The notes under the pieces were generated by a model, which searched no databases, was not told where the DNA came from, and saw only the letters and a program-made list of their open reading frames with translations. Positions 1 through 64,000 of a stretch of 64,000 nucleotides of DNA are shown in pieces (within the stretch, counting starts at the first letter, position 1; each line of letters starts with the position of its first letter). The DNA comes from an uncultured Acidobacteriota bacterium. GTDB lineage: Bacteria > Acidobacteriota > UBA6911. The position numbers and the translations under genes are program-made. The DNA lies in contig CAWEJX010000020.1 in the NCBI GenBank assembly GCA_963809485.1, positions 1,280,001 through 1,344,000 of the forward strand. The letters are read 5' to 3'.

Positions 1-40
1 GCTATCTGCCGAGACTTGGGTCCGGGAAAATACGCCGATG

Positions 41-112
41 GACGCTGACAATCGCGGACAAACACTGATAAAACCAATTTTTTGTCAGCGTGTGTCCGCG
101 GCTGTCAGCGTC
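41..112. repeat. Long imperfect palindrome (REP-like) built of ~10-bp units
   Basis: GACGCTGACA ATCGCGGACA AACACTGATA-loop-TGTCAGCGTG TGTCCGCGGC TGTCAGCGTC; a related half-unit lies near 20810-20845. Confidence 0.55.
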
Positions 113-458
113 AGTCAGCATTCGCGTGTCGTCGAGAACCAGGCTTGTCCAAATTTGGCTCATTTAATTGCAGGCGGCCTGAATGCTTAGCCCCTCATAG
201 AAGCGGCGTCCGGAGCAGAGCCAGGGGGTCGCTTCGCTCGCTCCTGGCTTTTTCGACCCATTCCCTGACTCGTTGCATATACTCTTCCTTGACTTGCAGA
301 TTCGAAGACCTTACCCTCAGTCGCAGGGAAGAAGTGCCGTGTTGGTTGGCTTGGTTGTGCCTTGGAGCTTGGCCCCTCCGGCATGTTCCGAGCCTTTCAG
401 AAAGATGCAACGCCTTCCGACCTCCTAAACTCGGCCTGACCACCTGGTGGAAGCGCCC

Positions 459-1533
459 GTGAAACTGTTAATCCAACCTGACGACGGAATTGCGGCGCTG
501 CTTTCGGGAATCAGAAACGCCAAGAAAAGCATTGAAATCGTGATCTTCCGTTTTGACCGCGCAGAGATTGAAGCGGCGCTGAAGGCTGCGGTCGGCCGCG
601 GCGTTTCGGTGAGTGCGTTGATTGCCTACACCAATCGGGGCGGTGAGATAAACCTGCGTAAGCTCGAGATGCGTCTGCTCGAAGTGGGCGTCGCAGTTTC
701 GCGAACCGCCGACGATCTGGCACGCTATCACGACAAGCTGATGATTATCGACCGTCGTCTGCTCTACATCCTGTCCTTCAACTTAACCCACCTTGATATC
801 GACCATAGTCGCGGCTTCGGCATCGTCACCAAAAACGCCAGGCTGGTACAGGAAGCGGTAAAGTTATTCGAGGCGGACACCACGCGAAATCCCTATACAC
901 CCACACTGGATACTTTTGTTGTCAGTCCCGCCAACGCCCGCAAACTGCTCGCCGCGTTTATCCGCAAGGCCAAGAAGGAGCTTCTCATCTACGACCCCAA
1001 GATCGCCGACACGGAAATGCTGCGCGCCCTCAGCGAGCGGGCAAAGGCGGGGGTGGAGATCAAAATCATCGGCCGCGTTGGCAAGAGAAGCCCTGCTCTG
1101 GAAGTCCGGAATCTCGTCAAGCTGCGCTTGCACACGCGCACGATCATCCGCGACCGCCGTCAGGCCTTTGTCGGCAGCCAGAGCCTGCGCCAGGTCGAAC
1201 TGGATTCGCGCCGCGAAGTCGGCGTTATTGTCCATGAACCAAAAGTGGTGAACGGCCTTATCAAAACTTTTGAGACAGATTGGGCGATGAGACCGGTCGG
1301 AGAGATTCAGCAGTTCGAAGCCCAACCCAAAGTCCTCAAGAAGGCGCTGAAAGCGCTTGTCAAGGAGCTGTCGCCGCTAAATCCCATCGTAAAAGAAGCG
1401 CTCAAGGAAGCGGTGTTAGAGACTGGGAGCCCGGGTCTGAATCCGCAAGAAGTGAAAGAGACGGTCAAGGAAGCGGTGCAAGGAAGCGGTCAAGGAAGCA
1501 GTCCAGGAGCGTGTCGACGATATGGTGAAATAA
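459..1533 (+). CDS. Phospholipase D-superfamily protein (cardiolipin synthase-like); frameshift near 1478
   Basis: HxKxxxxD motif (HDKLMIID) and a variant second motif (HTRTIIRD...GSQS); the KEAV-repeat tail continues in another frame to TAA 1533. Confidence 0.8.
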
Positions 1534-1620
1534 TCCACGGAGGAGTCTCAGCCGCTGCGAAGCATCCATCCCAAACTAGAAACCGGCACTACACATTATT
1601 TCCCCTCCCATTAACCGATT

Positions 1621-1685
1621 TGAGCAGTTTTGAACAGACGCGTGAGCTGTATTGAACGGACACGCGAATACCCTCAGGGTATAAA
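1621..1685 (+). promoter_or_regulatory. Tandem-site promoter module P1
   Basis: TGAGCAGTTTTGAACA-6-TGAGCTGTATTGAA-CGGACA-17-TATAAA. Confidence 0.85.
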
Positions 1686-1810
1686 TATTATGTATACAGC
1701 CGGAGCCCCAGTTAGCAAGGGCTGGAACTCCACTGCAAGTTGTCAACAGCGCATAACGGAGAGCGGACCTTTTGGCGTCCGCCTCCAAACGCATAATTGG
1801 GAGGTTTATC

Positions 1811-1996
1811 ATGCCTTTAATTAACCTGGTAGTGGTCTTGATCGTGGTGGGCGTACTCCTTTGGCTGGTGAATAACTACATCCCAATGGCCGGCTCAATC
1901 AAAAGAATTCTGAATATCGTCGTAGTAATTGCCGTGGTTTTGTGGCTGTTAAACGCATTTGGAGTTCTTCACTCCCTTTCCGGGCTCCGCATCTAA
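1811..1996 (+). CDS. Small two-TM membrane protein (Thivi_2564-like)
   Basis: GGAGG RBS; MPLINLVVVLIVVGVLLWLVNNYIPMAGSIKRILNIVVV. Confidence 0.8.
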   Translation: MPLINLVVVLIVVGVLLWLVNNYIPMAGSIKRILNIVVVIAVVLWLLNAFGVLHSLSGLRI

Positions 1997-2281
1997 GCGG
2001 AAACTGACGCGCATGGGAAGGTCCCATTTCTGATTATGCCCGGTTTTTTCGCTGGAAACCGGATCAGAAGGCTCAGTAGCTCGGAGAAGAAAAGAATTAG
2101 CTCGGAATGCGTTCATCGAACTGCCGCGAATTAAGCGGATTTTGATATGTGAGGGGTTGCTGCACGGAAGGCGGGAGCCCTCGGATATATGTGGATCTGT
2201 ATCCGATGCCGCAACTCGAGGCGACGAATCCCGTAATCCTTGATTTTTAGGCTCAACTGCTGGAAATGGAAGGAGATTGTC

Positions 2282-2945
2282 ATGGTAGCCCATAAAAGCG
2301 CGCCCATCGATTGGGAAACCTTGCTTGCTGGAATCACCCACGGGAAAACTCTGGTGGAATACGGCGCCGACCGGCGCATCTTCGATCAAGGACAACCCGC
2401 GGATTCCATATTTTATGTTCGAAAAGGCAAGGTGCAAGCTCTCGGTTATATCCCAACAAGGCAAGGAAGCGATCGTCGCCACCCTGAGCGCAGGTGAGTT
2501 CCTCGGCGAGGGATGCCTCGCAGGTCAGCCATTGCGCATGGCAACGGCTACAACGGTCACAGACTGCAATCTCTTCCGGATCGAGAAGCCGCTGATGCTG
2601 CGCATGCTTCACGAGAAGCACGAGATCTCGGAATTATTCGTCGCGCATTTGCTGGTCACGCAATACCCGATACGAAGCGGATCTCGTGGATCAGCTTTTC
2701 AACTCGAGCGAGAAGCGTCTGGCGCGTATTCTCCTGCTGCTCGCTCATTTTGGCAAGGAAAGTAAAGCCGAACCCGTGCTTCCCCGCAGTCAGTCAGGAC
2801 AGTCTGGCACAAATGATCGGCACAACCCGGTCGACGGGTCAGTCATTTCATGAATAAGTTCAGGAAGCTGGGATTTATCGATTACAGCGATAACAACGGG
2901 TTGATGGTCCACAGTGGTCTGCTCAGCGTAGTGTTGCACGACTAG
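2282..2945 (+). CDS. Crp/Fnr-family transcriptional regulator (several frameshifts)
   Basis: cNMP-domain motifs (IFDQGQPADSIFY, GEFLGEGCLAGQPLRMATA), SEKRLARILLLL helix and HTH SQDSLAQMIGTTRS...FMNKFRKLGFIDY spread over different frames. Confidence 0.85.
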
Positions 2946-3216
2946 CCCGCATTTCCCAAAGGTTACTGAGGGGCCCTGCATGTTAGGAAGGGCCTCCAGC
3001 GCCTATCCTAAAATTTGCGATCGCCATCCGTGTTAGAGAGCGGCCTTCCGGCCTCCCCACCCCAAAAACAACGACTGCGAAATTGTCTTGAGTTTTGAGA
3101 CGGCCTTTCCAGACCCTTTCGATACGGTTCTCAATAAATAAACCTATAACGAGAAGCTTTGGAGAGCCGCCCTCCCCTGTGTGCCGCAGGATAGCCTCTG
3201 AGAGATGCGGGCCGGC

Positions 3217-3543
3217 TTACAGCGTATTCCTTGAATCAGAAAAGCCCAAAACGTAACGGTTCCTCGACTCCGCAACCTGCAGATAACGGGAATCGTGTGG
3301 AACGCATCGTGGAGACGAAATATCCACAATGGGGTATTCCAGGATTTCTTCTCTATTTAAATCGGGGCAGCCGGGACAGAGAATGCCTCGAACCTGAAGC
3401 CAGTAAGTTTTGCCTTGGGCCCTGTGCACCGCAAGCATCATCTGCGCAACCTGCTCTTTGGTGTTCATCCACCCGCTCAGTTCTTCAATCCCGTCCCCGC
3501 AAACAATTCTTATCTGATATTCATTGCCGTGGTTGTGCGCCAT
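3217..3543 (-). CDS. Hypothetical protein with CxxC motif
   Basis: ORF MAHNHGNEYQIRIV...CPGC; sits directly downstream of module P2. Confidence 0.6.
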   Translation of the reverse strand: MAHNHGNEYQIRIVCGDGIEELSGWMNTKEQVAQMMLAVHRAQGKTYWLQVRGILCPGCPDLNREEILEYPIVDISSPRCVPHDSRYLQVAESRNRYVLGFSDSRNTL

Positions 3544-3604
3544 GTGTTGTCTCTTTAGCGCCGTATCCATTCAAATTTCATTTTCGACTCCCTGATCCCT
3601 GAAA

Positions 3605-3670
3605 AATCTAACAGGCGGCAACTTGAGGTGTCTGTTCCAAAAAGATCAGGCGTCTGTTCAAAAAGGAACA
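3605..3670 (-). promoter_or_regulatory. Tandem-site promoter module P2
   Basis: Minus strand: TGTTCCTTTTTGAACA-6-TGATCTTTTTGGAA-CAGACA-18-TAGATT. Confidence 0.7.
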
Positions 3671-3723
3671 CCCCGGCCCCATCCCGTTTTGACTTGGGTC
3701 AGGCCCAGGCCCGGATGGAAGCC

Positions 3724-3820
3724 TCACTGCTGAGCATGCAACCCCTGATTCTCGCGTTTGAGGGCGCCAAGCCGATTCGGCAAATCCAGAATCATGCCGA
3801 TCCCTGCCAGGTTCACACGC
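3724..3820 (-). pseudogene. Remnant of MerR-like chaperone modulator (CbpM/HspR-like) C-terminus
   Basis: Minus strand reads VNLAGIGMILDLPNRLGALKRENQGLHAQQ*. Confidence 0.4.
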
Positions 3821-3944
3821 GTATCGCACCTCTCGATCAGTTACTCCTGCAGACCGCGCGGGTTGCGCCTTTCCGATGGGGCTTGGGCATCGGATTCTCC
3901 ATGGCTGCGGCATTATCGAGCGAGTTCCCCTTGAAGGCCCGGGC

Positions 3945-4009
3945 TGAGCAATTTTGACCAGATCCGTGTGTAGTACTGACCTTACATTCGATTTTCCCCG
4001 GAGTAGAAA
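3945..4009 (+). promoter_or_regulatory. Tandem-site promoter module P3
   Basis: TGAGCAATTTTGACCA-6-TGTGTAGTACTGAC-CTTACA-17-TAGAAA. Confidence 0.8.
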
Positions 4010-4124
4010 TAGCCTTGTGGATCTCGGGATTAATAGCGGGAAGTTGCCATAATCTCTCAAGTACGAACCTGAGGACCGGGAGAAGGGCAGATCCTCTCTG
4101 ACTTCAAGGTAGGAGGCCCATTAG

Positions 4125-4358
4125 ATGACAACACGGGAGCACCTTGTTTTTGAGCAGCTGAGCACCTTTGAACGCCGTGGATCCGACGCTAGCCCAAATC
4201 CATTGAATGAGGGGATTTTCCGCGCTCAAGTGCCGGGGGGCTGGTTAATATTACTGAAGGCCGACCAGCCAACCCTGCTCTTTTACCCCGACCCGGACCA
4301 TAAGTGGGGCGGCGGGTCCATGCAGGGGGGGTTCAAAAGTGAGCAGAGTGGCGATTGA
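4125..4358 (+). CDS. Hypothetical small protein
   Basis: AGGAGG RBS; RAQVPGGWL...FYPDPDHKW. Confidence 0.6.
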   Translation: MTTREHLVFEQLSTFERRGSDASPNPLNEGIFRAQVPGGWLILLKADQPTLLFYPDPDHKWGGGSMQGGFKSEQSGD

Positions 4359-4380
4359 ATCACGAAACAGGAGGCAGCAA

Positions 4381-4617
4381 ATGACACCGAATAGGACTTT
4401 GCTTACCATCGAATTACTGGCCGAGTTGGCATCGTTTCACCAGATGCCGTGTCTCTCGCTTTATCAGCCGACCCATCGGCGCCGTCCCGAAAATCAGCAG
4501 GACTTGATCCGGTTTCGCAATCTTGTAAAGGAGCTGGAGACATCGCTCCGGCAGAAGTATCCGGCCGTCGAGACCCGGCTTCTTCTGGAACCGTTTAAAG
4601 CCCTCGCTCGCGATCAC
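4381..4617 (+). pseudogene. Truncated baeRF3/baeRF7-like (bacterial archaeo-eukaryotic release factor family) N-terminus
   Basis: AGGAGG RBS; PCLSLYQPTHRRRPENQQDLIRFRNLVKELE, then the similarity stops abruptly. Confidence 0.6.
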
Positions 4618-4790
4618 AAAAGGAAAACACTACGCGAACCCAAATCAATACCGACCGGGACATCGGAGGCAATCGGGATTTGCCTGCCAAAAAACACAAT
4701 TGGCCACTGCCTGCAGAACCGACACTGCAACAATTGGTGGACGAGCACATTCTCAGCGGCAGGCACTGTTGTCACCACAATTAACCGATA

Positions 4791-4855
4791 TGAGCAGTTT
4801 TGACCTGCCACGTGAGCTGTACGGTACTGACACGCAATCTCCCTTAACGTATAAG
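4791..4855 (+). promoter_or_regulatory. Tandem-site promoter module P4
   Basis: TGAGCAGTTTTGACCT-6-TGAGCTGTACGGTA-CTGACA-17-TATAAG. Confidence 0.85.
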
Positions 4856-5217
4856 CAATGTAGCTCGAGTTGCCGGAAAAGAACCGGAGGACAATACGGT
4901 TCCTTAAGGCAAGAGCCTGGAGAATCGCGAGATCGGTAGTCGGATGGTTTTCGGTGTAATTCCAGGAATCACTGGCTTTTTCAAATTCCATGGACCTTTC
5001 AAATCCTAAAGCTGGACCCATAATCCCCAGCTCGGATTTGACACATGAAGCCGACTCATTACTGATAATCAGCAAAGGGGTTGCCCCGTCCAAAGCGGTC
5101 GCGAAGCTGCCTCCTTTGTTAAATTACCACTCGACGCCAGGAATACAAGGCCGCTGGTACTAGTAAGGTTTTTAAAGAGTGAATGTCATGATGTCCAAGT
5201 AAAAGGATGTGAGAAAA

Positions 5218-6901
5218 ATGAGAAGGATAAACATGTTTCTGGCGTTATGCGGCTTGTCCTGCGGTTTGCTGTCCGCACAGGCGCCGCAGGCCGCGGATCC
5301 GACACAGCCGTCGATTCAAAGCCAATCGTTCAGTTCGATACCTATTTATCGCGTCACCGTGGTAGAGCGGACCATGAAGGCCGTAAACTATCAACACCGA
5401 AGCGGCGCCACAAAGATTGATTTCAGCGGCACCGATCTCCTGCCGATGGCTCGCGGCGAGGCCAAAGTGGAGAGCAAAAAGGGCTACATCGAGATCGAGG
5501 TGGAATTTGACGAAATGCAGCCGGCAACCAAGCATGGCGCTGAATGTCTCACCTATGTCCTATGGGCGATCACCCCGGAAGGCCGGACATCCAACCTGGG
5601 CGAGATCCTCCTCGACGGAACCAAAGGCAAGCTGAACGTGACTACCGAATTGCAGGTCTTCGGCCTGGCTGTCACGGCGGAGCCGTACTTCGCGGTTTCC
5701 ATGCCGAGCAACTTGGTCGTGATGGAAAATGTATTGCGCAATGACACGCAGGGCAAGATCGAGGAGATGGACGCCAAGTACGAATTGCTGGAGAGAGGCC
5801 AGTATGAGCGTTTGGCGAATCCGCTGGCGCTGAAAATGGATTCAAAGATGCCTCTGGAACTTTACCAGGCGCGCAACGCCGTCCAGATCGCGCGCGCCAC
5901 AGGCGCAGACCAGTTTGCCTCCGACACCTTTGCCAAGGCCGAGAACAGATTGGATCAGGCCGAGGCATACCAGGCGCGCAACGCGGGGCGCAAACCAGTA
6001 ACGATGACGGCCCGGGAGGCTGTGCAGATTGCGGAAGACTCCAGGGCGATCGCGGTGAAGCGACAGGAAGAAGAGCGTATTGCGAACGAACGCCTGGCGG
6101 GTGCGGACCGCGAAGCGCTGGCCAAAGCAGAGACCGAGGCCGAGGCGCGTCTGAGGGCGCAAGCTGAAAGCGATCAGAGAATGGAGGCCGACCGAAGGGC
6201 GCACTGCTGAGGCCGAACGGAACGCGGCCCAGTCTGAAACCGCGAGGATCAAACTTGATGCAGATGCGGCGCGTGTTGCCGCTCAGATAGAAGCTGATCG
6301 CGTCAAACGCGAGAACGATACGGCGCGAGACGCGGCTCAAGCGGAAGCCAATCGGGCAGCAAGTGCGGCGGCGCAAGCCGAGGCTGACAGAACGCGGCTG
6401 GCAACTCAAGAAGCCGACCGGCTGCGCCTGAAGGCTGAGGCCGAAAAGGCGGAGCTGCGCACTCAGCTGCTAAGCCAGCTTAATCTGGTTCTTGAAACTC
6501 GCGATACGGCCCGCGGCCTTATCGTTAATATGTCGGATGTTCTTTTCGACACAGCCAAGTACACCCTGCGGCCCGAAGCGCGCGAGAGGCTGGCCAAGGT
6601 GGCCGGTGTTCTCCTGGGACACCCGGGCCTAAAGCTTGAGGTCGAAGGCCATACAGACAGTGTGGGAGGTGAAGTGTACAATCAGCACCTCTCCGAACAA
6701 CGAGCCGGATCGGTGCGTGACTATCTCATCCAGCAGGGGATTTCAGGGATGGACTCGATCCCAGCCAAAGGGTTCGGCAAATCACAGCCTGTAGCCACGA
6801 ACGATACCGCCGCAGGCCGGCAGCTCAATCGGCGCGTGGAACTTATTGTCTCCGGCGATCTCATCGGTACTCAGATCGCTTTGTCAAATAGTTCAAGGTA
6901 A
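5218..6901 (+). CDS. OmpA-family protein with coiled-coil (DUF4398-like) region; frameshift near 6200
   Basis: Signal peptide; C-terminal OmpA motifs VLFDT, VEGHTDS, LSEQRA, NRRVE. Confidence 0.85.
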
Positions 6902-7101
6902 GAAGCGCTGACGCCTATTTTTGTTTGCAGAACATGACTGACAAGAAGGCTAATAGGGTGGGGCACGGCTCGCCGTGCCCCAGAATTCCCCATCATTATT
7001 TTACTTCCGAAAGATCCGACCTATGCCCCGTCTTCCTAAAACCCATACCCCACCCGAAGCGGCTCATGCCACGAAGGATTCTCTTTGGAGCAGGGGCTCG
7101 A

Positions 7102-9343
7102 ATGATCTCGCGATTGCAGAGCGCCCGTGCCTTCGTGGTTGGTCGCCCGCGATCCGCAAGGTTGCGCCGCATCGTGCTCTTTGCGGCCGCTCCCCTGGCG
7201 CTGGTCTTGCTTCTCATCTCGGCTGGGTTGATCCACCATGTCTACTTCAATCGCCGCGGGCTCCCGGACATCGAGCGGTTCATCCGTTTCGAGCCCCCCA
7301 CAACGGGCAGGGTCTACGACTCCCGGGGCAAGGTGCTTATAGAACTGGCAAGGGAGTACCGCCGGGTGGTCTCCTACGACGAGGTGCCCGCTATCCTGCG
7401 CCAAGCCGTCCTGGCGGCTGAGGACAAGAATTTCTTCTCCCACTCCGGCGTAGAATACCGTGCGTTGCCGCGGGTGATCCAGAAGACGGCGGTGCGCTCT
7501 CTGGCCTCGTGGCGGAAGGGTGGCGGGTTCCGGCTGCTGTTTCCCCAGGGCGGCTCAACACTTACGCAGCAGCTCGTCCGTGGCTACTTTCTCCAGGACC
7601 GGACTAGCCTCGAAACCGGCGATGTGCTCTTCCGCGAAAGTCTGATCCCGCGGTTCCTCTCGGCGTGCTTGGGGGCGCCGGCCACAAACAAGCTCCTGCG
7701 TAAGCTGGAGGAGGTGCGGCTGGCGCTCTGGCTCGAAGAGGAGATGCGCCGGCGTTACGGATCGAAGGAGCAAGCCAAGCGCGAGATATTCGCCCGCTCC
7801 GCCAGCTTTCTCTACCTGGGCAACGGCCGCTACGGCTTTGCAGCCGCCTCGGAGTATTACTTCGGCAAGCCCCTGTCGAGCTATACGCCGGAGGATGCGG
7901 GCGAGGCGGCGTTGCTCGCGGGGATTACCAAGTCGCCCAGCGTCTACGCCCCGGTCGCGGGGACCCGCGGCCGCGGCGCCGCCGCAACGAAATCCTGGCC
8001 TTGATGGCGCGCAACGGCTACATCCCCGAAAGCCTGGCCGAGCGCTGCCGGGCCAAGCCGATCCGCGTAGCTGCCCGCAGCCAAGTCAAGACCCATGCCC
8101 CTGCCGCGATCGAGAGCGTCTTGGACGAGCTGAAGCAGCACGGCGTCGGACCGATTCGGGATCGAAGACCTCTTCCAGGGGCGGATCTCGGTCCGCTCGA
8201 CCCTCGACGAGCGAGTTCAGACCATCGTGAACGAAGCCCTGGAAAACGGCCTCGCTCGCTACGAAAAGCGGCACCCCGGGGCAAAGGGATCCATCCAAGG
8301 TTCTGTGGTGGCGCTGCACAACGGGAACGCGGCGATCCTGGCCGAGGCAGGCGGGCGTCACGTCTTTAACGACCGCGCTGCGCGCTACTCCGACTACAAC
8401 CGTGTCACGGGCTCACTGCGGCAGCCGGGCTCGGCATGGAAGCCGCTGGTCTACCTGGCTGCGTTCCGCCAGGGCTTGGACCTCTCTACCACGGTGCCCG
8501 ACGAGCCCATCGAGGTGTCCATGGGCGCCGATCAAGGGGGTGAAGTGGATCTCCAATTACGATAATCAGTTCAAGGGGCCGATCCCGATCCGCCAGGCGC
8601 TGGCTGAGTCCCGCAATGCGGTAGCCGTATGGATCACCCGCGAGATCGGCCTGAACAATGTGATCCAGACGGCCCGGGAAATGGGGATTCGCACCCCCCT
8701 GCAGCCTTATATTACAACGGCGCTAGGAGCCTCGGAGGTGCGGCTGCTGGAGCTGGCGGGCGTCTATCGCGCCATGGCCTCCGGGGTCTTGGCGGAGCCC
8801 CACGTCATCGATCGCGTGACAAACGCCTCGGGCATGGTGCTCTATGAGGCTCCTCCGGCAGGACGGTTGATCGACTCTGCTGAGTTGAGCCTGATCCAGG
8901 AGGGGTTGCGCGGCGTGGTTCGCCTTCCGGAGGGCACCGCCCACAGTCTTGACCGCCGCGACTTCCCGATCCCGGTGATGGGCAAGACCGGGACGACAAG
9001 CGACTTTCGCGACGCGCTTTTCGTCGGATCCACTTACGGGACGCAGGGAATCACGGTGGCGGTCCGGATTGGCTTCGATGACAACCGCACGCTGGGCGAG
9101 AAGGAGACCGGGGGGCGCGCGGCGCTGCCGATCTTTCGCGAGATCATGCTCCGAATCTACCAGGACAAACTGTTGGGACCGGCGCCGCATTTCCCCCGCG
9201 AGATCGAGGAAGGAATCGACGAGTACCTGGCAACGCAGGCCTTGCAGAAAGTAGGGCGCGACACACCGCCGCCGTTGGCCTCGACGACAGCCTCATTAGC
9301 TCCGCCAGTGACAGTCTCCAACACTTCTGAAGCCCGGCGGTGA
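7102..9343 (+). CDS. Class A penicillin-binding protein (transglycosylase + transpeptidase); frameshifted
   Basis: AAEDKNFFSH and QGGSTLTQQL; RQPGSAWKP (SxxK), SRN (SxN), GKTGT. Confidence 0.85.
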
Positions 9344-9531
9344 TCCTGAGTAACGGTGGCTGAAACAGATTGCAGCGTTCCGGGGCCTTATCTTGGGGAG
9401 GATGTTCTCACATTCATACCGCCAAGGTCAGCCACCTCCTCTAGCGTTGAAATATGACAACTCTCTGCTGGATGAAGCAGCTTCCCTCCGTTCATTAAAC
9501 CGACACTGAAGTTGTAATAAGTGAGAAGAGA

Positions 9532-9596
9532 TGTGCATAAGTGAACAAACATATGTGTATAAGTGAACAGACATCTGTCTCCGCTCCTTCTATTAT
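9532..9596 (+). promoter_or_regulatory. Tandem-site promoter module P5
   Basis: TGTGCATAAGTGAACA-6-TGTGTATAAGTGAA-CAGACA-17-TATTAT. Confidence 0.75.
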
Positions 9597-9992
9597 GTTA
9601 ATAGGGAAAGGTAGAAGGACGGTCACGCATATTCGTCCACTATATTTCCCTTATGAGTGGGGAGAGATATGGAACACTTATTGATTTTTCTTTTAATATT
9701 GTTTTTGTTTGGTATCGGAACTTGGGATTACTCCCGGTGGCCCAGGTAGCGCTTGCGCGCGATTGGGCAAGGATTCCATTTGGTGCGCTTTAGATGGCAT
9801 AGGATCCGTTTCGTTGGTGTCTAAGCGGCATGACAGCGCCTGATTGGAATCAAACGCCCGGCTATCGCTATCCAAGTGGTCCTGCATGCCTTCGGCGCGG
9901 ATAAGTCTCTCTCGATTTGTGTTCCAAATTTTAATCGATATCGTGTTCTCAGTGTGGGTCCCTTTATTCGAGCACACACTGTGGAGAATGTC

Positions 9993-10151
9993 ATGAAATC
10001 TAGATCTAAGGATGAGGCCAATGGCAATTTTCATAAGGTGAAGGGCAAGAGTGAGAAGCGCTTGCGGAAAGCGATGATGGACCCCACCTTGGAGGGCAAA
10101 GATGAAAATAAAGTCGGGAGGGTCCAAGAAAAAATCGGCCCTGTCGATTAG
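9993..10151 (+). CDS. CsbD-family stress protein (degenerate)
   Basis: MKSRSKDEANGNFHKVKGK...DPTLEGKDENKVGRVQEKIG; paralog of 26147-26326. Confidence 0.6.
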   Translation: MKSRSKDEANGNFHKVKGKSEKRLRKAMMDPTLEGKDENKVGRVQEKIGPVD

Positions 10152-10405
10152 GAAACCCTCAGAGCACGCACAAAATTGCATAGGCGTTTGTTGATAATTT
10201 CGTGAGACAACTCGTGCTCAGAGGATTCTTCGCGTTCGGGCGTGTCTTCTCCATCGGTGGGCACCCGAAGCTGCCCGCCGCGATCGGGCGGCGGTTGATC
10301 CCCTTTCGGCGTAGTCTTCATCGGCATCATTCTTCACGCTGCGCAACAAAGCGTCGCGTGCAAGCCCCTCTTCTTTGGCGGGTTGGGGGAGCGGCTTAGC
10401 GATAT

Positions 10406-10609
10406 TCAAGACTGCGCTTTGTGAAAGGCGTACAGGAAAGCCACAACACTCAGCCCGGCAAAGGCATAGATGAGGGATGTCAACAACCTCATCGCAGGAA
10501 TCAAACCTCGCACAACGCCTAATACATCGGTGATCAGACCTGCGATCAACAGGATCGTCACCAGGACCATTCCCACAAGTGCCAGAAATGCCGTATTCTT
10601 CGGTGTCAT
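10406..10609 (-). CDS. Small two-TM membrane protein
   Basis: Hydrophobic ORF MTPKNTAFLALVGM... Confidence 0.6.
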   Translation of the reverse strand: MTPKNTAFLALVGMVLVTILLIAGLITDVLGVVRGLIPAMRLLTSLIYAFAGLSVVAFLYAFHKAQS

Positions 10610-10758
10610 GGTCAAAGTATGAGCGCTTTAGGCACCCTCGACAAGAGCCGATGGACAGGAATTGAGAAAGAACAACCAACCATGTCGAATGCGCACTTCC
10701 CCTCGTTTTTTTATTTCAACTGGCTTTGCCCAAGATTTTCCATCCTCTCTAACTGCGA

Positions 10759-10823
10759 TGAGCAACATTGACCAGACGTATGAGCCATACGGAACGGACA
10801 CGCCCAATGCCCAGCGTTATAAA
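10759..10823 (+). promoter_or_regulatory. Tandem-site promoter module P6
   Basis: TGAGCAACATTGACCA-6-TGAGCCATACGGAA-CGGACA-17-TATAAA. Confidence 0.85.
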
Positions 10824-10972
10824 TATGCTGTGCCTCAAGATGTCAGCTATATCGGGTATGAGGCGTATGCCAGACGCGAGCGAGATGTTCGCACTCGAGT
10901 TTTTCACGACGGTGAAGTCCGCTTGCGAGGGCTGGCTTACAAAAGTTAAGGAATGATCTTGGGAGGCTCAAA

Positions 10973-11059
10973 ATGTCAATGGAAACTATTCTTATCGTTG
11001 TTTTGGTGTTGTTTTTAATCGGTGGCGGGGGCTACGGATACTCACGTTGGCACAGGTAG
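10973..11059 (+). CDS. 28-aa membrane microprotein (DUF3309-like)
   Basis: GGGAGG RBS; MSMETILIVVLVLFLIGGGGYGYSRWHR*; below the ORF-track size cutoff. Confidence 0.7.
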   Translation: MSMETILIVVLVLFLIGGGGYGYSRWHR

Positions 11060-11122
11060 AGCCCTTGCATTGAACGCAAAGATGCTTGCACGCACAAAGG
11101 AGAGTCCCATGCATTCGATCCA

Positions 11123-11278
11123 ATGCGCGCAATTGTAATACTGCTTCTTCTGATTGCTGGAACCGGATGTTCGCAGAATCTCTCCCGCGATATGAAAGAC
11201 AACGTCAAAAAGTCCCTGGAGCAAGCCGGCTTCAATGACCTAATGCGGGCGGGATTTCTGAGAGCATGCTGTTCATGA
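11123..11278 (+). pseudogene. Truncated BON-domain lipoprotein N-terminus
   Basis: MRAIVILLLLIAGTGC lipobox, then DMKDNVKKSLEQAGFND, then truncation. Confidence 0.5.
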
Positions 11279-11322
11279 GCGCAAGCCGGCGATATGCCGG
11301 CATTTCGGGAATGGAGGAACAA

Positions 11323-13087
11323 ATGGTTACACACAATGCAGGAAGCTCCAATGCCGGTTTTACCAGACCGCCCGCCAGGGATCTGCGTCACCCGGTCATG
11401 CTGGCAGCGCTCCTTGCGCTTGTATTGGCTCCTCTGGCTTTTTCGCAGCGAACACCCCTGAAGCCAGGCTGGAATATGTTCTCGCCGCAGCAGGATGTAG
11501 AAATGGGCCAACAAGTCTCTCGTGATGCGGAGCAGCAAGTGCAAATGCTCAACGACACGCGGGTGGATAATTACCTGAACAATCTGGGGCGAACACTCGC
11601 AGACCATACGCCCGGCGAACAGTATCCAATATCAGTATAAGTGCGTTAATGACCGGGCAATAAATGCTTTTGCGCTGCCCGGGGGATTCGTCTACATCAA
11701 CCGCGGCGTGATCGAGGCCGCCGACAACGAAGCGCAGCTCGCAGGCGTAATGGCGCACGAAACTTCGCACGTGGCCCTCCGCCACGGAACCAACCAGGCT
11801 TCCAAGGCATACGTCGCCCAGGTGCCTCTGGCCATCCTCGGCGGCGTGATGGGCAATAAAAACTCCATGGGAGCCATACTTGCACAACTGGGCGCGGATT
11901 TCGCGACAAATTCGCTGCTACTCAAGTATTCGCGAACAGGTGAAAGCCAGGCGGACGAGATGGGGACGCAAATCCTCTACGATTCGGGCTACGACCCGCG
12001 CGCCATGGCCCAGTTCTTTGAAAAAATCCAGGCGGAAGACAGGAGCGGGAACCCGGTGGAATTCTTCAGCAACCACCCAAACCCTGAAAACCGTATGGAG
12101 CGCGTCGACCAGGAGATTAAGCTCCTCGGCGGATCGCCGCGTGGCAACAAAACTGATTCCCGGGAATTCCAGGAGATTAAGCGCTATGTTATGTCACTTC
12201 CGGCGCCTCGGGCGAAAAGCAGCACGCAAAGTTTAACGGGAAACACCGGCAGTGGCGATCGTGGGCGGCGCGGCACGCTTGGATTACGCATTCTGTCCGC
12301 GCGCTATGGCGCCCAGGATCGATTCGCTGACGTCCGTCAGCTGTTGCAGTCTCGCGTGCAGAACGACCGGCTGAATTTACAGGTGACCAATGCGTCGATG
12401 GGCGGCGACCCCATTAGCGGCAGGAAGGCGCTTCTTATCAGCTATGAATGGGCGGGCAGAACCTACGATGCAGTAGTGCAGGAGAATCAGTGGGTGACCA
12501 TCCCCACCGAGCAACAGCAGACGGGAAGCTCGGTATCGAGCGACACTCGACCCGCGTGGCCGTCAAACCGTGTGAAGCCTTTTGAAAACTCCGTTTTGCG
12601 CATTGAGCATCCGGACAACTGGCAGGCCTACGGGCAGGGAGACGTTGCGGCCACGATTAAGCCCGACAGGGGCATGGTAGAGGATGGGCAGGGCAACCAG
12701 GCAATGGCTTACGGCGTCATCGTCAACATGTATGAGCTTCGCGCTGACAGCTATTATCAGAAGCAGTTGCAGCCCGAAGGCTACGGGCAGTCTTCCGAAC
12801 AGTCCCTGGAAGATGCCACAAACCGGTTGATTGAAGAGCTCCGCCGTTCCAATCAAGGCATGAGAACCATTCGCTCGCCCGAGAGCATTCGAGTAGACGG
12901 GGAGCGTGCCCTTTCCACCGACCTCTCAAACGAATCGCCGCTGGGAGGTCGCGAGACGGATTGGCTGGTCACCGTGCCGCGCCCGGAAGGCTTGCTCTTC
13001 TTTGTTTTCGTCGCACCCGACGGCGACTTCCAGAGCTACAACCACACCTTCCGGGTCATGCTTGATTCGGTCCGCTTCCGCCGATAG
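11323..13087 (+). CDS. M48-family Zn metallopeptidase with extra C-terminal domains; frameshift near 11630
   Basis: INAFALPGGFVY, HETSH (HExxH), YSRTGESQAD, FFSNHP. Confidence 0.85.
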
Positions 13088-13258
13088 ATGCCGGGCATCG
13101 CGCCATGGCATGGTGCCGGGCGAGGAATTGTCCCCGCCCGGATTTATCGCGGTAGTTTTAAGCCGCGGCTTGGGCTATCTCCAACAATGCGTGCGTGCGT
13201 TACACGGCGGAAAGCTCAATCGGCTCCAAGCTGCCGTTTGCCTCCTCATCAACGGCGA

Positions 13259-13323
13259 TGAGCAATTTTGACCACCCATGTGAGCTGTACTGAACTGACA
13301 CATGGATGGCTGACAGGTATTAA
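13259..13323 (+). promoter_or_regulatory. Tandem-site promoter module P7
   Basis: TGAGCAATTTTGACCA-6-TGAGCTGTACTGAA-CTGACA-17-TATTAA. Confidence 0.85.
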
Positions 13324-13386
13324 AAGTGTAGGCCCTATCCGCCAACCATAATCTGTGGGAGGCGGGAATCAGAGGGGAGGATCAGT

Positions 13387-13700
13387 ATGCTCTGGATAAT
13401 CTGTGTTTCTTTGTGGCTACTGGGACTTGTCCCTCCTTACACTTTATTGACAATCGCGAAATATAGTGACAGAAAAATTCCGAGCCCCGAAGGGGCGGAA
13501 AGAAGAATAGCTCCGGGCTCACGCCCGTGGTTGGGAGCATGGAACAAAGAGAAGCCCCTGAAGGGCATCCCATGTATCCTTGGAATAGCGTCCCTATAAT
13601 ATCTGATCCTCATTAGGTGGTTTCAACCACTATCCTGCTGGTGGTGGACATTGTCATGGCCCGGGTTCAGTTCATTCAAAGCCCAAGAGGAATCGCATAA
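13387..13700 (+). pseudogene. lmo0937-family small membrane protein interrupted by an insertion
   Basis: MLWIICVSLWLLGLVPPYTL | insertion | GGFNH.ILLVVDIVM...*; intact paralog at 16312. Confidence 0.7.
13447..13612. mobile_element. ~166-bp MITE/REP-like insertion
   Basis: Flanked by TTA direct repeat; imperfect terminal IRs TGACAATCGCGAAATATAGTGAC / revcomp TGAGGATCAGATATTATAGGGAC; internal GCCCCGAAGGGGC hairpin. Confidence 0.6.
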
Positions 13701-13717
13701 TTGCAGAGAGGAAACAA

Positions 13718-13942
13718 ATGAAACCGATCACTTGGATTGGGATTCTGTTAGTGGTTGTAGGTGCACTGGCGCTCGCCTATCAAGGCATCAACTACACTCG
13801 AACGGAAAAGGTATTTGACCTGGGACCGATTCATGCCACGGCCGAGAAGCAGGAACGGATTCCCCTTCCTCCTATAGTCGGAGGACTGGCGTTGGTTGGA
13901 GGAGTTGCCTTGCTGGTCGTGGGCGCGAGGAAAAAAACATAG
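13718..13942 (+). CDS. Small membrane protein (DUF3185-like)
   Basis: GINYTRTEKVFDLGPIHAT...IPLPPIVGGLALVGG. Confidence 0.8.
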   Translation: MKPITWIGILLVVVGALALAYQGINYTRTEKVFDLGPIHATAEKQERIPLPPIVGGLALVGGVALLVVGARKKT

Positions 13943-14011
13943 CGGGAATCACGGAGTGGAGAGGTTTGAGCGATCGCAGCATTAAACATCACCCGCAGAG
14001 AGGTGGTTCCT

Positions 14012-14995
14012 ATGAGCCGGGCGGGGGTGACTCGTTGGATGAAGCCGGGTCTTTCGGCAGTATCGACGGCATCCGCCAATATAAAGGCCATCTGGGCCCT
14101 GCTCAAAGACGCAGGCTCTGCATGGCTCCAAAACAATGCACCGAGCATGGGTGCAGCGCTGGCGTTTTATGCAATCCTTTCGTTAGCTCCAGTCTTGATT
14201 GTCGCGACAGCGGTTGCGGGTCTAGGATTTTGGCAAAAACTGGCTGAGGCTGAGGTCTGGCGGCACATTCAAGCGCTGGCTGGTGAAACGAATGCCAGGA
14301 TTCTTCAGACTGCAATCCTAAGCGGCGACCGTCCCGCGCATGGCGCCATTGTCAGCACGATTGGTGTAGGAACAATGCTAGTCGGCGCCTCAGGCGCCTT
14401 TGTGGAACTCCAGGACGCGTTCAATAAGATCTGGAGAGTTGAGAGGAAACCAGGAAGTATCCTTCTGAGAGCGATTAAGCAGCGATTTCTTTCATTCAGC
14501 CTGGTTCTGTGCACGGGCGTTCTTTTGCTGTTCTCACTCATCTCCAGCGCCGCACTCGGGGCTGTGAAAAGATCCATGGACCATCCACTTCCTTTGCCCG
14601 TGTTTTTTTTGGAGTCGGTTGATTTTATCTTCTGGTGCGGTGTGATAACGCTGCTGCTCGCTGCGATCTTTAAACTGCTACCGGATGCCGAGATTGCCTG
14701 GCATGACGTGTGGATCGGTGCGGCAATTGCCTCACTTCTTTTCACGACCGGCAAGGTGCTGATCGGGTTGTATCTCGCCGGATCCGCTGTAACTTCAGCA
14801 TACGGGGCTGTGTCATCCCTCCTCCTTGTCCTTGTCTGGATCTATTACTCTGCGCAGATTGTTCTCTTCGGTGCGGAAATCACGCACGTCTACGCCAACA
14901 AACACAGCTTGCGAGTTGAATTGGCCTCTCGCACAGCGGCTCCTGGCCGAGGGGCCAATATCTTATCTCATCACCTCACCCGGGTTGAGCGCTAA
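14012..14995 (+). CDS. YihY/BrkB-family membrane protein
   Basis: MGAALAFYAILSLAP, ELQDAFNKIW, WIYYSAQIVLFGAE. Confidence 0.9.
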   Translation: MSRAGVTRWMKPGLSAVSTASANIKAIWALLKDAGSAWLQNNAPSMGAALAFYAILSLAPVLIVATAVAGLGFWQKLAEAEVWRHIQALAGETNARILQTAILSGDRPAHGAIVSTIGVGTMLVGASGAFVELQDAFNKIWRVERKPGSILLRAIKQRFLSFSLVLCTGVLLLFSLISSAALGAVKRSMDHPLPLPVFFLESVDFIFWCGVITLLLAAIFKLLPDAEIAWHDVWIGAAIASLLFTTGKVLIGLYLAGSAVTSAYGAVSSLLLVLVWIYYSAQIVLFGAEITHVYANKHSLRVELASRTAAPGRGANILSHHLTRVER

Positions 14996-15004
14996 CGGAT
15001 CGAA

Positions 15005-16081
15005 ATGTTCATACATGGGCTTGATCGTCGCGCGGCCAGCTATACCTGGACAGTGGCGTTCATTCTATTAGTGCTGGGAGTGGTCTATCTCATTCGAGAG
15101 ACTCTTTTCGTCTTTGCGTTGGCGCTGCTGTTTTCCTACCTGCTGCGGCCGTTGGTCTACTATCTCGATCGCCGGCTGCCGGGGCGATCCAGGGCACCGG
15201 CACTCGCCATCGTTTATTTATCCCTGGTCGGATTGCTGATTGCAGTCGGAATTACAGTTGGCTCTCGAGTCGTGCTGCAGGCGAATGCACTGGCGCTGAG
15301 AATTCCGGAACTCCTTTCCAGACTCGAACAACCGGTCGAGCTTATCGTGTCACCATCCCTTCCAACATTTATGGAGACGGTGATCTTAATCCTGCAAAGG
15401 CAGATCGTTGAACATTCGCGAGACCTTTTATCACTCCTGCCCAATGTAGTTTTGGGCGCTTTGTCACATGCCGGACGTCTTATTTACATCGTGCTGGTGC
15501 CAGTCCTGGGCTTTTTCTTCCTAAAAGACGGCCCTGAGTATCGCAATTCCATATTGGAGATGCTAGCCGAGGGATCCCGACGTAATGAGATCAGGGAAAT
15601 TGCGGCCGACGTGAACCTGTTGCTCGCCGAGTACATGCGAGCCTTGGTGCTGCTGGCGGTAGCGGTATTCGCAGCCTACGGGTTGTTTTTCTCTCTAATC
15701 GGCGTTCCTTATGGAATTTTGCTGGCGGCCATTGCCTTTTTTCTTGAGTTTATACCTGTTGTAGGGCCCTTGGTGGCCGTGGTTGCCATCCTGATGGTCG
15801 CCGGACTGAGCGGTTTTCATCATCTGCTTTGGATTTTCGTTTTTCTGGCGGTTTTCCGCATTTTTCAGGATTATGTTTTGTCACCTAAACTGCTGAGCAA
15901 AGGCGCGAAACTGCAACCCGTGGTGGTGATCTTCGGAATCCTCGCAGGTGGGCAAATTGCAGGAATCCCCGGCATCTTTTTTTCCGTACCTGTTTTGGCA
16001 ACCCTCCGAATCCTATATCGGCAGCTGAAAAAGAAACTCCTTGACTCCGCGATCAACAGGGCGGAGACCGGATTTCCTTAG
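15005..16081 (+). CDS. AI-2E family transporter
   Basis: SYLLRPLV, FFFLKDG, EFIPVVGP, QDYVLSPK, multi-TM. Confidence 0.9.
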   Translation: MFIHGLDRRAASYTWTVAFILLVLGVVYLIRETLFVFALALLFSYLLRPLVYYLDRRLPGRSRAPALAIVYLSLVGLLIAVGITVGSRVVLQANALALRIPELLSRLEQPVELIVSPSLPTFMETVILILQRQIVEHSRDLLSLLPNVVLGALSHAGRLIYIVLVPVLGFFFLKDGPEYRNSILEMLAEGSRRNEIREIAADVNLLLAEYMRALVLLAVAVFAAYGLFFSLIGVPYGILLAAIAFFLEFIPVVGPLVAVVAILMVAGLSGFHHLLWIFVFLAVFRIFQDYVLSPKLLSKGAKLQPVVVIFGILAGGQIAGIPGIFFSVPVLATLRILYRQLKKKLLDSAINRAETGFP

Positions 16082-16174
16082 GATTCGCAGTCGATGACGA
16101 TTCAGCAGAACTCGCGGGCCACCTTGCTGCAATTTCGATCTGGCCAAAACATAAATTCCCTCTCTCGTAGTAGG

Positions 16175-16239
16175 TGAGCAATTGTGATCGGATGTATGAG
16201 CGGTACTGAACTGACACATGATTTGCTCCAGAGTATAAA
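16175..16239 (+). promoter_or_regulatory. Tandem-site promoter module P8
   Basis: TGAGCAATTGTGATCG-6-TGAGCGGTACTGAA-CTGACA-17-TATAAA. Confidence 0.85.
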
Positions 16240-16311
16240 TGGAATGAAGATTGGTGATTGACATGCGTTAACACTTTCGGAATGGGAAGAAAGAGAAAAG
16301 GAGATTCAGTC

Positions 16312-16461
16312 ATGTTGTGGACAATTGCAGGAATTTTACTCGTGCTATGGCTTCTGGGCTTTTCCATGAATTTTGGCGGCGGTTTAATTCACGCCCTGCT
16401 GGTAATCGCGATTTTGGTGTTTGCCTATAATTTGTTTATCGGCCGCCGCTCTTCGGCCTAG
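16312..16461 (+). CDS. lmo0937-family small membrane protein
   Basis: AGGAG RBS; MLWTIAGILLVLWLLGFSMNFGGGLIHALLVIAIL. Confidence 0.85.
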   Translation: MLWTIAGILLVLWLLGFSMNFGGGLIHALLVIAILVFAYNLFIGRRSSA

Positions 16462-16580
16462 CGTCCGAACTGAGCGGCCGGAAAGTGATTTTCAGATTGA
16501 ACCTTGTTCGAGTGAAGTCATCCCTCATGGGTAGGGATGATCAATCGTGATCAGATGATGGGAGACGCGCGGAACGGATG

Positions 16581-16757
16581 CGTGATTTACGCCAGAGTAT
16601 ACATAGAAGGAGGAGTGGCGCAGCACCGTGTGGCGATAGCGACTCGAATGACGAGCTGTATGGCAAGAAACTTACGGATGAACAAATTGTGATGGGCAAA
16701 ATCAAAACGCATGCCGCGGCATCCGAATTTTCGGTGGAATTGAACCTATGTCCATAG
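16581..16757 (+). pseudogene. Remnant of Ysc84/SYLF-domain protein C-terminus
   Basis: DSNDELYGKKLTDEQIVMG...AAASEFSVELN with no N-terminus. Confidence 0.45.
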
Positions 16758-16860
16758 ATCCAGGTCTCGTCGCATCGGAGGCAGAGATCAATAAAGTGGC
16801 AGAAATCCGCTACTGTTCCGCATCAAATAATCCTCAGTTAGTTCTGCGAATGAACCTCCT

Positions 16861-16905
16861 AAAAAGGAAACAGGGAGGGAGAGAATGTCACCCTCCCTGT
16901 TTCCT
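16861..16905 (-). terminator. Intrinsic terminator downstream of Hsp20
   Basis: Perfect 15-bp stem AGGAAACAGGGAGGG/CCCTCCCTGTTTCCT with a T-tract on the minus strand. Confidence 0.65.
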
Positions 16906-17079
16906 CCACTTTCCACGAAATAGCGCGGTCATTGCAGAGAAATAAAGGATAGGTACCTTCAAGGAAGTAACCCGGGCAGGGCTCGCCCCTTCGGTCCCCA
17001 CGGAACAGCCAGGATTAAGCAAGAATAATGAGAGAAGGGTTGTGCAAAGGCCTGGCCGTGAATATATCGTTTAAAAGCC

Positions 17080-17439
17080 TTACAATTTAGCAGGTCCTGA
17101 GACCTCGGTTATTTTGGACTTGATGTCCGGGCCAATTGCTTTGATGGCAACTTTCACCGCATCCTCCATCGGGTCTTTGAAGGGCACCTCGATTCGGAGT
17201 AGGCCGTGCTCGTAGGTCGCTTCGGCTTTGACAGGTTTCACCGGCCAGCCTAAAGCCAGTGCTGAAACATATTCAATGTCCCTTGCCGGCGCTGTCAGGT
17301 GGATGCTGTCTTCCAGGATCTTCACATCAATAGTATCTGTTGGCGCTCCCGGGATGGCGAACTCGACTACCAGCTTGTGGTTCTCCGCGTCCGCATACGC
17401 AACTGTATTAGGTGCAACCTTGATTCGATATTCCGACAT
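17080..17439 (-). CDS. Hsp20/alpha-crystallin small heat-shock protein
   Basis: AEATYEHGLLRIEVP motif; GGAGG RBS. Confidence 0.85.
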   Translation of the reverse strand: MSEYRIKVAPNTVAYADAENHKLVVEFAIPGAPTDTIDVKILEDSIHLTAPARDIEYVSALALGWPVKPVKAEATYEHGLLRIEVPFKDPMEDAVKVAIKAIGPDIKSKITEVSGPAKL

Positions 17440-17625
17440 TCTGCTACCCTCCTTTTTTCACCAAGCTATTGATTTCATTGAAGCCGTCATGGCTGATGCT
17501 CTGAAACGATCCCCCGCAGGATAAGTTTTCCGGTCTTTCGGGGGGACGCTGTATGGTGCAGCTCCCCTTGTTCTTCTTGGTCAAGGGGAGCCAGGTGCCG
17601 TTTTGGGACGCGGTCGGCTCAGTTT

Positions 17626-17840
17626 TTAGCGAAGCGACTGCAAGTTAAGGATTTGCGACAAAATGCTGCCCAGCATGCTGAACGAGCCGTTGGATTGGCT
17701 ACCGTATTGAGTACGGTTGTTGTAGCCATCTTCATAACCGCGGCGGACGCCCTCGCGAAAGTAGTAGTTGTAGTCGGCCTGGCTAACACTATAACCACCA
17801 TATCCGTAGTTCGCGTCCTGATTGATGTTCGGATATGAGC
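17626..17840 (-). pseudogene. C-terminal fragment of a Tyr/Gly-rich hypothetical protein
   Basis: NQDANYGYGGYSVSQADYNYYFREGVRRGYEDGY...ILNLQSLR*; hairpin follows at 17561-17591. Confidence 0.45.
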
Positions 17841-18364
17841 CTGGTCAGCGGTCCAGGATGTTGCGATAGGAAAAAACCAACGGTATGGAGCCGAACAGCA
17901 AGATGATGAGCAACAGGGCGCCGCAGATGATGATCCACCGCCTCAAGGAATAATTCTTAATCGGCACGGCATGCAGGCCCTCGTTCATAGGTAACTCCTA
18001 CGGAGCAGGGCTGGATTCTGCCCGCTGTGAACATCTCCACTACATCGAAATGAATTCTCGAAAGCATCCGTCGATCCCGATCTGCGTGTCGCCTTGGCCA
18101 TTGGGGATTCGGAATCTTCAGAGCCACGATCATTGGGATCAGCATTGCCGATCTCCAAAACAAAGGCTGTTCACAATCGCACACAACGATGTTCCCTATT
18201 GCTCACGGCGGCCCCAGGAGCGGCTGTACCCTGAAATGTTGCTGCGACGGAAGCAGCTTTCATGCAAACAAACCGCTGACGCACTCTGACCCGCACCGAC
18301 CCACGCCGGCAATGCATGCAGGGAAATGAGTGCGGAGGACGCAATTGCCCCTCGCTGGCCGAAA

Positions 18365-18428
18365 TGAGCAATTTTGAACACATGTTTGTGTAATTTGGAA
18401 CAGACGCCTGATTTGAACTGAGCATAAT
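18365..18428 (+). promoter_or_regulatory. Tandem-site promoter module P9
   Basis: TGAGCAATTTTGAACA-6-TGTGTAATTTGGAA-CAGACG-16-CATAAT. Confidence 0.75.
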
Positions 18429-18598
18429 AGAATGAAGAGTTTGATCCCGAGAATCCAGCGGAGCCGGCAACAAGGTGCGACCCATGATGCGTAAACTCGG
18501 GATGAGGTGTTTCGCATGTCAACGTCATTGCGCGGCGATCCAGATTAGCCGATGCATTTGGGTGACACAATGTTGAGACGCGCACCCCGGTTGGGACC

Positions 18599-20464
18599 AT
18601 GCGTTGGAGGCCATTGGAGATGGAACTAAGGGGCGTGGAGCCCAAAAGTAAGCTTGCTGTTTTCAAACCGCGTCCGCCAAAACGCGAAAGGGCCGGGCAG
18701 GCGGACCCTGATGGGCATGGTAGGGACACAAAGCGCAGTCCGGCGGAAGTGTCCGGGCGTTTCGCGAGCGCGTTCATCAATGCTCCCATCGGCATGGCGC
18801 TCATTGACATGGATGGCCGCTGGCTGCAGGTCAACCACGCACTCTGCCGCATAACCGGCCATGCGGAGAGCGAGCTGCAGGCAAAGACCCTGCGGTCTCT
18901 CACGCATCCTGACGACATCGATCTCGATGTGCCGTTGCTGCGACAGTTGCTCGACGCAGAGATTTCCAGCTACCAGGTTGAGAAGCGCTTCCTTCACGCC
19001 TGGGGCCACTTTGTCTGGACAACGGTGACCGTTTCGCTCGTCAGCGATGAGGACGGTCAGGCGCTCTATCTAATCACGCAGTTTCAAGACATTTCAGAGC
19101 GCAAGGAGTTGGCGGGACGCCTCGAATATCTGGTGGATCATGATTTCCTTACCGGTTTGTCCAATCGACGGCACTTCGAGCAGGAGCTTGCCCACGAGGT
19201 TGAGCGCGCGGCGCGCTATGGTTCCCCCGGGACGGTGCTTTTGATCGACGTGGACAATTTCAAGACTGTAAACGATACTTTTGGCCACATGGCGGGTGAT
19301 GATCTGCTCAAAGGAATTGCAGGATTATTGAAGCACCGCATGCGTCATACCGATACCCTTGCCCGCGTCGGTGGAGATGAGTTCGCGGTGCTGCTTCCGC
19401 AGACTAATGCCAGGCAGGCATCGGTTATGGCCGCCGACTTCGCGAAAGCATTGGACAAGCAGACGGCGGTGCTGGCCAATAAGTCCGTCCACATTACGGC
19501 AAGTGTTGGGATCGCCTCGTTTGACGACCTCAGCGATGTGGAGGTGCTGGAGTGTGCCGATGTTGCGATGTATGGAGCCAAGCAGGCAGGCCGGAATCGA
19601 ATTGTCATTTACACGCCGTTCTCGGGAGACCGGAATCAGGGGTCTTCGCGGCAAAGTGAGGCCGATCGGATCCGCCAGGCGGTCGAAGAGGATCAATTCC
19701 TTCTCTATGGCCAGCCTATCCTGGATCTCGCGACGAATAAGGTCAGCCAATATGAGCTCCTGCTGCGGCTTCCGAGGGTTCAAGGCTTCGAGCCTCTGGC
19801 GCCAAACTCATTTCTATATGTCGCGGAACGTTTGGGCTTGATCCTCTCGATTGACAGTTGGGTGATACGCAAAGCGATCGCAATCATCGCATCCTACCAG
19901 CATGCCGGGCGAAGGCTGACGCTCAACGTGAACCTTTCGGGTAAATCGATTGGCGATCCCAAACTTGCCGGGCTTATCGAAGACGCGCTGGTGGAGGGAG
20001 GGATTGATCCCGCATGCCTGATCCTCGAGATTACCGAAACGGCGGCAATCGCAAGTTTGCAGCAGGCGCGTGCCTTTGCCGATCGGATGCACAGCTATGG
20101 CTGCCGGCTCGCGTTGGATAACTTCGGCGCGGGTCTTGCGTCCTTCTATTACCTCAAGAATTTCCCCTTCGACTACCTTAAAATCGACGGTGAGTTCATT
20201 CGTCGCATTCGCATCAATTCGGTGGACCACCTAGTCGTCCAAGCTATTGTGTGCATCGCGCAGGGAATGGGCAAAAAGACCGTTGCCGAATTTGTTGCAG
20301 ATGCGGATGCCGTCTGTATGCTCCGCGACATCGGCGTCGACTACGCGCAGGGATACCATATCGGTTTGCCAGGACCCGTTGCGGACGTTCTCCCTGCTAT
20401 TGATACGAAGCTCTCGTGTCGGCCGCATTCGGACTTGTTGCAGCATTCCTTGATGCGCACCTAA
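18599..20464 (+). CDS. PAS-GGDEF-EAL c-di-GMP enzyme
   Basis: PAS (APIGMALID...QDISERK), RxxD I-site + GGDEF, ELLLR, EITET, DNFG, KIDG; start uncertain. Confidence 0.9.
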   Translation: MRWRPLEMELRGVEPKSKLAVFKPRPPKRERAGQADPDGHGRDTKRSPAEVSGRFASAFINAPIGMALIDMDGRWLQVNHALCRITGHAESELQAKTLRSLTHPDDIDLDVPLLRQLLDAEISSYQVEKRFLHAWGHFVWTTVTVSLVSDEDGQALYLITQFQDISERKELAGRLEYLVDHDFLTGLSNRRHFEQELAHEVERAARYGSPGTVLLIDVDNFKTVNDTFGHMAGDDLLKGIAGLLKHRMRHTDTLARVGGDEFAVLLPQTNARQASVMAADFAKALDKQTAVLANKSVHITASVGIASFDDLSDVEVLECADVAMYGAKQAGRNRIVIYTPFSGDRNQGSSRQSEADRIRQAVEEDQFLLYGQPILDLATNKVSQYELLLRLPRVQGFEPLAPNSFLYVAERLGLILSIDSWVIRKAIAIIASYQHAGRRLTLNVNLSGKSIGDPKLAGLIEDALVEGGIDPACLILEITETAAIASLQQARAFADRMHSYGCRLALDNFGAGLASFYYLKNFPFDYLKIDGEFIRRIRINSVDHLVVQAIVCIAQGMGKKTVAEFVADADAVCMLRDIGVDYAQGYHIGLPGPVADVLPAIDTKLSCRPHSDLLQHSLMRT

Positions 20465-20963
20465 CCAGGAACCGGTTGCCTTTCTGGAATACGGAAAAAT
20501 CAAAAAGCAGCCACGAGTCAGGCACCTCCGGCAAAGCCGGAAGCTTGAAAGATTTGAACCGCTCAAAGCGGTTGGAGGAGTCCCACCGGTCTTGAACGCT
20601 GACTTACACAGGCAAAAGCCGATGAGGCGCTTCCAATCCCCACAGGGGCCAGCGCTCCGCGCTGGACAGTTTTCCGGGCATTGTGGCAAACGCCCGGTTT
20701 CTCATATCCTCCATCTCCTTGCCGCACGGCGCTTGCCACAGTGCCCGGAAAACTCCATCGGAAGCGCCTCATCAGCTATTGCTCGCCGACCCTCGCCGAC
20801 CAGATCGGCGTTTGTCAGCGCATTGGTCAGCGTATCTCAGCGTTTCAAAATAGGGAGCTGTCAAACTCTATGAGTCCCCCGGCAGAGCCGGGGATTTACC
20901 AATAGAATTATACGAATGTTGCATCCATCAGCGGTTCGCGCATGGGCTGTCCCAGCCTGCCTT

Positions 20964-21028
20964 TGAGCAATTTTGACCAAACGTTTGAGCAGTACTGAAC
21001 TGACACACGAGATGCCCCAGGCTATAAA
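20964..21028 (+). promoter_or_regulatory. Tandem-site promoter module P10
   Basis: TGAGCAATTTTGACCA-6-TGAGCAGTACTGAA-CTGACA-17-TATAAA. Confidence 0.85.
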
Positions 21029-21209
21029 GGAAGATAAGCCTTGAGCTGCCAGGCGAAATCTGGCCGGAGGCGAGTGTCCGATGGACGAGCAAGGTGTTCG
21101 CCCATGTGAAATGAGATTATGAGCGGGAAAAGCCCTTCGGCTTCTTTGAGGTGGCTGATGTGGTGCAACTGAAATAAATAGTAAAACAATTTTTTAAGAG
21201 GAGTTCAAA

Positions 21210-21941
21210 ATGAATCGATTCAAAGTTGAGGCGGTGATCCTTTGTTTGGCCCTGGTGGCCTTGGCATTTCCAGTCGCGGCAAAGGCCGACGAATGGAACA
21301 AAAAAACCACCGTCACATTCAGCGCGCCGGTCGAGATTCCGGGTGTAGGAGCCCAGGTGTTGCCGGCTGGCACCTATGTCTTTAAGCTGTTGAATTCACA
21401 ATCCAACCGGAACATTGTTCAAATCTTCAACGAACGGCAAGACCATGTATTTTCAACCATTCTTGCGATTCCAAATTTCCGTTTGCAGGCGACCGATAAA
21501 ACCGTCATGACGTTCAGGGAAAGGGCGTCCGGTGAGCCGGAGGCCATCCGAGCATGGTTTTATCCCGGGAACAGATGGGGTCAGGAATTTGTGTACCCAA
21601 AAGCAAGGGCTATCGAAATTGCGAAGCTGACAAATATACCCGTTCTCGCGATGCCTACGGAACTGGCCACGAACCTTTTGGAACCGGTAAAATCGGCGGA
21701 TGAACCGCCCGTAATAGCTTTGATACAGGCGCCGGTCGAGGCCGTAAAACCTACCGGAGAAGTAGTCGCAATGACTGAAGTCGTTGAGCCACCGCCTGTG
21801 GAGACAGCCGCGGTACAGTCAACGGAGCCTTACCAGAACCTGCCCGAAACAGCCAGCCCAATGGCGCTATTGGGCTTGATTGGTTTGTTATCGCTTGCCG
21901 CAGGCGTTGGTCTTTCAGTAATTTCGAAGCGGCGTGTTTGA
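21210..21941 (+). CDS. Secreted sortase-substrate protein (LPxTA sorting signal)
   Basis: Signal peptide ending AKA; C-terminal LPETAS + TM helix + KRR. Confidence 0.85.
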   Translation: MNRFKVEAVILCLALVALAFPVAAKADEWNKKTTVTFSAPVEIPGVGAQVLPAGTYVFKLLNSQSNRNIVQIFNERQDHVFSTILAIPNFRLQATDKTVMTFRERASGEPEAIRAWFYPGNRWGQEFVYPKARAIEIAKLTNIPVLAMPTELATNLLEPVKSADEPPVIALIQAPVEAVKPTGEVVAMTEVVEPPPVETAAVQSTEPYQNLPETASPMALLGLIGLLSLAAGVGLSVISKRRV

Positions 21942-21996
21942 GCAAGCGAGGTTGTGCGTGCCGTCAAGAGGGGCTCATTGGGGACGTTTAGGCAAC

Positions 21997-22032
21997 GGGT
22001 TCCCCCCCCGCGCGGAAAAGGGGGGGCGACCC
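21997..22032 (+). terminator. GC-rich hairpin between substrate and VWA genes
   Basis: GGGTTCCCCCCCC...GGGGGGGCGACCC; no clear T-tract. Confidence 0.4.
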
Positions 22033-22170
22033 TTAGCGGGGCTATGATAAGACCCTATGCGTGCCCCATGAGGGCAGGCTAGTATGACCTGCCCTCATGG
22101 CTGGTGGGGTTTGTGGCCACGCGCGCGACTCCGGTGCTATCGCTCAGATTCCAAAACTGGACTGGACTGT

Positions 22171-23199
22171 ATGAGAGAGCCTTCCCATGCCGAAGAATTC
22201 CGTTCCAGGGGCAAATGTTTCCCCACAACCCTGTGTCTGGCCTGTTGTTTTTACTTGATTGTTCTGCCAGGCATGTTCCAGCAGCAGGAATACTCCCAGT
22301 CCCAGAGCGGCGAAGGTGACCCGTACACGATTAGCGTAAGCGTTGGCACGGTGGTCTTGAACGCGACCGTGCGTGATCGCAAAGGCATCCTTGTTTCAGA
22401 TCTCGTCAAAGAAGACTTTCAGGTTTATGAGGACGGAATCCCCCAACAAATCGAATGCTTCAGCCACGAAGATATTCCGGTCACCGTGGGCCTGGTCGTC
22501 GACAACAGCGGAACCATGAGGCCGAAACGCCCTGAGGTGATTGCAGCGGCCCTGGCGTTTGCCCACTCCAGCAACCCTGCGGATCAGATGTTCGTGGTTA
22601 ATTTCAACGAGAATGTATCCTTTAGCCTTCCAGACAACCTGCCGTTCACGGACAAAGCGGCTCAACTCGAGATTGCCCTGTCTCGAATTGCCGCGGACGG
22701 CATGACGGCACTCTACGACGCCGTGGCGGCTGCGCTCGATCACCTGAAGAAGGGCGATCGGGACAAAAAAGTGCTGATTGTTATCAGCGATGGGGAGGAT
22801 AACGCCAGCAAACTCAAATTGGACAGGATTCTGGCTCTGGCAGGGCAGTCGGACGCAATCATTTACACCATAGGAATCTTTGATGAGAACAATCCCGATC
22901 GGAACCTTCGGGCGCTCAAGCGGCTGGCAAATGCTACCGGTGGCGAAGCTTTCTTGCCGGGCTCGGCAAAAAACGTTGTCCCCATCTGTGAGCGAATCGC
23001 CTATGACATTCGCAACCAATACTCCATAACCTATCTGCCCACGAATAAAAAGCAGGATGGCAGCTTTCGGGCTATTCAGGTGACGGCCGGAGCACGGGAT
23101 GGCAGACGCCTGTCCGTCCGCACCCGCGCAGGTTACTACGCACCCTTAAAATCTGAATCCTTGCCGACAAGTGAGCAACCCCATGAAAATGCGAATTAG
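22171..23199 (+). CDS. VWA-domain protein (Acidobacterial VWFA type)
   Basis: MIDAS-like DNSGTM, TALYDA, ISDGEDN, TGGEAF, RTRAGYYA. Confidence 0.9.
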   Translation: MREPSHAEEFRSRGKCFPTTLCLACCFYLIVLPGMFQQQEYSQSQSGEGDPYTISVSVGTVVLNATVRDRKGILVSDLVKEDFQVYEDGIPQQIECFSHEDIPVTVGLVVDNSGTMRPKRPEVIAAALAFAHSSNPADQMFVVNFNENVSFSLPDNLPFTDKAAQLEIALSRIAADGMTALYDAVAAALDHLKKGDRDKKVLIVISDGEDNASKLKLDRILALAGQSDAIIYTIGIFDENNPDRNLRALKRLANATGGEAFLPGSAKNVVPICERIAYDIRNQYSITYLPTNKKQDGSFRAIQVTAGARDGRRLSVRTRAGYYAPLKSESLPTSEQPHENAN

Positions 23200-23866
23200 G
23201 TGGATGTCTCTCCCAAGGCGAGATAGTCCATGGCTCCGTTGGAGCCGATACCTTTTCTTTATCATTGGCATTCTTGCGCTGGGCTATGTCGGCTTCGCGC
23301 TGCTCGACGCGCGACTCTATCAGGCGGATCAATCCCGAAGATTTGAGCAGGAGTTGAACGGTTTGAAGTCGAATATCGTCAGCGATGAGCGATTTCACGC
23401 ATCCTCAATTTCTCCAGCGCCTGCGAAAGAAAGCCTCGTGAGAGCTGAGCGCATTGACACAGCAGGCAGCGGTCGAACTGCTTTGGGGCAAATTGAGATA
23501 AGCGCAATAGGCCTCAAAGCAATGATCCTGGAGGGCACAGACGCACGAACATTGCGCCGGGCAGTCGGGCACATCCCCGGCACCGCGCTGCCGGGCCAGC
23601 GAGGGAACGTCGCGATCACGGGACACCGGGACACATTTTTCAGACCGCTGCGCAATATCCGTAAGGACGATGAGATCAGGTTGACGACGCTAAACGGATC
23701 GTACCGATATTGGGTGGACTCTGCCACGGTAGTCGAGCCCGCCAACACGGAAGTACTGGACAATTCCGATGATGCAATTCTGACTCTGGTGACCTGTTAT
23801 CCATTTTATTATGTTGGCCCTGCACCTAAGAGGTTTATTGTCCGCGCACACAGGATTCTGGATTGA
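23183..23866 (+). CDS. Sortase (class D-like)
   Basis: N-terminal TM; GNVAITGHRD (His), LTLVTCYPF (Cys), RFIVRA (Arg). Confidence 0.92.
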   Translation: MKMRIRWMSLPRRDSPWLRWSRYLFFIIGILALGYVGFALLDARLYQADQSRRFEQELNGLKSNIVSDERFHASSISPAPAKESLVRAERIDTAGSGRTALGQIEISAIGLKAMILEGTDARTLRRAVGHIPGTALPGQRGNVAITGHRDTFFRPLRNIRKDDEIRLTTLNGSYRYWVDSATVVEPANTEVLDNSDDAILTLVTCYPFYYVGPAPKRFIVRAHRILD

Positions 23867-23964
23867 GGTTTCCTTCGGAGACTCCAGGATAGCCTGTCAC
23901 TCGGTTTCTCTCTGCTAAGCGGCTCGCCGGATGCTGGCAAATTGCATGTTGCTTTCTCCACTTT

Positions 23965-24110
23965 AAGCATTTCCATGGCCACTGCAGGGCGGGTGATATA
24001 GCGGGCCTGGGACTCCAGAGAGGCGATTGCGGCGGCATCGACCGGCGGCCCGGCATAGACTGAAAATCCCGGGTGTACCCAGGACAACAGATTCTGCATG
24101 AAGGATTCCG
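23965..24110 (-). pseudogene. IS91-like (Y2) transposase remnant
   Basis: LLSWVHPGFSVYAG...LESQARYITRP. Confidence 0.55.
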
Positions 24111-24123
24111 TAATTTATGTGGA

Positions 24124-24188
24124 TGAGCAATTTTGCCCACTCCTCTGAGCAGTAATGGACTGAGATGATTATTGGGCTGGGCTATAAA
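24124..24188 (+). promoter_or_regulatory. Tandem-site promoter module P11
   Basis: TGAGCAATTTTGCCCA-6-TGAGCAGTAATGGA-CTGAGA-17-TATAAA. Confidence 0.8.
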
Positions 24189-24230
24189 GATAAAGCGTTG
24201 AGCTGTCGGTCAGGACGTACGAGGTGGCAT

Positions 24231-25055
24231 ATGCGACAACGAATGATATGGGCGGTGTTTTTCTATCTTGGTGTGGCAGCCTGTTTATCGGCCCAGACTG
24301 AACGCTTCATTCCCCCCATTGAGGACATCATTGCCGGCATGGCGCAAGCCCGGGCAGAAAATCAGGTAAGCTTTCGTTCCTACATTGTCACCCGCAACTA
24401 CAATCTGTTTGGGAAAGAAAGAGCGAAAACCAAGTCCCAGGTGATTGCCGAGATATCCTTCGTTCCCCCGGCCACCAAAACGTACACGATACAAAAAATC
24501 AATGGCACCGGCTTCGGGGAAACAATCGTTCGCCGAATGTTAATGAGCGAGGTGGACATTGCACGAAATTACACCTCAACGGACTTCTCGACGGACAATT
24601 ATGACATCCGTTTCATCCTCGAGGAAAATGTAGGGGATCAACGCTGCTATGTGCTCGAGCTGCTTCCCAAACGAAAAGATAAGAATCTACTGCGAGGGAA
24701 AATTTGGGTTGATGCAGTCACCTACCTGCCCCAGCGCATCGAGGGTGCACCCAGCAAGACCCCCTCATGGTGGCTGCGGAGCTTGCGATTCGAGCTTATT
24801 TACGGCGAGGTCGGCGGAATGTGGCTGCAGACGGCCCTGGAAGCCACCGCCACGGTCCGAATCCTCGGCCCCCACACGATGGTTTCGCACGACGTGAAAT
24901 ACCAGCTGGGCGATCAGGTTGTTGCCGTTCACCCTAAAGCTGCCGGATGGGTTGATTCAGTAGGTCCGGCGATAAGACAGCCGCAGATCAACCATGAGCT
25001 CCCTATATTCGCGGACGGGGTAAAGGCCAAGGCTGCATCCGGGCTTTGGCCATAA
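24231..25055 (+). CDS. Secreted LolA/MucB-like fold protein
   Basis: Signal peptide; CYVLELLPKRKDKNLLRGKIWVDA...RIEG. Confidence 0.7.
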   Translation: MRQRMIWAVFFYLGVAACLSAQTERFIPPIEDIIAGMAQARAENQVSFRSYIVTRNYNLFGKERAKTKSQVIAEISFVPPATKTYTIQKINGTGFGETIVRRMLMSEVDIARNYTSTDFSTDNYDIRFILEENVGDQRCYVLELLPKRKDKNLLRGKIWVDAVTYLPQRIEGAPSKTPSWWLRSLRFELIYGEVGGMWLQTALEATATVRILGPHTMVSHDVKYQLGDQVVAVHPKAAGWVDSVGPAIRQPQINHELPIFADGVKAKAASGLWP

Positions 25056-25256
25056 TCAATTGTGAACAGACGCGTGCTTCCGCCATTAATTGTTGCTGAC
25101 AGGGGTTTAAAGCTATGCAGGAAAAATTATTACAGTCCGATTCGGCGTCAGCCGATCCAGATTGCCTCGAATCTGGTATAAATTCCTTTTTTAGAGGAAG
25201 ATAGCAGGAAGCCAGCAGCAGTCAATGGCGGAAACACCGCCGCCCGTGAAGACGGT

Positions 25257-25321
25257 TGAGCAATTCTGAACACACTCTTGAGCAAGATTGAACTTACTAT
25301 TAAATCCCGCCGGAGTATAAA
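25257..25321 (+). promoter_or_regulatory. Tandem-site promoter module P12
   Basis: TGAGCAATTCTGAACA-6-TGAGCAAGATTGAA-CTTACT-17-TATAAA. Confidence 0.8.
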
Positions 25322-25537
25322 CAGTCAGGCTTCAGCTACAAGCGAGAATCTGGCAGCATGCGCGAAAAGCTGAAGGGTCGCCTGGGCGGCTTTTGGGCCG
25401 AAAAGAGGCGACACGCACCACATCATAGCTTGTAACACACCGGGGAAAAATTGTATCGGAAAGGAATGACTGGCGAAGGTGCCCCTATATTTTCAACCCC
25501 TCTACATTAACCTCAACCAATAAAAAGGAGTTCATCC

Positions 25538-25744
25538 ATGTCAATCGCACGTGTCACTGAAATCAAATCGTCCTCCAAAAAGAGTTTCGATGATGCAATC
25601 AAGTCAGGTCTTGCCCGCGCCGGGAAAACTCTTACGAAGGTGAAATCCGCATGGATCGAGAATCAGGAAGTTCTGCTCGATGACAAAGGACAGGTCTCGG
25701 ATTACCGTGTGCAAATGAAGGTGACGTTTATTCTCGAAGAGTAA
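25538..25744 (+). CDS. Dodecin-family flavin-binding protein
   Basis: MSIARVTEIKSSSKKSFDDAI...YRVQMKVTF; AAGGAG RBS. Confidence 0.9.
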   Translation: MSIARVTEIKSSSKKSFDDAIKSGLARAGKTLTKVKSAWIENQEVLLDDKGQVSDYRVQMKVTFILEE

Positions 25745-26146
25745 TTCGAACTTGATGCCCACCAGCGTTTCCCACCGGTTGCCGTTTAAAAGACGCGATT
25801 CGACGAGGGATCGGTATTTCTACACGGTGGGTGCCGCGACGCGCCCGCAGGCAGCACTCCTTCAATGCCGATCCCTCTGTTACCGCCTGTCTTATTATTT
25901 GCGGCTGGTCAGGGACGTCCCGCACATTTTCGTGCAGGCTGTTTTTGGCTCGCGGGACCGCCGTGCCCTCGATTGCTGCAACACCCTTTCCTCAAAGGCA
26001 GCATCCACTGATCGCCAGCACCGTAAGAACTTTCTTAGTGCAGAGCGATATCCGCGCGGTCTTCCGGGTTTGTGTGGGTAGAAATGGTATAAAGGAACGC
26101 CGTTATGCAAGGTGCCGTTCCTAAGGGTCAAGCGGAGCCTTCCACG

Positions 26147-26326
26147 CTACCCTCCGAGGAATTTCTCCAGTTGGCCGATTTTCTTTTGGACCTTCCCGCC
26201 GATCTTTTCGACCTTGCCTTCGGCTTCCAAATCTGGATCGTTCGTCGCTTGACCAACCTTCTCTTTAACTTTGCCTTTCACCTCGTGAAATGTGCCCTTT
26301 GCCTTGTCCTCTGTGCTTTGCTTCAT
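26147..26326 (-). CDS. csbD: CsbD-family stress protein (59 aa, not in ORF track)
   Basis: MKQSTEDKAKGTFHEVKGKVKEKVGQATNDPDLEAEGKVEKIGGKVQKKIGQ; GGGAG RBS. Confidence 0.85.
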   Translation of the reverse strand: MKQSTEDKAKGTFHEVKGKVKEKVGQATNDPDLEAEGKVEKIGGKVQKKIGQLEKFLGG

Positions 26327-26750
26327 GGATTGTCTCCCTGGTAAATGTAAGATATAATCCAGACTTGGAGCCGTGCTTTGGGGATCAAGCTGCAGTACTG
26401 ACCCGCACGACAGTCCTTTTGCTTCCTACCCAGCATTAGAAGCGACGGTAAAGGAAGCTCTTTGTTCGCCTTTAAACACCCCCTATGCATTGACCCGCAT
26501 TTGGGAATGATATTTGTCAATAGCAGCCCTTATATTGGGTCTACGCACTGGCAGTCGGAAAGGGCTCTCTTTAGCACCGTTCCGTTTGCCGATCCAACTC
26601 AATGGACGTATAGTCGCTATCCGGAAATGTAGGGCACAGTGCACAGCATCATCGCAGGACCCATCTGGCGGATAGTGCTCTGATCCGTGAATGGATAATT
26701 CTCATATGCAAGCCAGCGACTGCCTGATCGGCATCGACATTCTCTTCGGC

Positions 26751-28088
26751 TTACCTCACCTCAATAGACGTAATCCTGTCGTTGAATTCCCCCGCCAGGT
26801 TCGACATATCACCGGTGACAGTCCTGCTGGCGCCGCCAAAGCTCTCATGCTCGTGAACAACCACTCGGGCTCTGCCAAAGATTCGGATGGATGAAATCCC
26901 ATCGTTAAAGCGGTCTTGCACTTTCCGCTGGCCATCGCCGGCGCTCATGCAAAAGCTGTCGCCGCGGTAGTCCGCGTCCATGAAGAAACACGCCCCGTTG
27001 CGGGGTACGCGACCGCCGCTCCAGACTTCGTACTGTCCTCGGGATTGCCCGCCATACTGCCCTTCATATTGGCTCCCTCCGGCGACTTGGAAGGAAGTGA
27101 TCCGGTCGCCCCAAGCGCCCAGATTCGGTGTATCCCGGCTGATAGTCTGGCGCGAACCGTTGAAGCTCTCATTGTCGTAGACTGTTACTTGGGCCCTGCC
27201 AAATACCCGGATCGATGAGATGCTGTCGTTGTATCGATCCCCGATATTCCGCACGCTCTCGTTGCTGCTGACGCAGAAATTCTCTCCCCTGTAATTCTCA
27301 TCCCTGTAGAAACATACACCATCACCGGGTTCGTTGCCGCTGCCCAAGCCTCCGTTTTGTCCTCGGGATAGTCCGCCATACTGTCCTCCATATTGGCGCC
27401 CTCCAGTGACCTGTAAGGAAGAGATCCGGTCGCCCCAAGCGCCCAGATTCGGTGTATCCCGGCTGATAGTCTGGCGCGAACCGTTGAAGCTCTCATTGTC
27501 GTAGACTGTTACTTGGGCCTCTCCAAATACCCGGATCGATGAGATGCTGTCGTTGTATCGATCCCCGATATTCCGCACGCTCTCGTTGCTGCTGACGCAG
27601 AAATTCTCTCCCCTGTAATTCTCGTCCCTGTAGAAACACACACCATCGCCGGGTTCGTTGCCGCGGCCCCAGCCCTCGAATTGTTCCCGGGATTGTCCGC
27701 CGTACTGTCCATCAGATTGGCGCCATGAGGTGCCCTGGAAGGAGGTAATCCGGTCGTTCCAGGCGCCCAGTTTCGGCATATTCCGGCTGACAGTCTGGCG
27801 CGAGCCGGTGAAGCTTTCATCATCGTAGACTGTCACTTCGGCCCTTCCAAAGATCCGGATGGATGAGATCCGGTCGTTGTAACGATCTCCGATATTCCGT
27901 AAACTCTCATTGCTGCTGACGCAAAAATTCTCTCCCTTGTAGTTTTCGTCCGTGTAAAAACACACGCCCTCTTGAGGCTGATTGCCTTTGTTCCGGCTTT
28001 GGCTCTGGGCCTCAAGCCGCGGGCTGAGGATTTGAATCAGGCTTAAAGCCATTAGGGTCAAAAAGGTGAATCCAATCGCTCGTTTCAT
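26751..28088 (-). CDS. Secreted protein with four beta/gamma-crystallin-like domains
   Basis: Signal peptide; four repeats of CFYxDxxYxG...NDxISSIR...xDRITS; GGGGAG RBS before ATG 28088. Confidence 0.85.
   Translation of the reverse strand: MKRAIGFTFLTLMALSLIQILSPRLEAQSQSRNKGNQPQEGVCFYTDENYKGENFCVSSNESLRNIGDRYNDRISSIRIFGRAEVTVYDDESFTGSRQTVSRNMPKLGAWNDRITSFQGTSWRQSDGQYGGQSREQFEGWGRGNEPGDGVCFYRDENYRGENFCVSSNESVRNIGDRYNDSISSIRVFGEAQVTVYDNESFNGSRQTISRDTPNLGAWGDRISSLQVTGGRQYGGQYGGLSRGQNGGLGSGNEPGDGVCFYRDENYRGENFCVSSNESVRNIGDRYNDSISSIRVFGRAQVTVYDNESFNGSRQTISRDTPNLGAWGDRITSFQVAGGSQYEGQYGGQSRGQYEVWSGGRVPRNGACFFMDADYRGDSFCMSAGDGQRKVQDRFNDGISSIRIFGRARVVVHEHESFGGASRTVTGDMSNLAGEFNDRITSIEVR
27100..27970. 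repeat. Tandem intragenic repeats, 324-bp period
   Basis: Sequence at 27121 recurs almost identically at 27445. Confidence 0.85.
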
Positions 28089-28183
28089 ATACGTCTCCCC
28101 TCTGCTTTTGCAGATGCAACGATTTCTCTTGGTAAGATTAGTGCGGCAACCCGGATTGTTGTTTAGCCCCCCTGTGTTAACCC

Positions 28184-29642
28184 CAATACTGTTCACTTAA
28201 TGAGTCGGATATGATTCTCAACCACTATCCACTTCGTTCTCGCTCGCTTACGCGGCCGCAGCGGATAATTGCTCATCTTTCGTTTGAGGCCGCGAGGATT
28301 GCTCCGCGATCGGCTAGATACGACGCGCTCTTGCAGGATCTCCATCAATACCGCCTCATGGAATGCTTTCCTGTCCCGAGGGGGGAATTGACGCGAACCG
28401 CGCGATTTTCCTGCGGACCACGCGGACCGCGTGCAGGAATGAAAGTGTATCCGGATCTTCGTTGGCCTTCAACGCCGCCTCGTGCATCAGTCCGCGGATG
28501 GCGAAGTGCGCCATCATCAATCCGTAAAATTCTTGCTGCACCAGATCTGGGGTTTTGCTTCGTAAGACAATCCGGGAGCCGCGCAAATGCGTCTTGAGTT
28601 CGTCCAAGGCCGTTTCGATTTCCCATCGTTCATGATAAAGCGCCGCCAACTCAATCGCCGGGGCGGCCTCGTGATCCAAAATCGTTGTCAGCAGCCGGTA
28701 GATAGGTTCGGCTCCGGGAATCCCCTCCAGCCTATATTCGACAACGCGAACAGTCACTCCATTCTGACCATGCCGCTGATCCTTGGGCGACTCATAAATC
28801 CTGCTCAGGTACGAGCCGTCGGGCAGACGTTTCTCGCACGGAAGGCGCAGATTCTTTTTTACCCTCCAGAGCAGGTCTGCGCCGGTCGAACGTGCCTGAT
28901 TCCACAACGCAAATCCAAAGAAGTTTCGGTCGGCAAGACACAGCATCCCTTTGGCCAAAGAAGACAATACTTGTTTGGCCAGGGTAATCTCTCCCGTGTC
29001 TACTCCTCCCATCCGGGTTCCAAACAACACGTGAGTTCCATTTTCAACCAGGGATACGAAGCGAATCTGGGGAAACGCACTCTTGCCTCGGCTGGCGGAA
29101 GGCCGGCCAAACGACTTTGCATTATCTTTTTCGTCTGCGGTATCCAAAGTGCTGCCATCTATGCTGACCAGACGCCACCTGCGATACCATGCCCCTTGGG
29201 TCGACTCGACAGCAATAGGTTTCACAATCCTGTCGTGCAATCGCTGGAGTGGTTCCCATCCCAGACGTGTACGCGCCTGAGAAATACCGGACTTGCCCGT
29301 CACCTTGACAGTGGCCCCCGGTCCCAGAAGCCACTGGATGCCTTCAAAAAGGCAGCGCAGCACCTCGCGGTAGGAGGACTGCATGTACAAGGCCAATGCG
29401 ATTACATAGTAGACAACCACGTGAGCGGGCAGATCCCTTTGTCTTACGCTGGCTTTGCCCGTACCGCGGAGCACAGCCTGGATTGCAGCGGGCGGAAACG
29501 TCTTTGTCAGTACCCCCAGGCTGATGAAATCGGTTATACGTGTGCCGCTGGGGAGTTCAGCAATAGTTCGTGCCATAAGTGGTCCTCCTGTCAAATTTAT
29601 TGACAGGATACCACAGATTACACTGTTAAGTGAACAGTATTG
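28184..29642 (-). mobile_element. Complete IS4-family insertion sequence (1459 bp)
   Basis: Perfect 17-bp TIR CAATACTGTTCACTTAA; 10-bp target duplication GTGTTAACCC at 28174-28183 and 29643-29652. Confidence 0.95.
28356..29576 (-). CDS. IS4-family DDE transposase
   Basis: IDGST, LADRNF, YHERWEIE (YREK) motifs. Confidence 0.93.
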   Translation of the reverse strand: MARTIAELPSGTRITDFISLGVLTKTFPPAAIQAVLRGTGKASVRQRDLPAHVVVYYVIALALYMQSSYREVLRCLFEGIQWLLGPGATVKVTGKSGISQARTRLGWEPLQRLHDRIVKPIAVESTQGAWYRRWRLVSIDGSTLDTADEKDNAKSFGRPSASRGKSAFPQIRFVSLVENGTHVLFGTRMGGVDTGEITLAKQVLSSLAKGMLCLADRNFFGFALWNQARSTGADLLWRVKKNLRLPCEKRLPDGSYLSRIYESPKDQRHGQNGVTVRVVEYRLEGIPGAEPIYRLLTTILDHEAAPAIELAALYHERWEIETALDELKTHLRGSRIVLRSKTPDLVQQEFYGLMMAHFAIRGLMHEAALKANEDPDTLSFLHAVRVVRRKIARFASIPPSGQESIP

Positions 29643-29881
29643 GTGTTAACCCGCATTATTCAGTGCGCCCCAACTGCGGCGGATCCGGGCATGTCTACCG
29701 CGTTGCACTCCGTCGGGCTCCTCGACGTACTGTCGAGTGCGTCTGCGGGGCCCTCGGCCGCGCACCGGTTAGCGCAGCGGCGAATCCATGCCCGTCTGCG
29801 CCGCCTCGCTACGAACCTTCATGAATAATGCAAGCGAAAGGTTGTGCGCCTGGCCAGATACTGGCTGGCATCTGAAGATAT

Positions 29882-29946
29882 CTTTTATCATTGCGGGAAT
29901 CTGGCGTCAGTTCAATACAGCTCATATCCATGGCCAGAATTGCTCG
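29882..29946 (-). promoter_or_regulatory. Tandem-site promoter module P13
   Basis: Minus strand: CGAGCAATTCTGGCCA-6-TGAGCTGTATTGAA-CTGACG-17-TAAAAG. Confidence 0.8.
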
Positions 29947-30253
29947 TTGCCCAAATGGGTGACAACATTGCCGGCGTAACAATGCCGGCGTAGCAGCCGG
30001 TGCTGCGCTGACATTCCGCTGCTCCTGCTGCCAGGCTCATCATGAGCGTGGCAAGCGGTTCTATTTGCAGGCATTTACGGCACGGCAGAGTTTTTTCACC
30101 CTGTGGCACTATTGCATCGTTTCGCCATCGACAGGCATTGCCTCCCCTAATCCCGCGCTAAGGCGCCGAGGGGCGCGTCATCCCTGCAATTCCTAAAACT
30201 TTTCTGGAGAAAATGCTTGACTTTTTATTATGGATGGGATACATAGCCAATCC

Positions 30254-30601
30254 ATGGAAACCTTACAACGGATTCAGCTCGAAAAACAGCGGGATGCTTT
30301 GCTGGAACAATTGCACGGAATTGGCAACCTCATGCGCGGAACCCTGGTTCAGACGAAGGTCCGCTGCGGACGCAAAGGTTGTGTCTGCGAAACTGGCGAG
30401 AAGCATGTGAAGGTGCATTTGTCTCTGAATCTCCACGGGCGCACCCGAGGCTGTTATGTGGGAGAGCGGGAAGAAGCAGTTGCTGCCCTGATCCGCGAAT
30501 ATCAGCGTGCGTGGCACCTGATCGAACAGTTGACGGAAGTGAACCTGGAACTCATCCGCGGGAATCATCCGGGCGGACGACGGAGCAAGAAACGGAGATG
30601 A
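30254..30601 (+). CDS. Transposase-associated small protein (DUF6788-like)
   Basis: LMRGTL...RCGRKGCVC..GEKH; stop overlaps the start of the transposase. Confidence 0.7.
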   Translation: METLQRIQLEKQRDALLEQLHGIGNLMRGTLVQTKVRCGRKGCVCETGEKHVKVHLSLNLHGRTRGCYVGEREEAVAALIREYQRAWHLIEQLTEVNLELIRGNHPGGRRSKKRR

Positions 30602-31160
30602 AAAACCAACGAATCCTCCCTTATGTGGTTGAAGTGATGGATAAGCCGGAGGGGATCACGGCTTGGGCGGGACTGCCATCGGTGCTGGATGCCATAAGAG
30701 CCTTCGGTCTGGACGAGGTGGTTCAGCAACAGATTCGAGTGCGCAGGAGAAATCGGGGCTACCGCGAATCAAAGAAAGTCGAGGCGCTTGTTCTGCTTAT
30801 GGCTGCGGGCGGCGAATGCGTCGACGATATCCAGATGCTGAAAGCCGATGCGGGATTATGCCGGCTGGTGGGGGATTTTCCGAGTGCGGATGCGCTCCTG
30901 ACGTTTTTGTACGCTTTTCACGATGAGGCGCTGATCGAGAAAGCTCGGTCGCAATTGACGGGAGATCGAGTGGCCTTTATTCCTGAAGAGAACAGAGCGC
31001 TGCAGGGATTGGCGGAAGTCAACAAAGCCCTGGTGCATCGGGTGGCGGCGCAGGGGAGCTGCAGGCGGGCGACCCTGGATCATGATGCGACCATTCAGGA
31101 AAGCCACAAGCGCGAAGCCCAGCCGCACTACAAAGGAGGACGCGGGTACCAGCCAGAGAC
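30598..31160 (+). pseudogene. IS1380-family transposase, 3'-truncated
   Basis: TAWAGL, GGECVDD, TLDHDAT, YKGGRGYQP, then an abrupt junction. Confidence 0.75.
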
Positions 31161-31498
31161 CGCTTCAGTTGTCTGCCAATGGGTATGCTGCGGCGTTCGC
31201 AAATGAGTTTATCATGGGCTTACCCACCGGCTTCACAGGCGTGTTGGACGTCAGCGCCGCAACGCCCTTTGCAGCCCTCACGTTGCGCTCACTCGTTAAC
31301 GAGCGCGATGATTTTATGATGACCACATTCCCGATTGCCAGCGCTGATAAAGATGCTCCATCGCCGATTGTATTCCCGCAGATCGTTGATGGAGGCGGCT
31401 ATGTCACGGAATTTATCATGATTGGTGCAGGTGAAGCATCGAGCATGGAATTCGGTTTTTATGATGAAATCGGCGAACCAATTGATCTTGGCGACTAG
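31161..31498 (+). pseudogene. C-terminal fragment of a secreted protein
   Basis: PFAALTLRSLVNERDDFMMTTFP...FPQIVDGGGYVTEF; N-terminus missing. Confidence 0.55.
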
Positions 31499-31674
31499 GG
31501 GCGAAATTTCCGGAAAATCCGCCTCGAAGCGGCCTTGTAGTGAACTCCATTCCTCCCAAACTATTGTGGCTCTTGCTGCTTCCCCATCTTCGCGGACCGC
31601 TCCATCATCTGCTCCAGCGCATCAAGGCATCGAGGTTTGAGTTCTACGACTTCAAAGCCTCAATCTCGGTATCC

Positions 31675-32067
31675 TTGAAGCGGATCGTTTTGCTGGCCTG
31701 CCTGGGCGCCAATAAACGCATTCCCGGTGCCAATTGTGCTGGAATATCCCGCCTCTCTCCCGAAGAATGAGTTAAATGTGCCCGATATATTGGAGTAGCC
31801 GGAATACGCCCCGACAAACGAATTGGAGCTGCCTGTGGTGTTGGACGCTCCCGAGCCCTATCCAAAGAAGGAATTGTATTGGCCGTTCGACAGGTTCGAG
31901 TATCCTGCAGATAAGCCGAAAAATGCATTATGGACACCCAGAGTCCCGGCATCGTAACCGAAGGAACTGATGCTGGTGTTATGAATTTCAGTCGTTCGCG
32001 CTGGATTGCCGTTGACGGCCAGTGCAATCGCCATGAAGACAATGATCCAAAGCCAAGTGCGTCTCAT
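31675..32067 (-). pseudogene. Secreted (N-x-F-x-G-x-x-A-G) repeat protein, in-frame TAG and truncated
   Basis: Signal peptide; NAFFGLSAG, NSFFG*GSG, NSFVGAYSG, NSFFGREAG repeats. Confidence 0.6.
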
Positions 32068-32493
32068 TTCAGGATCCCTCCACTGACATTAGCCGGCGCC
32101 TGTAAAGCCGGGATGCATAATCCTTCAGATTCAGGTGGGGCAAATTTCCGTAAGGCTGCCATTTGCGCCTGCCGGGCTTTTCAGGCGAAATCCGATAGCT
32201 GAGCCGATTCCCATGCTTTCTTCTTTGTCGGACTTGGGCAGGAGAAGTATTCCGTTGAAATCGCTGCCATTGCATTCGTTATGGCGCCGTTTCCCTGCAT
32301 CAACAAGCGTCATCGGCGGTGTTTGGAGCACAGGTATTCGGGCATATGCTCTCCGCCCTGCAGGCTGCTGAGATGTATTTTGTGGACTCAAGGCACAGGG
32401 ATTTCCCTGGCGGCTTGCATGAAAAATATGGGACCGGAAATCGCGTCTAAGGCATGTCCTGGCTGCCGGAATCCGAGCTATCAATAATCACAG

Positions 32494-33888
32494 CTATAAT
32501 TTATCGTGGTCCGACCCCATTCGTAGGATGCTGGGAAGTGGTACGCCCTGGTCAACTAGAGAATTGTGCAGGATCCTGCAATCCAGTTGCCTGACGGCAA
32601 CTCCGTGCTTTATCGCCAGTGCGGCTGCCGTGCCGGCAGCCTGCCCCATGGCAATACAAAATTGGATCGGGGCCAGCAAGTCGTTGGCCACCGGATCCGA
32701 GGAAAAACAGCGCCCGGCAACGAGCAGTTTATCCACCTGGTTGGGTATCAGAGAGCGATAGGGCACATGCCAGTGGGGATGCTCCGGCGATACGGTATGG
32801 CGGAAATCCGGACACACTGCTATGGTATCGGGGAAGACCGTGCCGGAGAATATGTCCTGCTCCGTTAGAATGTGTTCGCCAATCAGTCTTCGGCTGCTGC
32901 GTACGCCAATCTGCGAGGCGGTATCCATAATAAAGCTGTTCTCGAAACCGGGCACATGCTCCTTTAAAAAACGTTGCGTTATCCGAGCCCTCTTGCGCCC
33001 GTTGACCTCCAGCCAAGTCAGATCGGCCGCATTTAGGGGATTTAGCCCGGGAATAAAATTGTTGACCCACATCACGTCCTCGCGCGTGGTCTTGATGTAC
33101 ATTGTGAAGCCCCCCAGACCCTCGAGCTCGCGCATCAAGTCGGCATACTTCAGCGCCTCCGATTCCCGGAAGGAGAAGTATCTGTTTGAGTCGACATTGC
33201 CTATCCGAAAGGTCAATGCCAGATGGGAAGACCTCATTGCAGGATTCATCGTACTGTCGAAAGGGGCGCCGGCAGACGCGAAAACATCGCCATCGCCTGT
33301 AGCGTCGATGATTACTTTTCCCAATACCGCCTGCCTGCCCGACTTGCTTTCACAGATTACACCCTGCACTTCATTCTGTTGCGCAAGGGCTCGGGTTTCC
33401 AATGAATGCAGCAATAGCTTTACTCGCGCCTCTGTCACCATGTCATTCAGGACACATTTGAGCGCCTCGGGATCAACAGTGGCGCTTAATCGGATCTTTC
33501 CTTCAATCACGCTGAAAGCGTAACGTTTCCAGTAGCTCACCAGCCTGCTATCGCTCGATCCCAGGTCTTTCTTCTCTGGATGAATGGCAGCGCCCATGGC
33601 ATCCAACCGGTCAACCACCTCCTGGCAGAGTCCGGCAATTTGCTGCTCGGCCGTACCGTCGCTCATAGGCATGATCACCAACACCAATCCGCCGGTAGCC
33701 ATACCTCCCAAATGGCCGTATCTTTCCAGGAGCACTGTGCTTGCGCCATTCCGCGCCGCCGCCACCGCCGCAGCGCATCCAGCCGCGCCACCGCCGACTA
33801 CCACCACATCGGCCTCCTGGCAGACGCTGACTTCCCGCGCCGGTTCATGGATCGTCCTGTTGCCTACTGATTGCTCCGTAATAGTCAC
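32494..33888 (-). CDS. FAD-dependent oxidoreductase
   Basis: VVVVGGGAAG, IDATGDGD, LLVAGRCFS. Confidence 0.88.
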   Translation of the reverse strand: MTITEQSVGNRTIHEPAREVSVCQEADVVVVGGGAAGCAAAVAAARNGASTVLLERYGHLGGMATGGLVLVIMPMSDGTAEQQIAGLCQEVVDRLDAMGAAIHPEKKDLGSSDSRLVSYWKRYAFSVIEGKIRLSATVDPEALKCVLNDMVTEARVKLLLHSLETRALAQQNEVQGVICESKSGRQAVLGKVIIDATGDGDVFASAGAPFDSTMNPAMRSSHLALTFRIGNVDSNRYFSFRESEALKYADLMRELEGLGGFTMYIKTTREDVMWVNNFIPGLNPLNAADLTWLEVNGRKRARITQRFLKEHVPGFENSFIMDTASQIGVRSSRRLIGEHILTEQDIFSGTVFPDTIAVCPDFRHTVSPEHPHWHVPYRSLIPNQVDKLLVAGRCFSSDPVANDLLAPIQFCIAMGQAAGTAAALAIKHGVAVRQLDCRILHNSLVDQGVPLPSILRMGSDHDKL

Positions 33889-34029
33889 CTCCCGTTCCGG
33901 AAATTCAGCCTTTCAGAGCCGCGCCACAGGCGCAGTTCCATTACAAGGCGTCAGCTTTGACACCATATTGGGATCAAAGGCTTCCTCAACAAAATCTGTG
34001 GGTAGATTCCGGCTGTGGTTGAATAGCAG

Positions 34030-35874
34030 CTATCCGGCATAAACACCTGTGTAGTCCTTGTTGTGGGCTTCCCAGTTTTCTCTAAGCTTGCCCCAATAAC
34101 CCAGGGGCCGTTCCCCAACCTTCACCTTGCCGTTCTCCAGCTTTACAGTGACAAACTTATTCCACTCGGATGGATCCACTTGCGGATAATCTATCCTCTG
34201 GAAGTCCAAATGTCGGCTGCTTGCCTTGCGCGCCAGAGAGGCATGAATGATAGTTTGAGAGTAAGTGAGAATGCTCAGATCCTCCAGGCTGCGCACCAGC
34301 TTGTGCGGATCAAGGGCATAGAGCTTGGGCGCCCAGTCTTGTTCAATTTCCTTAAGGGCATCCAGCCCCATATTGAGCAGCTTTTCAGTCTTATATTCGC
34401 TGCAGAAGTACTGCATCATTCGCGAAATTCCAGCATGCAGTTCCTTCCACTCTATGCCGTTGCTTCTCTTGATCGGGGCGTAGACGCGGGCCTTCTCCCG
34501 CGCGACCTGCTCCTTCGATATCGCCGGCCGGCTTGATTGCAGGGCATGGTCGGCTGCTTTTCTGCCGGCATACCTGCCTGTGGCTGCTGCGTAGCTATGG
34601 TCCCCGGGCGAATACGTCTGTTCTCCGGCAGCATACAGCCCGTCCACGGTGGTCTTCAAATCCCAATCAACAACAGGACCGCCACGGGTGCCGCCGCTGT
34701 CCACGGAGCGGAAATGGGCAGGGGCGCTTCCCTCGATTAATGTATAGGTCGGGAACAGATCCTTGTTCGGATCAAATCCAGCCTCAATATATTTCCTCCT
34801 TATGGCTTTAGTCGTCGATTCCTCCACGTACATCAAATTCCAGTTGACCTTTCGCCAGTTCTCCGACAGAGAAGGAAAGTCACCCCAGAAAGGCAGAGCC
34901 AAATCCCCTTTGAGCACAGCCTCACGCAGATTGTCACCTGACGGGAGCGCTTTGCCGTTGTCATCAACCTGTGAAAGATGCTCGAAAGCGGCATCGATGC
35001 CTGTATACCACTTGTGTTTGTAACCGGTTCCCAAACGCAAAGGACCGCTCTTCTCCATCATTGTAAGCTCTGCGCCGGCCCTAAATGCCATAGCTGTGCC
35101 ATCGCCGGAATTGTTGCGGGACCTGAAGGTGGAAATGCCGGCCAATTCCGTGTTGAAAACCCAGATGGATCCGACTCCTGCTGCGGAGAGCACAACCGCC
35201 TTGGCTTTGAATATGATGAATTCGCCGGTTCTGGTATTAACTCCGGTTGCGCCTGCCACGCGAGCGCCCTGGATGCCATTTTCGTTCAGGAGGCTGGTAG
35301 CCATAACTCTATCGAAGATCCTGACTCCCAAACGATCGCACTCCTTTTTTAATGCAGGCTTAAATGTGGTTCCCCAAAAGCGCAGATATCCATTGATAGG
35401 TTGAGACCTTTCCGCAAGAATGAGCTTGGTCTTTTCGTCCCTGCCCCAGGCTCCCACGTACTCATTCTCCGAATCTCTAATCTTTCCCCCCATCCTCTCT
35501 ATCTCTAACAAAGCGTCGTAGCTTTCGCGGCATTGTATATAGCGGCCAGGTCCACAGCAGTATCCGCCGTCACTGTCAATGTCCTTTTGGGCCTTGGTTT
35601 CAGGATCCATGTTGGACAAAGGACTGGTCATTGGGTTCGCCCAGTGGTCGCCTCCCAACCCTCCGGCGCCGCTTCTTATCGTCGCCGCTTTTTCTACCAC
35701 AGCAACATTGACACCTTTCTTCCTGGCAGCGCTGATGGCCGCCCAGCATCCGGCTATCCCGCCGCCGATAACCAATACATCGGTCTCAATTGTTTGCTCC
35801 TGTTCATAACGTATTGGGTACGGCCATTCAGGCAAACGGTTATCCTTTTCCAGGAGCTCATGCCATGAAGTCAT
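34030..35874 (-). CDS. FAD-binding protein, AprA/SdhA-like flavoprotein
   Basis: DVLVIGGGIAG, GLYAAGE, ASLARKAS...QRIDYP. Confidence 0.85.
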   Translation of the reverse strand: MTSWHELLEKDNRLPEWPYPIRYEQEQTIETDVLVIGGGIAGCWAAISAARKKGVNVAVVEKAATIRSGAGGLGGDHWANPMTSPLSNMDPETKAQKDIDSDGGYCCGPGRYIQCRESYDALLEIERMGGKIRDSENEYVGAWGRDEKTKLILAERSQPINGYLRFWGTTFKPALKKECDRLGVRIFDRVMATSLLNENGIQGARVAGATGVNTRTGEFIIFKAKAVVLSAAGVGSIWVFNTELAGISTFRSRNNSGDGTAMAFRAGAELTMMEKSGPLRLGTGYKHKWYTGIDAAFEHLSQVDDNGKALPSGDNLREAVLKGDLALPFWGDFPSLSENWRKVNWNLMYVEESTTKAIRRKYIEAGFDPNKDLFPTYTLIEGSAPAHFRSVDSGGTRGGPVVDWDLKTTVDGLYAAGEQTYSPGDHSYAAATGRYAGRKAADHALQSSRPAISKEQVAREKARVYAPIKRSNGIEWKELHAGISRMMQYFCSEYKTEKLLNMGLDALKEIEQDWAPKLYALDPHKLVRSLEDLSILTYSQTIIHASLARKASSRHLDFQRIDYPQVDPSEWNKFVTVKLENGKVKVGERPLGYWGKLRENWEAHNKDYTGVYAG

Positions 35875-36278
35875 CTTTTGGCCTCCTTCCAAGCCCGACA
35901 TTGCGGCGGGCCGATCTTCTGCATCTCTTTCCTTCTACTTTTGAATGGGCAAGAGGATAGCACAAAATCTACTTTTTAACCCCATTCGGCGTTTGGTGCG
36001 ACAGTCCAAAGCTCGCTGGAAAAGGAGCAGCATTTCCTTTTTCAGCCGGCTTGCGCCCGTTGTAGGCTTGGGAAGTGGATCAGGAATTGAAAGGGTAACC
36101 CGATACTGGGCAAATGAAGGGCCTCGAAGCCAAACCGGCAGCCAATGCTTCCTATCCATGTCGCATGCCTAGACGGTAGGGCGAAAGCGCCGTGCCCGCC
36201 ACTTCGGCGCTCGTTTTGCTTCTGCCCTGTTTTAAGCTGCACGGCAGGCGATTCCAGCTGAGAAATCGTCCTGCAGGG

Positions 36279-37217
36279 TCACCGTTTCGGCGCCGGAGTG
36301 TCAACGTTGGTGCCGGTAGGGCCCCGGTAGTCGCTCATCGAGAGATGCGTCAGCGTGTGCACGTAGCGCAGCTTGCCGTTCTCCATTCTGAACAGGTGCG
36401 TATCGGGTGCGCCGGTGATGCCGCCGGTGCCGCCGGCACCGAAAGTGCACCAGACCACTACCGCGCCGATCACTTCATCCACCACAAAGCGGCGGTTGGC
36501 GACGTTCACGCCGGCCGGCATGCCGGCTTCGCAGGTATCCGCGTCCGTTCCCTTCGCGGTGGTCATGCCGCCCTCGATTCGAACGCACGGGTAGCCCCAG
36601 GGAACCAGGTCGATCTTCGCCTCCAGGAAGGCGTCAAGGTAGGCGTTGGCGCCGCGCACCAGCTCGGCGCGGGTGTTGCGCCGGTCGGCGGGGATGGGTC
36701 CCCAATTCTCTTTCGACGAATACTCCAAGTAGTTGTCGGCGTTGAACAGCCACTGCCCCGTCGTGGTCGTAATTAGCTCGATCTCGGCGATCTTGTCGTG
36801 ATTGACGCGCATCCGCACGCCGATCACATATGGGTTGGCCTTGTCGGTCACGATGACCTCGGTGAAGGTCTGGCACGAGGCGTCGTCATAGAGGCTCATG
36901 CTCTTGTCGATGATGAGCGGCTTGGTGATGAAGCCGGTCTTGATGTCGGCGGGCTTCATGTTCTCCTGGTAGCCGAGGCCGTTGGCAAGCGGCAGAATGG
37001 AGATGTCGCCCTTGGCTTGCGCGGCCAAGTAGAGCCTGACGGCATGTTGCAGGCCGCCGCGCTGGCAAGACACCATCGGCACCTGCGTGGCCTGCACCCC
37101 CGGAGGAGGATCCCCTGGTTTTGCTTTAGCCTTTGGTGCCTGTGCATGTCCCAACGCGGGGATCAGCATCGCGGCGCAGAGCGCGACGCACATCGTGACT
37201 AAATTCCTATGTTTCAC
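36279..37217 (-). CDS. Secreted hypothetical protein
   Basis: Signal peptide; strong GC3 codon bias; HLFRMENGKLRYVHTLT. Confidence 0.75.
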   Translation of the reverse strand: MKHRNLVTMCVALCAAMLIPALGHAQAPKAKAKPGDPPPGVQATQVPMVSCQRGGLQHAVRLYLAAQAKGDISILPLANGLGYQENMKPADIKTGFITKPLIIDKSMSLYDDASCQTFTEVIVTDKANPYVIGVRMRVNHDKIAEIELITTTTGQWLFNADNYLEYSSKENWGPIPADRRNTRAELVRGANAYLDAFLEAKIDLVPWGYPCVRIEGGMTTAKGTDADTCEAGMPAGVNVANRRFVVDEVIGAVVVWCTFGAGGTGGITGAPDTHLFRMENGKLRYVHTLTHLSMSDYRGPTGTNVDTPAPKR

Positions 37218-37658
37218 TGGTTTTCCTTTCCTGATGATGGTTGTATGGCATGGACAAGACGGACCGGCTGCGTTTCTGTTCCCGCCCCGTCGATCGATAC
37301 GAGGAATAAGCCGCGCTTTTTCGGATCGGCTTCCCTATCAAGTCCCGTCCCGGCTTCCGATCAGATGTGTTACGCAAGCTGTTCTTGAATTTCATTATGT
37401 GATTTTACTACAGTGGAGGATCGAGACGGCTGAATAAACTGAAAATATACGCAGTTCGATTATTCAGTCCGGCATGCCGGCGGATCCGAATGCCTTAATC
37501 GGAAGGGGCGTACACCAATTTCTAAAGCTGGATGCAGATTATTTGACTTATCCAATCGGTCCATTTTTACCGACTCTGACATCGGGAGAATGTTTAATAA
37601 TGACCTCACCAAATAGCGAGTTCGCCCACGTTTCCATTGCTTCCACACGACACACCCC

Positions 37659-38576
37659 TCAGCTAACAAAAGTAACATTCAAACCTTTTGTATAGGTGAC
37701 GCGATTGTCTTTTTCGAGGAAGACTGCATGAGCACCAAATGTTCCAGCAAGCTGTGATCCCTCGACAGGTCCCATGACGAACATAGCGGTTGTGAGGGCA
37801 TCTGCCAGCATAGAGCTTTTTGTGCAGGCCGTTACGGTCATCAAATTATTTTCAACCGGCCAGCCGGTGCGCGGATCGAGAATATGATGATACCAATTGC
37901 CATTCTCTGCGAAGCCGCGTTCATAGATGCCACTTGTAACTACCGCGCTGTCCTGGCTTTCCACAAAGGCCCAAAAATCCTCACCCCGTTTTCCCAAAGG
38001 GTTCTGCAGCCCAACCTTCCAGGCCGAACCATCCGGCTTGCTCCCTACTGTCACTACATTGCCGCCAAAATTGAGCATGGCATGTTTGACACCACGCTCT
38101 CTCAGGAAATTGGCGATTTCGTCCGCGATATACCCCTTGGCTATCCCGCCCAGATCGATCTGCATTTCGGGAGGCATTCTTACAGAATTCCCCGCAAGCC
38201 GTATTCTTGTGCAGTCTGCGCAGGCAGCAGCATCCGAAAGTGCATTGGCGTCCGGTACAATCGTCGAGCCATCGGTGAAATGCCACAATGCCACTGCCGG
38301 CCCGACAGCGATATCAAAAGCTCCGGCGGAAGCCTCACTGACCTCCTGAGCCAGCCTTAATATCGCCATTGTCTTCTCATTTACGGTTACAGCCGTACCT
38401 TCCGCATGATTCACCCGCCACACGTCGCTTCCATGTACCGTTTTGCTCAAAAGATCATTGTACTTTCGGCATTCGGCCATGGCTTCCACTAATACACTCT
38501 CGCTGCACCAGGCACGGATGGTATTGATGGTATCGAAATAGACGCCTTGTGCCGTAACACTGCCATCTTCCGACAC
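37659..38576 (-). CDS. apbE: FAD:protein FMN transferase
   Basis: DLGGIAKGY, TSGIYER, HHILDPRTGWP, ADALTTA. Confidence 0.92.
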   Translation of the reverse strand: MSEDGSVTAQGVYFDTINTIRAWCSESVLVEAMAECRKYNDLLSKTVHGSDVWRVNHAEGTAVTVNEKTMAILRLAQEVSEASAGAFDIAVGPAVALWHFTDGSTIVPDANALSDAAACADCTRIRLAGNSVRMPPEMQIDLGGIAKGYIADEIANFLRERGVKHAMLNFGGNVVTVGSKPDGSAWKVGLQNPLGKRGEDFWAFVESQDSAVVTSGIYERGFAENGNWYHHILDPRTGWPVENNLMTVTACTKSSMLADALTTAMFVMGPVEGSQLAGTFGAHAVFLEKDNRVTYTKGLNVTFVS

Positions 38577-38627
38577 AGCGAATTTGCCCTCCTCGAACCA
38601 AAACCGGATGAAAGGCTCAAACCATCG

Positions 38628-41144
38628 CTATAACGTTGCCAAATACTTCACTGCACTGATGCCAGCCAACCTACCGGATGTGAAGGCCCAGCCGAGCGCA
38701 CAACCTCCGTACCCTGCGTAAGCCATGTCGGGTGCGTAAAGAACGCCGCCGCTGTCATTCCCACAGGCATACAGTCCATTCATCCCGGTACCGTCCTTTT
38801 TCAATACGTTGATATTTGTATCAACATCAAGACCGGCAACGGTGGAGTAAGGGGTCGGGCAGTACTTGATCGCGTAATACGGAGCCCTATTGATGTTGGA
38901 AATCAGATTTGCGGATGGCTTGCCAAAATCGATATCTTTGCCTGTTGTACAGAATTCGAGGTACTTCTTGACCTCGGCCGTGAAATCAGACACAGGCACA
39001 CCTATTTGTGCCGCAAGTGCTTCCAGGCTTCCGGCTTTATAGACAAATCCTTTCTTGACAGCTGTATCCAATACCTCATAGATCTGAGGAATAGGAACGG
39101 CACACGGATAGCCGCCAAAACCATAAACGTAGGTAGACCGTGTAAAAGTACCGGGTTTTCCGGCGAAGCCTTTTTCCGCAAGATTATCGATATAGTCGCT
39201 GCCGTAAATGGTGAACCAGAAAGGGCCGCCCTTCCAGAAGTCATCCATTCGTGCGGCCTCACTATAGAAACGTTTACCATTCTTGGCTACATGCATGGCA
39301 GCAGAGTTGGATCCGAGTTGATAGGGAACATCGTTGAGCGACCAGGTTTGTTGCTTTTGAGTGCGCTCGTTCACGCCGTCCCTGTAGTACACCGGATACC
39401 GGGTGATGATGTCAGCCGAGCCGGAGAAGTGTGTGCAGGGCACCATTTCGATATTGAATGTGGAAGCGCCATTGTCGATGGCAGACTGTAGCATCTGGCC
39501 TTTGTTCTGTGCCATGCCCCACAATTTCCAGACGCCCTTTAGCGGATAGTATTGATTGCCCAGGTATTTCTCTTCCATCGCTGCGCTGCCGGCGAAACCG
39601 CCGCCGGCGAGAATGACCACATCGGCGTTGATAACATACTCGGTGCCGTCATGGCATCTCGCCTTGACTCCCTTGACCCTATTTTTTGCCGGATCGTACA
39701 TCAACTGATAGCACTCGGTCTCCAGCATGTATTTTCCGCCCGCGTCTGTGAAATCCTTTACAATGCGATCAAAGTATTTTCCGACACATGTGGAGCGATC
39801 GCCAAAGACAGCATCTCGGGGCAAACCCTGGCCTGTACTCCGGTTGGTTATATAAACATACTGGAACTTATCCAACCAGGCATTCGAACCAAAGCCCGTC
39901 ATGGCGGTAGTGAAAAGGAAACCGTGATCAAAGTGCAGCCAGTCTATGGTATTGCCGGATTCATCCATCATTAATTTGACAATTTCTTTCTTGCAGGCGC
40001 CATGCGCATAGTCATTGACCCAGTTGCTGTAAAGGCTGTCGTAATCACAATAATCTTTCCCGTTGTTGTATGCAGCCTTAAACCGGGGTGGGTTAACCCC
40101 AAACGGTTCTCCTGCGTTGGCGGCCGTTCCCCCATATTTTCCCGCGACTTCTACAGCAAGAACGCTGACGGGCATGCCTCTGCTTTTCATATGTTCTGCT
40201 GCGCTCATGGCAGCCGCGCAGCCGGCACCTCCGAGACTGGTAACCACCACTCTATAATTGAGAGTAACCGTTTTGTTGACTCTCTCGGAATCTTTGTAGA
40301 AGTTCTTGATAGCGGACCCATCACTGCCGCCTGCCTTCAGAGCCTTGATCAATGCATCTCGGGTGGCCAGTTTGATGCCGCTGCTGGAGGCCGTAGCTCC
40401 AGTGATGGAGTCGACCGTAACCGATTGTTTATCAATCATCCGAGGGATCAGCAAGTCCTCTGCTGCTTTTAGTATCAAGGGTTCTTCGCGGTTAAGACCT
40501 CGATCAATGACGCGGATTGTTAGCACCTTGGTCTCGCTGACCGTAATGGCAACACGTACAGGCTCGATCCAGTCAAACCCCATAGCTTCACCAACATACG
40601 TACCAGCTTTCATTTCAACCACCGCAGGAGCTACCACGAGACCGGCCTTCTGCAGAATGGAATCCACATTCCTCAGAACGGCATTACTTGTCATCGTGGC
40701 GCCGGCCACGACATCAACCTTCGCGCTGTTTGCTGATACAATAGCTGCGGGCAGATGCTTAAGAGCAACGCCACCCCTGTCGGGAGTCTCATTTGGTCCT
40801 TCTGCCGTTACATCGGTGATGACGCTATTGGTAAGTGTCACCGTTGTAGTCACAACTCCACCAAATCCTCGCGATGCCGCAGTATAGGTTCCGGAAATTG
40901 CAGAGGTGTTTGCGGTGGTCGAAACCACGGTTTGGGCGGCCGTCTTGGTTGCCCGCGCTCCCGTTACTGTTGTTTTGGCTGTATCTGCAGCAGTTACTGG
41001 CGATGGTATATCCGTCCTATTCGATGATTGCGCCGTTTGAGTCGTGGTAAACGCACCTGCCGCGATTGCCTCCCCGCCGGCGACAAGAAAATCACGCCTT
41101 GACACAAGGTTCTTGCTTTTTCCCTGTTTCCTTTTGTCTGCCAT
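38628..41144 (-). CDS. Tat-exported flavocytochrome c/urocanate-reductase-like protein with two FMN-binding domains
   Basis: SRRDFL Tat motif; VDVVAGATMTS and VDSITGATASS; AGGGFAG; GLYACGND. Confidence 0.85.
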   Translation of the reverse strand: MADKRKQGKSKNLVSRRDFLVAGGEAIAAGAFTTTQTAQSSNRTDIPSPVTAADTAKTTVTGARATKTAAQTVVSTTANTSAISGTYTAASRGFGGVVTTTVTLTNSVITDVTAEGPNETPDRGGVALKHLPAAIVSANSAKVDVVAGATMTSNAVLRNVDSILQKAGLVVAPAVVEMKAGTYVGEAMGFDWIEPVRVAITVSETKVLTIRVIDRGLNREEPLILKAAEDLLIPRMIDKQSVTVDSITGATASSSGIKLATRDALIKALKAGGSDGSAIKNFYKDSERVNKTVTLNYRVVVTSLGGAGCAAAMSAAEHMKSRGMPVSVLAVEVAGKYGGTAANAGEPFGVNPPRFKAAYNNGKDYCDYDSLYSNWVNDYAHGACKKEIVKLMMDESGNTIDWLHFDHGFLFTTAMTGFGSNAWLDKFQYVYITNRSTGQGLPRDAVFGDRSTCVGKYFDRIVKDFTDAGGKYMLETECYQLMYDPAKNRVKGVKARCHDGTEYVINADVVILAGGGFAGSAAMEEKYLGNQYYPLKGVWKLWGMAQNKGQMLQSAIDNGASTFNIEMVPCTHFSGSADIITRYPVYYRDGVNERTQKQQTWSLNDVPYQLGSNSAAMHVAKNGKRFYSEAARMDDFWKGGPFWFTIYGSDYIDNLAEKGFAGKPGTFTRSTYVYGFGGYPCAVPIPQIYEVLDTAVKKGFVYKAGSLEALAAQIGVPVSDFTAEVKKYLEFCTTGKDIDFGKPSANLISNINRAPYYAIKYCPTPYSTVAGLDVDTNINVLKKDGTGMNGLYACGNDSGGVLYAPDMAYAGYGGCALGWAFTSGRLAGISAVKYLATL

Positions 41145-41772
41145 CAAATATCGCCTCCCCTATTGGCGCTCCTCCTAATGCGAGCGGCAGTAACTGGCCT
41201 TAAGGCTTACCACGCTTTTCGCCCGGGACTCTGTACCGAAAAGGGATATCCGCGCTTCTGAACAATGGATCCTCGTGCGTAAGAGGTTGGTTTCGGACGC
41301 AATGCGAAACACGTATCTCTTTGATTTTATCCCAGGCGCGGTGATTGTGAACCGGCAAGCATATCGCGCAGGCATAAATATCAATGCTTCAAACGCCTTT
41401 CGAGGGCAATCGTCCTTGGAAAATTCTTTCTCAAAATACTGCAACACACGCTCAGCGCATCAAGCAATGCTGCAGTGTTATCCGGCTCCGTTCTCCAGGC
41501 GGACGGCCTTTTTTACAGGACGGAGAGTATCAGAAATTCCGGCGATTGTTGTGCAAATCTGCCCATGCCGAATCAAAATCAGGATCATCTTGGATATTAA
41601 AGAAAAAATGGTAATAGTGGATCCCGATAATGTGATTTGTCGCCAAGAAATGAAGGATCTGAAGAAATAACGGACTTCAATTGCAGCGAATGGGGCATGA
41701 AAAGCAAGCTGATGGAGAAAGACCAACACGGAAGCCTTGAACTTCCGTCTATTTCCTAGTATATTTCCGAGC

Positions 41773-43131
41773 ATGACGACCCTAACCGATCTGTTTGCTC
41801 GAAATGAAGGCAAGACGCTTGAATTCAAACGCGATGTTTCTTCGCCGGAGAACATTATCCGGACAGTCGTTGCCTTTTCCAACGGCGCAGGCGGCACGAT
41901 TATTGTCGGTGTCGACGATCGCAAACATTCTGTTCGCGGGGTTGCAGATCCAAGAGCAACTGAAGAGCTGCTTGCCAACCTGATATCGGACCGCATCCAA
42001 CCGCGTTTGGTGCCGGACATTCAAATAATTCCCTGGCGGAAAACCTGCGTTATTGCGCTTCGCGTCTATCCGAGTTCCTTGCGGCCCCATTTTGTGAAGA
42101 CTGCCGGACCCGAACAGGGGGTCTACGTGAGAGTGGGATCAACCAACCGGCGGGCGGATCCGGCTCAAATTGAGGAAATCAAGCGCTTTGTCCGCGGAAG
42201 TACCTTTGATGAAGAGCCGTTGCCGGAAATAGACTCGGAAGCAATCGATTTCCGAGCAGCTTCCGAGTGTTTTGCCTCCATCCGCAAATTGCGAAGGAGC
42301 GATCTTAGAACTCTTCAAATCACTGCCATTCATCAAAATCGCGTAGTCCCGACGGTTGGCGGATTTCTACTTTTCGGACGCGACCGCCGGGCGACATTTC
42401 CCGACGCTTACGTTCGCGCAGGCTGCTTTAGGGGCATCGACAAGAGCAACATTATTGACTCGGCTGAAATTGTGGGCTACTTGCCACTACTGGTGGAAGA
42501 TGTCCTCAAATTCATTCAACGCAACACACGCCACGCAATTCGCGTTGAAGGCACTAAGCACGCGGAGTCATTGGAATTCCCTCCCGTAGCTCTACGCGAG
42601 GCGGTCATCAACGCCCTCGTCCACGCCGACTATGCCCAGAAGGGAGCTCCGCTGCGCGTCGCCATCTTTGACAACCGGATCGAAATCGACAACCCCGGTG
42701 GATTGCCTCCGGGCTTGACCTTGGAAGAAATTCGCCGTGGCGTTTCGAAGCTGCGGAATCGCGTTATTGGCCGCGTGTTTCATGAACTCGGTCTCATTGA
42801 GCAGTGGGGAAGCGGGATTCAGCGCATGATCGGGGCATGTGAACAAGCCGGTTTGCAGGAACCGGTCTTTGAAGAAATCGGCAGCGGCTTTCGGGTGACC
42901 ATCTATTCCCAGGCACAGGGACAACCGCAGCTCGAAGAGCTCGACAAAGCGATTTTGGAATATATCCGAAGCGTGAAAGAGGCGTCTTCAAGTCAGGTTG
43001 CAGCTCATATCCATCGCACGCCCCGAACTGCGCGAACCAGATTGAATCATCTGGTTGATCTTGGTCTGCTTGTCCCTATAGGCAGCAGCTCCCTTGATCC
43101 AAGAAGAGTTTATCGCCTCGTAATCAAGTGA
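41773..43131 (+). CDS. AlbA_2/Schlafen-like + HATPase_c_4 + HTH protein
   Basis: EGKTLEFKR, AFSNGAGG, REAVINALVHADY, NPGGL, IEQWGSG. Confidence 0.88.
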   Translation: MTTLTDLFARNEGKTLEFKRDVSSPENIIRTVVAFSNGAGGTIIVGVDDRKHSVRGVADPRATEELLANLISDRIQPRLVPDIQIIPWRKTCVIALRVYPSSLRPHFVKTAGPEQGVYVRVGSTNRRADPAQIEEIKRFVRGSTFDEEPLPEIDSEAIDFRAASECFASIRKLRRSDLRTLQITAIHQNRVVPTVGGFLLFGRDRRATFPDAYVRAGCFRGIDKSNIIDSAEIVGYLPLLVEDVLKFIQRNTRHAIRVEGTKHAESLEFPPVALREAVINALVHADYAQKGAPLRVAIFDNRIEIDNPGGLPPGLTLEEIRRGVSKLRNRVIGRVFHELGLIEQWGSGIQRMIGACEQAGLQEPVFEEIGSGFRVTIYSQAQGQPQLEELDKAILEYIRSVKEASSSQVAAHIHRTPRTARTRLNHLVDLGLLVPIGSSSLDPRRVYRLVIK

Positions 43132-43349
43132 TTGCTTCAATTTTGAAGTATCTGGAATGGCTTGCTTAGATGTGTTTTGTGAATAAGCATGTTCATAGGC
43201 ATGCCAAAAGATCAAAGAATAGCAGGGCATAAGATTCACATAAGAAGCGAGAACTGTCGATGGAGCGCCAGATGAACAAAATCGGGTTTTTGAAACACCT
43301 GCATTCAATTGCTCGGCCTTTCGTTTCAAGGCTGATTCATGGGAACTCC

Positions 43350-43777
43350 ACGTCCATAAAACTACTTGTTATGGAACGCTGGACCGAACGCAGGCTTTAC
43401 CAACGGCACACCCTGGCTGAAAGTTAATCCCAATCACGCGACCGTTAATGTGGAAGCGGCCGAGAAATATCCGAACTCCATTCTGAACTACTTCCGGAAG
43501 ATGATCCGATTGACGCAAATCAGAGCCGGCGTTGGTCTACGGCAAATTCGATCTGCTCGATGCCGAAAATCCCGACATATTTGCCTACATTCGCAGGCTG
43601 GAAGGCCGCACCCTGCTGGTGGCGCTCAGTTTCAGCACCAAAGGCGGCAGCATGGCCCTGCCCGACAGGTTTAAAGACGGCAAGGTGCGGATCAACAACT
43701 TGATGGAATCGCCGGTGCGGGGCAATAGACTGATGCTGAGGCCGTATCAGGCGGTAGTCCTGCAGGTAGGCAAGTAA
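43350..43777 (+). pseudogene. GH13 oligo-1,6-glucosidase C-terminal remnant
   Basis: NAGFTNGTPWLKVNPN...SILNYFRKMI / VYGKF...LRPYQAVV. Confidence 0.75.
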
Positions 43778-43893
43778 TAATAGAATACGGCGACACGGTG
43801 GGTACGCGAACACAACCCTCGCCATTCCAGCAAAATATGTTACCTTTTGGGGGATTTGGAACTTTCTGGTGTAGCCGACAGTTTTTTGTTTAG

Positions 43894-43938
43894 TGGTGCG
43901 CCCGGCGTGACTCGAACACGCGACCTTTTGATTCGTAG
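43894..43938 (-). mobile_element. tRNA-Arg(ACG) 3' half; att direct repeat of a genomic island
   Basis: CTACGAATCAAAAGGTCGCGTGTTCGAGTCACGCCGGGCGCACCA (anticodon loop, T-arm, CCA); no matching 5' acceptor strand. Confidence 0.8.
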
Positions 43939-44051
43939 AGATAGACACTCTGCCCGACTAATCCGCGATTGATCCGTAAACAATTCAATAATAGAGAGTT
44001 CGATGAGTCTTCGCAAAGTTCCTCTCAACTCAAATTTGCACAAACGGTTAG

Positions 44052-44074
44052 GTTTTGGCACAACTTTTGGCACA
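44052..44074. repeat. Direct repeat TTTTGGCACA x2 (possible integrase arm sites)
   Basis: GTTTTGGCACAACTTTTGGCACAG next to the att site. Confidence 0.45.
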
Positions 44075-44095
44075 GTGCCAGCTGTCCAGAAATCC

Positions 44096-44317
44096 TTAAA
44101 ATCCATTTTCCTTACTCCGCTCAATCAGTCTGTCCAAGTCGCCTTTATCCACAAGAATCCTGCGTAAACGCCCCCCCTTTTTGTTCGGCAGTTGAACCAT
44201 CGGAATCGCACCCGACCAGATAAGCTCACGCAAAGTCCAGTAACCCAATCCCAAGTATTTTGCAGCCTCGTTAGCGTTCATCAACCGCTGCTCGCCCTTC
44301 ATCTTGTCTTTTCGCAT
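44096..44317 (-). CDS. Excisionase-like HTH protein
   Basis: LMNANEAAKYLGLGYWTLRELIWSGAIP...DLDRLI. Confidence 0.8.
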   Translation of the reverse strand: MRKDKMKGEQRLMNANEAAKYLGLGYWTLRELIWSGAIPMVQLPNKKGGRLRRILVDKGDLDRLIERSKENGF

Positions 44318-44682
44318 TGTCTTGTCCCAATCCATTCGTGAATTTCGGTATCCAGCCATCCCACTGATCTCGGGCCGAGTTTACGGTGCTTGGGGAATCT
44401 CCCATCCCTAGCCATGTTCCATATCGTTGCCCTGCAAAGCCCCACCAGCCGAATGACATCTTTCATCCGCAAAATCCTGCCTTCGGGCTTAGGCATCGGA
44501 TCACGCTTGATTTGTTTGGTCGATTTGTCAATGATTTGCGTTTTGGCGACAGGCCACAGAACCTCCTGTTCCATGATCCGCATCCAAAGCTGGGCCTTCA
44601 GTGATTCAATCTCACCGATAAGACCAGGAATTTCGGATTTGGGAATTGTTCGTATCTGCTTACCTTGGGTCAGAAGGTCCAT
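44299..44682 (-). CDS. AlpA-family regulator
   Basis: ILRMKDVIRLVGLCRATIW...FPK..LGPRSVGWLDTEIHEWI. Confidence 0.85.
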   Translation of the reverse strand: MDLLTQGKQIRTIPKSEIPGLIGEIESLKAQLWMRIMEQEVLWPVAKTQIIDKSTKQIKRDPMPKPEGRILRMKDVIRLVGLCRATIWNMARDGRFPKHRKLGPRSVGWLDTEIHEWIGTRQCEKTR

Positions 44683-45383
44683 GAGTCTAATGGCGATTCT
44701 CCTTTCTCGGTTGTAAAACCTGAGTCCACACGTATATTTGTTCCGGCTGTTTATCTATGCAAGCTCTTGTCCATGACCTTTTATGCCTCAGCAAGAAGGC
44801 CGAAGCTCCCAAACAACACTTGGGCTGCAACCTGGAGAAATATGACAGCTCGATATCACTCATATTGCGGGAGGTTGGTAAACTGCCTATTATGTTGAGA
44901 ATAATTCACTGTTGATAGCCAAGATCCTATCTTCAAAACGGATTTGGTCTGGCTCCGTCGCGAGCATTGCTGTTTCCGCTGCGTTGGCGGCTGTTTTTTT
45001 GCCAATCGCAGGCAGATCGCCCATTGGAATTGCGTTGCCAGGGAAGAGAGAGTCTGCTCGTATATTGCGGCTGTCCTTAGTGCTTTGTGCCGAATGCCAT
45101 GCGAAACAGAAGGCTATCTGTAAGAGACTTGGAATCAGCGTTATCTGGAAATTGCATCCTTGGTGGGATAAAGCAATGCAATGCGGCTATACCGAATTTT
45201 TGACAGAAAACGAACTGGGGCAGTGGAAGCCGCTTCACTAATGGCCGGTTGCGGCAAAACAACGAGCAGGCAATAATTGCAATTTAGATTATTGTGCCTT
45301 CAATGAAGAAAGCCTCGCTTTGTTGCCGGTAGCACATTCATTACCTTCGATGGATGTTTTATGCTGAAGTGAAGCATAGGAAA

Positions 45384-45426
45384 GCGTCCGGTCGACGGAT
45401 TTGTGGAGACTCCACCGACCGGGCGC
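45384..45426 (-). terminator. Hairpin terminator after degP
   Basis: GCGTCCGGTCG...CGACCGGGCGC followed by TTT on the minus strand. Confidence 0.5.
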
Positions 45427-45434
45427 TTGACGGT

Positions 45435-46883
45435 CTACTTTGGTGTTACCGCTGCAAATAGGCTGTTCTGTCCTCTCTGAATCAGGAGCAGGACATTATC
45501 CTGGCTTTTTGCCTGCGCAATTATTTGACTGAAATCTTCCACGTCTTTCACGGATTTACGATTAACTTCTTGAATGACATCGCCCGTCTGGATACCCGCG
45601 TCCGCTGCCGAGCTTCCCGGTTCAACGCTGGTAACCACGACACCCGTTTCACGTTTCAGCCCGAGGTCCCTGGCTATTTCAGGGGTGAGCGCCTGCACGG
45701 TAATCCCCAGGGATTTGTGCGACGGCAATTGCGCTGATTCCGTCTTCTTCTCCATCTCGCCGACCTTCACGGTGCGTTCAATTGCTTTCCCATCTCTCAT
45801 AAGTTTGACTTCTACCATCTTGCCGACTGGAGTCGCTGCGACAATCCGGGACAGGTCTTTCGACTCGACAACCTTTTTAGCATCAAATTGCGTGATAACA
45901 TCTCCGCGCTCGATTCCTGCTTTTTCAGCCGGACCACCTTTGAATACATCCGCAACCAGAGCTCCCTCTTTGCCGTTGAGGCCAAAAGATTTTTCGAGGG
46001 CTGGGGTCATCTGCTGAATCCCAATGCCGAGCCATCCCCTAGTAACAGACCCTTTTTGTTCCAGTTGGGGGATAATGGTTTTTGCCATATCGATCGGGAT
46101 TGCAAATCCAATCCCCTGCCCGCTCGGATTGATGGCCGTGTTGATGCCGATCACCTCCCCTTTCATGTTGATTAAGGGGCCTCCGCTGTTACCGGGGTTG
46201 ATCGAAGCGTCCGTCTGGATGAAATCATCGTAGGGACCAGAGCCAATCACCCTTCCTTTTCCACTAACAATTCCTTGGGTTACCGTCTGTTCCAGTCCAA
46301 ATGGACTTCCGACAGCCACAACCCAACTGCCCACCTTAAGATCCTCCGAATTGCCTAATGGTAGCGCGTGCAGATCTTTGTCTCCGTCAATCTTTACGAG
46401 GGCTAAATCTGTCTTTGGATCCCTGCCAACTATTTTGGCGTCATACTCTTTGCCATTTGCCAACTTCACCCTAATCTGCTCTGCATCTTCAACGACATGG
46501 TTATTGGTGAGAATAAACCCTTCCTGGCTTATGACAAATCCGGAGCCCACGCCTTCCTGCTTTTGGTCCATCGGCGGATTGCCTTCGAAGAAACGCCCGA
46601 AGGGACTGTCCTCTCCGAAAGGACTGCCCTGGAAACCTGGGAAAGCAAAGCCAACATTCTGCACCTTCTTGACTACCTGAATGTTGACCACTCCAGGACG
46701 AACTTGTTCTGCAAGGTCGCTGAAATTGGCCGGAACCATGAGAGTCTCGTGACTATTGGATACCTGCATAGCCGGTTGTTGAGAAGATTTCGCAGCAGTC
46801 GACATTCCATAACCAAACGCAAGCACGGCTACCGCCAGCACTGCCGTGACAAGACCGGTTTTAAAACCCTTTCTTCTGTCCAT
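45435..46883 (-). CDS. degP: DegP/DegQ (Do) serine protease with two PDZ domains
   Basis: GSGFVI, TNNHV, TDASINPGNSGG. Confidence 0.92.
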   Translation of the reverse strand: MDRRKGFKTGLVTAVLAVAVLAFGYGMSTAAKSSQQPAMQVSNSHETLMVPANFSDLAEQVRPGVVNIQVVKKVQNVGFAFPGFQGSPFGEDSPFGRFFEGNPPMDQKQEGVGSGFVISQEGFILTNNHVVEDAEQIRVKLANGKEYDAKIVGRDPKTDLALVKIDGDKDLHALPLGNSEDLKVGSWVVAVGSPFGLEQTVTQGIVSGKGRVIGSGPYDDFIQTDASINPGNSGGPLINMKGEVIGINTAINPSGQGIGFAIPIDMAKTIIPQLEQKGSVTRGWLGIGIQQMTPALEKSFGLNGKEGALVADVFKGGPAEKAGIERGDVITQFDAKKVVESKDLSRIVAATPVGKMVEVKLMRDGKAIERTVKVGEMEKKTESAQLPSHKSLGITVQALTPEIARDLGLKRETGVVVTSVEPGSSAADAGIQTGDVIQEVNRKSVKDVEDFSQIIAQAKSQDNVLLLIQRGQNSLFAAVTPK

Positions 46884-46972
46884 GTTCATCCTCCTAATCC
46901 TGAAAATCGTATGCTCGGCTTTTACCAGCCTCCGCAATCAAATGGAGTTTAGAATCTGCAGTTAACAGGAAG

Positions 46973-46999
46973 ATGACCGGAAGATTACAATTGCGTAAT
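46973..46999 (-). promoter_or_regulatory. CusR/CopR-like box upstream of degP
   Basis: Palindrome ATTAC-AATTGC-GTAAT, preceded by a GATGAC half-site. Confidence 0.45.
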
Positions 47000-47018
47000 G
47001 TTGCAGATGCCGTGCGTA

Positions 47019-48443
47019 TTAGGTTTGAGGTGAAACGGATTTGCGCAGAGTAACGGTGAAAGCGCTTCCCTCGTTGAGCGTGCTCACTACCGTGATATCA
47101 CCCCCGTGAGCCCTGGCAATTGCCCTTGCCAAGCTAAGCCCCAATCCGATGCCAACCTGGGACCGGCTTTGATCGCAGCGATAAAATCGCTCAAAGATCC
47201 GCGGAAGATCCCGGGACGAGATACCAGCGCCGGTGTCTTTGACAGAAACAACCGCCATCGACTGGCCCTCAGAGACAGCGATATCTACCATACCTCCTGG
47301 CGGCGTATATTTTATGGCGTTGTCGAGCAGATTAGAGAGCATTCGCTGAATCATCGGAGTATTCCCGTTTAAATGAATTTCGCCAGGCAGATTGCAGTGA
47401 ACCCTCACCCTCTTATCTTCTGCCATGGGTTCGAAAAGCTCGCACGCCTGCCGGACAATACCGGTCAGGTCGACATCCGCACTGGGAAATGTTTCCACCC
47501 CGGATTCAGTTTTTGAAATCATCAGCATTGTGTTGATCATATCGAGGAGACGATCGCATTCTTCGATGGTACTGGCCGCCATGCCCTCATATTCGCCCAA
47601 CGTCTTGCCGCTCGTAAGGGTCACTTCTGCAGCGCCCCGGATCCTGGTAATAGGGCTTCGCAGATCGTGGGCCACATTGTCGCTCATTTCCTTGATCTCT
47701 TTGAGAAGTGCCTGAATGCGATCCAGCATCCGATTAAAAGTAAGGGCAAGCTGATCTATCTCATCTCCACTCGTCTTGACGGGAACTCGTTCCTCAAGAG
47801 TACCGCCCGATATTTTTTGTGCTGTTCGTGTGACAGCTTCAATCCCCGAAACCGCCCGCCGCGCCATGAACCACCCGACACCGGCAGCCAGCACAACCAG
47901 GAAGCTCATGGTAGCGATGAAAACTCTCTGAAGGACATCGAGAAAACGCGAATAGCTTTCCATCGCAACGCCAACCTGCAGGATGATGTCGGGACTCAGG
48001 ATGGCATAGAGGATCCGCACCTGCTCCTTACGACCCTCAATTGTGATCTTTCGAAACACATACTGGTTATCACTAAGCAATGCGTTGATGGCCGTTTCAT
48101 CGATATTGATGTCTTTCCAGTAAGACATGTTTGACGAAGAGAAGACTCGACCATTCACGGAAAGGAAACGAAAGAAGACCTTTTTGACGCCGCTTTCATC
48201 GGCTGCAATTATTGCTGAGGCGCCAATTGAGTTTGCTCCCCTTGAAGCAAGCAGGATGGAAAACCGATTGGCCTGGGCTACAAGCTCCTGATCGGTTTGA
48301 TCCAGTATGAACTTGGAGATGAGGGCATAGAACAATAAAAAAACAATACACGACGATACAGTGAAAATTCCCGCATACCAGAGCGTCAACCGAAAGGCCA
48401 AAGTGTTCCGAAAGCTAATCTGTCTCTTTAAGGACATATCCAA
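47019..48443 (-). CDS. HAMP-domain sensor histidine kinase
   Basis: AHDLRSP, NLLDNAIKY, DTGAG, GLGLS. Confidence 0.92.
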   Translation of the reverse strand: MDMSLKRQISFRNTLAFRLTLWYAGIFTVSSCIVFLLFYALISKFILDQTDQELVAQANRFSILLASRGANSIGASAIIAADESGVKKVFFRFLSVNGRVFSSSNMSYWKDINIDETAINALLSDNQYVFRKITIEGRKEQVRILYAILSPDIILQVGVAMESYSRFLDVLQRVFIATMSFLVVLAAGVGWFMARRAVSGIEAVTRTAQKISGGTLEERVPVKTSGDEIDQLALTFNRMLDRIQALLKEIKEMSDNVAHDLRSPITRIRGAAEVTLTSGKTLGEYEGMAASTIEECDRLLDMINTMLMISKTESGVETFPSADVDLTGIVRQACELFEPMAEDKRVRVHCNLPGEIHLNGNTPMIQRMLSNLLDNAIKYTPPGGMVDIAVSEGQSMAVVSVKDTGAGISSRDLPRIFERFYRCDQSRSQVGIGLGLSLARAIARAHGGDITVVSTLNEGSAFTVTLRKSVSPQT

Positions 48444-49092
48444 CTCCGCGGACGGTCTGGATCAGGGTTTTATCGCAATCTCTATCGATTTTGTCTCTCA
48501 ATCTGCAGATTCTGGCCTCAACCACATTGGTTTGCGGATCAAAGTTATAATCCCAGACATGTTCCATGATCATCGTCTTTGATACGACACGTCCCGCATT
48601 TCGCAAGAGATACTCCAACAAGGAAAACTCGATGGGCTGAAGCTCGACACTCTTGCCGCCTCTCGTTACTTCCCGTGTCAGTAGATTCATGGATAGATCG
48701 GACACATTGAGTCTGGTTGGTTCAGTAAGCCCACTTGCTCTCCGAATAAGCGCCTGCACCCGGGCGAGGAGTTCGGAAAAGGCAAAGGGTTTGGTCAGGT
48801 AATCGTCACTTCCCGCCTGAAGCCCTTTAACCCGATCCTCTACGGATCCTTTGGCACTCAAGATGAGCACTGGAGTCCGGATTTTTTCTTTCCGAATTCT
48901 TTCGATAAGCGATAAGCCGTCCAGTTTCGGTAGCATGATGTCGACGATGGCAGTGTCATACGGTTCCGTTAACGCCAACTGAAGGCCTTTTTCTCCATCG
49001 GCGGCGTGGTCCACCGCATACCCCGCAGCTTTCAGCCCTTTGGTAATGAAAGAAGCAATCTTCGCATCATCTTCGACCAGCAGAATCCGCAT
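48415..49092 (-). CDS. OmpR-family (CusR-like) response regulator
   Basis: ILLVEDD, DIMLP, DDYLTKPF, TVRGVGY. Confidence 0.92.
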   Translation of the reverse strand: MRILLVEDDAKIASFITKGLKAAGYAVDHAADGEKGLQLALTEPYDTAIVDIMLPKLDGLSLIERIRKEKIRTPVLILSAKGSVEDRVKGLQAGSDDYLTKPFAFSELLARVQALIRRASGLTEPTRLNVSDLSMNLLTREVTRGGKSVELQPIEFSLLEYLLRNAGRVVSKTMIMEHVWDYNFDPQTNVVEARICRLRDKIDRDCDKTLIQTVRGVGYVLKETD

Positions 49093-49451
49093 GACGCATC
49101 CCTCTTCGCATAAATGTTTTTTGCCAGTTATGATGCCACACCGCTTCATTATTTATGACACGAGATTTCTCTGATTCATCTATCTATCTATCCCAATGAT
49201 TATAGCTTCGGTACACCGCAATAAGACAGCTTTTATAGGTAATCCTTCGTACGCTTGCGGCGCAGCTGGTGACAAATGAAGATGGAATTCGGATGCGTTG
49301 AGCCTCGCGATCGGCATCGTCTATTTTCGATACCAATGCCGGCAGCGACACAAATCTCAATATCGAAAGCCCCGACCGATCGGACTGTTTGGGAAGAAAG
49401 AGGGAACAGGGAGGAAAACTCCCAATATGCAGCGGGTGGCAAATAGAGGGA

Positions 49452-50016
49452 CTAGCCAATCGTCAGTTTGTCAGTAACGGAGAAAGCAAATGGAACATTC
49501 CTGGCAGCCATTTCCGCCAGTTGCTTGTCAAGCTGTGTGGCCACTACACCAAAGAGAGTAATGTTTCTGTTTTTAACGATGATCCTGATTGGTTTCACAG
49601 CCTGGATGCCATACTTCTCAAAGCCGGCCTGCGAGTAAATCGCCCGATAAAGCCTCATCCGCAGTGAATCTTCCAAAGGGGACAGCGGAAGAACTCTCAA
49701 TATTGTTGACAACATTTGCCACTCCAACGACTTTGCGCACTGCCACTTCTGCTTCGGACTTCAAAAGGGGTCTCCGGACCTCGCCTGTGAGAGTCACGGG
49801 GTCGCCCTGAACACTGTAACTAAGCTCGTCAAACACGCCGCAATAAGGGAGCATCCGGAGCGAATGCTGAACCTTATCCTCCAGCCCCCCGGCTTGCCGG
49901 TTTGCCGATGAGGTGACTGTTCCATTGGGGATTGACGCCATACCCGCTTGACTTAAACCAAGCAAGGAGATGGACATTGTCATACTCAAGACAAGTCTTT
50001 GAATTTTCTTTAACAT
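49452..50016 (-). CDS. Double BON-domain protein (frameshifted)
   Basis: LRMLPYCGVFD, VTLTGEV, IIVKNRNITLFGVV. Confidence 0.75.
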
Positions 50017-50204
50017 ATTCCCTCTCTTCCTGCTTTTCAAGCATCCTTACGGCTCCTAACACTGATATAGACGAAATACATAAAATAACGTTTCAGGAAG
50101 CAGGCACTGCAAATGAGAAATCCTCCGGCTTCCTGATAGGCTACGATGCGCCAACAAGTTGCCGCCACCCGCTGATCAGAGAAGGCCGGCAAACCAAAAT
50201 TTCT

Positions 50205-52733
50205 TCATTTGGGAATCCCTGTATTCACATGCCGGTAAAAAGCGGCTTTGGCCAACTCCGCCGCGACAATATAGAGAAAAACAATCACAGCCAAAAGCAG
50301 CAGATACCCGGGAGGCAGGGAGGTAAACTTAAAGACAGCGGAAAGCGGAGTAAAGGGCATCAAGATGGTCAGCCCGACAACTGCATGAGTAGAAAGCAAA
50401 AGGAGCCGGCTGGGCATTGTTCGGAAAAAGGGGCGCCTGCTTCGCATCACCAGGACAACTAAACAAGCGGAAACGACCGACTCCACAAACCATCCAGTGC
50501 GAAACTGAGCAGTGCCGGCTTTAAGAGTGAACAACAGAATTCCAAAGGTTAGATAATCAAAAACGGAACTGAGTATTCCGAAGGTTACCATGAATTTCCG
50601 GATGAAGCGGATGTTCCACCGCTGTGGGCGTTCAAGCATCTCACGATCCACGCTGTCACCCGCGATTGTCATTTCAGGAAAGTCAGTCAACAGATTCATG
50701 AGCAGTATCTGTTGGGGCAGCAGCGGGAGGAACGGCAGAAAAAGCGAGGCACCGGCCATGCTGAACATGTTGCCGAAATTGGCGCTGGTAGCCATGAATA
50801 CGTATTTCATGGTATTGGCAAATGTGGTTCTGCCGCCGCGCACTCCGTTTATGATTGCCGACAGGTCTTTCTCAAGCAAGACAATGTCCGCAGCTTCCTT
50901 GGCAACATCGACTGCACCATTTACAGAAATACCCACATCGGCAGCGTGGAGCGCGGACGCATCGTTGATGCCGTCTCCCAGGTATCCGACTACATTCCCG
51001 GCTTTTTTAGCCGCCAGCAGAATGCGTTCTTTCTGGTTCGGTTCCACTTCGGCGAAGACATGTGTGCGGTTGATCCTAATGCGCAAAGCCTCATCGCTCA
51101 TCTCTCGCAAATCTTGGCCGGTGAGTATTTCCGGATTGGATATGCCCACCTTCCTGGCGACGCTGCCGGCCACGAGACGATTGTCGCCTGTGATCATCTT
51201 TAATGTCACTCCAATATCCGCCAGCGACTGGATGGTTTCGACAGCGCTCTGCTTTGGAGGGTCGAAAAAAACAAGAAAACCCAAAAAGGTCATTTGATTT
51301 TCATGTGCCTTCGTGATGCTGCTTTCTCCTTCCAGGTTCCTATATGCCAGCCCAAGGACACGATTGCCGTCGGCGCTTAAATCCTCGAATTGTTTTTCGA
51401 CCTTTTGCCGGACTGCCTCTATCTCCAGGGTTGTTCCGTCGCCTCTCTCAACGTTTGAGCAGACTGCCATAACGTTGGCAAGAGCGCCTTTGGTCAACAT
51501 GAGGTGGCGGCCGCCACCCGCTATCAGTATGCTTAGTCGTTTGCGCACAAAGTCATAAGGATATTCATCCAGCTTCTGGTAAGGCGAGAGATCAAATTGA
51601 CGGTAGCTGCGAATGGCTGTATCAATGGGATTGGCAAATCCGGTTTCGAACTTTGAGTTGATGTAAGCATAAAGCAGCACCTTCTCACTATCGGCGCCGT
51701 CGACATCGAGTGCCTGGTACAGGCGAACCACGCCCTCCGTCAAGGTCCCAGTCTTGTCCGAACAGAGAACATTCATGCTGCCCAGATTTTCTATGGAGGA
51801 CAGCCTTTTGACGATCACCCTGTCACGAGCCATGCGCTTGGCTCCGTGCGCCAGATTGACGCTGATGATGGCCGGCAGCAGCTGCGGCGTCAATCCAACG
51901 GCGAGCGCGAGCGAAAACATAAATGCATCGAGAACGTGGCGATGCATATAAACATTGATTGCAAACATCCCGATTAACAAAATGAGGGTTACTTCCATCA
52001 GCAGATAGCCGAAGCGCCGCACTCCTCGCTCAAACTCCGTTTCCTGCGGATCAATGCTCAGGCGCGATGATACCTGTCCGAATTCCGTATTGATACCGGT
52101 CTGAACCACAACGGCAACAGCAGTCCCACTGACGACGTGGGTTCCCATGTAAATGACATTTCTGCGCTGTGCCAACGGTGTGTTGGCAGGTATTTCACCC
52201 GACATTTTTTCAACCGGATACGTTTCTCCGGTAAGGGCGGCCTCATCCACAAAGAGATCGCGGCATTCCAGAAGCACACAATCCCCCGGCACGCCTGACC
52301 CGGCAGAAAGTTCAATGACATCTCCCGGCACAATCTCCTCAATGGGGATTTCGATGGTCGCATTGTTGCGGCGTGCGCCTGTTCGAATTTGCACCATAGC
52401 CAAAAGCTTTGCGACAGAATTGGAAGCACCGCGTTCCTGCCAGAATCCCAATAGCCCACTAACTATGACGATTGCCAGAATAATCATCGCATCCGCTTGA
52501 TCGTGTAGGAATACCGATAGAAGGGCGGCAAATATCAAAATTAAAATGATCGGACTCTTAAACTGGTTCACCAACAACGTTATGAAGCCGGATCCTTTAT
52601 GGGGTTTTATCCGGTTTGCGCCATAAACACTCAGCCGTCTGGCCGCTTCCGCGTTGCCGAGTCCTTGAACCGTAGTTTGGAGCTCTTGCAGAATCTGTTC
52701 AGCCGGCTTGCTCCAGAATTGGTTGTCTCCCAT
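50205..52733 (-). CDS. mgtA: Mg2+-translocating P-type ATPase
   Basis: TGET, DKTGT, TGDN, GDGIND, TSANFGNMFS. Confidence 0.92.
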   Translation of the reverse strand: MGDNQFWSKPAEQILQELQTTVQGLGNAEAARRLSVYGANRIKPHKGSGFITLLVNQFKSPIILILIFAALLSVFLHDQADAMIILAIVIVSGLLGFWQERGASNSVAKLLAMVQIRTGARRNNATIEIPIEEIVPGDVIELSAGSGVPGDCVLLECRDLFVDEAALTGETYPVEKMSGEIPANTPLAQRRNVIYMGTHVVSGTAVAVVVQTGINTEFGQVSSRLSIDPQETEFERGVRRFGYLLMEVTLILLIGMFAINVYMHRHVLDAFMFSLALAVGLTPQLLPAIISVNLAHGAKRMARDRVIVKRLSSIENLGSMNVLCSDKTGTLTEGVVRLYQALDVDGADSEKVLLYAYINSKFETGFANPIDTAIRSYRQFDLSPYQKLDEYPYDFVRKRLSILIAGGGRHLMLTKGALANVMAVCSNVERGDGTTLEIEAVRQKVEKQFEDLSADGNRVLGLAYRNLEGESSITKAHENQMTFLGFLVFFDPPKQSAVETIQSLADIGVTLKMITGDNRLVAGSVARKVGISNPEILTGQDLREMSDEALRIRINRTHVFAEVEPNQKERILLAAKKAGNVVGYLGDGINDASALHAADVGISVNGAVDVAKEAADIVLLEKDLSAIINGVRGGRTTFANTMKYVFMATSANFGNMFSMAGASLFLPFLPLLPQQILLMNLLTDFPEMTIAGDSVDREMLERPQRWNIRFIRKFMVTFGILSSVFDYLTFGILLFTLKAGTAQFRTGWFVESVVSACLVVLVMRSRRPFFRTMPSRLLLLSTHAVVGLTILMPFTPLSAVFKFTSLPPGYLLLLAVIVFLYIVAAELAKAAFYRHVNTGIPK

Positions 52734-52771
52734 AAAAACTCTCCACGGCGTTACTCCGCCTCTGAACTGAT

Positions 52772-53815
52772 TCAGCTCCTGGTCAATGCGGAAATCTCCG
52801 TTCGAATCCTTTTGAGGCTCAGTCCAAGACGCGTAAAAACCAGCAGGCCGATAATCCAGAGGGGGATAGTAAGAATCAGAAACACGACAATAGAAAAACC
52901 GGTTGCCAGCGTTTTGTTAATTCCGAAGAGTGTAAGTCCAACAACAGTGAAAAACTGATACGTCCCCACATTGGACGGAGCGCCTGGAATCAATGTGCCG
53001 ATATGAACTATCAGAAGCACGGCAGCGCCATGCCAGAACGAAAGCTCGAATCCATACCCCAGCATGACAAACCAATAGGACAGAATCTGGCCAACTAGCA
53101 GAAGCAGAGAAATTCCAAAGCTGGAATAAAAGAATCGGGACCGCCCGATGTCGCGGACGCCGCCTGTCACCCGATCCAGCAGGCTCGATATCCACCCGAG
53201 CGGACGCCAATAGCGCCTTTCCCTTTCCGGTCGGGCTGCGATATCACCCTTCCTGTGAAATACCAGATACATAAAAAAGATGGCGGCGGCCAGGGCTGTA
53301 AAACCAAGAATTTCTTCCGCATCAATAAGGTATTTGGGAAGCGGAACAATGAACACGGTGATTCCAAATGCCAGCGTCAGCCAGATGGCATCGAAGAATC
53401 TTTCAACCAGAATGGAAGGAACAACAGTGGCAAAGCGTACCGGGATCCAACGGGACATCAGGTAGATGCGAAGAACCTCGCCTAAACGCATTGGCAGGAT
53501 TTCATTGACGAACAGGCCGGCGTATATGGCCTGAGTCGCCCGAAATGTCGAAGCGCGTCCGATGGGATGCAGCAACAGACTCCAACGCATACCTTGACTT
53601 ACATAACTGAGAATGTCGAAAATAACGGCGCCGGCCACCCACCACCAGTTGATGGCAGTTATCGAGCTCATTAATTCGCCGGTCCTGACATCGTGAAAAA
53701 CCCATATAAGGCATAGCGCGGCGATGATATAGCCTGGCGCTGTTTTCCAGACTCCGGAAAATCCGGACGTTCCCCTGCCTGCTGGTGGCTCGGAATTATT
53801 TGTTGGCGTTTCCAT
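52772..53815 (-). CDS. Lysylphosphatidylglycerol synthase TM (flippase-like) domain protein
   Basis: RWSLLL, LPMRLGEVLR, ERFFD, PGAPSNVGTYQ. Confidence 0.8.
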   Translation of the reverse strand: METPTNNSEPPAGRGTSGFSGVWKTAPGYIIAALCLIWVFHDVRTGELMSSITAINWWWVAGAVIFDILSYVSQGMRWSLLLHPIGRASTFRATQAIYAGLFVNEILPMRLGEVLRIYLMSRWIPVRFATVVPSILVERFFDAIWLTLAFGITVFIVPLPKYLIDAEEILGFTALAAAIFFMYLVFHRKGDIAARPERERRYWRPLGWISSLLDRVTGGVRDIGRSRFFYSSFGISLLLLVGQILSYWFVMLGYGFELSFWHGAAVLLIVHIGTLIPGAPSNVGTYQFFTVVGLTLFGINKTLATGFSIVVFLILTIPLWIIGLLVFTRLGLSLKRIRTEISALTRS

Positions 53816-53858
53816 GCCGGTTGCCGTTCCGATTAATGCTGGAGGAAATAAAAAAGAT

Positions 53859-55520
53859 TTATTCATGGATTTCAGACACCTCGGAGATTGCATGTGCCAC
53901 ACGCGGGAGGTTGAGCACATTACGATAAACAATGTATCGAGGCTCCCAGATGGTTGCAAATTTGGCTTTGTAGTGCAGCAATCCCTGATAGCTGAAAAGG
54001 AAATTAAGCTGTTGCATGAAATAATGAACAGCTCTTTCTTCAACGGAAGCTTCTTCGTGCTCTTGAAACCCAGACATTGGAGCCATCCCAAGGCTGAATC
54101 GCAGATATCCTTCCTCTTTCTTTGCGAAAAACAATTTGGTGAACAGGTAGTCCATTATCCCGGGAGGAGCATCGGGCAAGTGCCGCATCAAATCGATTGT
54201 TGCTTCTCCTTTGCAGAAAGAAGGAATGCTATTCATGAAAGCAAGAATTGTCTCGGTCGGATCCACCGCGGCATATACAGGCGTCGAGCGGATATATTCG
54301 GGATCGAAGGATCCCAGCGTAAACGTGCGTTCATGCCTGCCGGGGATCTGAAGCCAGCCATCCGATACCTGCCTTAGCTGCTCCATGACTTCCGGGGATA
54401 TAGGTGGATCATAGCGGGTAAACTTAAATCCCAGCTTCTCCAATTGATTGGTGGCGTGCCGCAGCTTCTTGGCTTCTTTTCCGTCCAATGTGAAATTGGC
54501 CAGATCGACGATGGCATCATCCCCGATTTTGAGCTTCCGGAATCCCAGCTTTTTATAAATAGGCAGAAAATCAGGCAGAGTCTGATGGAAAGCTACACGC
54601 CAATCATTATTCGCGCAATATTCAGCGAATCCCCGGATGATCGATTCGATTTCTTCCTCTGGACCAACAGGATCTCCCAATGCCACAGCGGCGCCGCCGC
54701 CGACTCGAAAGGCGATATAACACCGCCGGCTTTTGGAGAAAAAGAAGGTTTTGTCGGGCCAGTATTTAAAAAAATCGAGCGATGAACGCCCATATCGCGC
54801 CGTTAATTCCTCGGCAAGCTTGCGTTCATGCGGCAACGTTCTGAAACGATAAACCACCGGCCGGAAGACGGCGAAAAGGGCATATGCCATTGCCGTTACC
54901 GTCATGACATTGAGTGAATCAAGAAACCAGCGCGCATGGTGTGTTCTAGGAACGATCCCGGCGTCGCCTGCCAGTGATAGGAACGAAAGCGTCTGCTTAA
55001 CGGACTCACCAATCGTGAAATTAATGCCAAACTCGCGCGTATCGAGAAACCAGAATCCCGCAATTCCATAGATGAAAGCCGCGATTAATGCGATGCCTAA
55101 TCTAAGGAAACCCCATCTCAGGCTCGGAATTCTGCTCTCGACCGTGAAGGTTTTCCGGCTGAGCCATAGCAGTATAATTAACACAACCGATAAAGTCGCT
55201 TCCTCGTAATCCAGGCCTTTGGCCATATAGAAAAAGATGGATAGAAATGAGAGCAGCAGCGTTATCCGGAAAGCCCTCTTTTTTCTTTTATATATGTTGA
55301 GGGACAGGGCAATGAGAGCAAAACCTGTTAGCAGAGTCAAGAAACGTGACAGATGGATAAAAACCAGGGGAAAAATCTCATGCAGAATAGCCGCACGCTC
55401 AGGCAGAGCACGGCTGAGAACGGAAAAAAGGTTCAATAGTCCGCTACCCAGAACTACCAACGCCAAAAGAAAATTCCCGATCCCTCGAAAAGTGCTTTGT
55501 CCTTGGTTGTTCAAAGTCAT
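53859..55520 (-). CDS. Phosphatidylglycerol lysyltransferase (MprF C-terminal, DUF2156)
   Basis: KGLDYEEA, LGDPVG, DLMRH, SLGMAP, GLLHYKAKF. Confidence 0.88.
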   Translation of the reverse strand: MTLNNQGQSTFRGIGNFLLALVVLGSGLLNLFSVLSRALPERAAILHEIFPLVFIHLSRFLTLLTGFALIALSLNIYKRKKRAFRITLLLSFLSIFFYMAKGLDYEEATLSVVLIILLWLSRKTFTVESRIPSLRWGFLRLGIALIAAFIYGIAGFWFLDTREFGINFTIGESVKQTLSFLSLAGDAGIVPRTHHARWFLDSLNVMTVTAMAYALFAVFRPVVYRFRTLPHERKLAEELTARYGRSSLDFFKYWPDKTFFFSKSRRCYIAFRVGGGAAVALGDPVGPEEEIESIIRGFAEYCANNDWRVAFHQTLPDFLPIYKKLGFRKLKIGDDAIVDLANFTLDGKEAKKLRHATNQLEKLGFKFTRYDPPISPEVMEQLRQVSDGWLQIPGRHERTFTLGSFDPEYIRSTPVYAAVDPTETILAFMNSIPSFCKGEATIDLMRHLPDAPPGIMDYLFTKLFFAKKEEGYLRFSLGMAPMSGFQEHEEASVEERAVHYFMQQLNFLFSYQGLLHYKAKFATIWEPRYIVYRNVLNLPRVAHAISEVSEIHE

Positions 55521-55659
55521 CTGTCCGCTCCGGTAATATCAGCGGCCTATCCGCACATAACTGCTATTTTACTTTAATATGATGCCTGTTGTATAAACTT
55601 GTGAAAGGCAGAATACAACGGAGTCGTTGCCGCATAATCTGAAGAGAGGATGAAGCGCG

Positions 55660-57072
55660 ATGAAAAATGCTATTCTCTGCTTCTACCTGTTTTCCCTTGT
55701 TCCATCGCTGATCGCTAAAGAAGAGTCGTTGACTTTCGGGCCTTTCGGCAAGATCACCCTGTACTATGAATCAACTCAACCCGGCAATGTAGCCCTGTTC
55801 GTTTCGGGGGACGGGGGATGGAATCTGGGTGTGGTGGACATGGCTCGTGACCTTGCATCGCTTGGCACCTTGGTTGTCGGGATTGATATCAACCATTTTT
55901 TAAAGGAGAAGGAAACCTCCGGTGAAAAATGCCTTTATCCTGCCGCCGATTTCGAAGCGCTCAGCAAGTTTGTTCAGATGAAGCTGCAGTATCCGAGCTA
56001 TCTGACGCCGGTTCTTATAGGATACTCGTCCGGTGCAACGCTCATCTATGCTGCGCTGGTTCAGGCGCCGCCCAATACTTTTCTTGGGGGCATCAGCATG
56101 GGCTTCTGTCCGGATCTCCTGCTTGCCAAGCCGATGTGCCGGGGCAGCGGCCTCGATTGGACAACCGGTCCCAAGGGGAAAGGCTATATCTTTCTTCCTG
56201 CCACATCTCTTGAAGTACCGTGGATTGCGCTTCAGGGCATGATCGATCAGGTCTGCGCGCCAAAAGCGACTGAGAGTTTTGTTAAAAAGGTGCCCCAGGC
56301 TGAGGTGCTAGTACTGCCCAGAGTGGGTCATGGATTTTCGGTCCCCAAAAACTGGATGCCACAATTCAAGCAGGCGTTTTCCAGCATAACCGCCCGAGCA
56401 AAGAAAGAGGATGCCGCTCCAAAGGTCAAATCAAATGGAGAATCCCAGTCACTGTCGGACCTTCCGCTTGTTGAAGTGCCCGCAACGCGAGGGCACTCCA
56501 ACATAATGGGAGTCATCGTCACCGGCGATGGGGGGTGGGGGGTAACGGACCGCGGCATTGCTCAAAACCTGGCAGCGGTGGGTATACCGGTCGTGGGATT
56601 AAATTCCCTCCGCTACTTCTGGAATCGCAAAACTCCTGAACAAACAGCGGCAGACCTAAACCGGATATTGCAGCATTACAGTGCTCTTTGGCACCGAGGC
56701 GAAGTTATTGTAATCGGCTATTCTTTTGGCGCCGATGTTTTGCCCTTTGCGCTGAATCGAATCCCGCGCGAGAGCCAGCAGATAATTAAGGCCGTCGCCT
56801 TCCTCGGACTCAGTTCGACAGCGGATTTTCAATTCCATTTGACTGATTGGTTTGGCACCCGCAAGCGATCGACGGCGCAGATGGTTCGTCCCGAGGTGGA
56901 AAAACTGCGCGGCAGAAAAATGCTTTGTTTCTATGGAACCGATGATGACGATGCGATCTGCGGACAGCTTGATCAAGGACTTGTGAAGGCCATCCCCATC
57001 CGGGGGGGACACCGATATGGAAAAGGATACCAGCCGATCGTCGATTCCATCCTCCAGGAAATCGCTCCATAG
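55660..57072 (+). CDS. acvB: AcvB/VirJ-family lysyl-PG hydrolase
   Basis: Two halves with SGDGGW/TGDGGW and GYSSG/GYSFG; C-terminal GGH. Confidence 0.85.
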   Translation: MKNAILCFYLFSLVPSLIAKEESLTFGPFGKITLYYESTQPGNVALFVSGDGGWNLGVVDMARDLASLGTLVVGIDINHFLKEKETSGEKCLYPAADFEALSKFVQMKLQYPSYLTPVLIGYSSGATLIYAALVQAPPNTFLGGISMGFCPDLLLAKPMCRGSGLDWTTGPKGKGYIFLPATSLEVPWIALQGMIDQVCAPKATESFVKKVPQAEVLVLPRVGHGFSVPKNWMPQFKQAFSSITARAKKEDAAPKVKSNGESQSLSDLPLVEVPATRGHSNIMGVIVTGDGGWGVTDRGIAQNLAAVGIPVVGLNSLRYFWNRKTPEQTAADLNRILQHYSALWHRGEVIVIGYSFGADVLPFALNRIPRESQQIIKAVAFLGLSSTADFQFHLTDWFGTRKRSTAQMVRPEVEKLRGRKMLCFYGTDDDDAICGQLDQGLVKAIPIRGGHRYGKGYQPIVDSILQEIAP

Positions 57073-57233
57073 GTTCCGGCTAGCATCATCCGAGAAACGT
57101 GAGATCAAAGGGAAGTTTTAGCCGGCAGCGCCATTCCCAGCGCGCTGACGCACTAGCCACAACCACGGCATAGTAATCCCGCCTCGGATTTTTAAAGATC
57201 TGAAGCCCGGCCAAACTAATGCTGCAGGATATC

Positions 57234-57890
57234 TTAGCAGCCTTCCTTCTTTTTCTTCGGAGATATTGCAGTACCGGTCGGCGATTCGGGAAGTTGCAGT
57301 TTGGGCAAGGGCCGCGCTGCATCGGGGCTTTTTGCAGTGCCTTCGGTCTGGGGGGTCCCTCCGAAAAACTTGCTGACTTCCTTCGTTTTGGGGAACGTCG
57401 CCTGCTGTTCCAGGACTTGGATTCGACGGTGGAGTCGGAAAGAGCACCAAGTCTTTCCAATCATCCAATCCTCCCCGGAGCATGTAAACAGATTTGTATC
57501 CCATCGCCTTCAATAAAAACCACGACTGCGCTGAGTGAATGCCGCCTTCGGAATAAAGGATGAACTTTCTCATTTCGTTGTAGTCCATAGTCGGGCAAGC
57601 GTGGCCAGCGGAACGTTTTCTGCGCTGGGGATATGGTACTGGTCATATTCTGCCTTGCTGCGCAGATCGATCAGGCGGTAATCGGATTTTCCTTTGACTA
57701 TCCAGTCCGCAAGATCTGCGGGAGCTACGTGGTCCACTTCGCGTTGCACGATGCCGGCGAGGTCGGTTGCGTCGATAGTAACGCGGGTTCCTTTGTATGG
57801 ATTGCCCGCGAAGGCTGCAATCAAACCTAACAGACAAACAAGCAAACCGGCCTTTGTATTCCGTCCCATTTTTTTCAGGTTGAGCTTCAT
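57234..57890 (-). CDS. Rhodanese-like domain protein (frameshifted) ending KKKKEGC
   Basis: LIDLR...YHIPSA, LRGGLDDW. Confidence 0.75.
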
Positions 57891-58492
57891 GATTCCTGCC
57901 CTCCCTTTTTGGCCGCCATTGTTTTCTCTACCCAGGTGGCTCCGGCAAAACCTCCTACGGCGATAAGCACTACGAGGAAGACAACGACTCCATAGGGCAT
58001 GCGCAGCAGCTCCGGCAGAGTAATCTGCCCCATCGGCGTCGCATTGTAAAACCCCTTCAAAATAGGAAAAGCCTCGCCGAAAACGAAGATACCGGCAATG
58101 ACTCCGGCGAGAAACGCGATTGCGTCAATTTTGGCGGTCGACACGGCGACACATGCGGTACCGGGACAGTACCCGCCGACTGCGAAGCCGATGCCGAGAA
58201 TCAGCCCGCCGGCAATTTGCGGGAGCAGATAGGTGGGCGTGATATATACCAGAGAGACATCCAAAAATCCGATCCAGCCAAGATAGAAGATGCCAAGCAT
58301 CGCGGTGACGATGGCGGTAAACATGACCTTAAATACCGCCAGGTCCGTCAGGTAAAACTGCGCCGTCAGTTTGCGCGCGCTGCCGAAACCTGCCCGCTCC
58401 AGGAAGAACCCGAAGCCGATCCCTATCAGGAATGCAAGAACAAGGCTAAGGCTGTCCCCGAATAGTCCGAATTTGAAGAATGGTGCGCTCAT
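57887..58492 (-). CDS. YeeE/YedE sulfur transporter (second)
   Basis: FGFFLERAGF, GYCPGT. Confidence 0.8.
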   Translation of the reverse strand: MSAPFFKFGLFGDSLSLVLAFLIGIGFGFFLERAGFGSARKLTAQFYLTDLAVFKVMFTAIVTAMLGIFYLGWIGFLDVSLVYITPTYLLPQIAGGLILGIGFAVGGYCPGTACVAVSTAKIDAIAFLAGVIAGIFVFGEAFPILKGFYNATPMGQITLPELLRMPYGVVVFLVVLIAVGGFAGATWVEKTMAAKKGGQES

Positions 58493-59071
58493 TTCCATTG
58501 CCTCCTCACAAACCATGCCGTGGCATAAGCGCCCGCAAAGACACACATCATAAACGCCCAACTGCCTACGCCGAGCAACGCCCCGCCGGTCAGAGGCTTG
58601 ACCGCTCGTGCAACCGCGCGCGAGCTTGGCCCCGATCCCCATGAGCACTCCGCCGATGAAGGCGAATATCAAACGCCACCTGTTGGTGATAGAAGGTCCC
58701 CGTTCAATAGACTTTGCTATCCTCCCCGCCAGGGCTCCTGAGATTAAACCTCCCGCGAAAACGCCTATGACTTCGAAAACCAGCCAATCCATCAGCGGAT
58801 TTTTGGTCCCATCGCCGAGATACTCCGCATAAAACTCGTTTGCGCCGGTATGTGCCGGGGCCACCGCGTGTGCGACCGAGGCGACCAGTGAACTGAAAGC
58901 ACCCGATGCCCCGAGACCACGCCCCATAATCACGAAGGCGGCAAGAAGAACCAGGCCCAAGCCAAAACCTGCGGCGTATGGATTGGAGTAAGGTTTGGGA
59001 CCGAGCGCAGTTTCATCCCTTGTCCGTGTGCCAGCACCCTCAATTGCGGATGAATTCACTTCTGTGTTCAT
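58489..59071 (-). CDS. YeeE/YedE sulfur transporter (first; frameshift near 58590)
   Basis: GLGASG, ARGCTSGQA; corrected frame ends WFVRRQWK* with an ATGA overlap. Confidence 0.75.
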
Positions 59072-59083
59072 GAGGTGTTCTCC

Positions 59084-60044
59084 TTACTTCAGCGTGGAGA
59101 TCATGTTCCAGTGACTTGCCTGACCCGCGTACACAATCACCAGGCGGAGAATAAAACCGCCGGCGATAACCATGATCGGAGCAACCGGCGTGTGCCGGAT
59201 CCGGTGACTCACCGCTAACGACTGAATGAACAGCGGGATCACAATTCCCAGGCAAACAACGAAAACCAGAAATACGGGAGCAAATGGGCCATTAAGGATC
59301 AGCTTTGCAGCGTTAATGTGAACCTCAGTTGAACTGAGCAGGCCCGTAATAAACAGGAAGATGACGAGAAGCTCTGTACCCAGAAATCCGTTGTCGGCTT
59401 TAGCAAGCAAAACTCGTTCATAGGGATCTCGCGCGATCAAGTGCACGAATGCAGCTGCGGTGGAAAGGCCGGAGACAAGGAATAGCGGACCCAGCAGAGC
59501 GCTGTTCCATAGCGGACGCGCGCCCAAAGCGCTTAAAAGAATCCCCGTATAAATACCCAGCATGGCGCCCAGGACCATATTCGAGATGCCGATGAATTTA
59601 ACCAGAGCCGCATTTTCCAGCGATTTTTCGACGAGCACTCTTAACGGACGGGAAGAAAGCTTTCAAAGGCTCCGGCAGGCGCAAGAACAACGCAGCGAGA
59701 AGCGCCGGATACACCAGCAATAGAATCCATGCCCCCCAGGACATCGGAGAAGCCGGCTTGAACGTGAGATACATACGCCAGAAATACCACTTGTGCTCCA
59801 GATCCAAAAACAAAGCCAGCATCCCGAGACTCAACAAAACCATGCATAAACCCGGAAGGAGGGCGCAGGAGCAACTAAGTTCTTTGTGGCGTCCCTTGAA
59901 CAGGAAATAGCCGAGGATAATCATCATCCCGGCCACCATTCCCCCAAGGAAGAGATAAATCGCAATCTCGACTCCCCAGACCTTGAGCAGCGGATCAACC
60001 AACTCATTATGCCGGGTTGTGACCAGTTCGCGGATCGGATTCAC
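59084..60044 (-). CDS. NrfD/PsrC membrane anchor (frameshifted)
   Basis: IYLFLGG, SPMSWGAW, YTGILL, RPLWN. Confidence 0.85.
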
Positions 60045-60073
60045 AGGTTCTCACTCCGGGGAAATACTTCCGT

Positions 60074-60614
60074 TCAATCCAGGTACCATATCTGCGGCTT
60101 CGTTCCGGCCGAATCGATCAAAACGTGGCTACGCCGCTCATTAAGCAGGCGGGAGACCTCGCTGTTGGCATCTTCCAGGTCGCCGAAATGCATGCAGTGT
60201 GTCGGGCAGACCGAAACACACGCCGGATCCACGCCTTTCTCGACCCTGTGAATGCAGAAAGTGCATTTATCCACGATAACCCTCCGGATGGACAAAGCGC
60301 GCATCGTAGGGACAGGCTGCCATGCACGCTTTGCATCCCACGCATTTTTCATGATAGACAAGCACCACGCCACCGCGCTCGTGGACATGGCTGGCACCGC
60401 AGGGACAGCAATAGACGCACGGCGGGTTATCGCAATGATTGCAGCGCTCACTTCGGATCTCGGTGAGCAGCGTGGGGTACTGCCCCTTCGTGTCGTAGAC
60501 AATCCAGTCGCGATCGAAGCCTTGCGGGACCTGATTCTCGGTCTTGCAGGCCACAACGCAATCCATGCAGCCCACACATTTCTTTGTATCGATGACCATG
60601 CCGTAACGGGCCAC
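60074..60614 (-). CDS. 4Fe-4S dicluster protein, PsrB/NrfC-like (frameshifted)
   Basis: [29 protein letters not shown]. Confidence 0.88.
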
Positions 60615-60616
60615 GC

Positions 60617-62822
60617 TTATGCCTCCTCGAGCTCGAAGGTCACGAAGTTGACGTTCATCCCGGTTCCACCCATGAGCGGGTCCGTTGCGTATTTGGTGAT
60701 CAGCTGGGCGTCGCTCGCTCCCTTGCCGAAAGCGTGCTTGAGTCCTTTAGAGGTATGGCCAAAGCCATGGACCATGTAAACGCAATCAGGGCGGATTCGC
60801 TCGGTCACCCGGACTCGAACACGATTGCTGACAGCCTTGTCCTGGTTTTTCAAGCGGACGTATGCTCCGTTTGGAGATGCCATGTTTTTTGGCGGTATCC
60901 GGGTGCACCCACAGGTCGTTTTCGCGCATCGCCTCCGAAAGGATCGGATTCGATTGAGTCCTGCTGAATGAGTGCACCGGGGCGCGGCCGTAGAGCAGCC
61001 GGAGATAGCCGGCAGGGCCATTCGGAGGACGGGTGTATTGCGGCACCGGAGACTAAGCCCGCTTTCTCCAAGCTGTAGGGAATAAAATTCAATCTTCCCG
61101 GATGGAGTGGCAAACTTATCGGGAGCACCTTCATCGAAATAAGACCGGCGCTTTGGAACCAAGGATGATGCCCTTTTTCTTCAATTCATCGAAGCTCAAG
61201 CCCGCCGCTGAAAGCCGGCGATTCAGATATTCCTCGATGTCTTTCCAGGGGAAATAGCTCCCCAATCCCAGCTTCCCGGCCAGCGCGCGCGCAATCCACC
61301 AATTGGGTTTCTGATCGTGAGGAGGACTGACAACAGGCTGGCGCAAGGCGACAAACGGTTCGCGGAACCACTCGACATTCAGGTCGTCGTATCGCTCGAG
61401 ATAGACGCGACTCCGGCAGAACGACATCCGCCCAGCCGGCAATTTCGCTCGGGATCACATCCACGACCACCATGAGGTCAAGGTTCTGCATCGCCCGAAT
61501 GGTTTCCTGCGCGTTGGGCAACGCTTCCATCAGGTTGGTCGCATAGACAAACCATCCCTTGATAGGATATGGCTTTCCCGTGATGGTCGCCTCGCGAATT
61601 CCCGTGGTGATTGCTTCGTCGGCGAAAGGGTATTTGTTTCCAGGATTGTCGGCTTTTTCTTTTTGCGGTTTTGGATACGCGGGATAGGGATATCCTGGAA
61701 CGTTCATGTTTGCCGGGTAATAGAATCCGCCTTTGCGCCCCCAGCTGCCCAGCAAAGCGTTCAACAGCGCGATTGCCCTGCTCCTCTGCGCGTCATCGCC
61801 ATACCATGTGACGTGTCGGCCCGGGTGCACGAGCGTTGGCGGGCTTATAGCGCGCCATCTCTCTCGCAGTCGAACGGATTAATTCGGGCTCAATGCCTGT
61901 CTCCGGGTATGCCCATTCCGGGGTGAAGGCCGAAACAGAAGCGGCAAACCGGTCGAAGCCAAACCCGTATTTCGCGACATATTCCTTGTCGTAAAGACTC
62001 TCATGAACCAGAACATTCATCCAGGCGAGGAGGAGCGCAAGGTCCGTCCCGGGGCGAATCGGGAGGTAATATTTCGCTTTGCCTGCTGCGATTGAGAACC
62101 GCGGGTCGACAACGATGATGCTCGCTCTCTTGTCGATCGCTTCGGCGAACTCCTGCACCTGGGTGTTGTGCATGTTTTCGCCCAGGTGTGATCCGATCAG
62201 CACGAGACAAGAGGCGTTGCGGATATCCGTTCTTTCCGGCGAGCTGACGTCTTCTCCGAATGTAAGGTTGAAGCCGACATCTCTCGGGCCGCGGCACTGG
62301 GCAAATGAAGGGGCCGCGATGTTGATCGCACCATACGATTTCAAGGTATGCCTGAGAAAATTTCCACCGATGCCGTGGGAGACAGGGCTAGAGACTCGGG
62401 GCCGTAGTCGGCCTTTATCTTTTGCATCTTCTCCGCAATGCAATTGAGCGCTTCATCCCAGGTTACGCTAATCCATTCCTCATCACCGCGTTTGAGTCTG
62501 CGCATGAGAGGAGTCCGCAGCCGGTCCGGATCGTAATGGGCGCCGATACCGCCGGTACCTCTCGGGCACAGCCTTCCGCGGCTGAGGGGGTCCGGGGATT
62601 TCCCTCTATTTTCCAGAGCGCGCCGTCCTTTACGTAGGCGATAGCTCCGCACTTCCAGAAGCAGATGTCACAAAAGGTTGGGATCTTCCGAATACCGAAC
62701 GCGGAGGCATTCTGCTTGCGAATCAGCGCATTAGCTGCCGCCGTGACCGCGGTAGCGCCCGCCGCAGCCCCAACAGCTGCGCCTGAGATTTTCAAGAACT
62801 TCCGACGTGAATAGAGGTTCAT
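60617..62822 (-). CDS. Molybdopterin oxidoreductase, PsrA/PhsA-like (several frameshifts)
   Basis: Tat motif SRRKFLK; CDICFWKC; LCPRG; HLGENMHN; [10 protein letters not shown]. Confidence 0.85.
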
Positions 62823-63459
62823 AGCAGCCCGGATTGTAAATACGAATAGGCTTGGACGCTTCGCTCAGTATCATACTATATCTGGATCAAAAGATGAATC
62901 TCCGGAACTAAATACCTGATTGAGTAAGGTAAAAATAATCAGGCGAGCTACAAGCAGCCAAAACAAATGAGCTATCGGAGCCAAGTTCGGCTATACCATT
63001 CCTAAGGCCAAATGGTTAGCTGCTCAGTTTGAAGATAATTATCTGGCAATATGGATCAGAAATACGGTTGGAAGCGGTCAACAAACAAACCGTCAAGATC
63101 CGGTTTCATTGCAAGCCGCAGGGATGAATCGCAGTAAGGTATGCTTGCTACTCTCACCGCGATGAAACGACATCCTAAAAGGAATGACTATGGTAACGCG
63201 ATCCCGAATCTGGAGAGTAGTTGTCTTTGCAGCGGGTTTTACGTGTCTCGTTGTGGCAAGGGCACAGCTTTTTTTCCTTGGTGATTATGTCCTCCCCCCT
63301 ATCATTCTTGAATTTGATTTCGCATACAGAAAATAATGACCGCGCCTCCGATCGATTACCTGTAATCCGTGAGGATGTGATCTCCCCCTCAAAAAATCCT
63401 CACTTTTTGTTATACTCACAGACTTCGTGAGTATAATGCGCAATGAAACGGGGGGGGGA

Positions 63460-64000
63460 ATGAGGACTCTAATCTGCTTTGCTTTCCTATGCTGTTCAAT
63501 GCAAACGTTTTCCCAGGATAATTCCGGGCCTTTTGGATTTGAAGCTGGAATGACAAAGCAACAAATCATTGAGATCGTCGGGGGCGGTGCGATAAAGGAA
63601 TTAAACGGGGATACTACTATTTTCACCAATGCACCCAAAGCCGATCCTAATTTTGAGTCTTATGCTTTGAGATTTTCTCCTGAAAATGGGTTGTTGAAAA
63701 TTGTGGCTATGAGCAAAAACATAAACACCAACGGCTTTGGAAATGAACTGAAGAGTACATTCAAAGACATTAGAGCCGCCCTTGTTAAAATCTATGGCAG
63801 ACCGATTCACGAAATGGATCTCCTCAATAATGGAAGTATCTGGACGGGGCCAGAGGACTGGATGACAGGACTGCTAAAAGGAGATCGCATCTTCGGCTGT
63901 AATTGGATAGATATCCCCCTCCCTAATAGAATCAGCGTTATACGCATTGATGTGACTGCTAAATCAAAAGAGATTGGTTGTTTATATCTAAGCTATGAAT
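63460..64000 (+). CDS. Secreted hypothetical protein (runs off the window end)
   Basis: MRTLICFAFLCC...GPFGFEAGMT, open to the window end. Confidence 0.6.
   Translation, partial: MRTLICFAFLCCSMQTFSQDNSGPFGFEAGMTKQQIIEIVGGGAIKELNGDTTIFTNAPKADPNFESYALRFSPENGLLKIVAMSKNINTNGFGNELKSTFKDIRAALVKIYGRPIHEMDLLNNGSIWTGPEDWMTGLLKGDRIFGCNWIDIPLPNRISVIRIDVTAKSKEIGCLYLSYE

Follow-up and report, generated by a model that had tools for sequence, protein, structure and literature searches.

The window, the 64,000-nt stretch of DNA analysed here, carries a recurring module that we judge, at a probability of roughly two in three, to be a sigma-70-type promoter preceded by two predicted sites for a distinct subfamily of Crp/Fnr proteins, which would act as its activator. 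As far as sequence can tell, this is Crp-type promoter control in a novel form, which uncultured Acidobacteriota have conserved in the shape of a “regulon island”. We propose that two Crp dimers bind side by side upstream of each promoter, and that the proximal dimer contacts RNA polymerase in the class II manner. This binding would turn on about twenty transcription units, encoding stress, chaperone, envelope, and signalling proteins.

The 13 copies of the module reported by the sequence-only reading were used to build a 45-nt matrix (leave-one-out scores of 29.4-60.1 bits), with which both strands of the source genome, that of an uncultured Acidobacteriota (6,035,645 bp; 6.04 Mb), were scanned. 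The genome contains 28 matches at 10 bits or more and 22 at 26 bits or more, while the reversed and complemented genome controls contain 4 matches, the highest at 13.8 bits. Among these 22, one match repeats the 18365 copy in a register shifted by one unit, so that 21 tandem sites exist genome-wide, at 26-64 bits as compared to the control maximum. They comprise the 13 claimed copies, every one of which was recovered at its place and on its strand, a weaker 14th in the window, three shortly upstream of the window, three within 15 kb on contig C4, and one on contig C6 (Table 1). The matrix finds no tandem site in the window beyond 29946, as the earlier reading by eye had stated for the region after 30 kb. 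Seventeen of the 21 sites are packed into 35 kb (C20:1274642-1309947). The proposed ~30-kb island thus stands as a cluster, which recurs in other genomes, while its extent needs revision: it begins ~5.4 kb before the window, and other contigs contribute four further tandem sites. A search of window positions 1-32000 with the Rfam covariance models for a conserved leader gave no match at E ≤ 0.1.

It is the tandem architecture that is the outlier. With up to 3 mismatches allowed, the lone 16-mer pattern matches 79 times, as compared to a mean of 53 in shuffles, and 1 of 100 shuffles also reached 79; on its own, the pattern is weak as evidence. Single units scoring at least 14 bits outside the tandems number 57, as compared to 10 control matches in total. 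Given these extra units, the regulon may be less clustered than the tandem sites imply, and part of the excess may come from coding sequences starting with ATGAGC.

Table 1. Tandem modules, sites outside the window, and Crp-subfamily genes (window positions unless a contig is named; sites found with the 45-nt matrix)
Feature	Position	Strand	Bits	Units and hexamers	Downstream genes or context
Module	1621..1685	+	59.5	units 1621-1636 and 1643-1658; -35 CGGACA (1657-1662), 17-bp spacer, -10 TATAAA (1680-1685)	Thivi_2564-family small membrane protein gene (1772-1996), then Crp paralog
Module	3605..3670	-	42.7	degenerate units TGTTCCTTTTTGAACA and TGATCTTTTTGGAACA; -35 CAGACA, 18-bp spacer, -10 TAGATT	117-aa ORF without family match (3217-3570); divergent from the 3945 module
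Module	3945..4009	+	50.2	-35 CTTACA, -10 TAGAAA	small ORFs without family matches (4125-4358, 4339-4803)
Module	4791..4855	+	52.9	-35 CTGACA, -10 TATAAG	DUF4398/OmpA-type gene (5209-6901, split as assembled); next, transglycosylase/transpeptidase PBP (6925-9343, in three ORFs)
Module	9532..9596	+	41.4	variant units TGTGCATAAGTGAACA and TGTGTATAAGTGAACA; -35 CAGACA, -10 TATTAT	weak CsbD-like ORF in the target direction (9876-10151)
Module	10759..10823	+	54.2	-35 CGGACA, -10 TATAAA	next clear gene, M48 peptidase (~11266-13087)
Module	13259..13323	+	62.8	-35 CTGACA, -10 TATTAA	70-aa ORF (13387-13599), DUF202-like ORF, BrkB/YihY gene (14003-14995), AI-2E family transporter gene (15005-16081)
Module	16175..16239	+	53.4	-35 CTGACA, -10 TATAAA; predicted start ~16246	lmo0937/DUF5670-family membrane protein gene (16258-16461)
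Weak 14th site, absent from the sequence-only list	18141..18205	-	26.1	units TGAGCAATAGGGAACA and TGTGCGATTGTGAACA; poor -35/-10	divergent from 18365, towards 75-aa ORF (17957-18184) and Hsp20-like ORF (17080-17439)
Module	18365..18428	+	53.1	-35 CAGACG, 16-bp spacer, -10 CATAAT	PAS-GGDEF-EAL gene (18599-20464)
Module	20964..21028	+	63.7	-35 CTGACA, -10 TATAAA	LPxTATN sorting-signal protein (21210-21941), VWA protein (22084-23199), sortase (23171-23866)
Module	24124..24188	+	48.2	-35 CTGAGA, -10 TATAAA	LolA-like gene (24198-25055)
Module	25257..25321	+	47.3	-35 CTTACT, -10 TATAAA	dodecin gene (25538-25744) and small ORFs
Module	29884..29946	-	47.5	-35 CTGACG, -10 GATAAA or TAAAAG	beta/gamma-crystallin repeat gene (26751-28196), with an IS4 transposase gene (28356-29594) now in between
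Site upstream of window	C20:1274642	-			
Site upstream of window	C20:1274753	+			
Site upstream of window	C20:1279863	-			
Site on C4	C4:402185	-			
Site on C4	C4:412705	-			
Site on C4	C4:417306	-			
Site on C6	C6:273911	-			
Crp/Fnr paralog, motif-linked subfamily	2264..2942	+			downstream of the 1621 promoter, same strand
Intact Crp gene, outside the window	C20:1272653-1273357				1.3 kb downstream of site 1274642(-), behind ytxH and an 83-aa ORF

How is the module built? The consensus of the window copies is aTGAGCAaTTtTGAcCA-N6-TGAGCnGTAnTGAACT, followed by a CTGACA -35, a spacer, and TATAAA. The two 16-bp units lie 22 bp apart in all 21 same-strand pairs found within 60 bp, and the last two bases of the proximal unit form the start of the CTGACA -35. 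The fixed spacing and the overlap with the -35 are thus as first described. Since 22 bp is about two helical turns, both units are on one face of the DNA. The spacer between the hexamers is 17 bp in 10 of the 13 window copies, 16 bp at 18365, and 18 bp at 3670(-); at 29946(-) it is ambiguous, being 15 bp with GATAAA or 17 bp with TAAAAG.

For a broader comparison, we aligned 81 non-redundant sites, 21 from this genome and 60 from relatives. The -10 had been left out of the search matrix. Nevertheless, a -10-like hexamer (at least 4/6 to TATAAT, with A at position 2) occurs 16-18 bp past the -35 in 72 of the 81 sites, and in 54 of the 60 sites of the relatives alone, as compared to 3-8 of 81 when the tested stretch is displaced by 10-80 bp. 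Spacers of 17 bp occur in 49 sites and of 18 bp in 20, and the position of the site relative to the -35 is constant in all 81. The geometry of the hexamers is therefore as the sequence-only reading had it. With this fixed register, the units would be centred at about -41.5 and -63.5, provided that transcription starts 7 nt past the -10.

The quality of the hexamers bears on the direction of control. Promoters that need help are expected to have a poor -35 and a weak -10. The common hexamers here are good (5/6 to TTGACA and 5/6 to TATAAT, with a 17-bp spacer), so that many of the promoters might fire unaided, which suits a repressor sitting over the -35. In such a scheme, two cooperative dimers of a Crp-subfamily repressor would occupy the DNA from about -71 to -34, masking the -35 of intrinsically strong sigma-70 promoters, until stress or a ligand releases them. 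The near-consensus hexamers and the optimal spacer of most copies agree with it, autoregulated repressors are common, and GlxR, the closest solved homolog by sequence, both represses and activates. Against it stands the operator position, which is identical in 81/81 sites across genera, while repressor operators usually vary in position among the -35, the -10, and the start. Moreover, some modules conserved in three genomes combine a poor -35 (CCAATA, CAAATA, CCAACA) with a weak -10 (TAGCAT); such modules (C4:417306 in this genome, with counterparts at loci L009 and L014 of relatives, of the CCAATA/TAGCAT type) would be weak promoters that leave nothing to repress. We therefore regard repression as unlikely, and from the invariant position together with the conserved weak-hexamer modules we infer activation.

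The symmetry of the unit raises a second question. The 16-bp unit, TG..CA-N4-TG..CA, is half-palindromic, and the asymmetry of its inner bases is consistent from site to site. In the consensus of the 81 sites, 5 of the 8 mirrored position pairs are complementary, and the pairs 3/14 and 4/13 are non-complementary in both units. The left positions 3 and 4 are A in 73/81 and G in 71/81, and their partners on the right are A in 77/81 and C in 49/81 plus A in 28/81; the palindromic C at position 13 is counted in 1/81 and the palindromic T at position 14 in 4/81. The earlier description of the 16-mers as imperfect palindromes needs correction in that they are poor palindromes. Such units match only in part the symmetric sites expected of a homodimer, and they can equally be read as four direct repeats, which is the OmpR/PhoB pattern. 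For the Crp reading, the unit would correspond to the CRP 5-6-5 layout in the form TGAGC-N6-GAmCA, in which the promoter-distal half is strong and the proximal one consistently weaker.

If the repeats are taken at face value, the hexamers TGAGCA/TGAmCA at 0, 10, 22, and 32, which match one another at 5/6 as direct repeats, would bind an OmpR/PhoB- or NarL/DosR-type response regulator head to tail, and the Crp genes would be mere members of the regulon. The inner dinucleotides that break the palindrome in every unit fit this proposal, as do the dormancy-like content of the regulon and the neighbourhood of the Crp gene, where a CheB-CheR-PAS histidine kinase and a LuxR-type regulator adjoin it here and in 7-8 related loci. 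The distribution of the proteins speaks otherwise. A close ortholog (84% identity) of the adjacent LuxR-type protein occurs in 1 of 40 relatives, 15 of which have at least two motif matches, and the remaining LuxR-type matches are at most 50% identical and occur in motif-bearing and motif-free genomes alike. As the cognate protein, this response regulator thus fails the co-occurrence comparison. No other response regulator recurs at the islands among the 11 neighbouring proteins tested, while the Crp subfamily closely tracks the motif. On the proteins tested, control by a response regulator is accordingly very improbable.

Which protein, then, reads the module? Among 136 genomes of the same class, an ortholog of the Crp protein (E ≤ 1e-60) is present in 37 of the 40 genomes with at least two motif matches, 4 of the 17 with one, and 2 of the 79 with none, a table that treats related genomes as independent and therefore overstates the support. 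In the genus sample, the ortholog accompanies the motif in 12 of 13 genomes and occurs in 0 of the 11 that lack the motif. The three genomes with at least two matches and without the ortholog are G018 (84% complete), G099 (97% complete), and G067 (65% complete); the matches in G067 are of the 3-mismatch type and possibly arose by chance. The loci tell the same story: at least one site lies around 22 of 24 orthologs that are at least 67% identical, and 34 scanned loci (540,676 bp) contain 65 matches, versus 0 in the reversed and complemented controls. Five loci of unrelated Crp genes have no site. The Crp-subfamily genes mostly adjoin a site or stand directly behind one, and the Crp paralog itself is the first downstream ORF in 6 of 57 cases among the relatives. 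The regulator is thus very probably, to judge from co-occurrence and gene adjacency, a Crp/Fnr-family protein, as the sequence-only reading had supposed, and the comparison points to one previously undescribed branch of the family.

The candidate regulator has the two domains of the family. An N-terminal cNMP-binding-type beta-barrel (PF00027; 72.2 bits, E 3.6e-20, cut-off 27.5, in the gene L001:10650-11357(-)) is followed by a C-terminal Crp-type HTH (PF13545; 42.8 bits, E 5.3e-11, cut-off 27). Its best PDB matches are GlxR and Mycobacterium tuberculosis CRP (E about 1e-19), aligned over residues 33-218 and, for the M. tuberculosis CRP chains, 47-219. All 10 NCBIfam matches to named subfamilies (CRP, NtcA, FNR, FixK, LdrP, PtrA, and others) fall far below their cut-offs, the best being CRP at 60.4 versus 266 bits. 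Since the domain matches pass and every NCBIfam cut-off is missed, the protein belongs to the Crp/Fnr family and to no described subfamily. The recognition helix, TTRSRVSHFMNRF, is nearly invariant across the subfamily. Its DNA-reading positions differ from those of CRP (RSRVSH here, RETVNK in GlxR, by alignment), and the altered helix is consistent with a new DNA specificity. The alignment also shows a change in the cNMP pocket: after the phosphate-binding Arg, where GlxR has Ser/Thr, the present protein has Met.

The earlier reading had looked for this regulator in the window, as a Crp protein to be repaired. A Crp paralog is indeed present there (57% identity to the L005 B-type copy over the best segment), and its reading frame, as assembled, changes at least three times; the intact regulator gene lies elsewhere, outside the window (Table 1). 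Other genes of the region are also split as assembled. The split genes and the broken Crp paralog are explained by indel errors in the assembly no less readily than by a dead gene. Because the intact Crp gene stands downstream of the 1274642(-) site, and because a paralog in relatives often follows a site immediately, self-feedback of the circuit through the regulator genes inside the island is probable.

The recurrence of one 65-bp module could also be explained by descent, with a mobile or duplicated promoter cassette having spread within the island, and with no shared regulator behind the uniformity. In favour of this stand the clustering of the copies, the IS4 and DDE transposase genes at the right edge of the island (28356-31206), and the occurrence of the island in part of the genus only (16 of 29 genomes with at least two matches). 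Against it, conservation here is confined to the functional positions, while N4, N6, the spacer, and the flanks are near random; three families of the class share the same position-specific pattern. The module is also retained at orthologous genes from one genome to another, as with the OmpA-type orthologs behind sites at L006, L017, and L020, and the orthologous arrangement of the PAS-GGDEF-EAL gene at L005. The GC content of the island is also ordinary (54.7%, versus 55.6 ± 1.6%; 23rd percentile). We consider a cassette hardly credible, and retain the reading of a shared Crp-family activator.

The genes behind the sites bear out the stress and envelope content first suggested for the region. 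By family matches, the targets in this genome include YtxH (twice), GroES-GroEL, Hsp20-like, lmo0937-family, dodecin, and OmpA-type proteins, as well as an M48 peptidase, PAS-GGDEF-EAL, SPFH, and B12-radical SAM proteins. Relatives add STAS (three times), BON, catalase, SOD, and Cpn10 (three times). In one freshwater metatranscriptome, the RNA depth rises across the site from 0 to 55 at 16175 (in bins), from 4 to 310 at 20964, and from 4.7 to 104 at 25257; the depth comes from assembled contigs of related strains that are 93-99% alike and carry no strand or start information, and non-coding DNA before the sites may merely miss the 93% likeness cut-off. The modules 10759, 18365, and 24124 have almost no downstream depth in the same data. 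One RNA contig has an adapter-like end just before 16255, and the start predicted for that module is ~16246.

A wider proposal, which we put forward tentatively and with the odds somewhat against it, is that this Crp subfamily serves as the master switch for general stress or dormancy in a broad group of uncultured Acidobacteriota from soil and freshwater. It would fill the role of SigB, RpoS, or EcfG, acting through a class II arrangement of two rigidly placed dimers and through a new DNA specificity. On the time scale of family-level evolution, the regulon would have stayed together in an island of 35-70 kb, with up to ~40 units that each have a promoter of their own and with the regulator itself in several copies, wired as a feed-forward or positive-feedback circuit.

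Acidobacteriota are among the most abundant soil bacteria, and their gene regulation is barely known, as few are cultivable. The present analysis supplies a readable regulatory code (the 16-bp unit, the fixed 22-bp tandem, and the constant register relative to the -35), a named candidate for the regulator, whose recognition helix is unusual, and a gene list of some twenty units here, with up to 40 motif matches in one relative. The putative stress/dormancy programme thereby becomes testable with purified protein and synthetic promoters, and the regulon can be traced in metatranscriptomes. Two features are unusual: the regulon is physically clustered across three families, each unit having its own promoter, and the Crp-type site has an asymmetry of constant orientation.

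Several known systems resemble this arrangement in part. The Pho boxes of PhoB are direct repeats with a period of ~10-11 bp, located next to the -35 or in its place, and at the same position throughout the promoters of the regulon. In contrast, the spacing here is an uneven 10-12-10, a recognisable -35 is kept, and no linked winged-helix response regulator was found among the neighbouring proteins tested. DosR/DevR of M. tuberculosis is alike in layout, with tandem boxes about two turns apart and the proximal box overlapping the -35, and its regulon contains alpha-crystallin and stress genes that are partly clustered. That regulator is of the NarL type and binds 20-bp palindromes, whereas here the motif is tracked by a Crp and shows no co-occurrence with the neighbouring LuxR-type protein.

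Two Crp-family regulators that work without cAMP, SdrP of Thermus thermophilus and DdrI of Deinococcus radiodurans, are linked to stress responses. SdrP has a role in stationary phase, the sites of both proteins are CRP-like palindromes, and to our knowledge neither has been connected with rigidly spaced tandem sites or with a regulon island. DdrI is reported to bind DNA independently of cAMP (PMC11253593), and a Crp is reported to act in the stress responses of D. radiodurans (PMC4868304). The sequence relation of SdrP and DdrI to the candidate regulator is at the family level only.

A further parallel is provided by the class II CRP/FNR promoters of E. coli, including those with tandem sites. 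These share a regulator with a cNMP-type domain and a Crp-type HTH, and a 16-bp core in the 5-6-5 layout with T1 G2 .. C15 A16 kept. In addition, the proximal site abuts and overlaps the -35, with a centre predicted at -41.5 by the -10 rule, and a second site lies upstream on the same helix face. The half-site there is TGTGA or TTGAT, as compared to TGAGC here, and the recognition-helix Glu of CRP and GlxR is replaced by Ser. The second site, usually at -61.5 in CRP class I promoters, has a fixed predicted position of -63.5 in every promoter described here. Finally, only the present promoters have a systematically degenerate proximal half together with a well-conserved -35, and nearly all of their targets are gathered in one island.

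The promoter module described here recurs mostly within a limited region of the genome. At each of the 13 places where the sequence-only reading had claimed a copy, inspection of the sequence shows the same order of elements: two 16-mers, the distal one with the consensus TGAGCAaTTtTGAcCA and the proximal one with TGAGCnGTAnTGAACT, separated by six bases that are not conserved, and then a spacer and a TATAAA-like hexamer. The final two bases of the proximal 16-mer form the start of a CTGACA-like -35 hexamer. Ten of the 13 copies have a 17-bp spacer; it measures 16 bp in the 18365 copy and 18 bp in the 3670(-) copy, and its length is ambiguous in the 29946(-) copy. We scanned the whole genome (6,035,645 bp, 21 contigs) with a 45-nt weight matrix built from the 13 copies, which have leave-one-out scores of 29.4-60.1 bits, and obtained 22 matches of at least 26 bits, as compared to four matches of at most 13.8 bits in the reversed and complemented genome. 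One match, a third unit at 18387-18424 (26.2 bits), results from reading the 18365 copy in a register shifted by one unit, and is no separate site. The net total is thus 21 tandem sites, including the 13 claimed copies. The physical clustering is borne out, as 17 of the 21 sites lie within 35.3 kb, and so is the claimed absence after 30 kb, with zero window sites beyond 29946 in the matrix scan.

With a single-unit matrix, all 21 same-strand pairs at most 60 bp apart are exactly 22 bp apart. Taken alone, the 16-mer provides weak evidence, with 79 matches where shuffled sequences average 53; it is the tandem module, not the single 16-mer, that occurs far beyond chance. Across the whole genome, 57 single units of at least 14 bits lie outside the tandems, for example at C20:1062888(+), C17:23931(+) and C4:265980(-), as compared to 10 control matches in total. 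Some of these may be genuine promoters with one site, which would extend the regulon, and others may reflect coding sequence starting with ATGAGC.

Coordinates of sites, genes and leader copies. Bare coordinates refer to the window, which corresponds to C20:1280001-1344000; C4, C6 and C20 are contigs of the studied genome (G000), and L numbers are loci around Crp genes, L001 being that of the studied genome.
Feature	Location	Strand	Remark
Weaker 14th window site	18205-18141	-	matrix scan
Three further sites, 0.1-5.4 kb before the window start	C20:1274642, 1274753, 1279863	-, +, -	matrix scan
Three sites	C4		within 15 kb; matrix scan
One site	C6		matrix scan
Poor-hexamer modules	G000 C4:417306; L009; L014		CCAATA/TAGCAT type
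GAAT example	13304-13307
Leader copies	13334-13383; 21039-21088; L001:12829-12878; L006:3044-3093; L020:14175-14224; L032:12334-12383
Leader copies, continued	L005:6801-6850; L007:6439-6488; L015:89-148; L024:11783-11842	-
Intact Crp/Fnr-family gene, 235 aa	C20:1272653-1273357	-	follows ytxH and an 83-aa ORF downstream of the 1274642(-) module
In-window Crp copy (split gene)	about 2264-2942	+	behind the 1621 module; at least three frame changes as assembled
C4 Crp copy (split gene)	C4:412999-413668	-	a single change of frame; lies shortly upstream of the C4:412705(-) module; probable side-branch member
More distant Crp copy	C4:420043-420930
Side-branch Crp genes	L009:10838-11509; L011:3672-4334; L028:12566-13018
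Kinase and response regulator	L001:5620-10038 (C20:1267620-1272038)
LuxR-type response regulator	L001:5620-6270
Single units near distant orthologs	L027:4634, 10817, 12882; L030:1521; L031:9054
Single units, continued	L027:13559, 14614	-
OmpA-type split gene	5209-6901
PBP split gene	6925-9343		three pieces
M48 split gene	11266-13087
Beta/gamma-crystallin repeat protein, 481 aa	26751-28196	-

In order to analyze the shape of the site, we combined the 21 sites and a further 60 non-redundant ones found in relatives into a set of 81. The relatives' sites were found with the matrix, and therefore the conservation within positions 0-44 is partly built in, while the positions after 44 are independent of it. 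The description of the 16-mer as an imperfect palindrome is half right. In the skeleton TG..CA-N4-TG..CA, five of the eight mirrored pairs are complementary in the consensus, but the exceptions include the pairs 3/14 and 4/13. On the left side, position 3 is A in 73 of the 81 sites and position 4 is G in 71; on the right side, position 14 is A in 77, and position 13 is C in 49 and A in 28. The bases required by a palindrome are rare at these two right-hand positions (C at 13 in 1/81, T at 14 in 4/81), and the palindrome of the proximal unit is broken likewise. In the 5-6-5 layout of CRP, the sequence of the distal half is TGAGC, and that of the proximal half, taken from the opposite strand, is TGGTC, TGTTC or AGTTC. 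The asymmetry keeps a constant orientation relative to the promoter. A heterodimer of two paralogs as the cause of the asymmetric halves is not supported, as most paralogs have the same recognition helix.

The -10 element was left out of the search matrix. A qualifying hexamer, with at least four of six matches to TATAAT and A at position 2, is located 16-18 bp past the -35 in 72 of the 81 sites (54/60 for the relatives alone), as compared to 3-8 of 81 in control windows shifted by 10-80 bp. The commonest hexamers are TATAAA (22), TATAAG (14) and CTGACA (28), and among the 81 sites, 49 have a 17-bp and 20 an 18-bp spacer; the promoter part is of the sigma-70 type. When transcription is assumed to start 7 nt after the -10, the hexamer geometry reproduces the unit centers of -41.5 and -63.5 computed in the sequence-only reading. 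In addition, GAAT occupies spacer positions 46-49 (about -26 to -23), outside the search matrix, in 48-53 of the 81 sites. The spacers of sigma-70 promoters are normally unconserved.

A common leader sequence (..CCA.CC...ATCTGGTGGGAGGCGG) is present 15-50 nt past the -10 in about 10-15 of the 81 promoters, together with a Shine-Dalgarno-like GGGAGG at a long distance upstream of the start codon. An RNA structure is unsupported (RNAalifold, 10 leaders, -2.95 kcal/mol, compensatory change in 2 of 7 pairs), and the leader has no match in Rfam. The leader is conserved in sequence, and might serve as a second operator, as a standby site for ribosomes or as a 5' stabilizer.

Which protein reads these sites? 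The sequence-only reading had proposed a Crp-family regulator. We searched 40 relatives for the tandem pattern with at most three mismatches, for which the backwards control is 0 in nearly all genomes. The pattern is present in 13 of 24 same-genus genomes and in 3 of 16 others, one of which has a single match that is equaled by its backwards control. A Crp ortholog (at least 63% identical) is encoded in 12 of the 13 pattern-bearing genus genomes and in none of the 11 without the pattern; the one pattern-bearing genome without it is 84% complete. Among 136 genomes of the class, with orthologs defined at E <= 1e-60, the ortholog is present in 37 of the 40 genomes with at least two pattern matches, in 4 of the 17 with one match, and in 2 of the 79 with none, where it is just 53-57% identical. 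The co-occurrence is strong, although related genomes do not count as independent cases and the comparison is thus no formal test.

The sites and the Crp genes are also close to each other. At least one site is present in 22 of the 24 loci with a Crp at least 67% identical, all 34 loci scanned (540,676 bp) contain 65 matches as compared to 0 in the controls, and the five loci of unrelated Crp genes contain no sites. A Crp paralog is the first gene behind a site in six cases among the relatives, and many loci contain two side-by-side paralogs. Within the subfamily, the recognition helix TTRSRVSHFMNRF hardly varies. Aligned to RETVNK of GlxR, it reads RSRVSH; therefore, the recognition-helix Glu that CRP-type proteins use on DNA is Ser here. 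The protein is, by its sequence, a member of the Crp/Fnr family that belongs to no described subfamily; it reaches the cut-off of none of the NCBIfam equivalogs, and the close orthologs found are all from uncultured Acidobacteriota genomes.

A serious rival is a response regulator. The same hexamers can alternatively be read as four direct repeats at 0, 10, 22 and 32, which fits such a protein, and a kinase (1,255 aa, CheB-CheR-PAS-HisKA_3) and a LuxR-type response regulator are encoded directly beside the intact Crp gene, as a neighbor module that is kept beside Crp in 7-8 related loci. However, a close ortholog of the response regulator (84% identity) exists in only 1 of the 40 relatives, and we therefore reject it as the general reader of the sites; the remaining matches are at most 50% identical and are spread over genomes with and without the motif. 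The kinase and LuxR-type pair may instead provide the signal input to the system. Comparative genomics, through the co-occurrence and co-location of Crp and motif, thus supports the proposed Crp-family regulator. The regulon itself is real and conserved, and the Crp subfamily that probably controls it is new.

In one side branch of this subfamily, the recognition helix is changed to TTRSQISRLLQKF or TTRSLVRRFRDKF instead of TTRSRVSHFMNRF, and the genes of the branch always lie directly behind a tandem site. The branch may recognize another site and act as a second level of the circuit. Near distant orthologs (50-62% identity; loci L025, L027 and L029-L031), there are no tandem sites, but exact-pattern single units occur at L027 (5), L030 (1) and L031 (1), as compared to 0 in five unrelated control loci. 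These lone units read TGAGC-N5-TGAmC, often followed by AGC, and the nearby orthologs are 50-56% identical and have the same recognition helix. No convincing -10 could be placed behind them by eye. Single units may have come first, and tandems may have evolved later.

A same-strand ORF starts 70-420 nt downstream of all 21 sites. The genes behind the sites encode YtxH (twice, once followed by Crp and once by an SPFH protein), a peptidoglycan-binding protein, a Thivi_2564-family membrane protein followed by a Crp paralog, an OmpA-type protein followed by a class A PBP, a weak CsbD-like ORF, an M48 peptidase, BrkB with an AI-2E-family transporter, an lmo0937-family membrane protein, a PAS-GGDEF-EAL protein, an LPxTATN-anchored protein with a VWA protein and a sortase, a LolA-like protein, dodecin, GroES-GroEL, a B12-radical-SAM enzyme followed by a 2,949-aa GH94 glucan synthase/phosphorylase-type protein, and several small ORFs without a family; an Hsp20-like ORF is reached from the weak site. 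In the relatives, the recurrent first genes encode B12-radical SAM (6), Crp (6), YtxH (3), Cpn10 (3), OmpA-type (3) and STAS (3) proteins, with one each for BON, catalase, superoxide dismutase, an old-yellow-enzyme reductase, an RNB nuclease, a sugar transferase and PAS-GGDEF-EAL. Consistent with the stress and envelope content claimed earlier, this gene set has the composition of a programme for general stress, dormancy and the envelope.

Between the 29946(-) module and the beta/gamma-crystallin repeat gene lies a transposase gene of the IS4 family (28356-29594), which has probably cut this promoter off from the gene that it first served. Another transposase fragment, of the DDE type (30379-31206), is located at the island edge. 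Many genes of the region are split into adjacent ORFs of different frames with well-conserved protein sequence, which fits assembly indel errors at least as well as real pseudogenes.

Are these promoters transcribed? We examined four of seven RNA runs; three raw-read runs yielded 1, 5 and 2 reads, nothing usable, and the usable one is a contig-only freshwater metatranscriptome, with contigs 93-99% alike that cover parts of 9000-27000. In these contigs, which stem from related strains, give neither starts nor strand, and may miss non-coding DNA below the likeness cut-off, the depth rises past 16175 (0 to 55), 20964 (4 to 310) and 25257 (4.7 to 104), and is near zero downstream of 10759, 18365 and 24124. 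One contig has an adapter-like end just before 16255, 9 nt past the predicted start. The maximum depth (3,444 at 16813-17413, at least 10 times any other bin of the 18 kb) covers the minus-strand Hsp20-like ORF at 17080-17439, on contigs that give no RNA strand. The contig depth is compatible with the promoter model, no more.

The sites also occur in runs in other genomes of the class: 15 among the sites listed for G111 lie in 49 kb of one contig, about 23 sites lie in 71 kb in G112, and the same clustering is found in G091, G106, G040 and locus L020, with up to 40 matches per genome. Within the genus, the island is patchy (at least two matches in 16 of 29 genomes), which indicates gain or loss as a block. 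We reject a mobile cassette or recent transfer in view of the ordinary GC content of the island (54.7%, as compared to 55.6 +/- 1.6% for 38-kb windows) and the unconserved neutral positions.

Does the Crp protein activate or repress? Protein-protein contact with RNA polymerase demands a fixed register, and repressor operators usually vary in position. The -35 register is identical in 81 of 81 sites across genera, and conserved poor-hexamer modules would be weak without help; both points favor activation. Repression would suit the promoter strength of most copies, which have five of six matches at the -35 and -10 each and an ideal spacer. Weighing these sequence features, we consider activation about twice as probable as repression among the readings in which a Crp protein is the regulator.

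Four features appear to be new, namely the half-site, the asymmetry that never varies, the 22-bp tandem spacing fixed in every promoter, and the conserved regulon island. A literature search outside the subscription journals found no description of the site or the regulator, and the main text of a survey of CRP/FNR target motifs (PMC3590769) contains none of the terms "Acidobacteri", "TGAGC", "tandem" and "half-site".

Among known systems, the activation proposed here would work similarly to the class II activation by CRP/FNR, with a second upstream site in addition. The layout also resembles that of the DosR boxes of M. tuberculosis, which occur in tandem.
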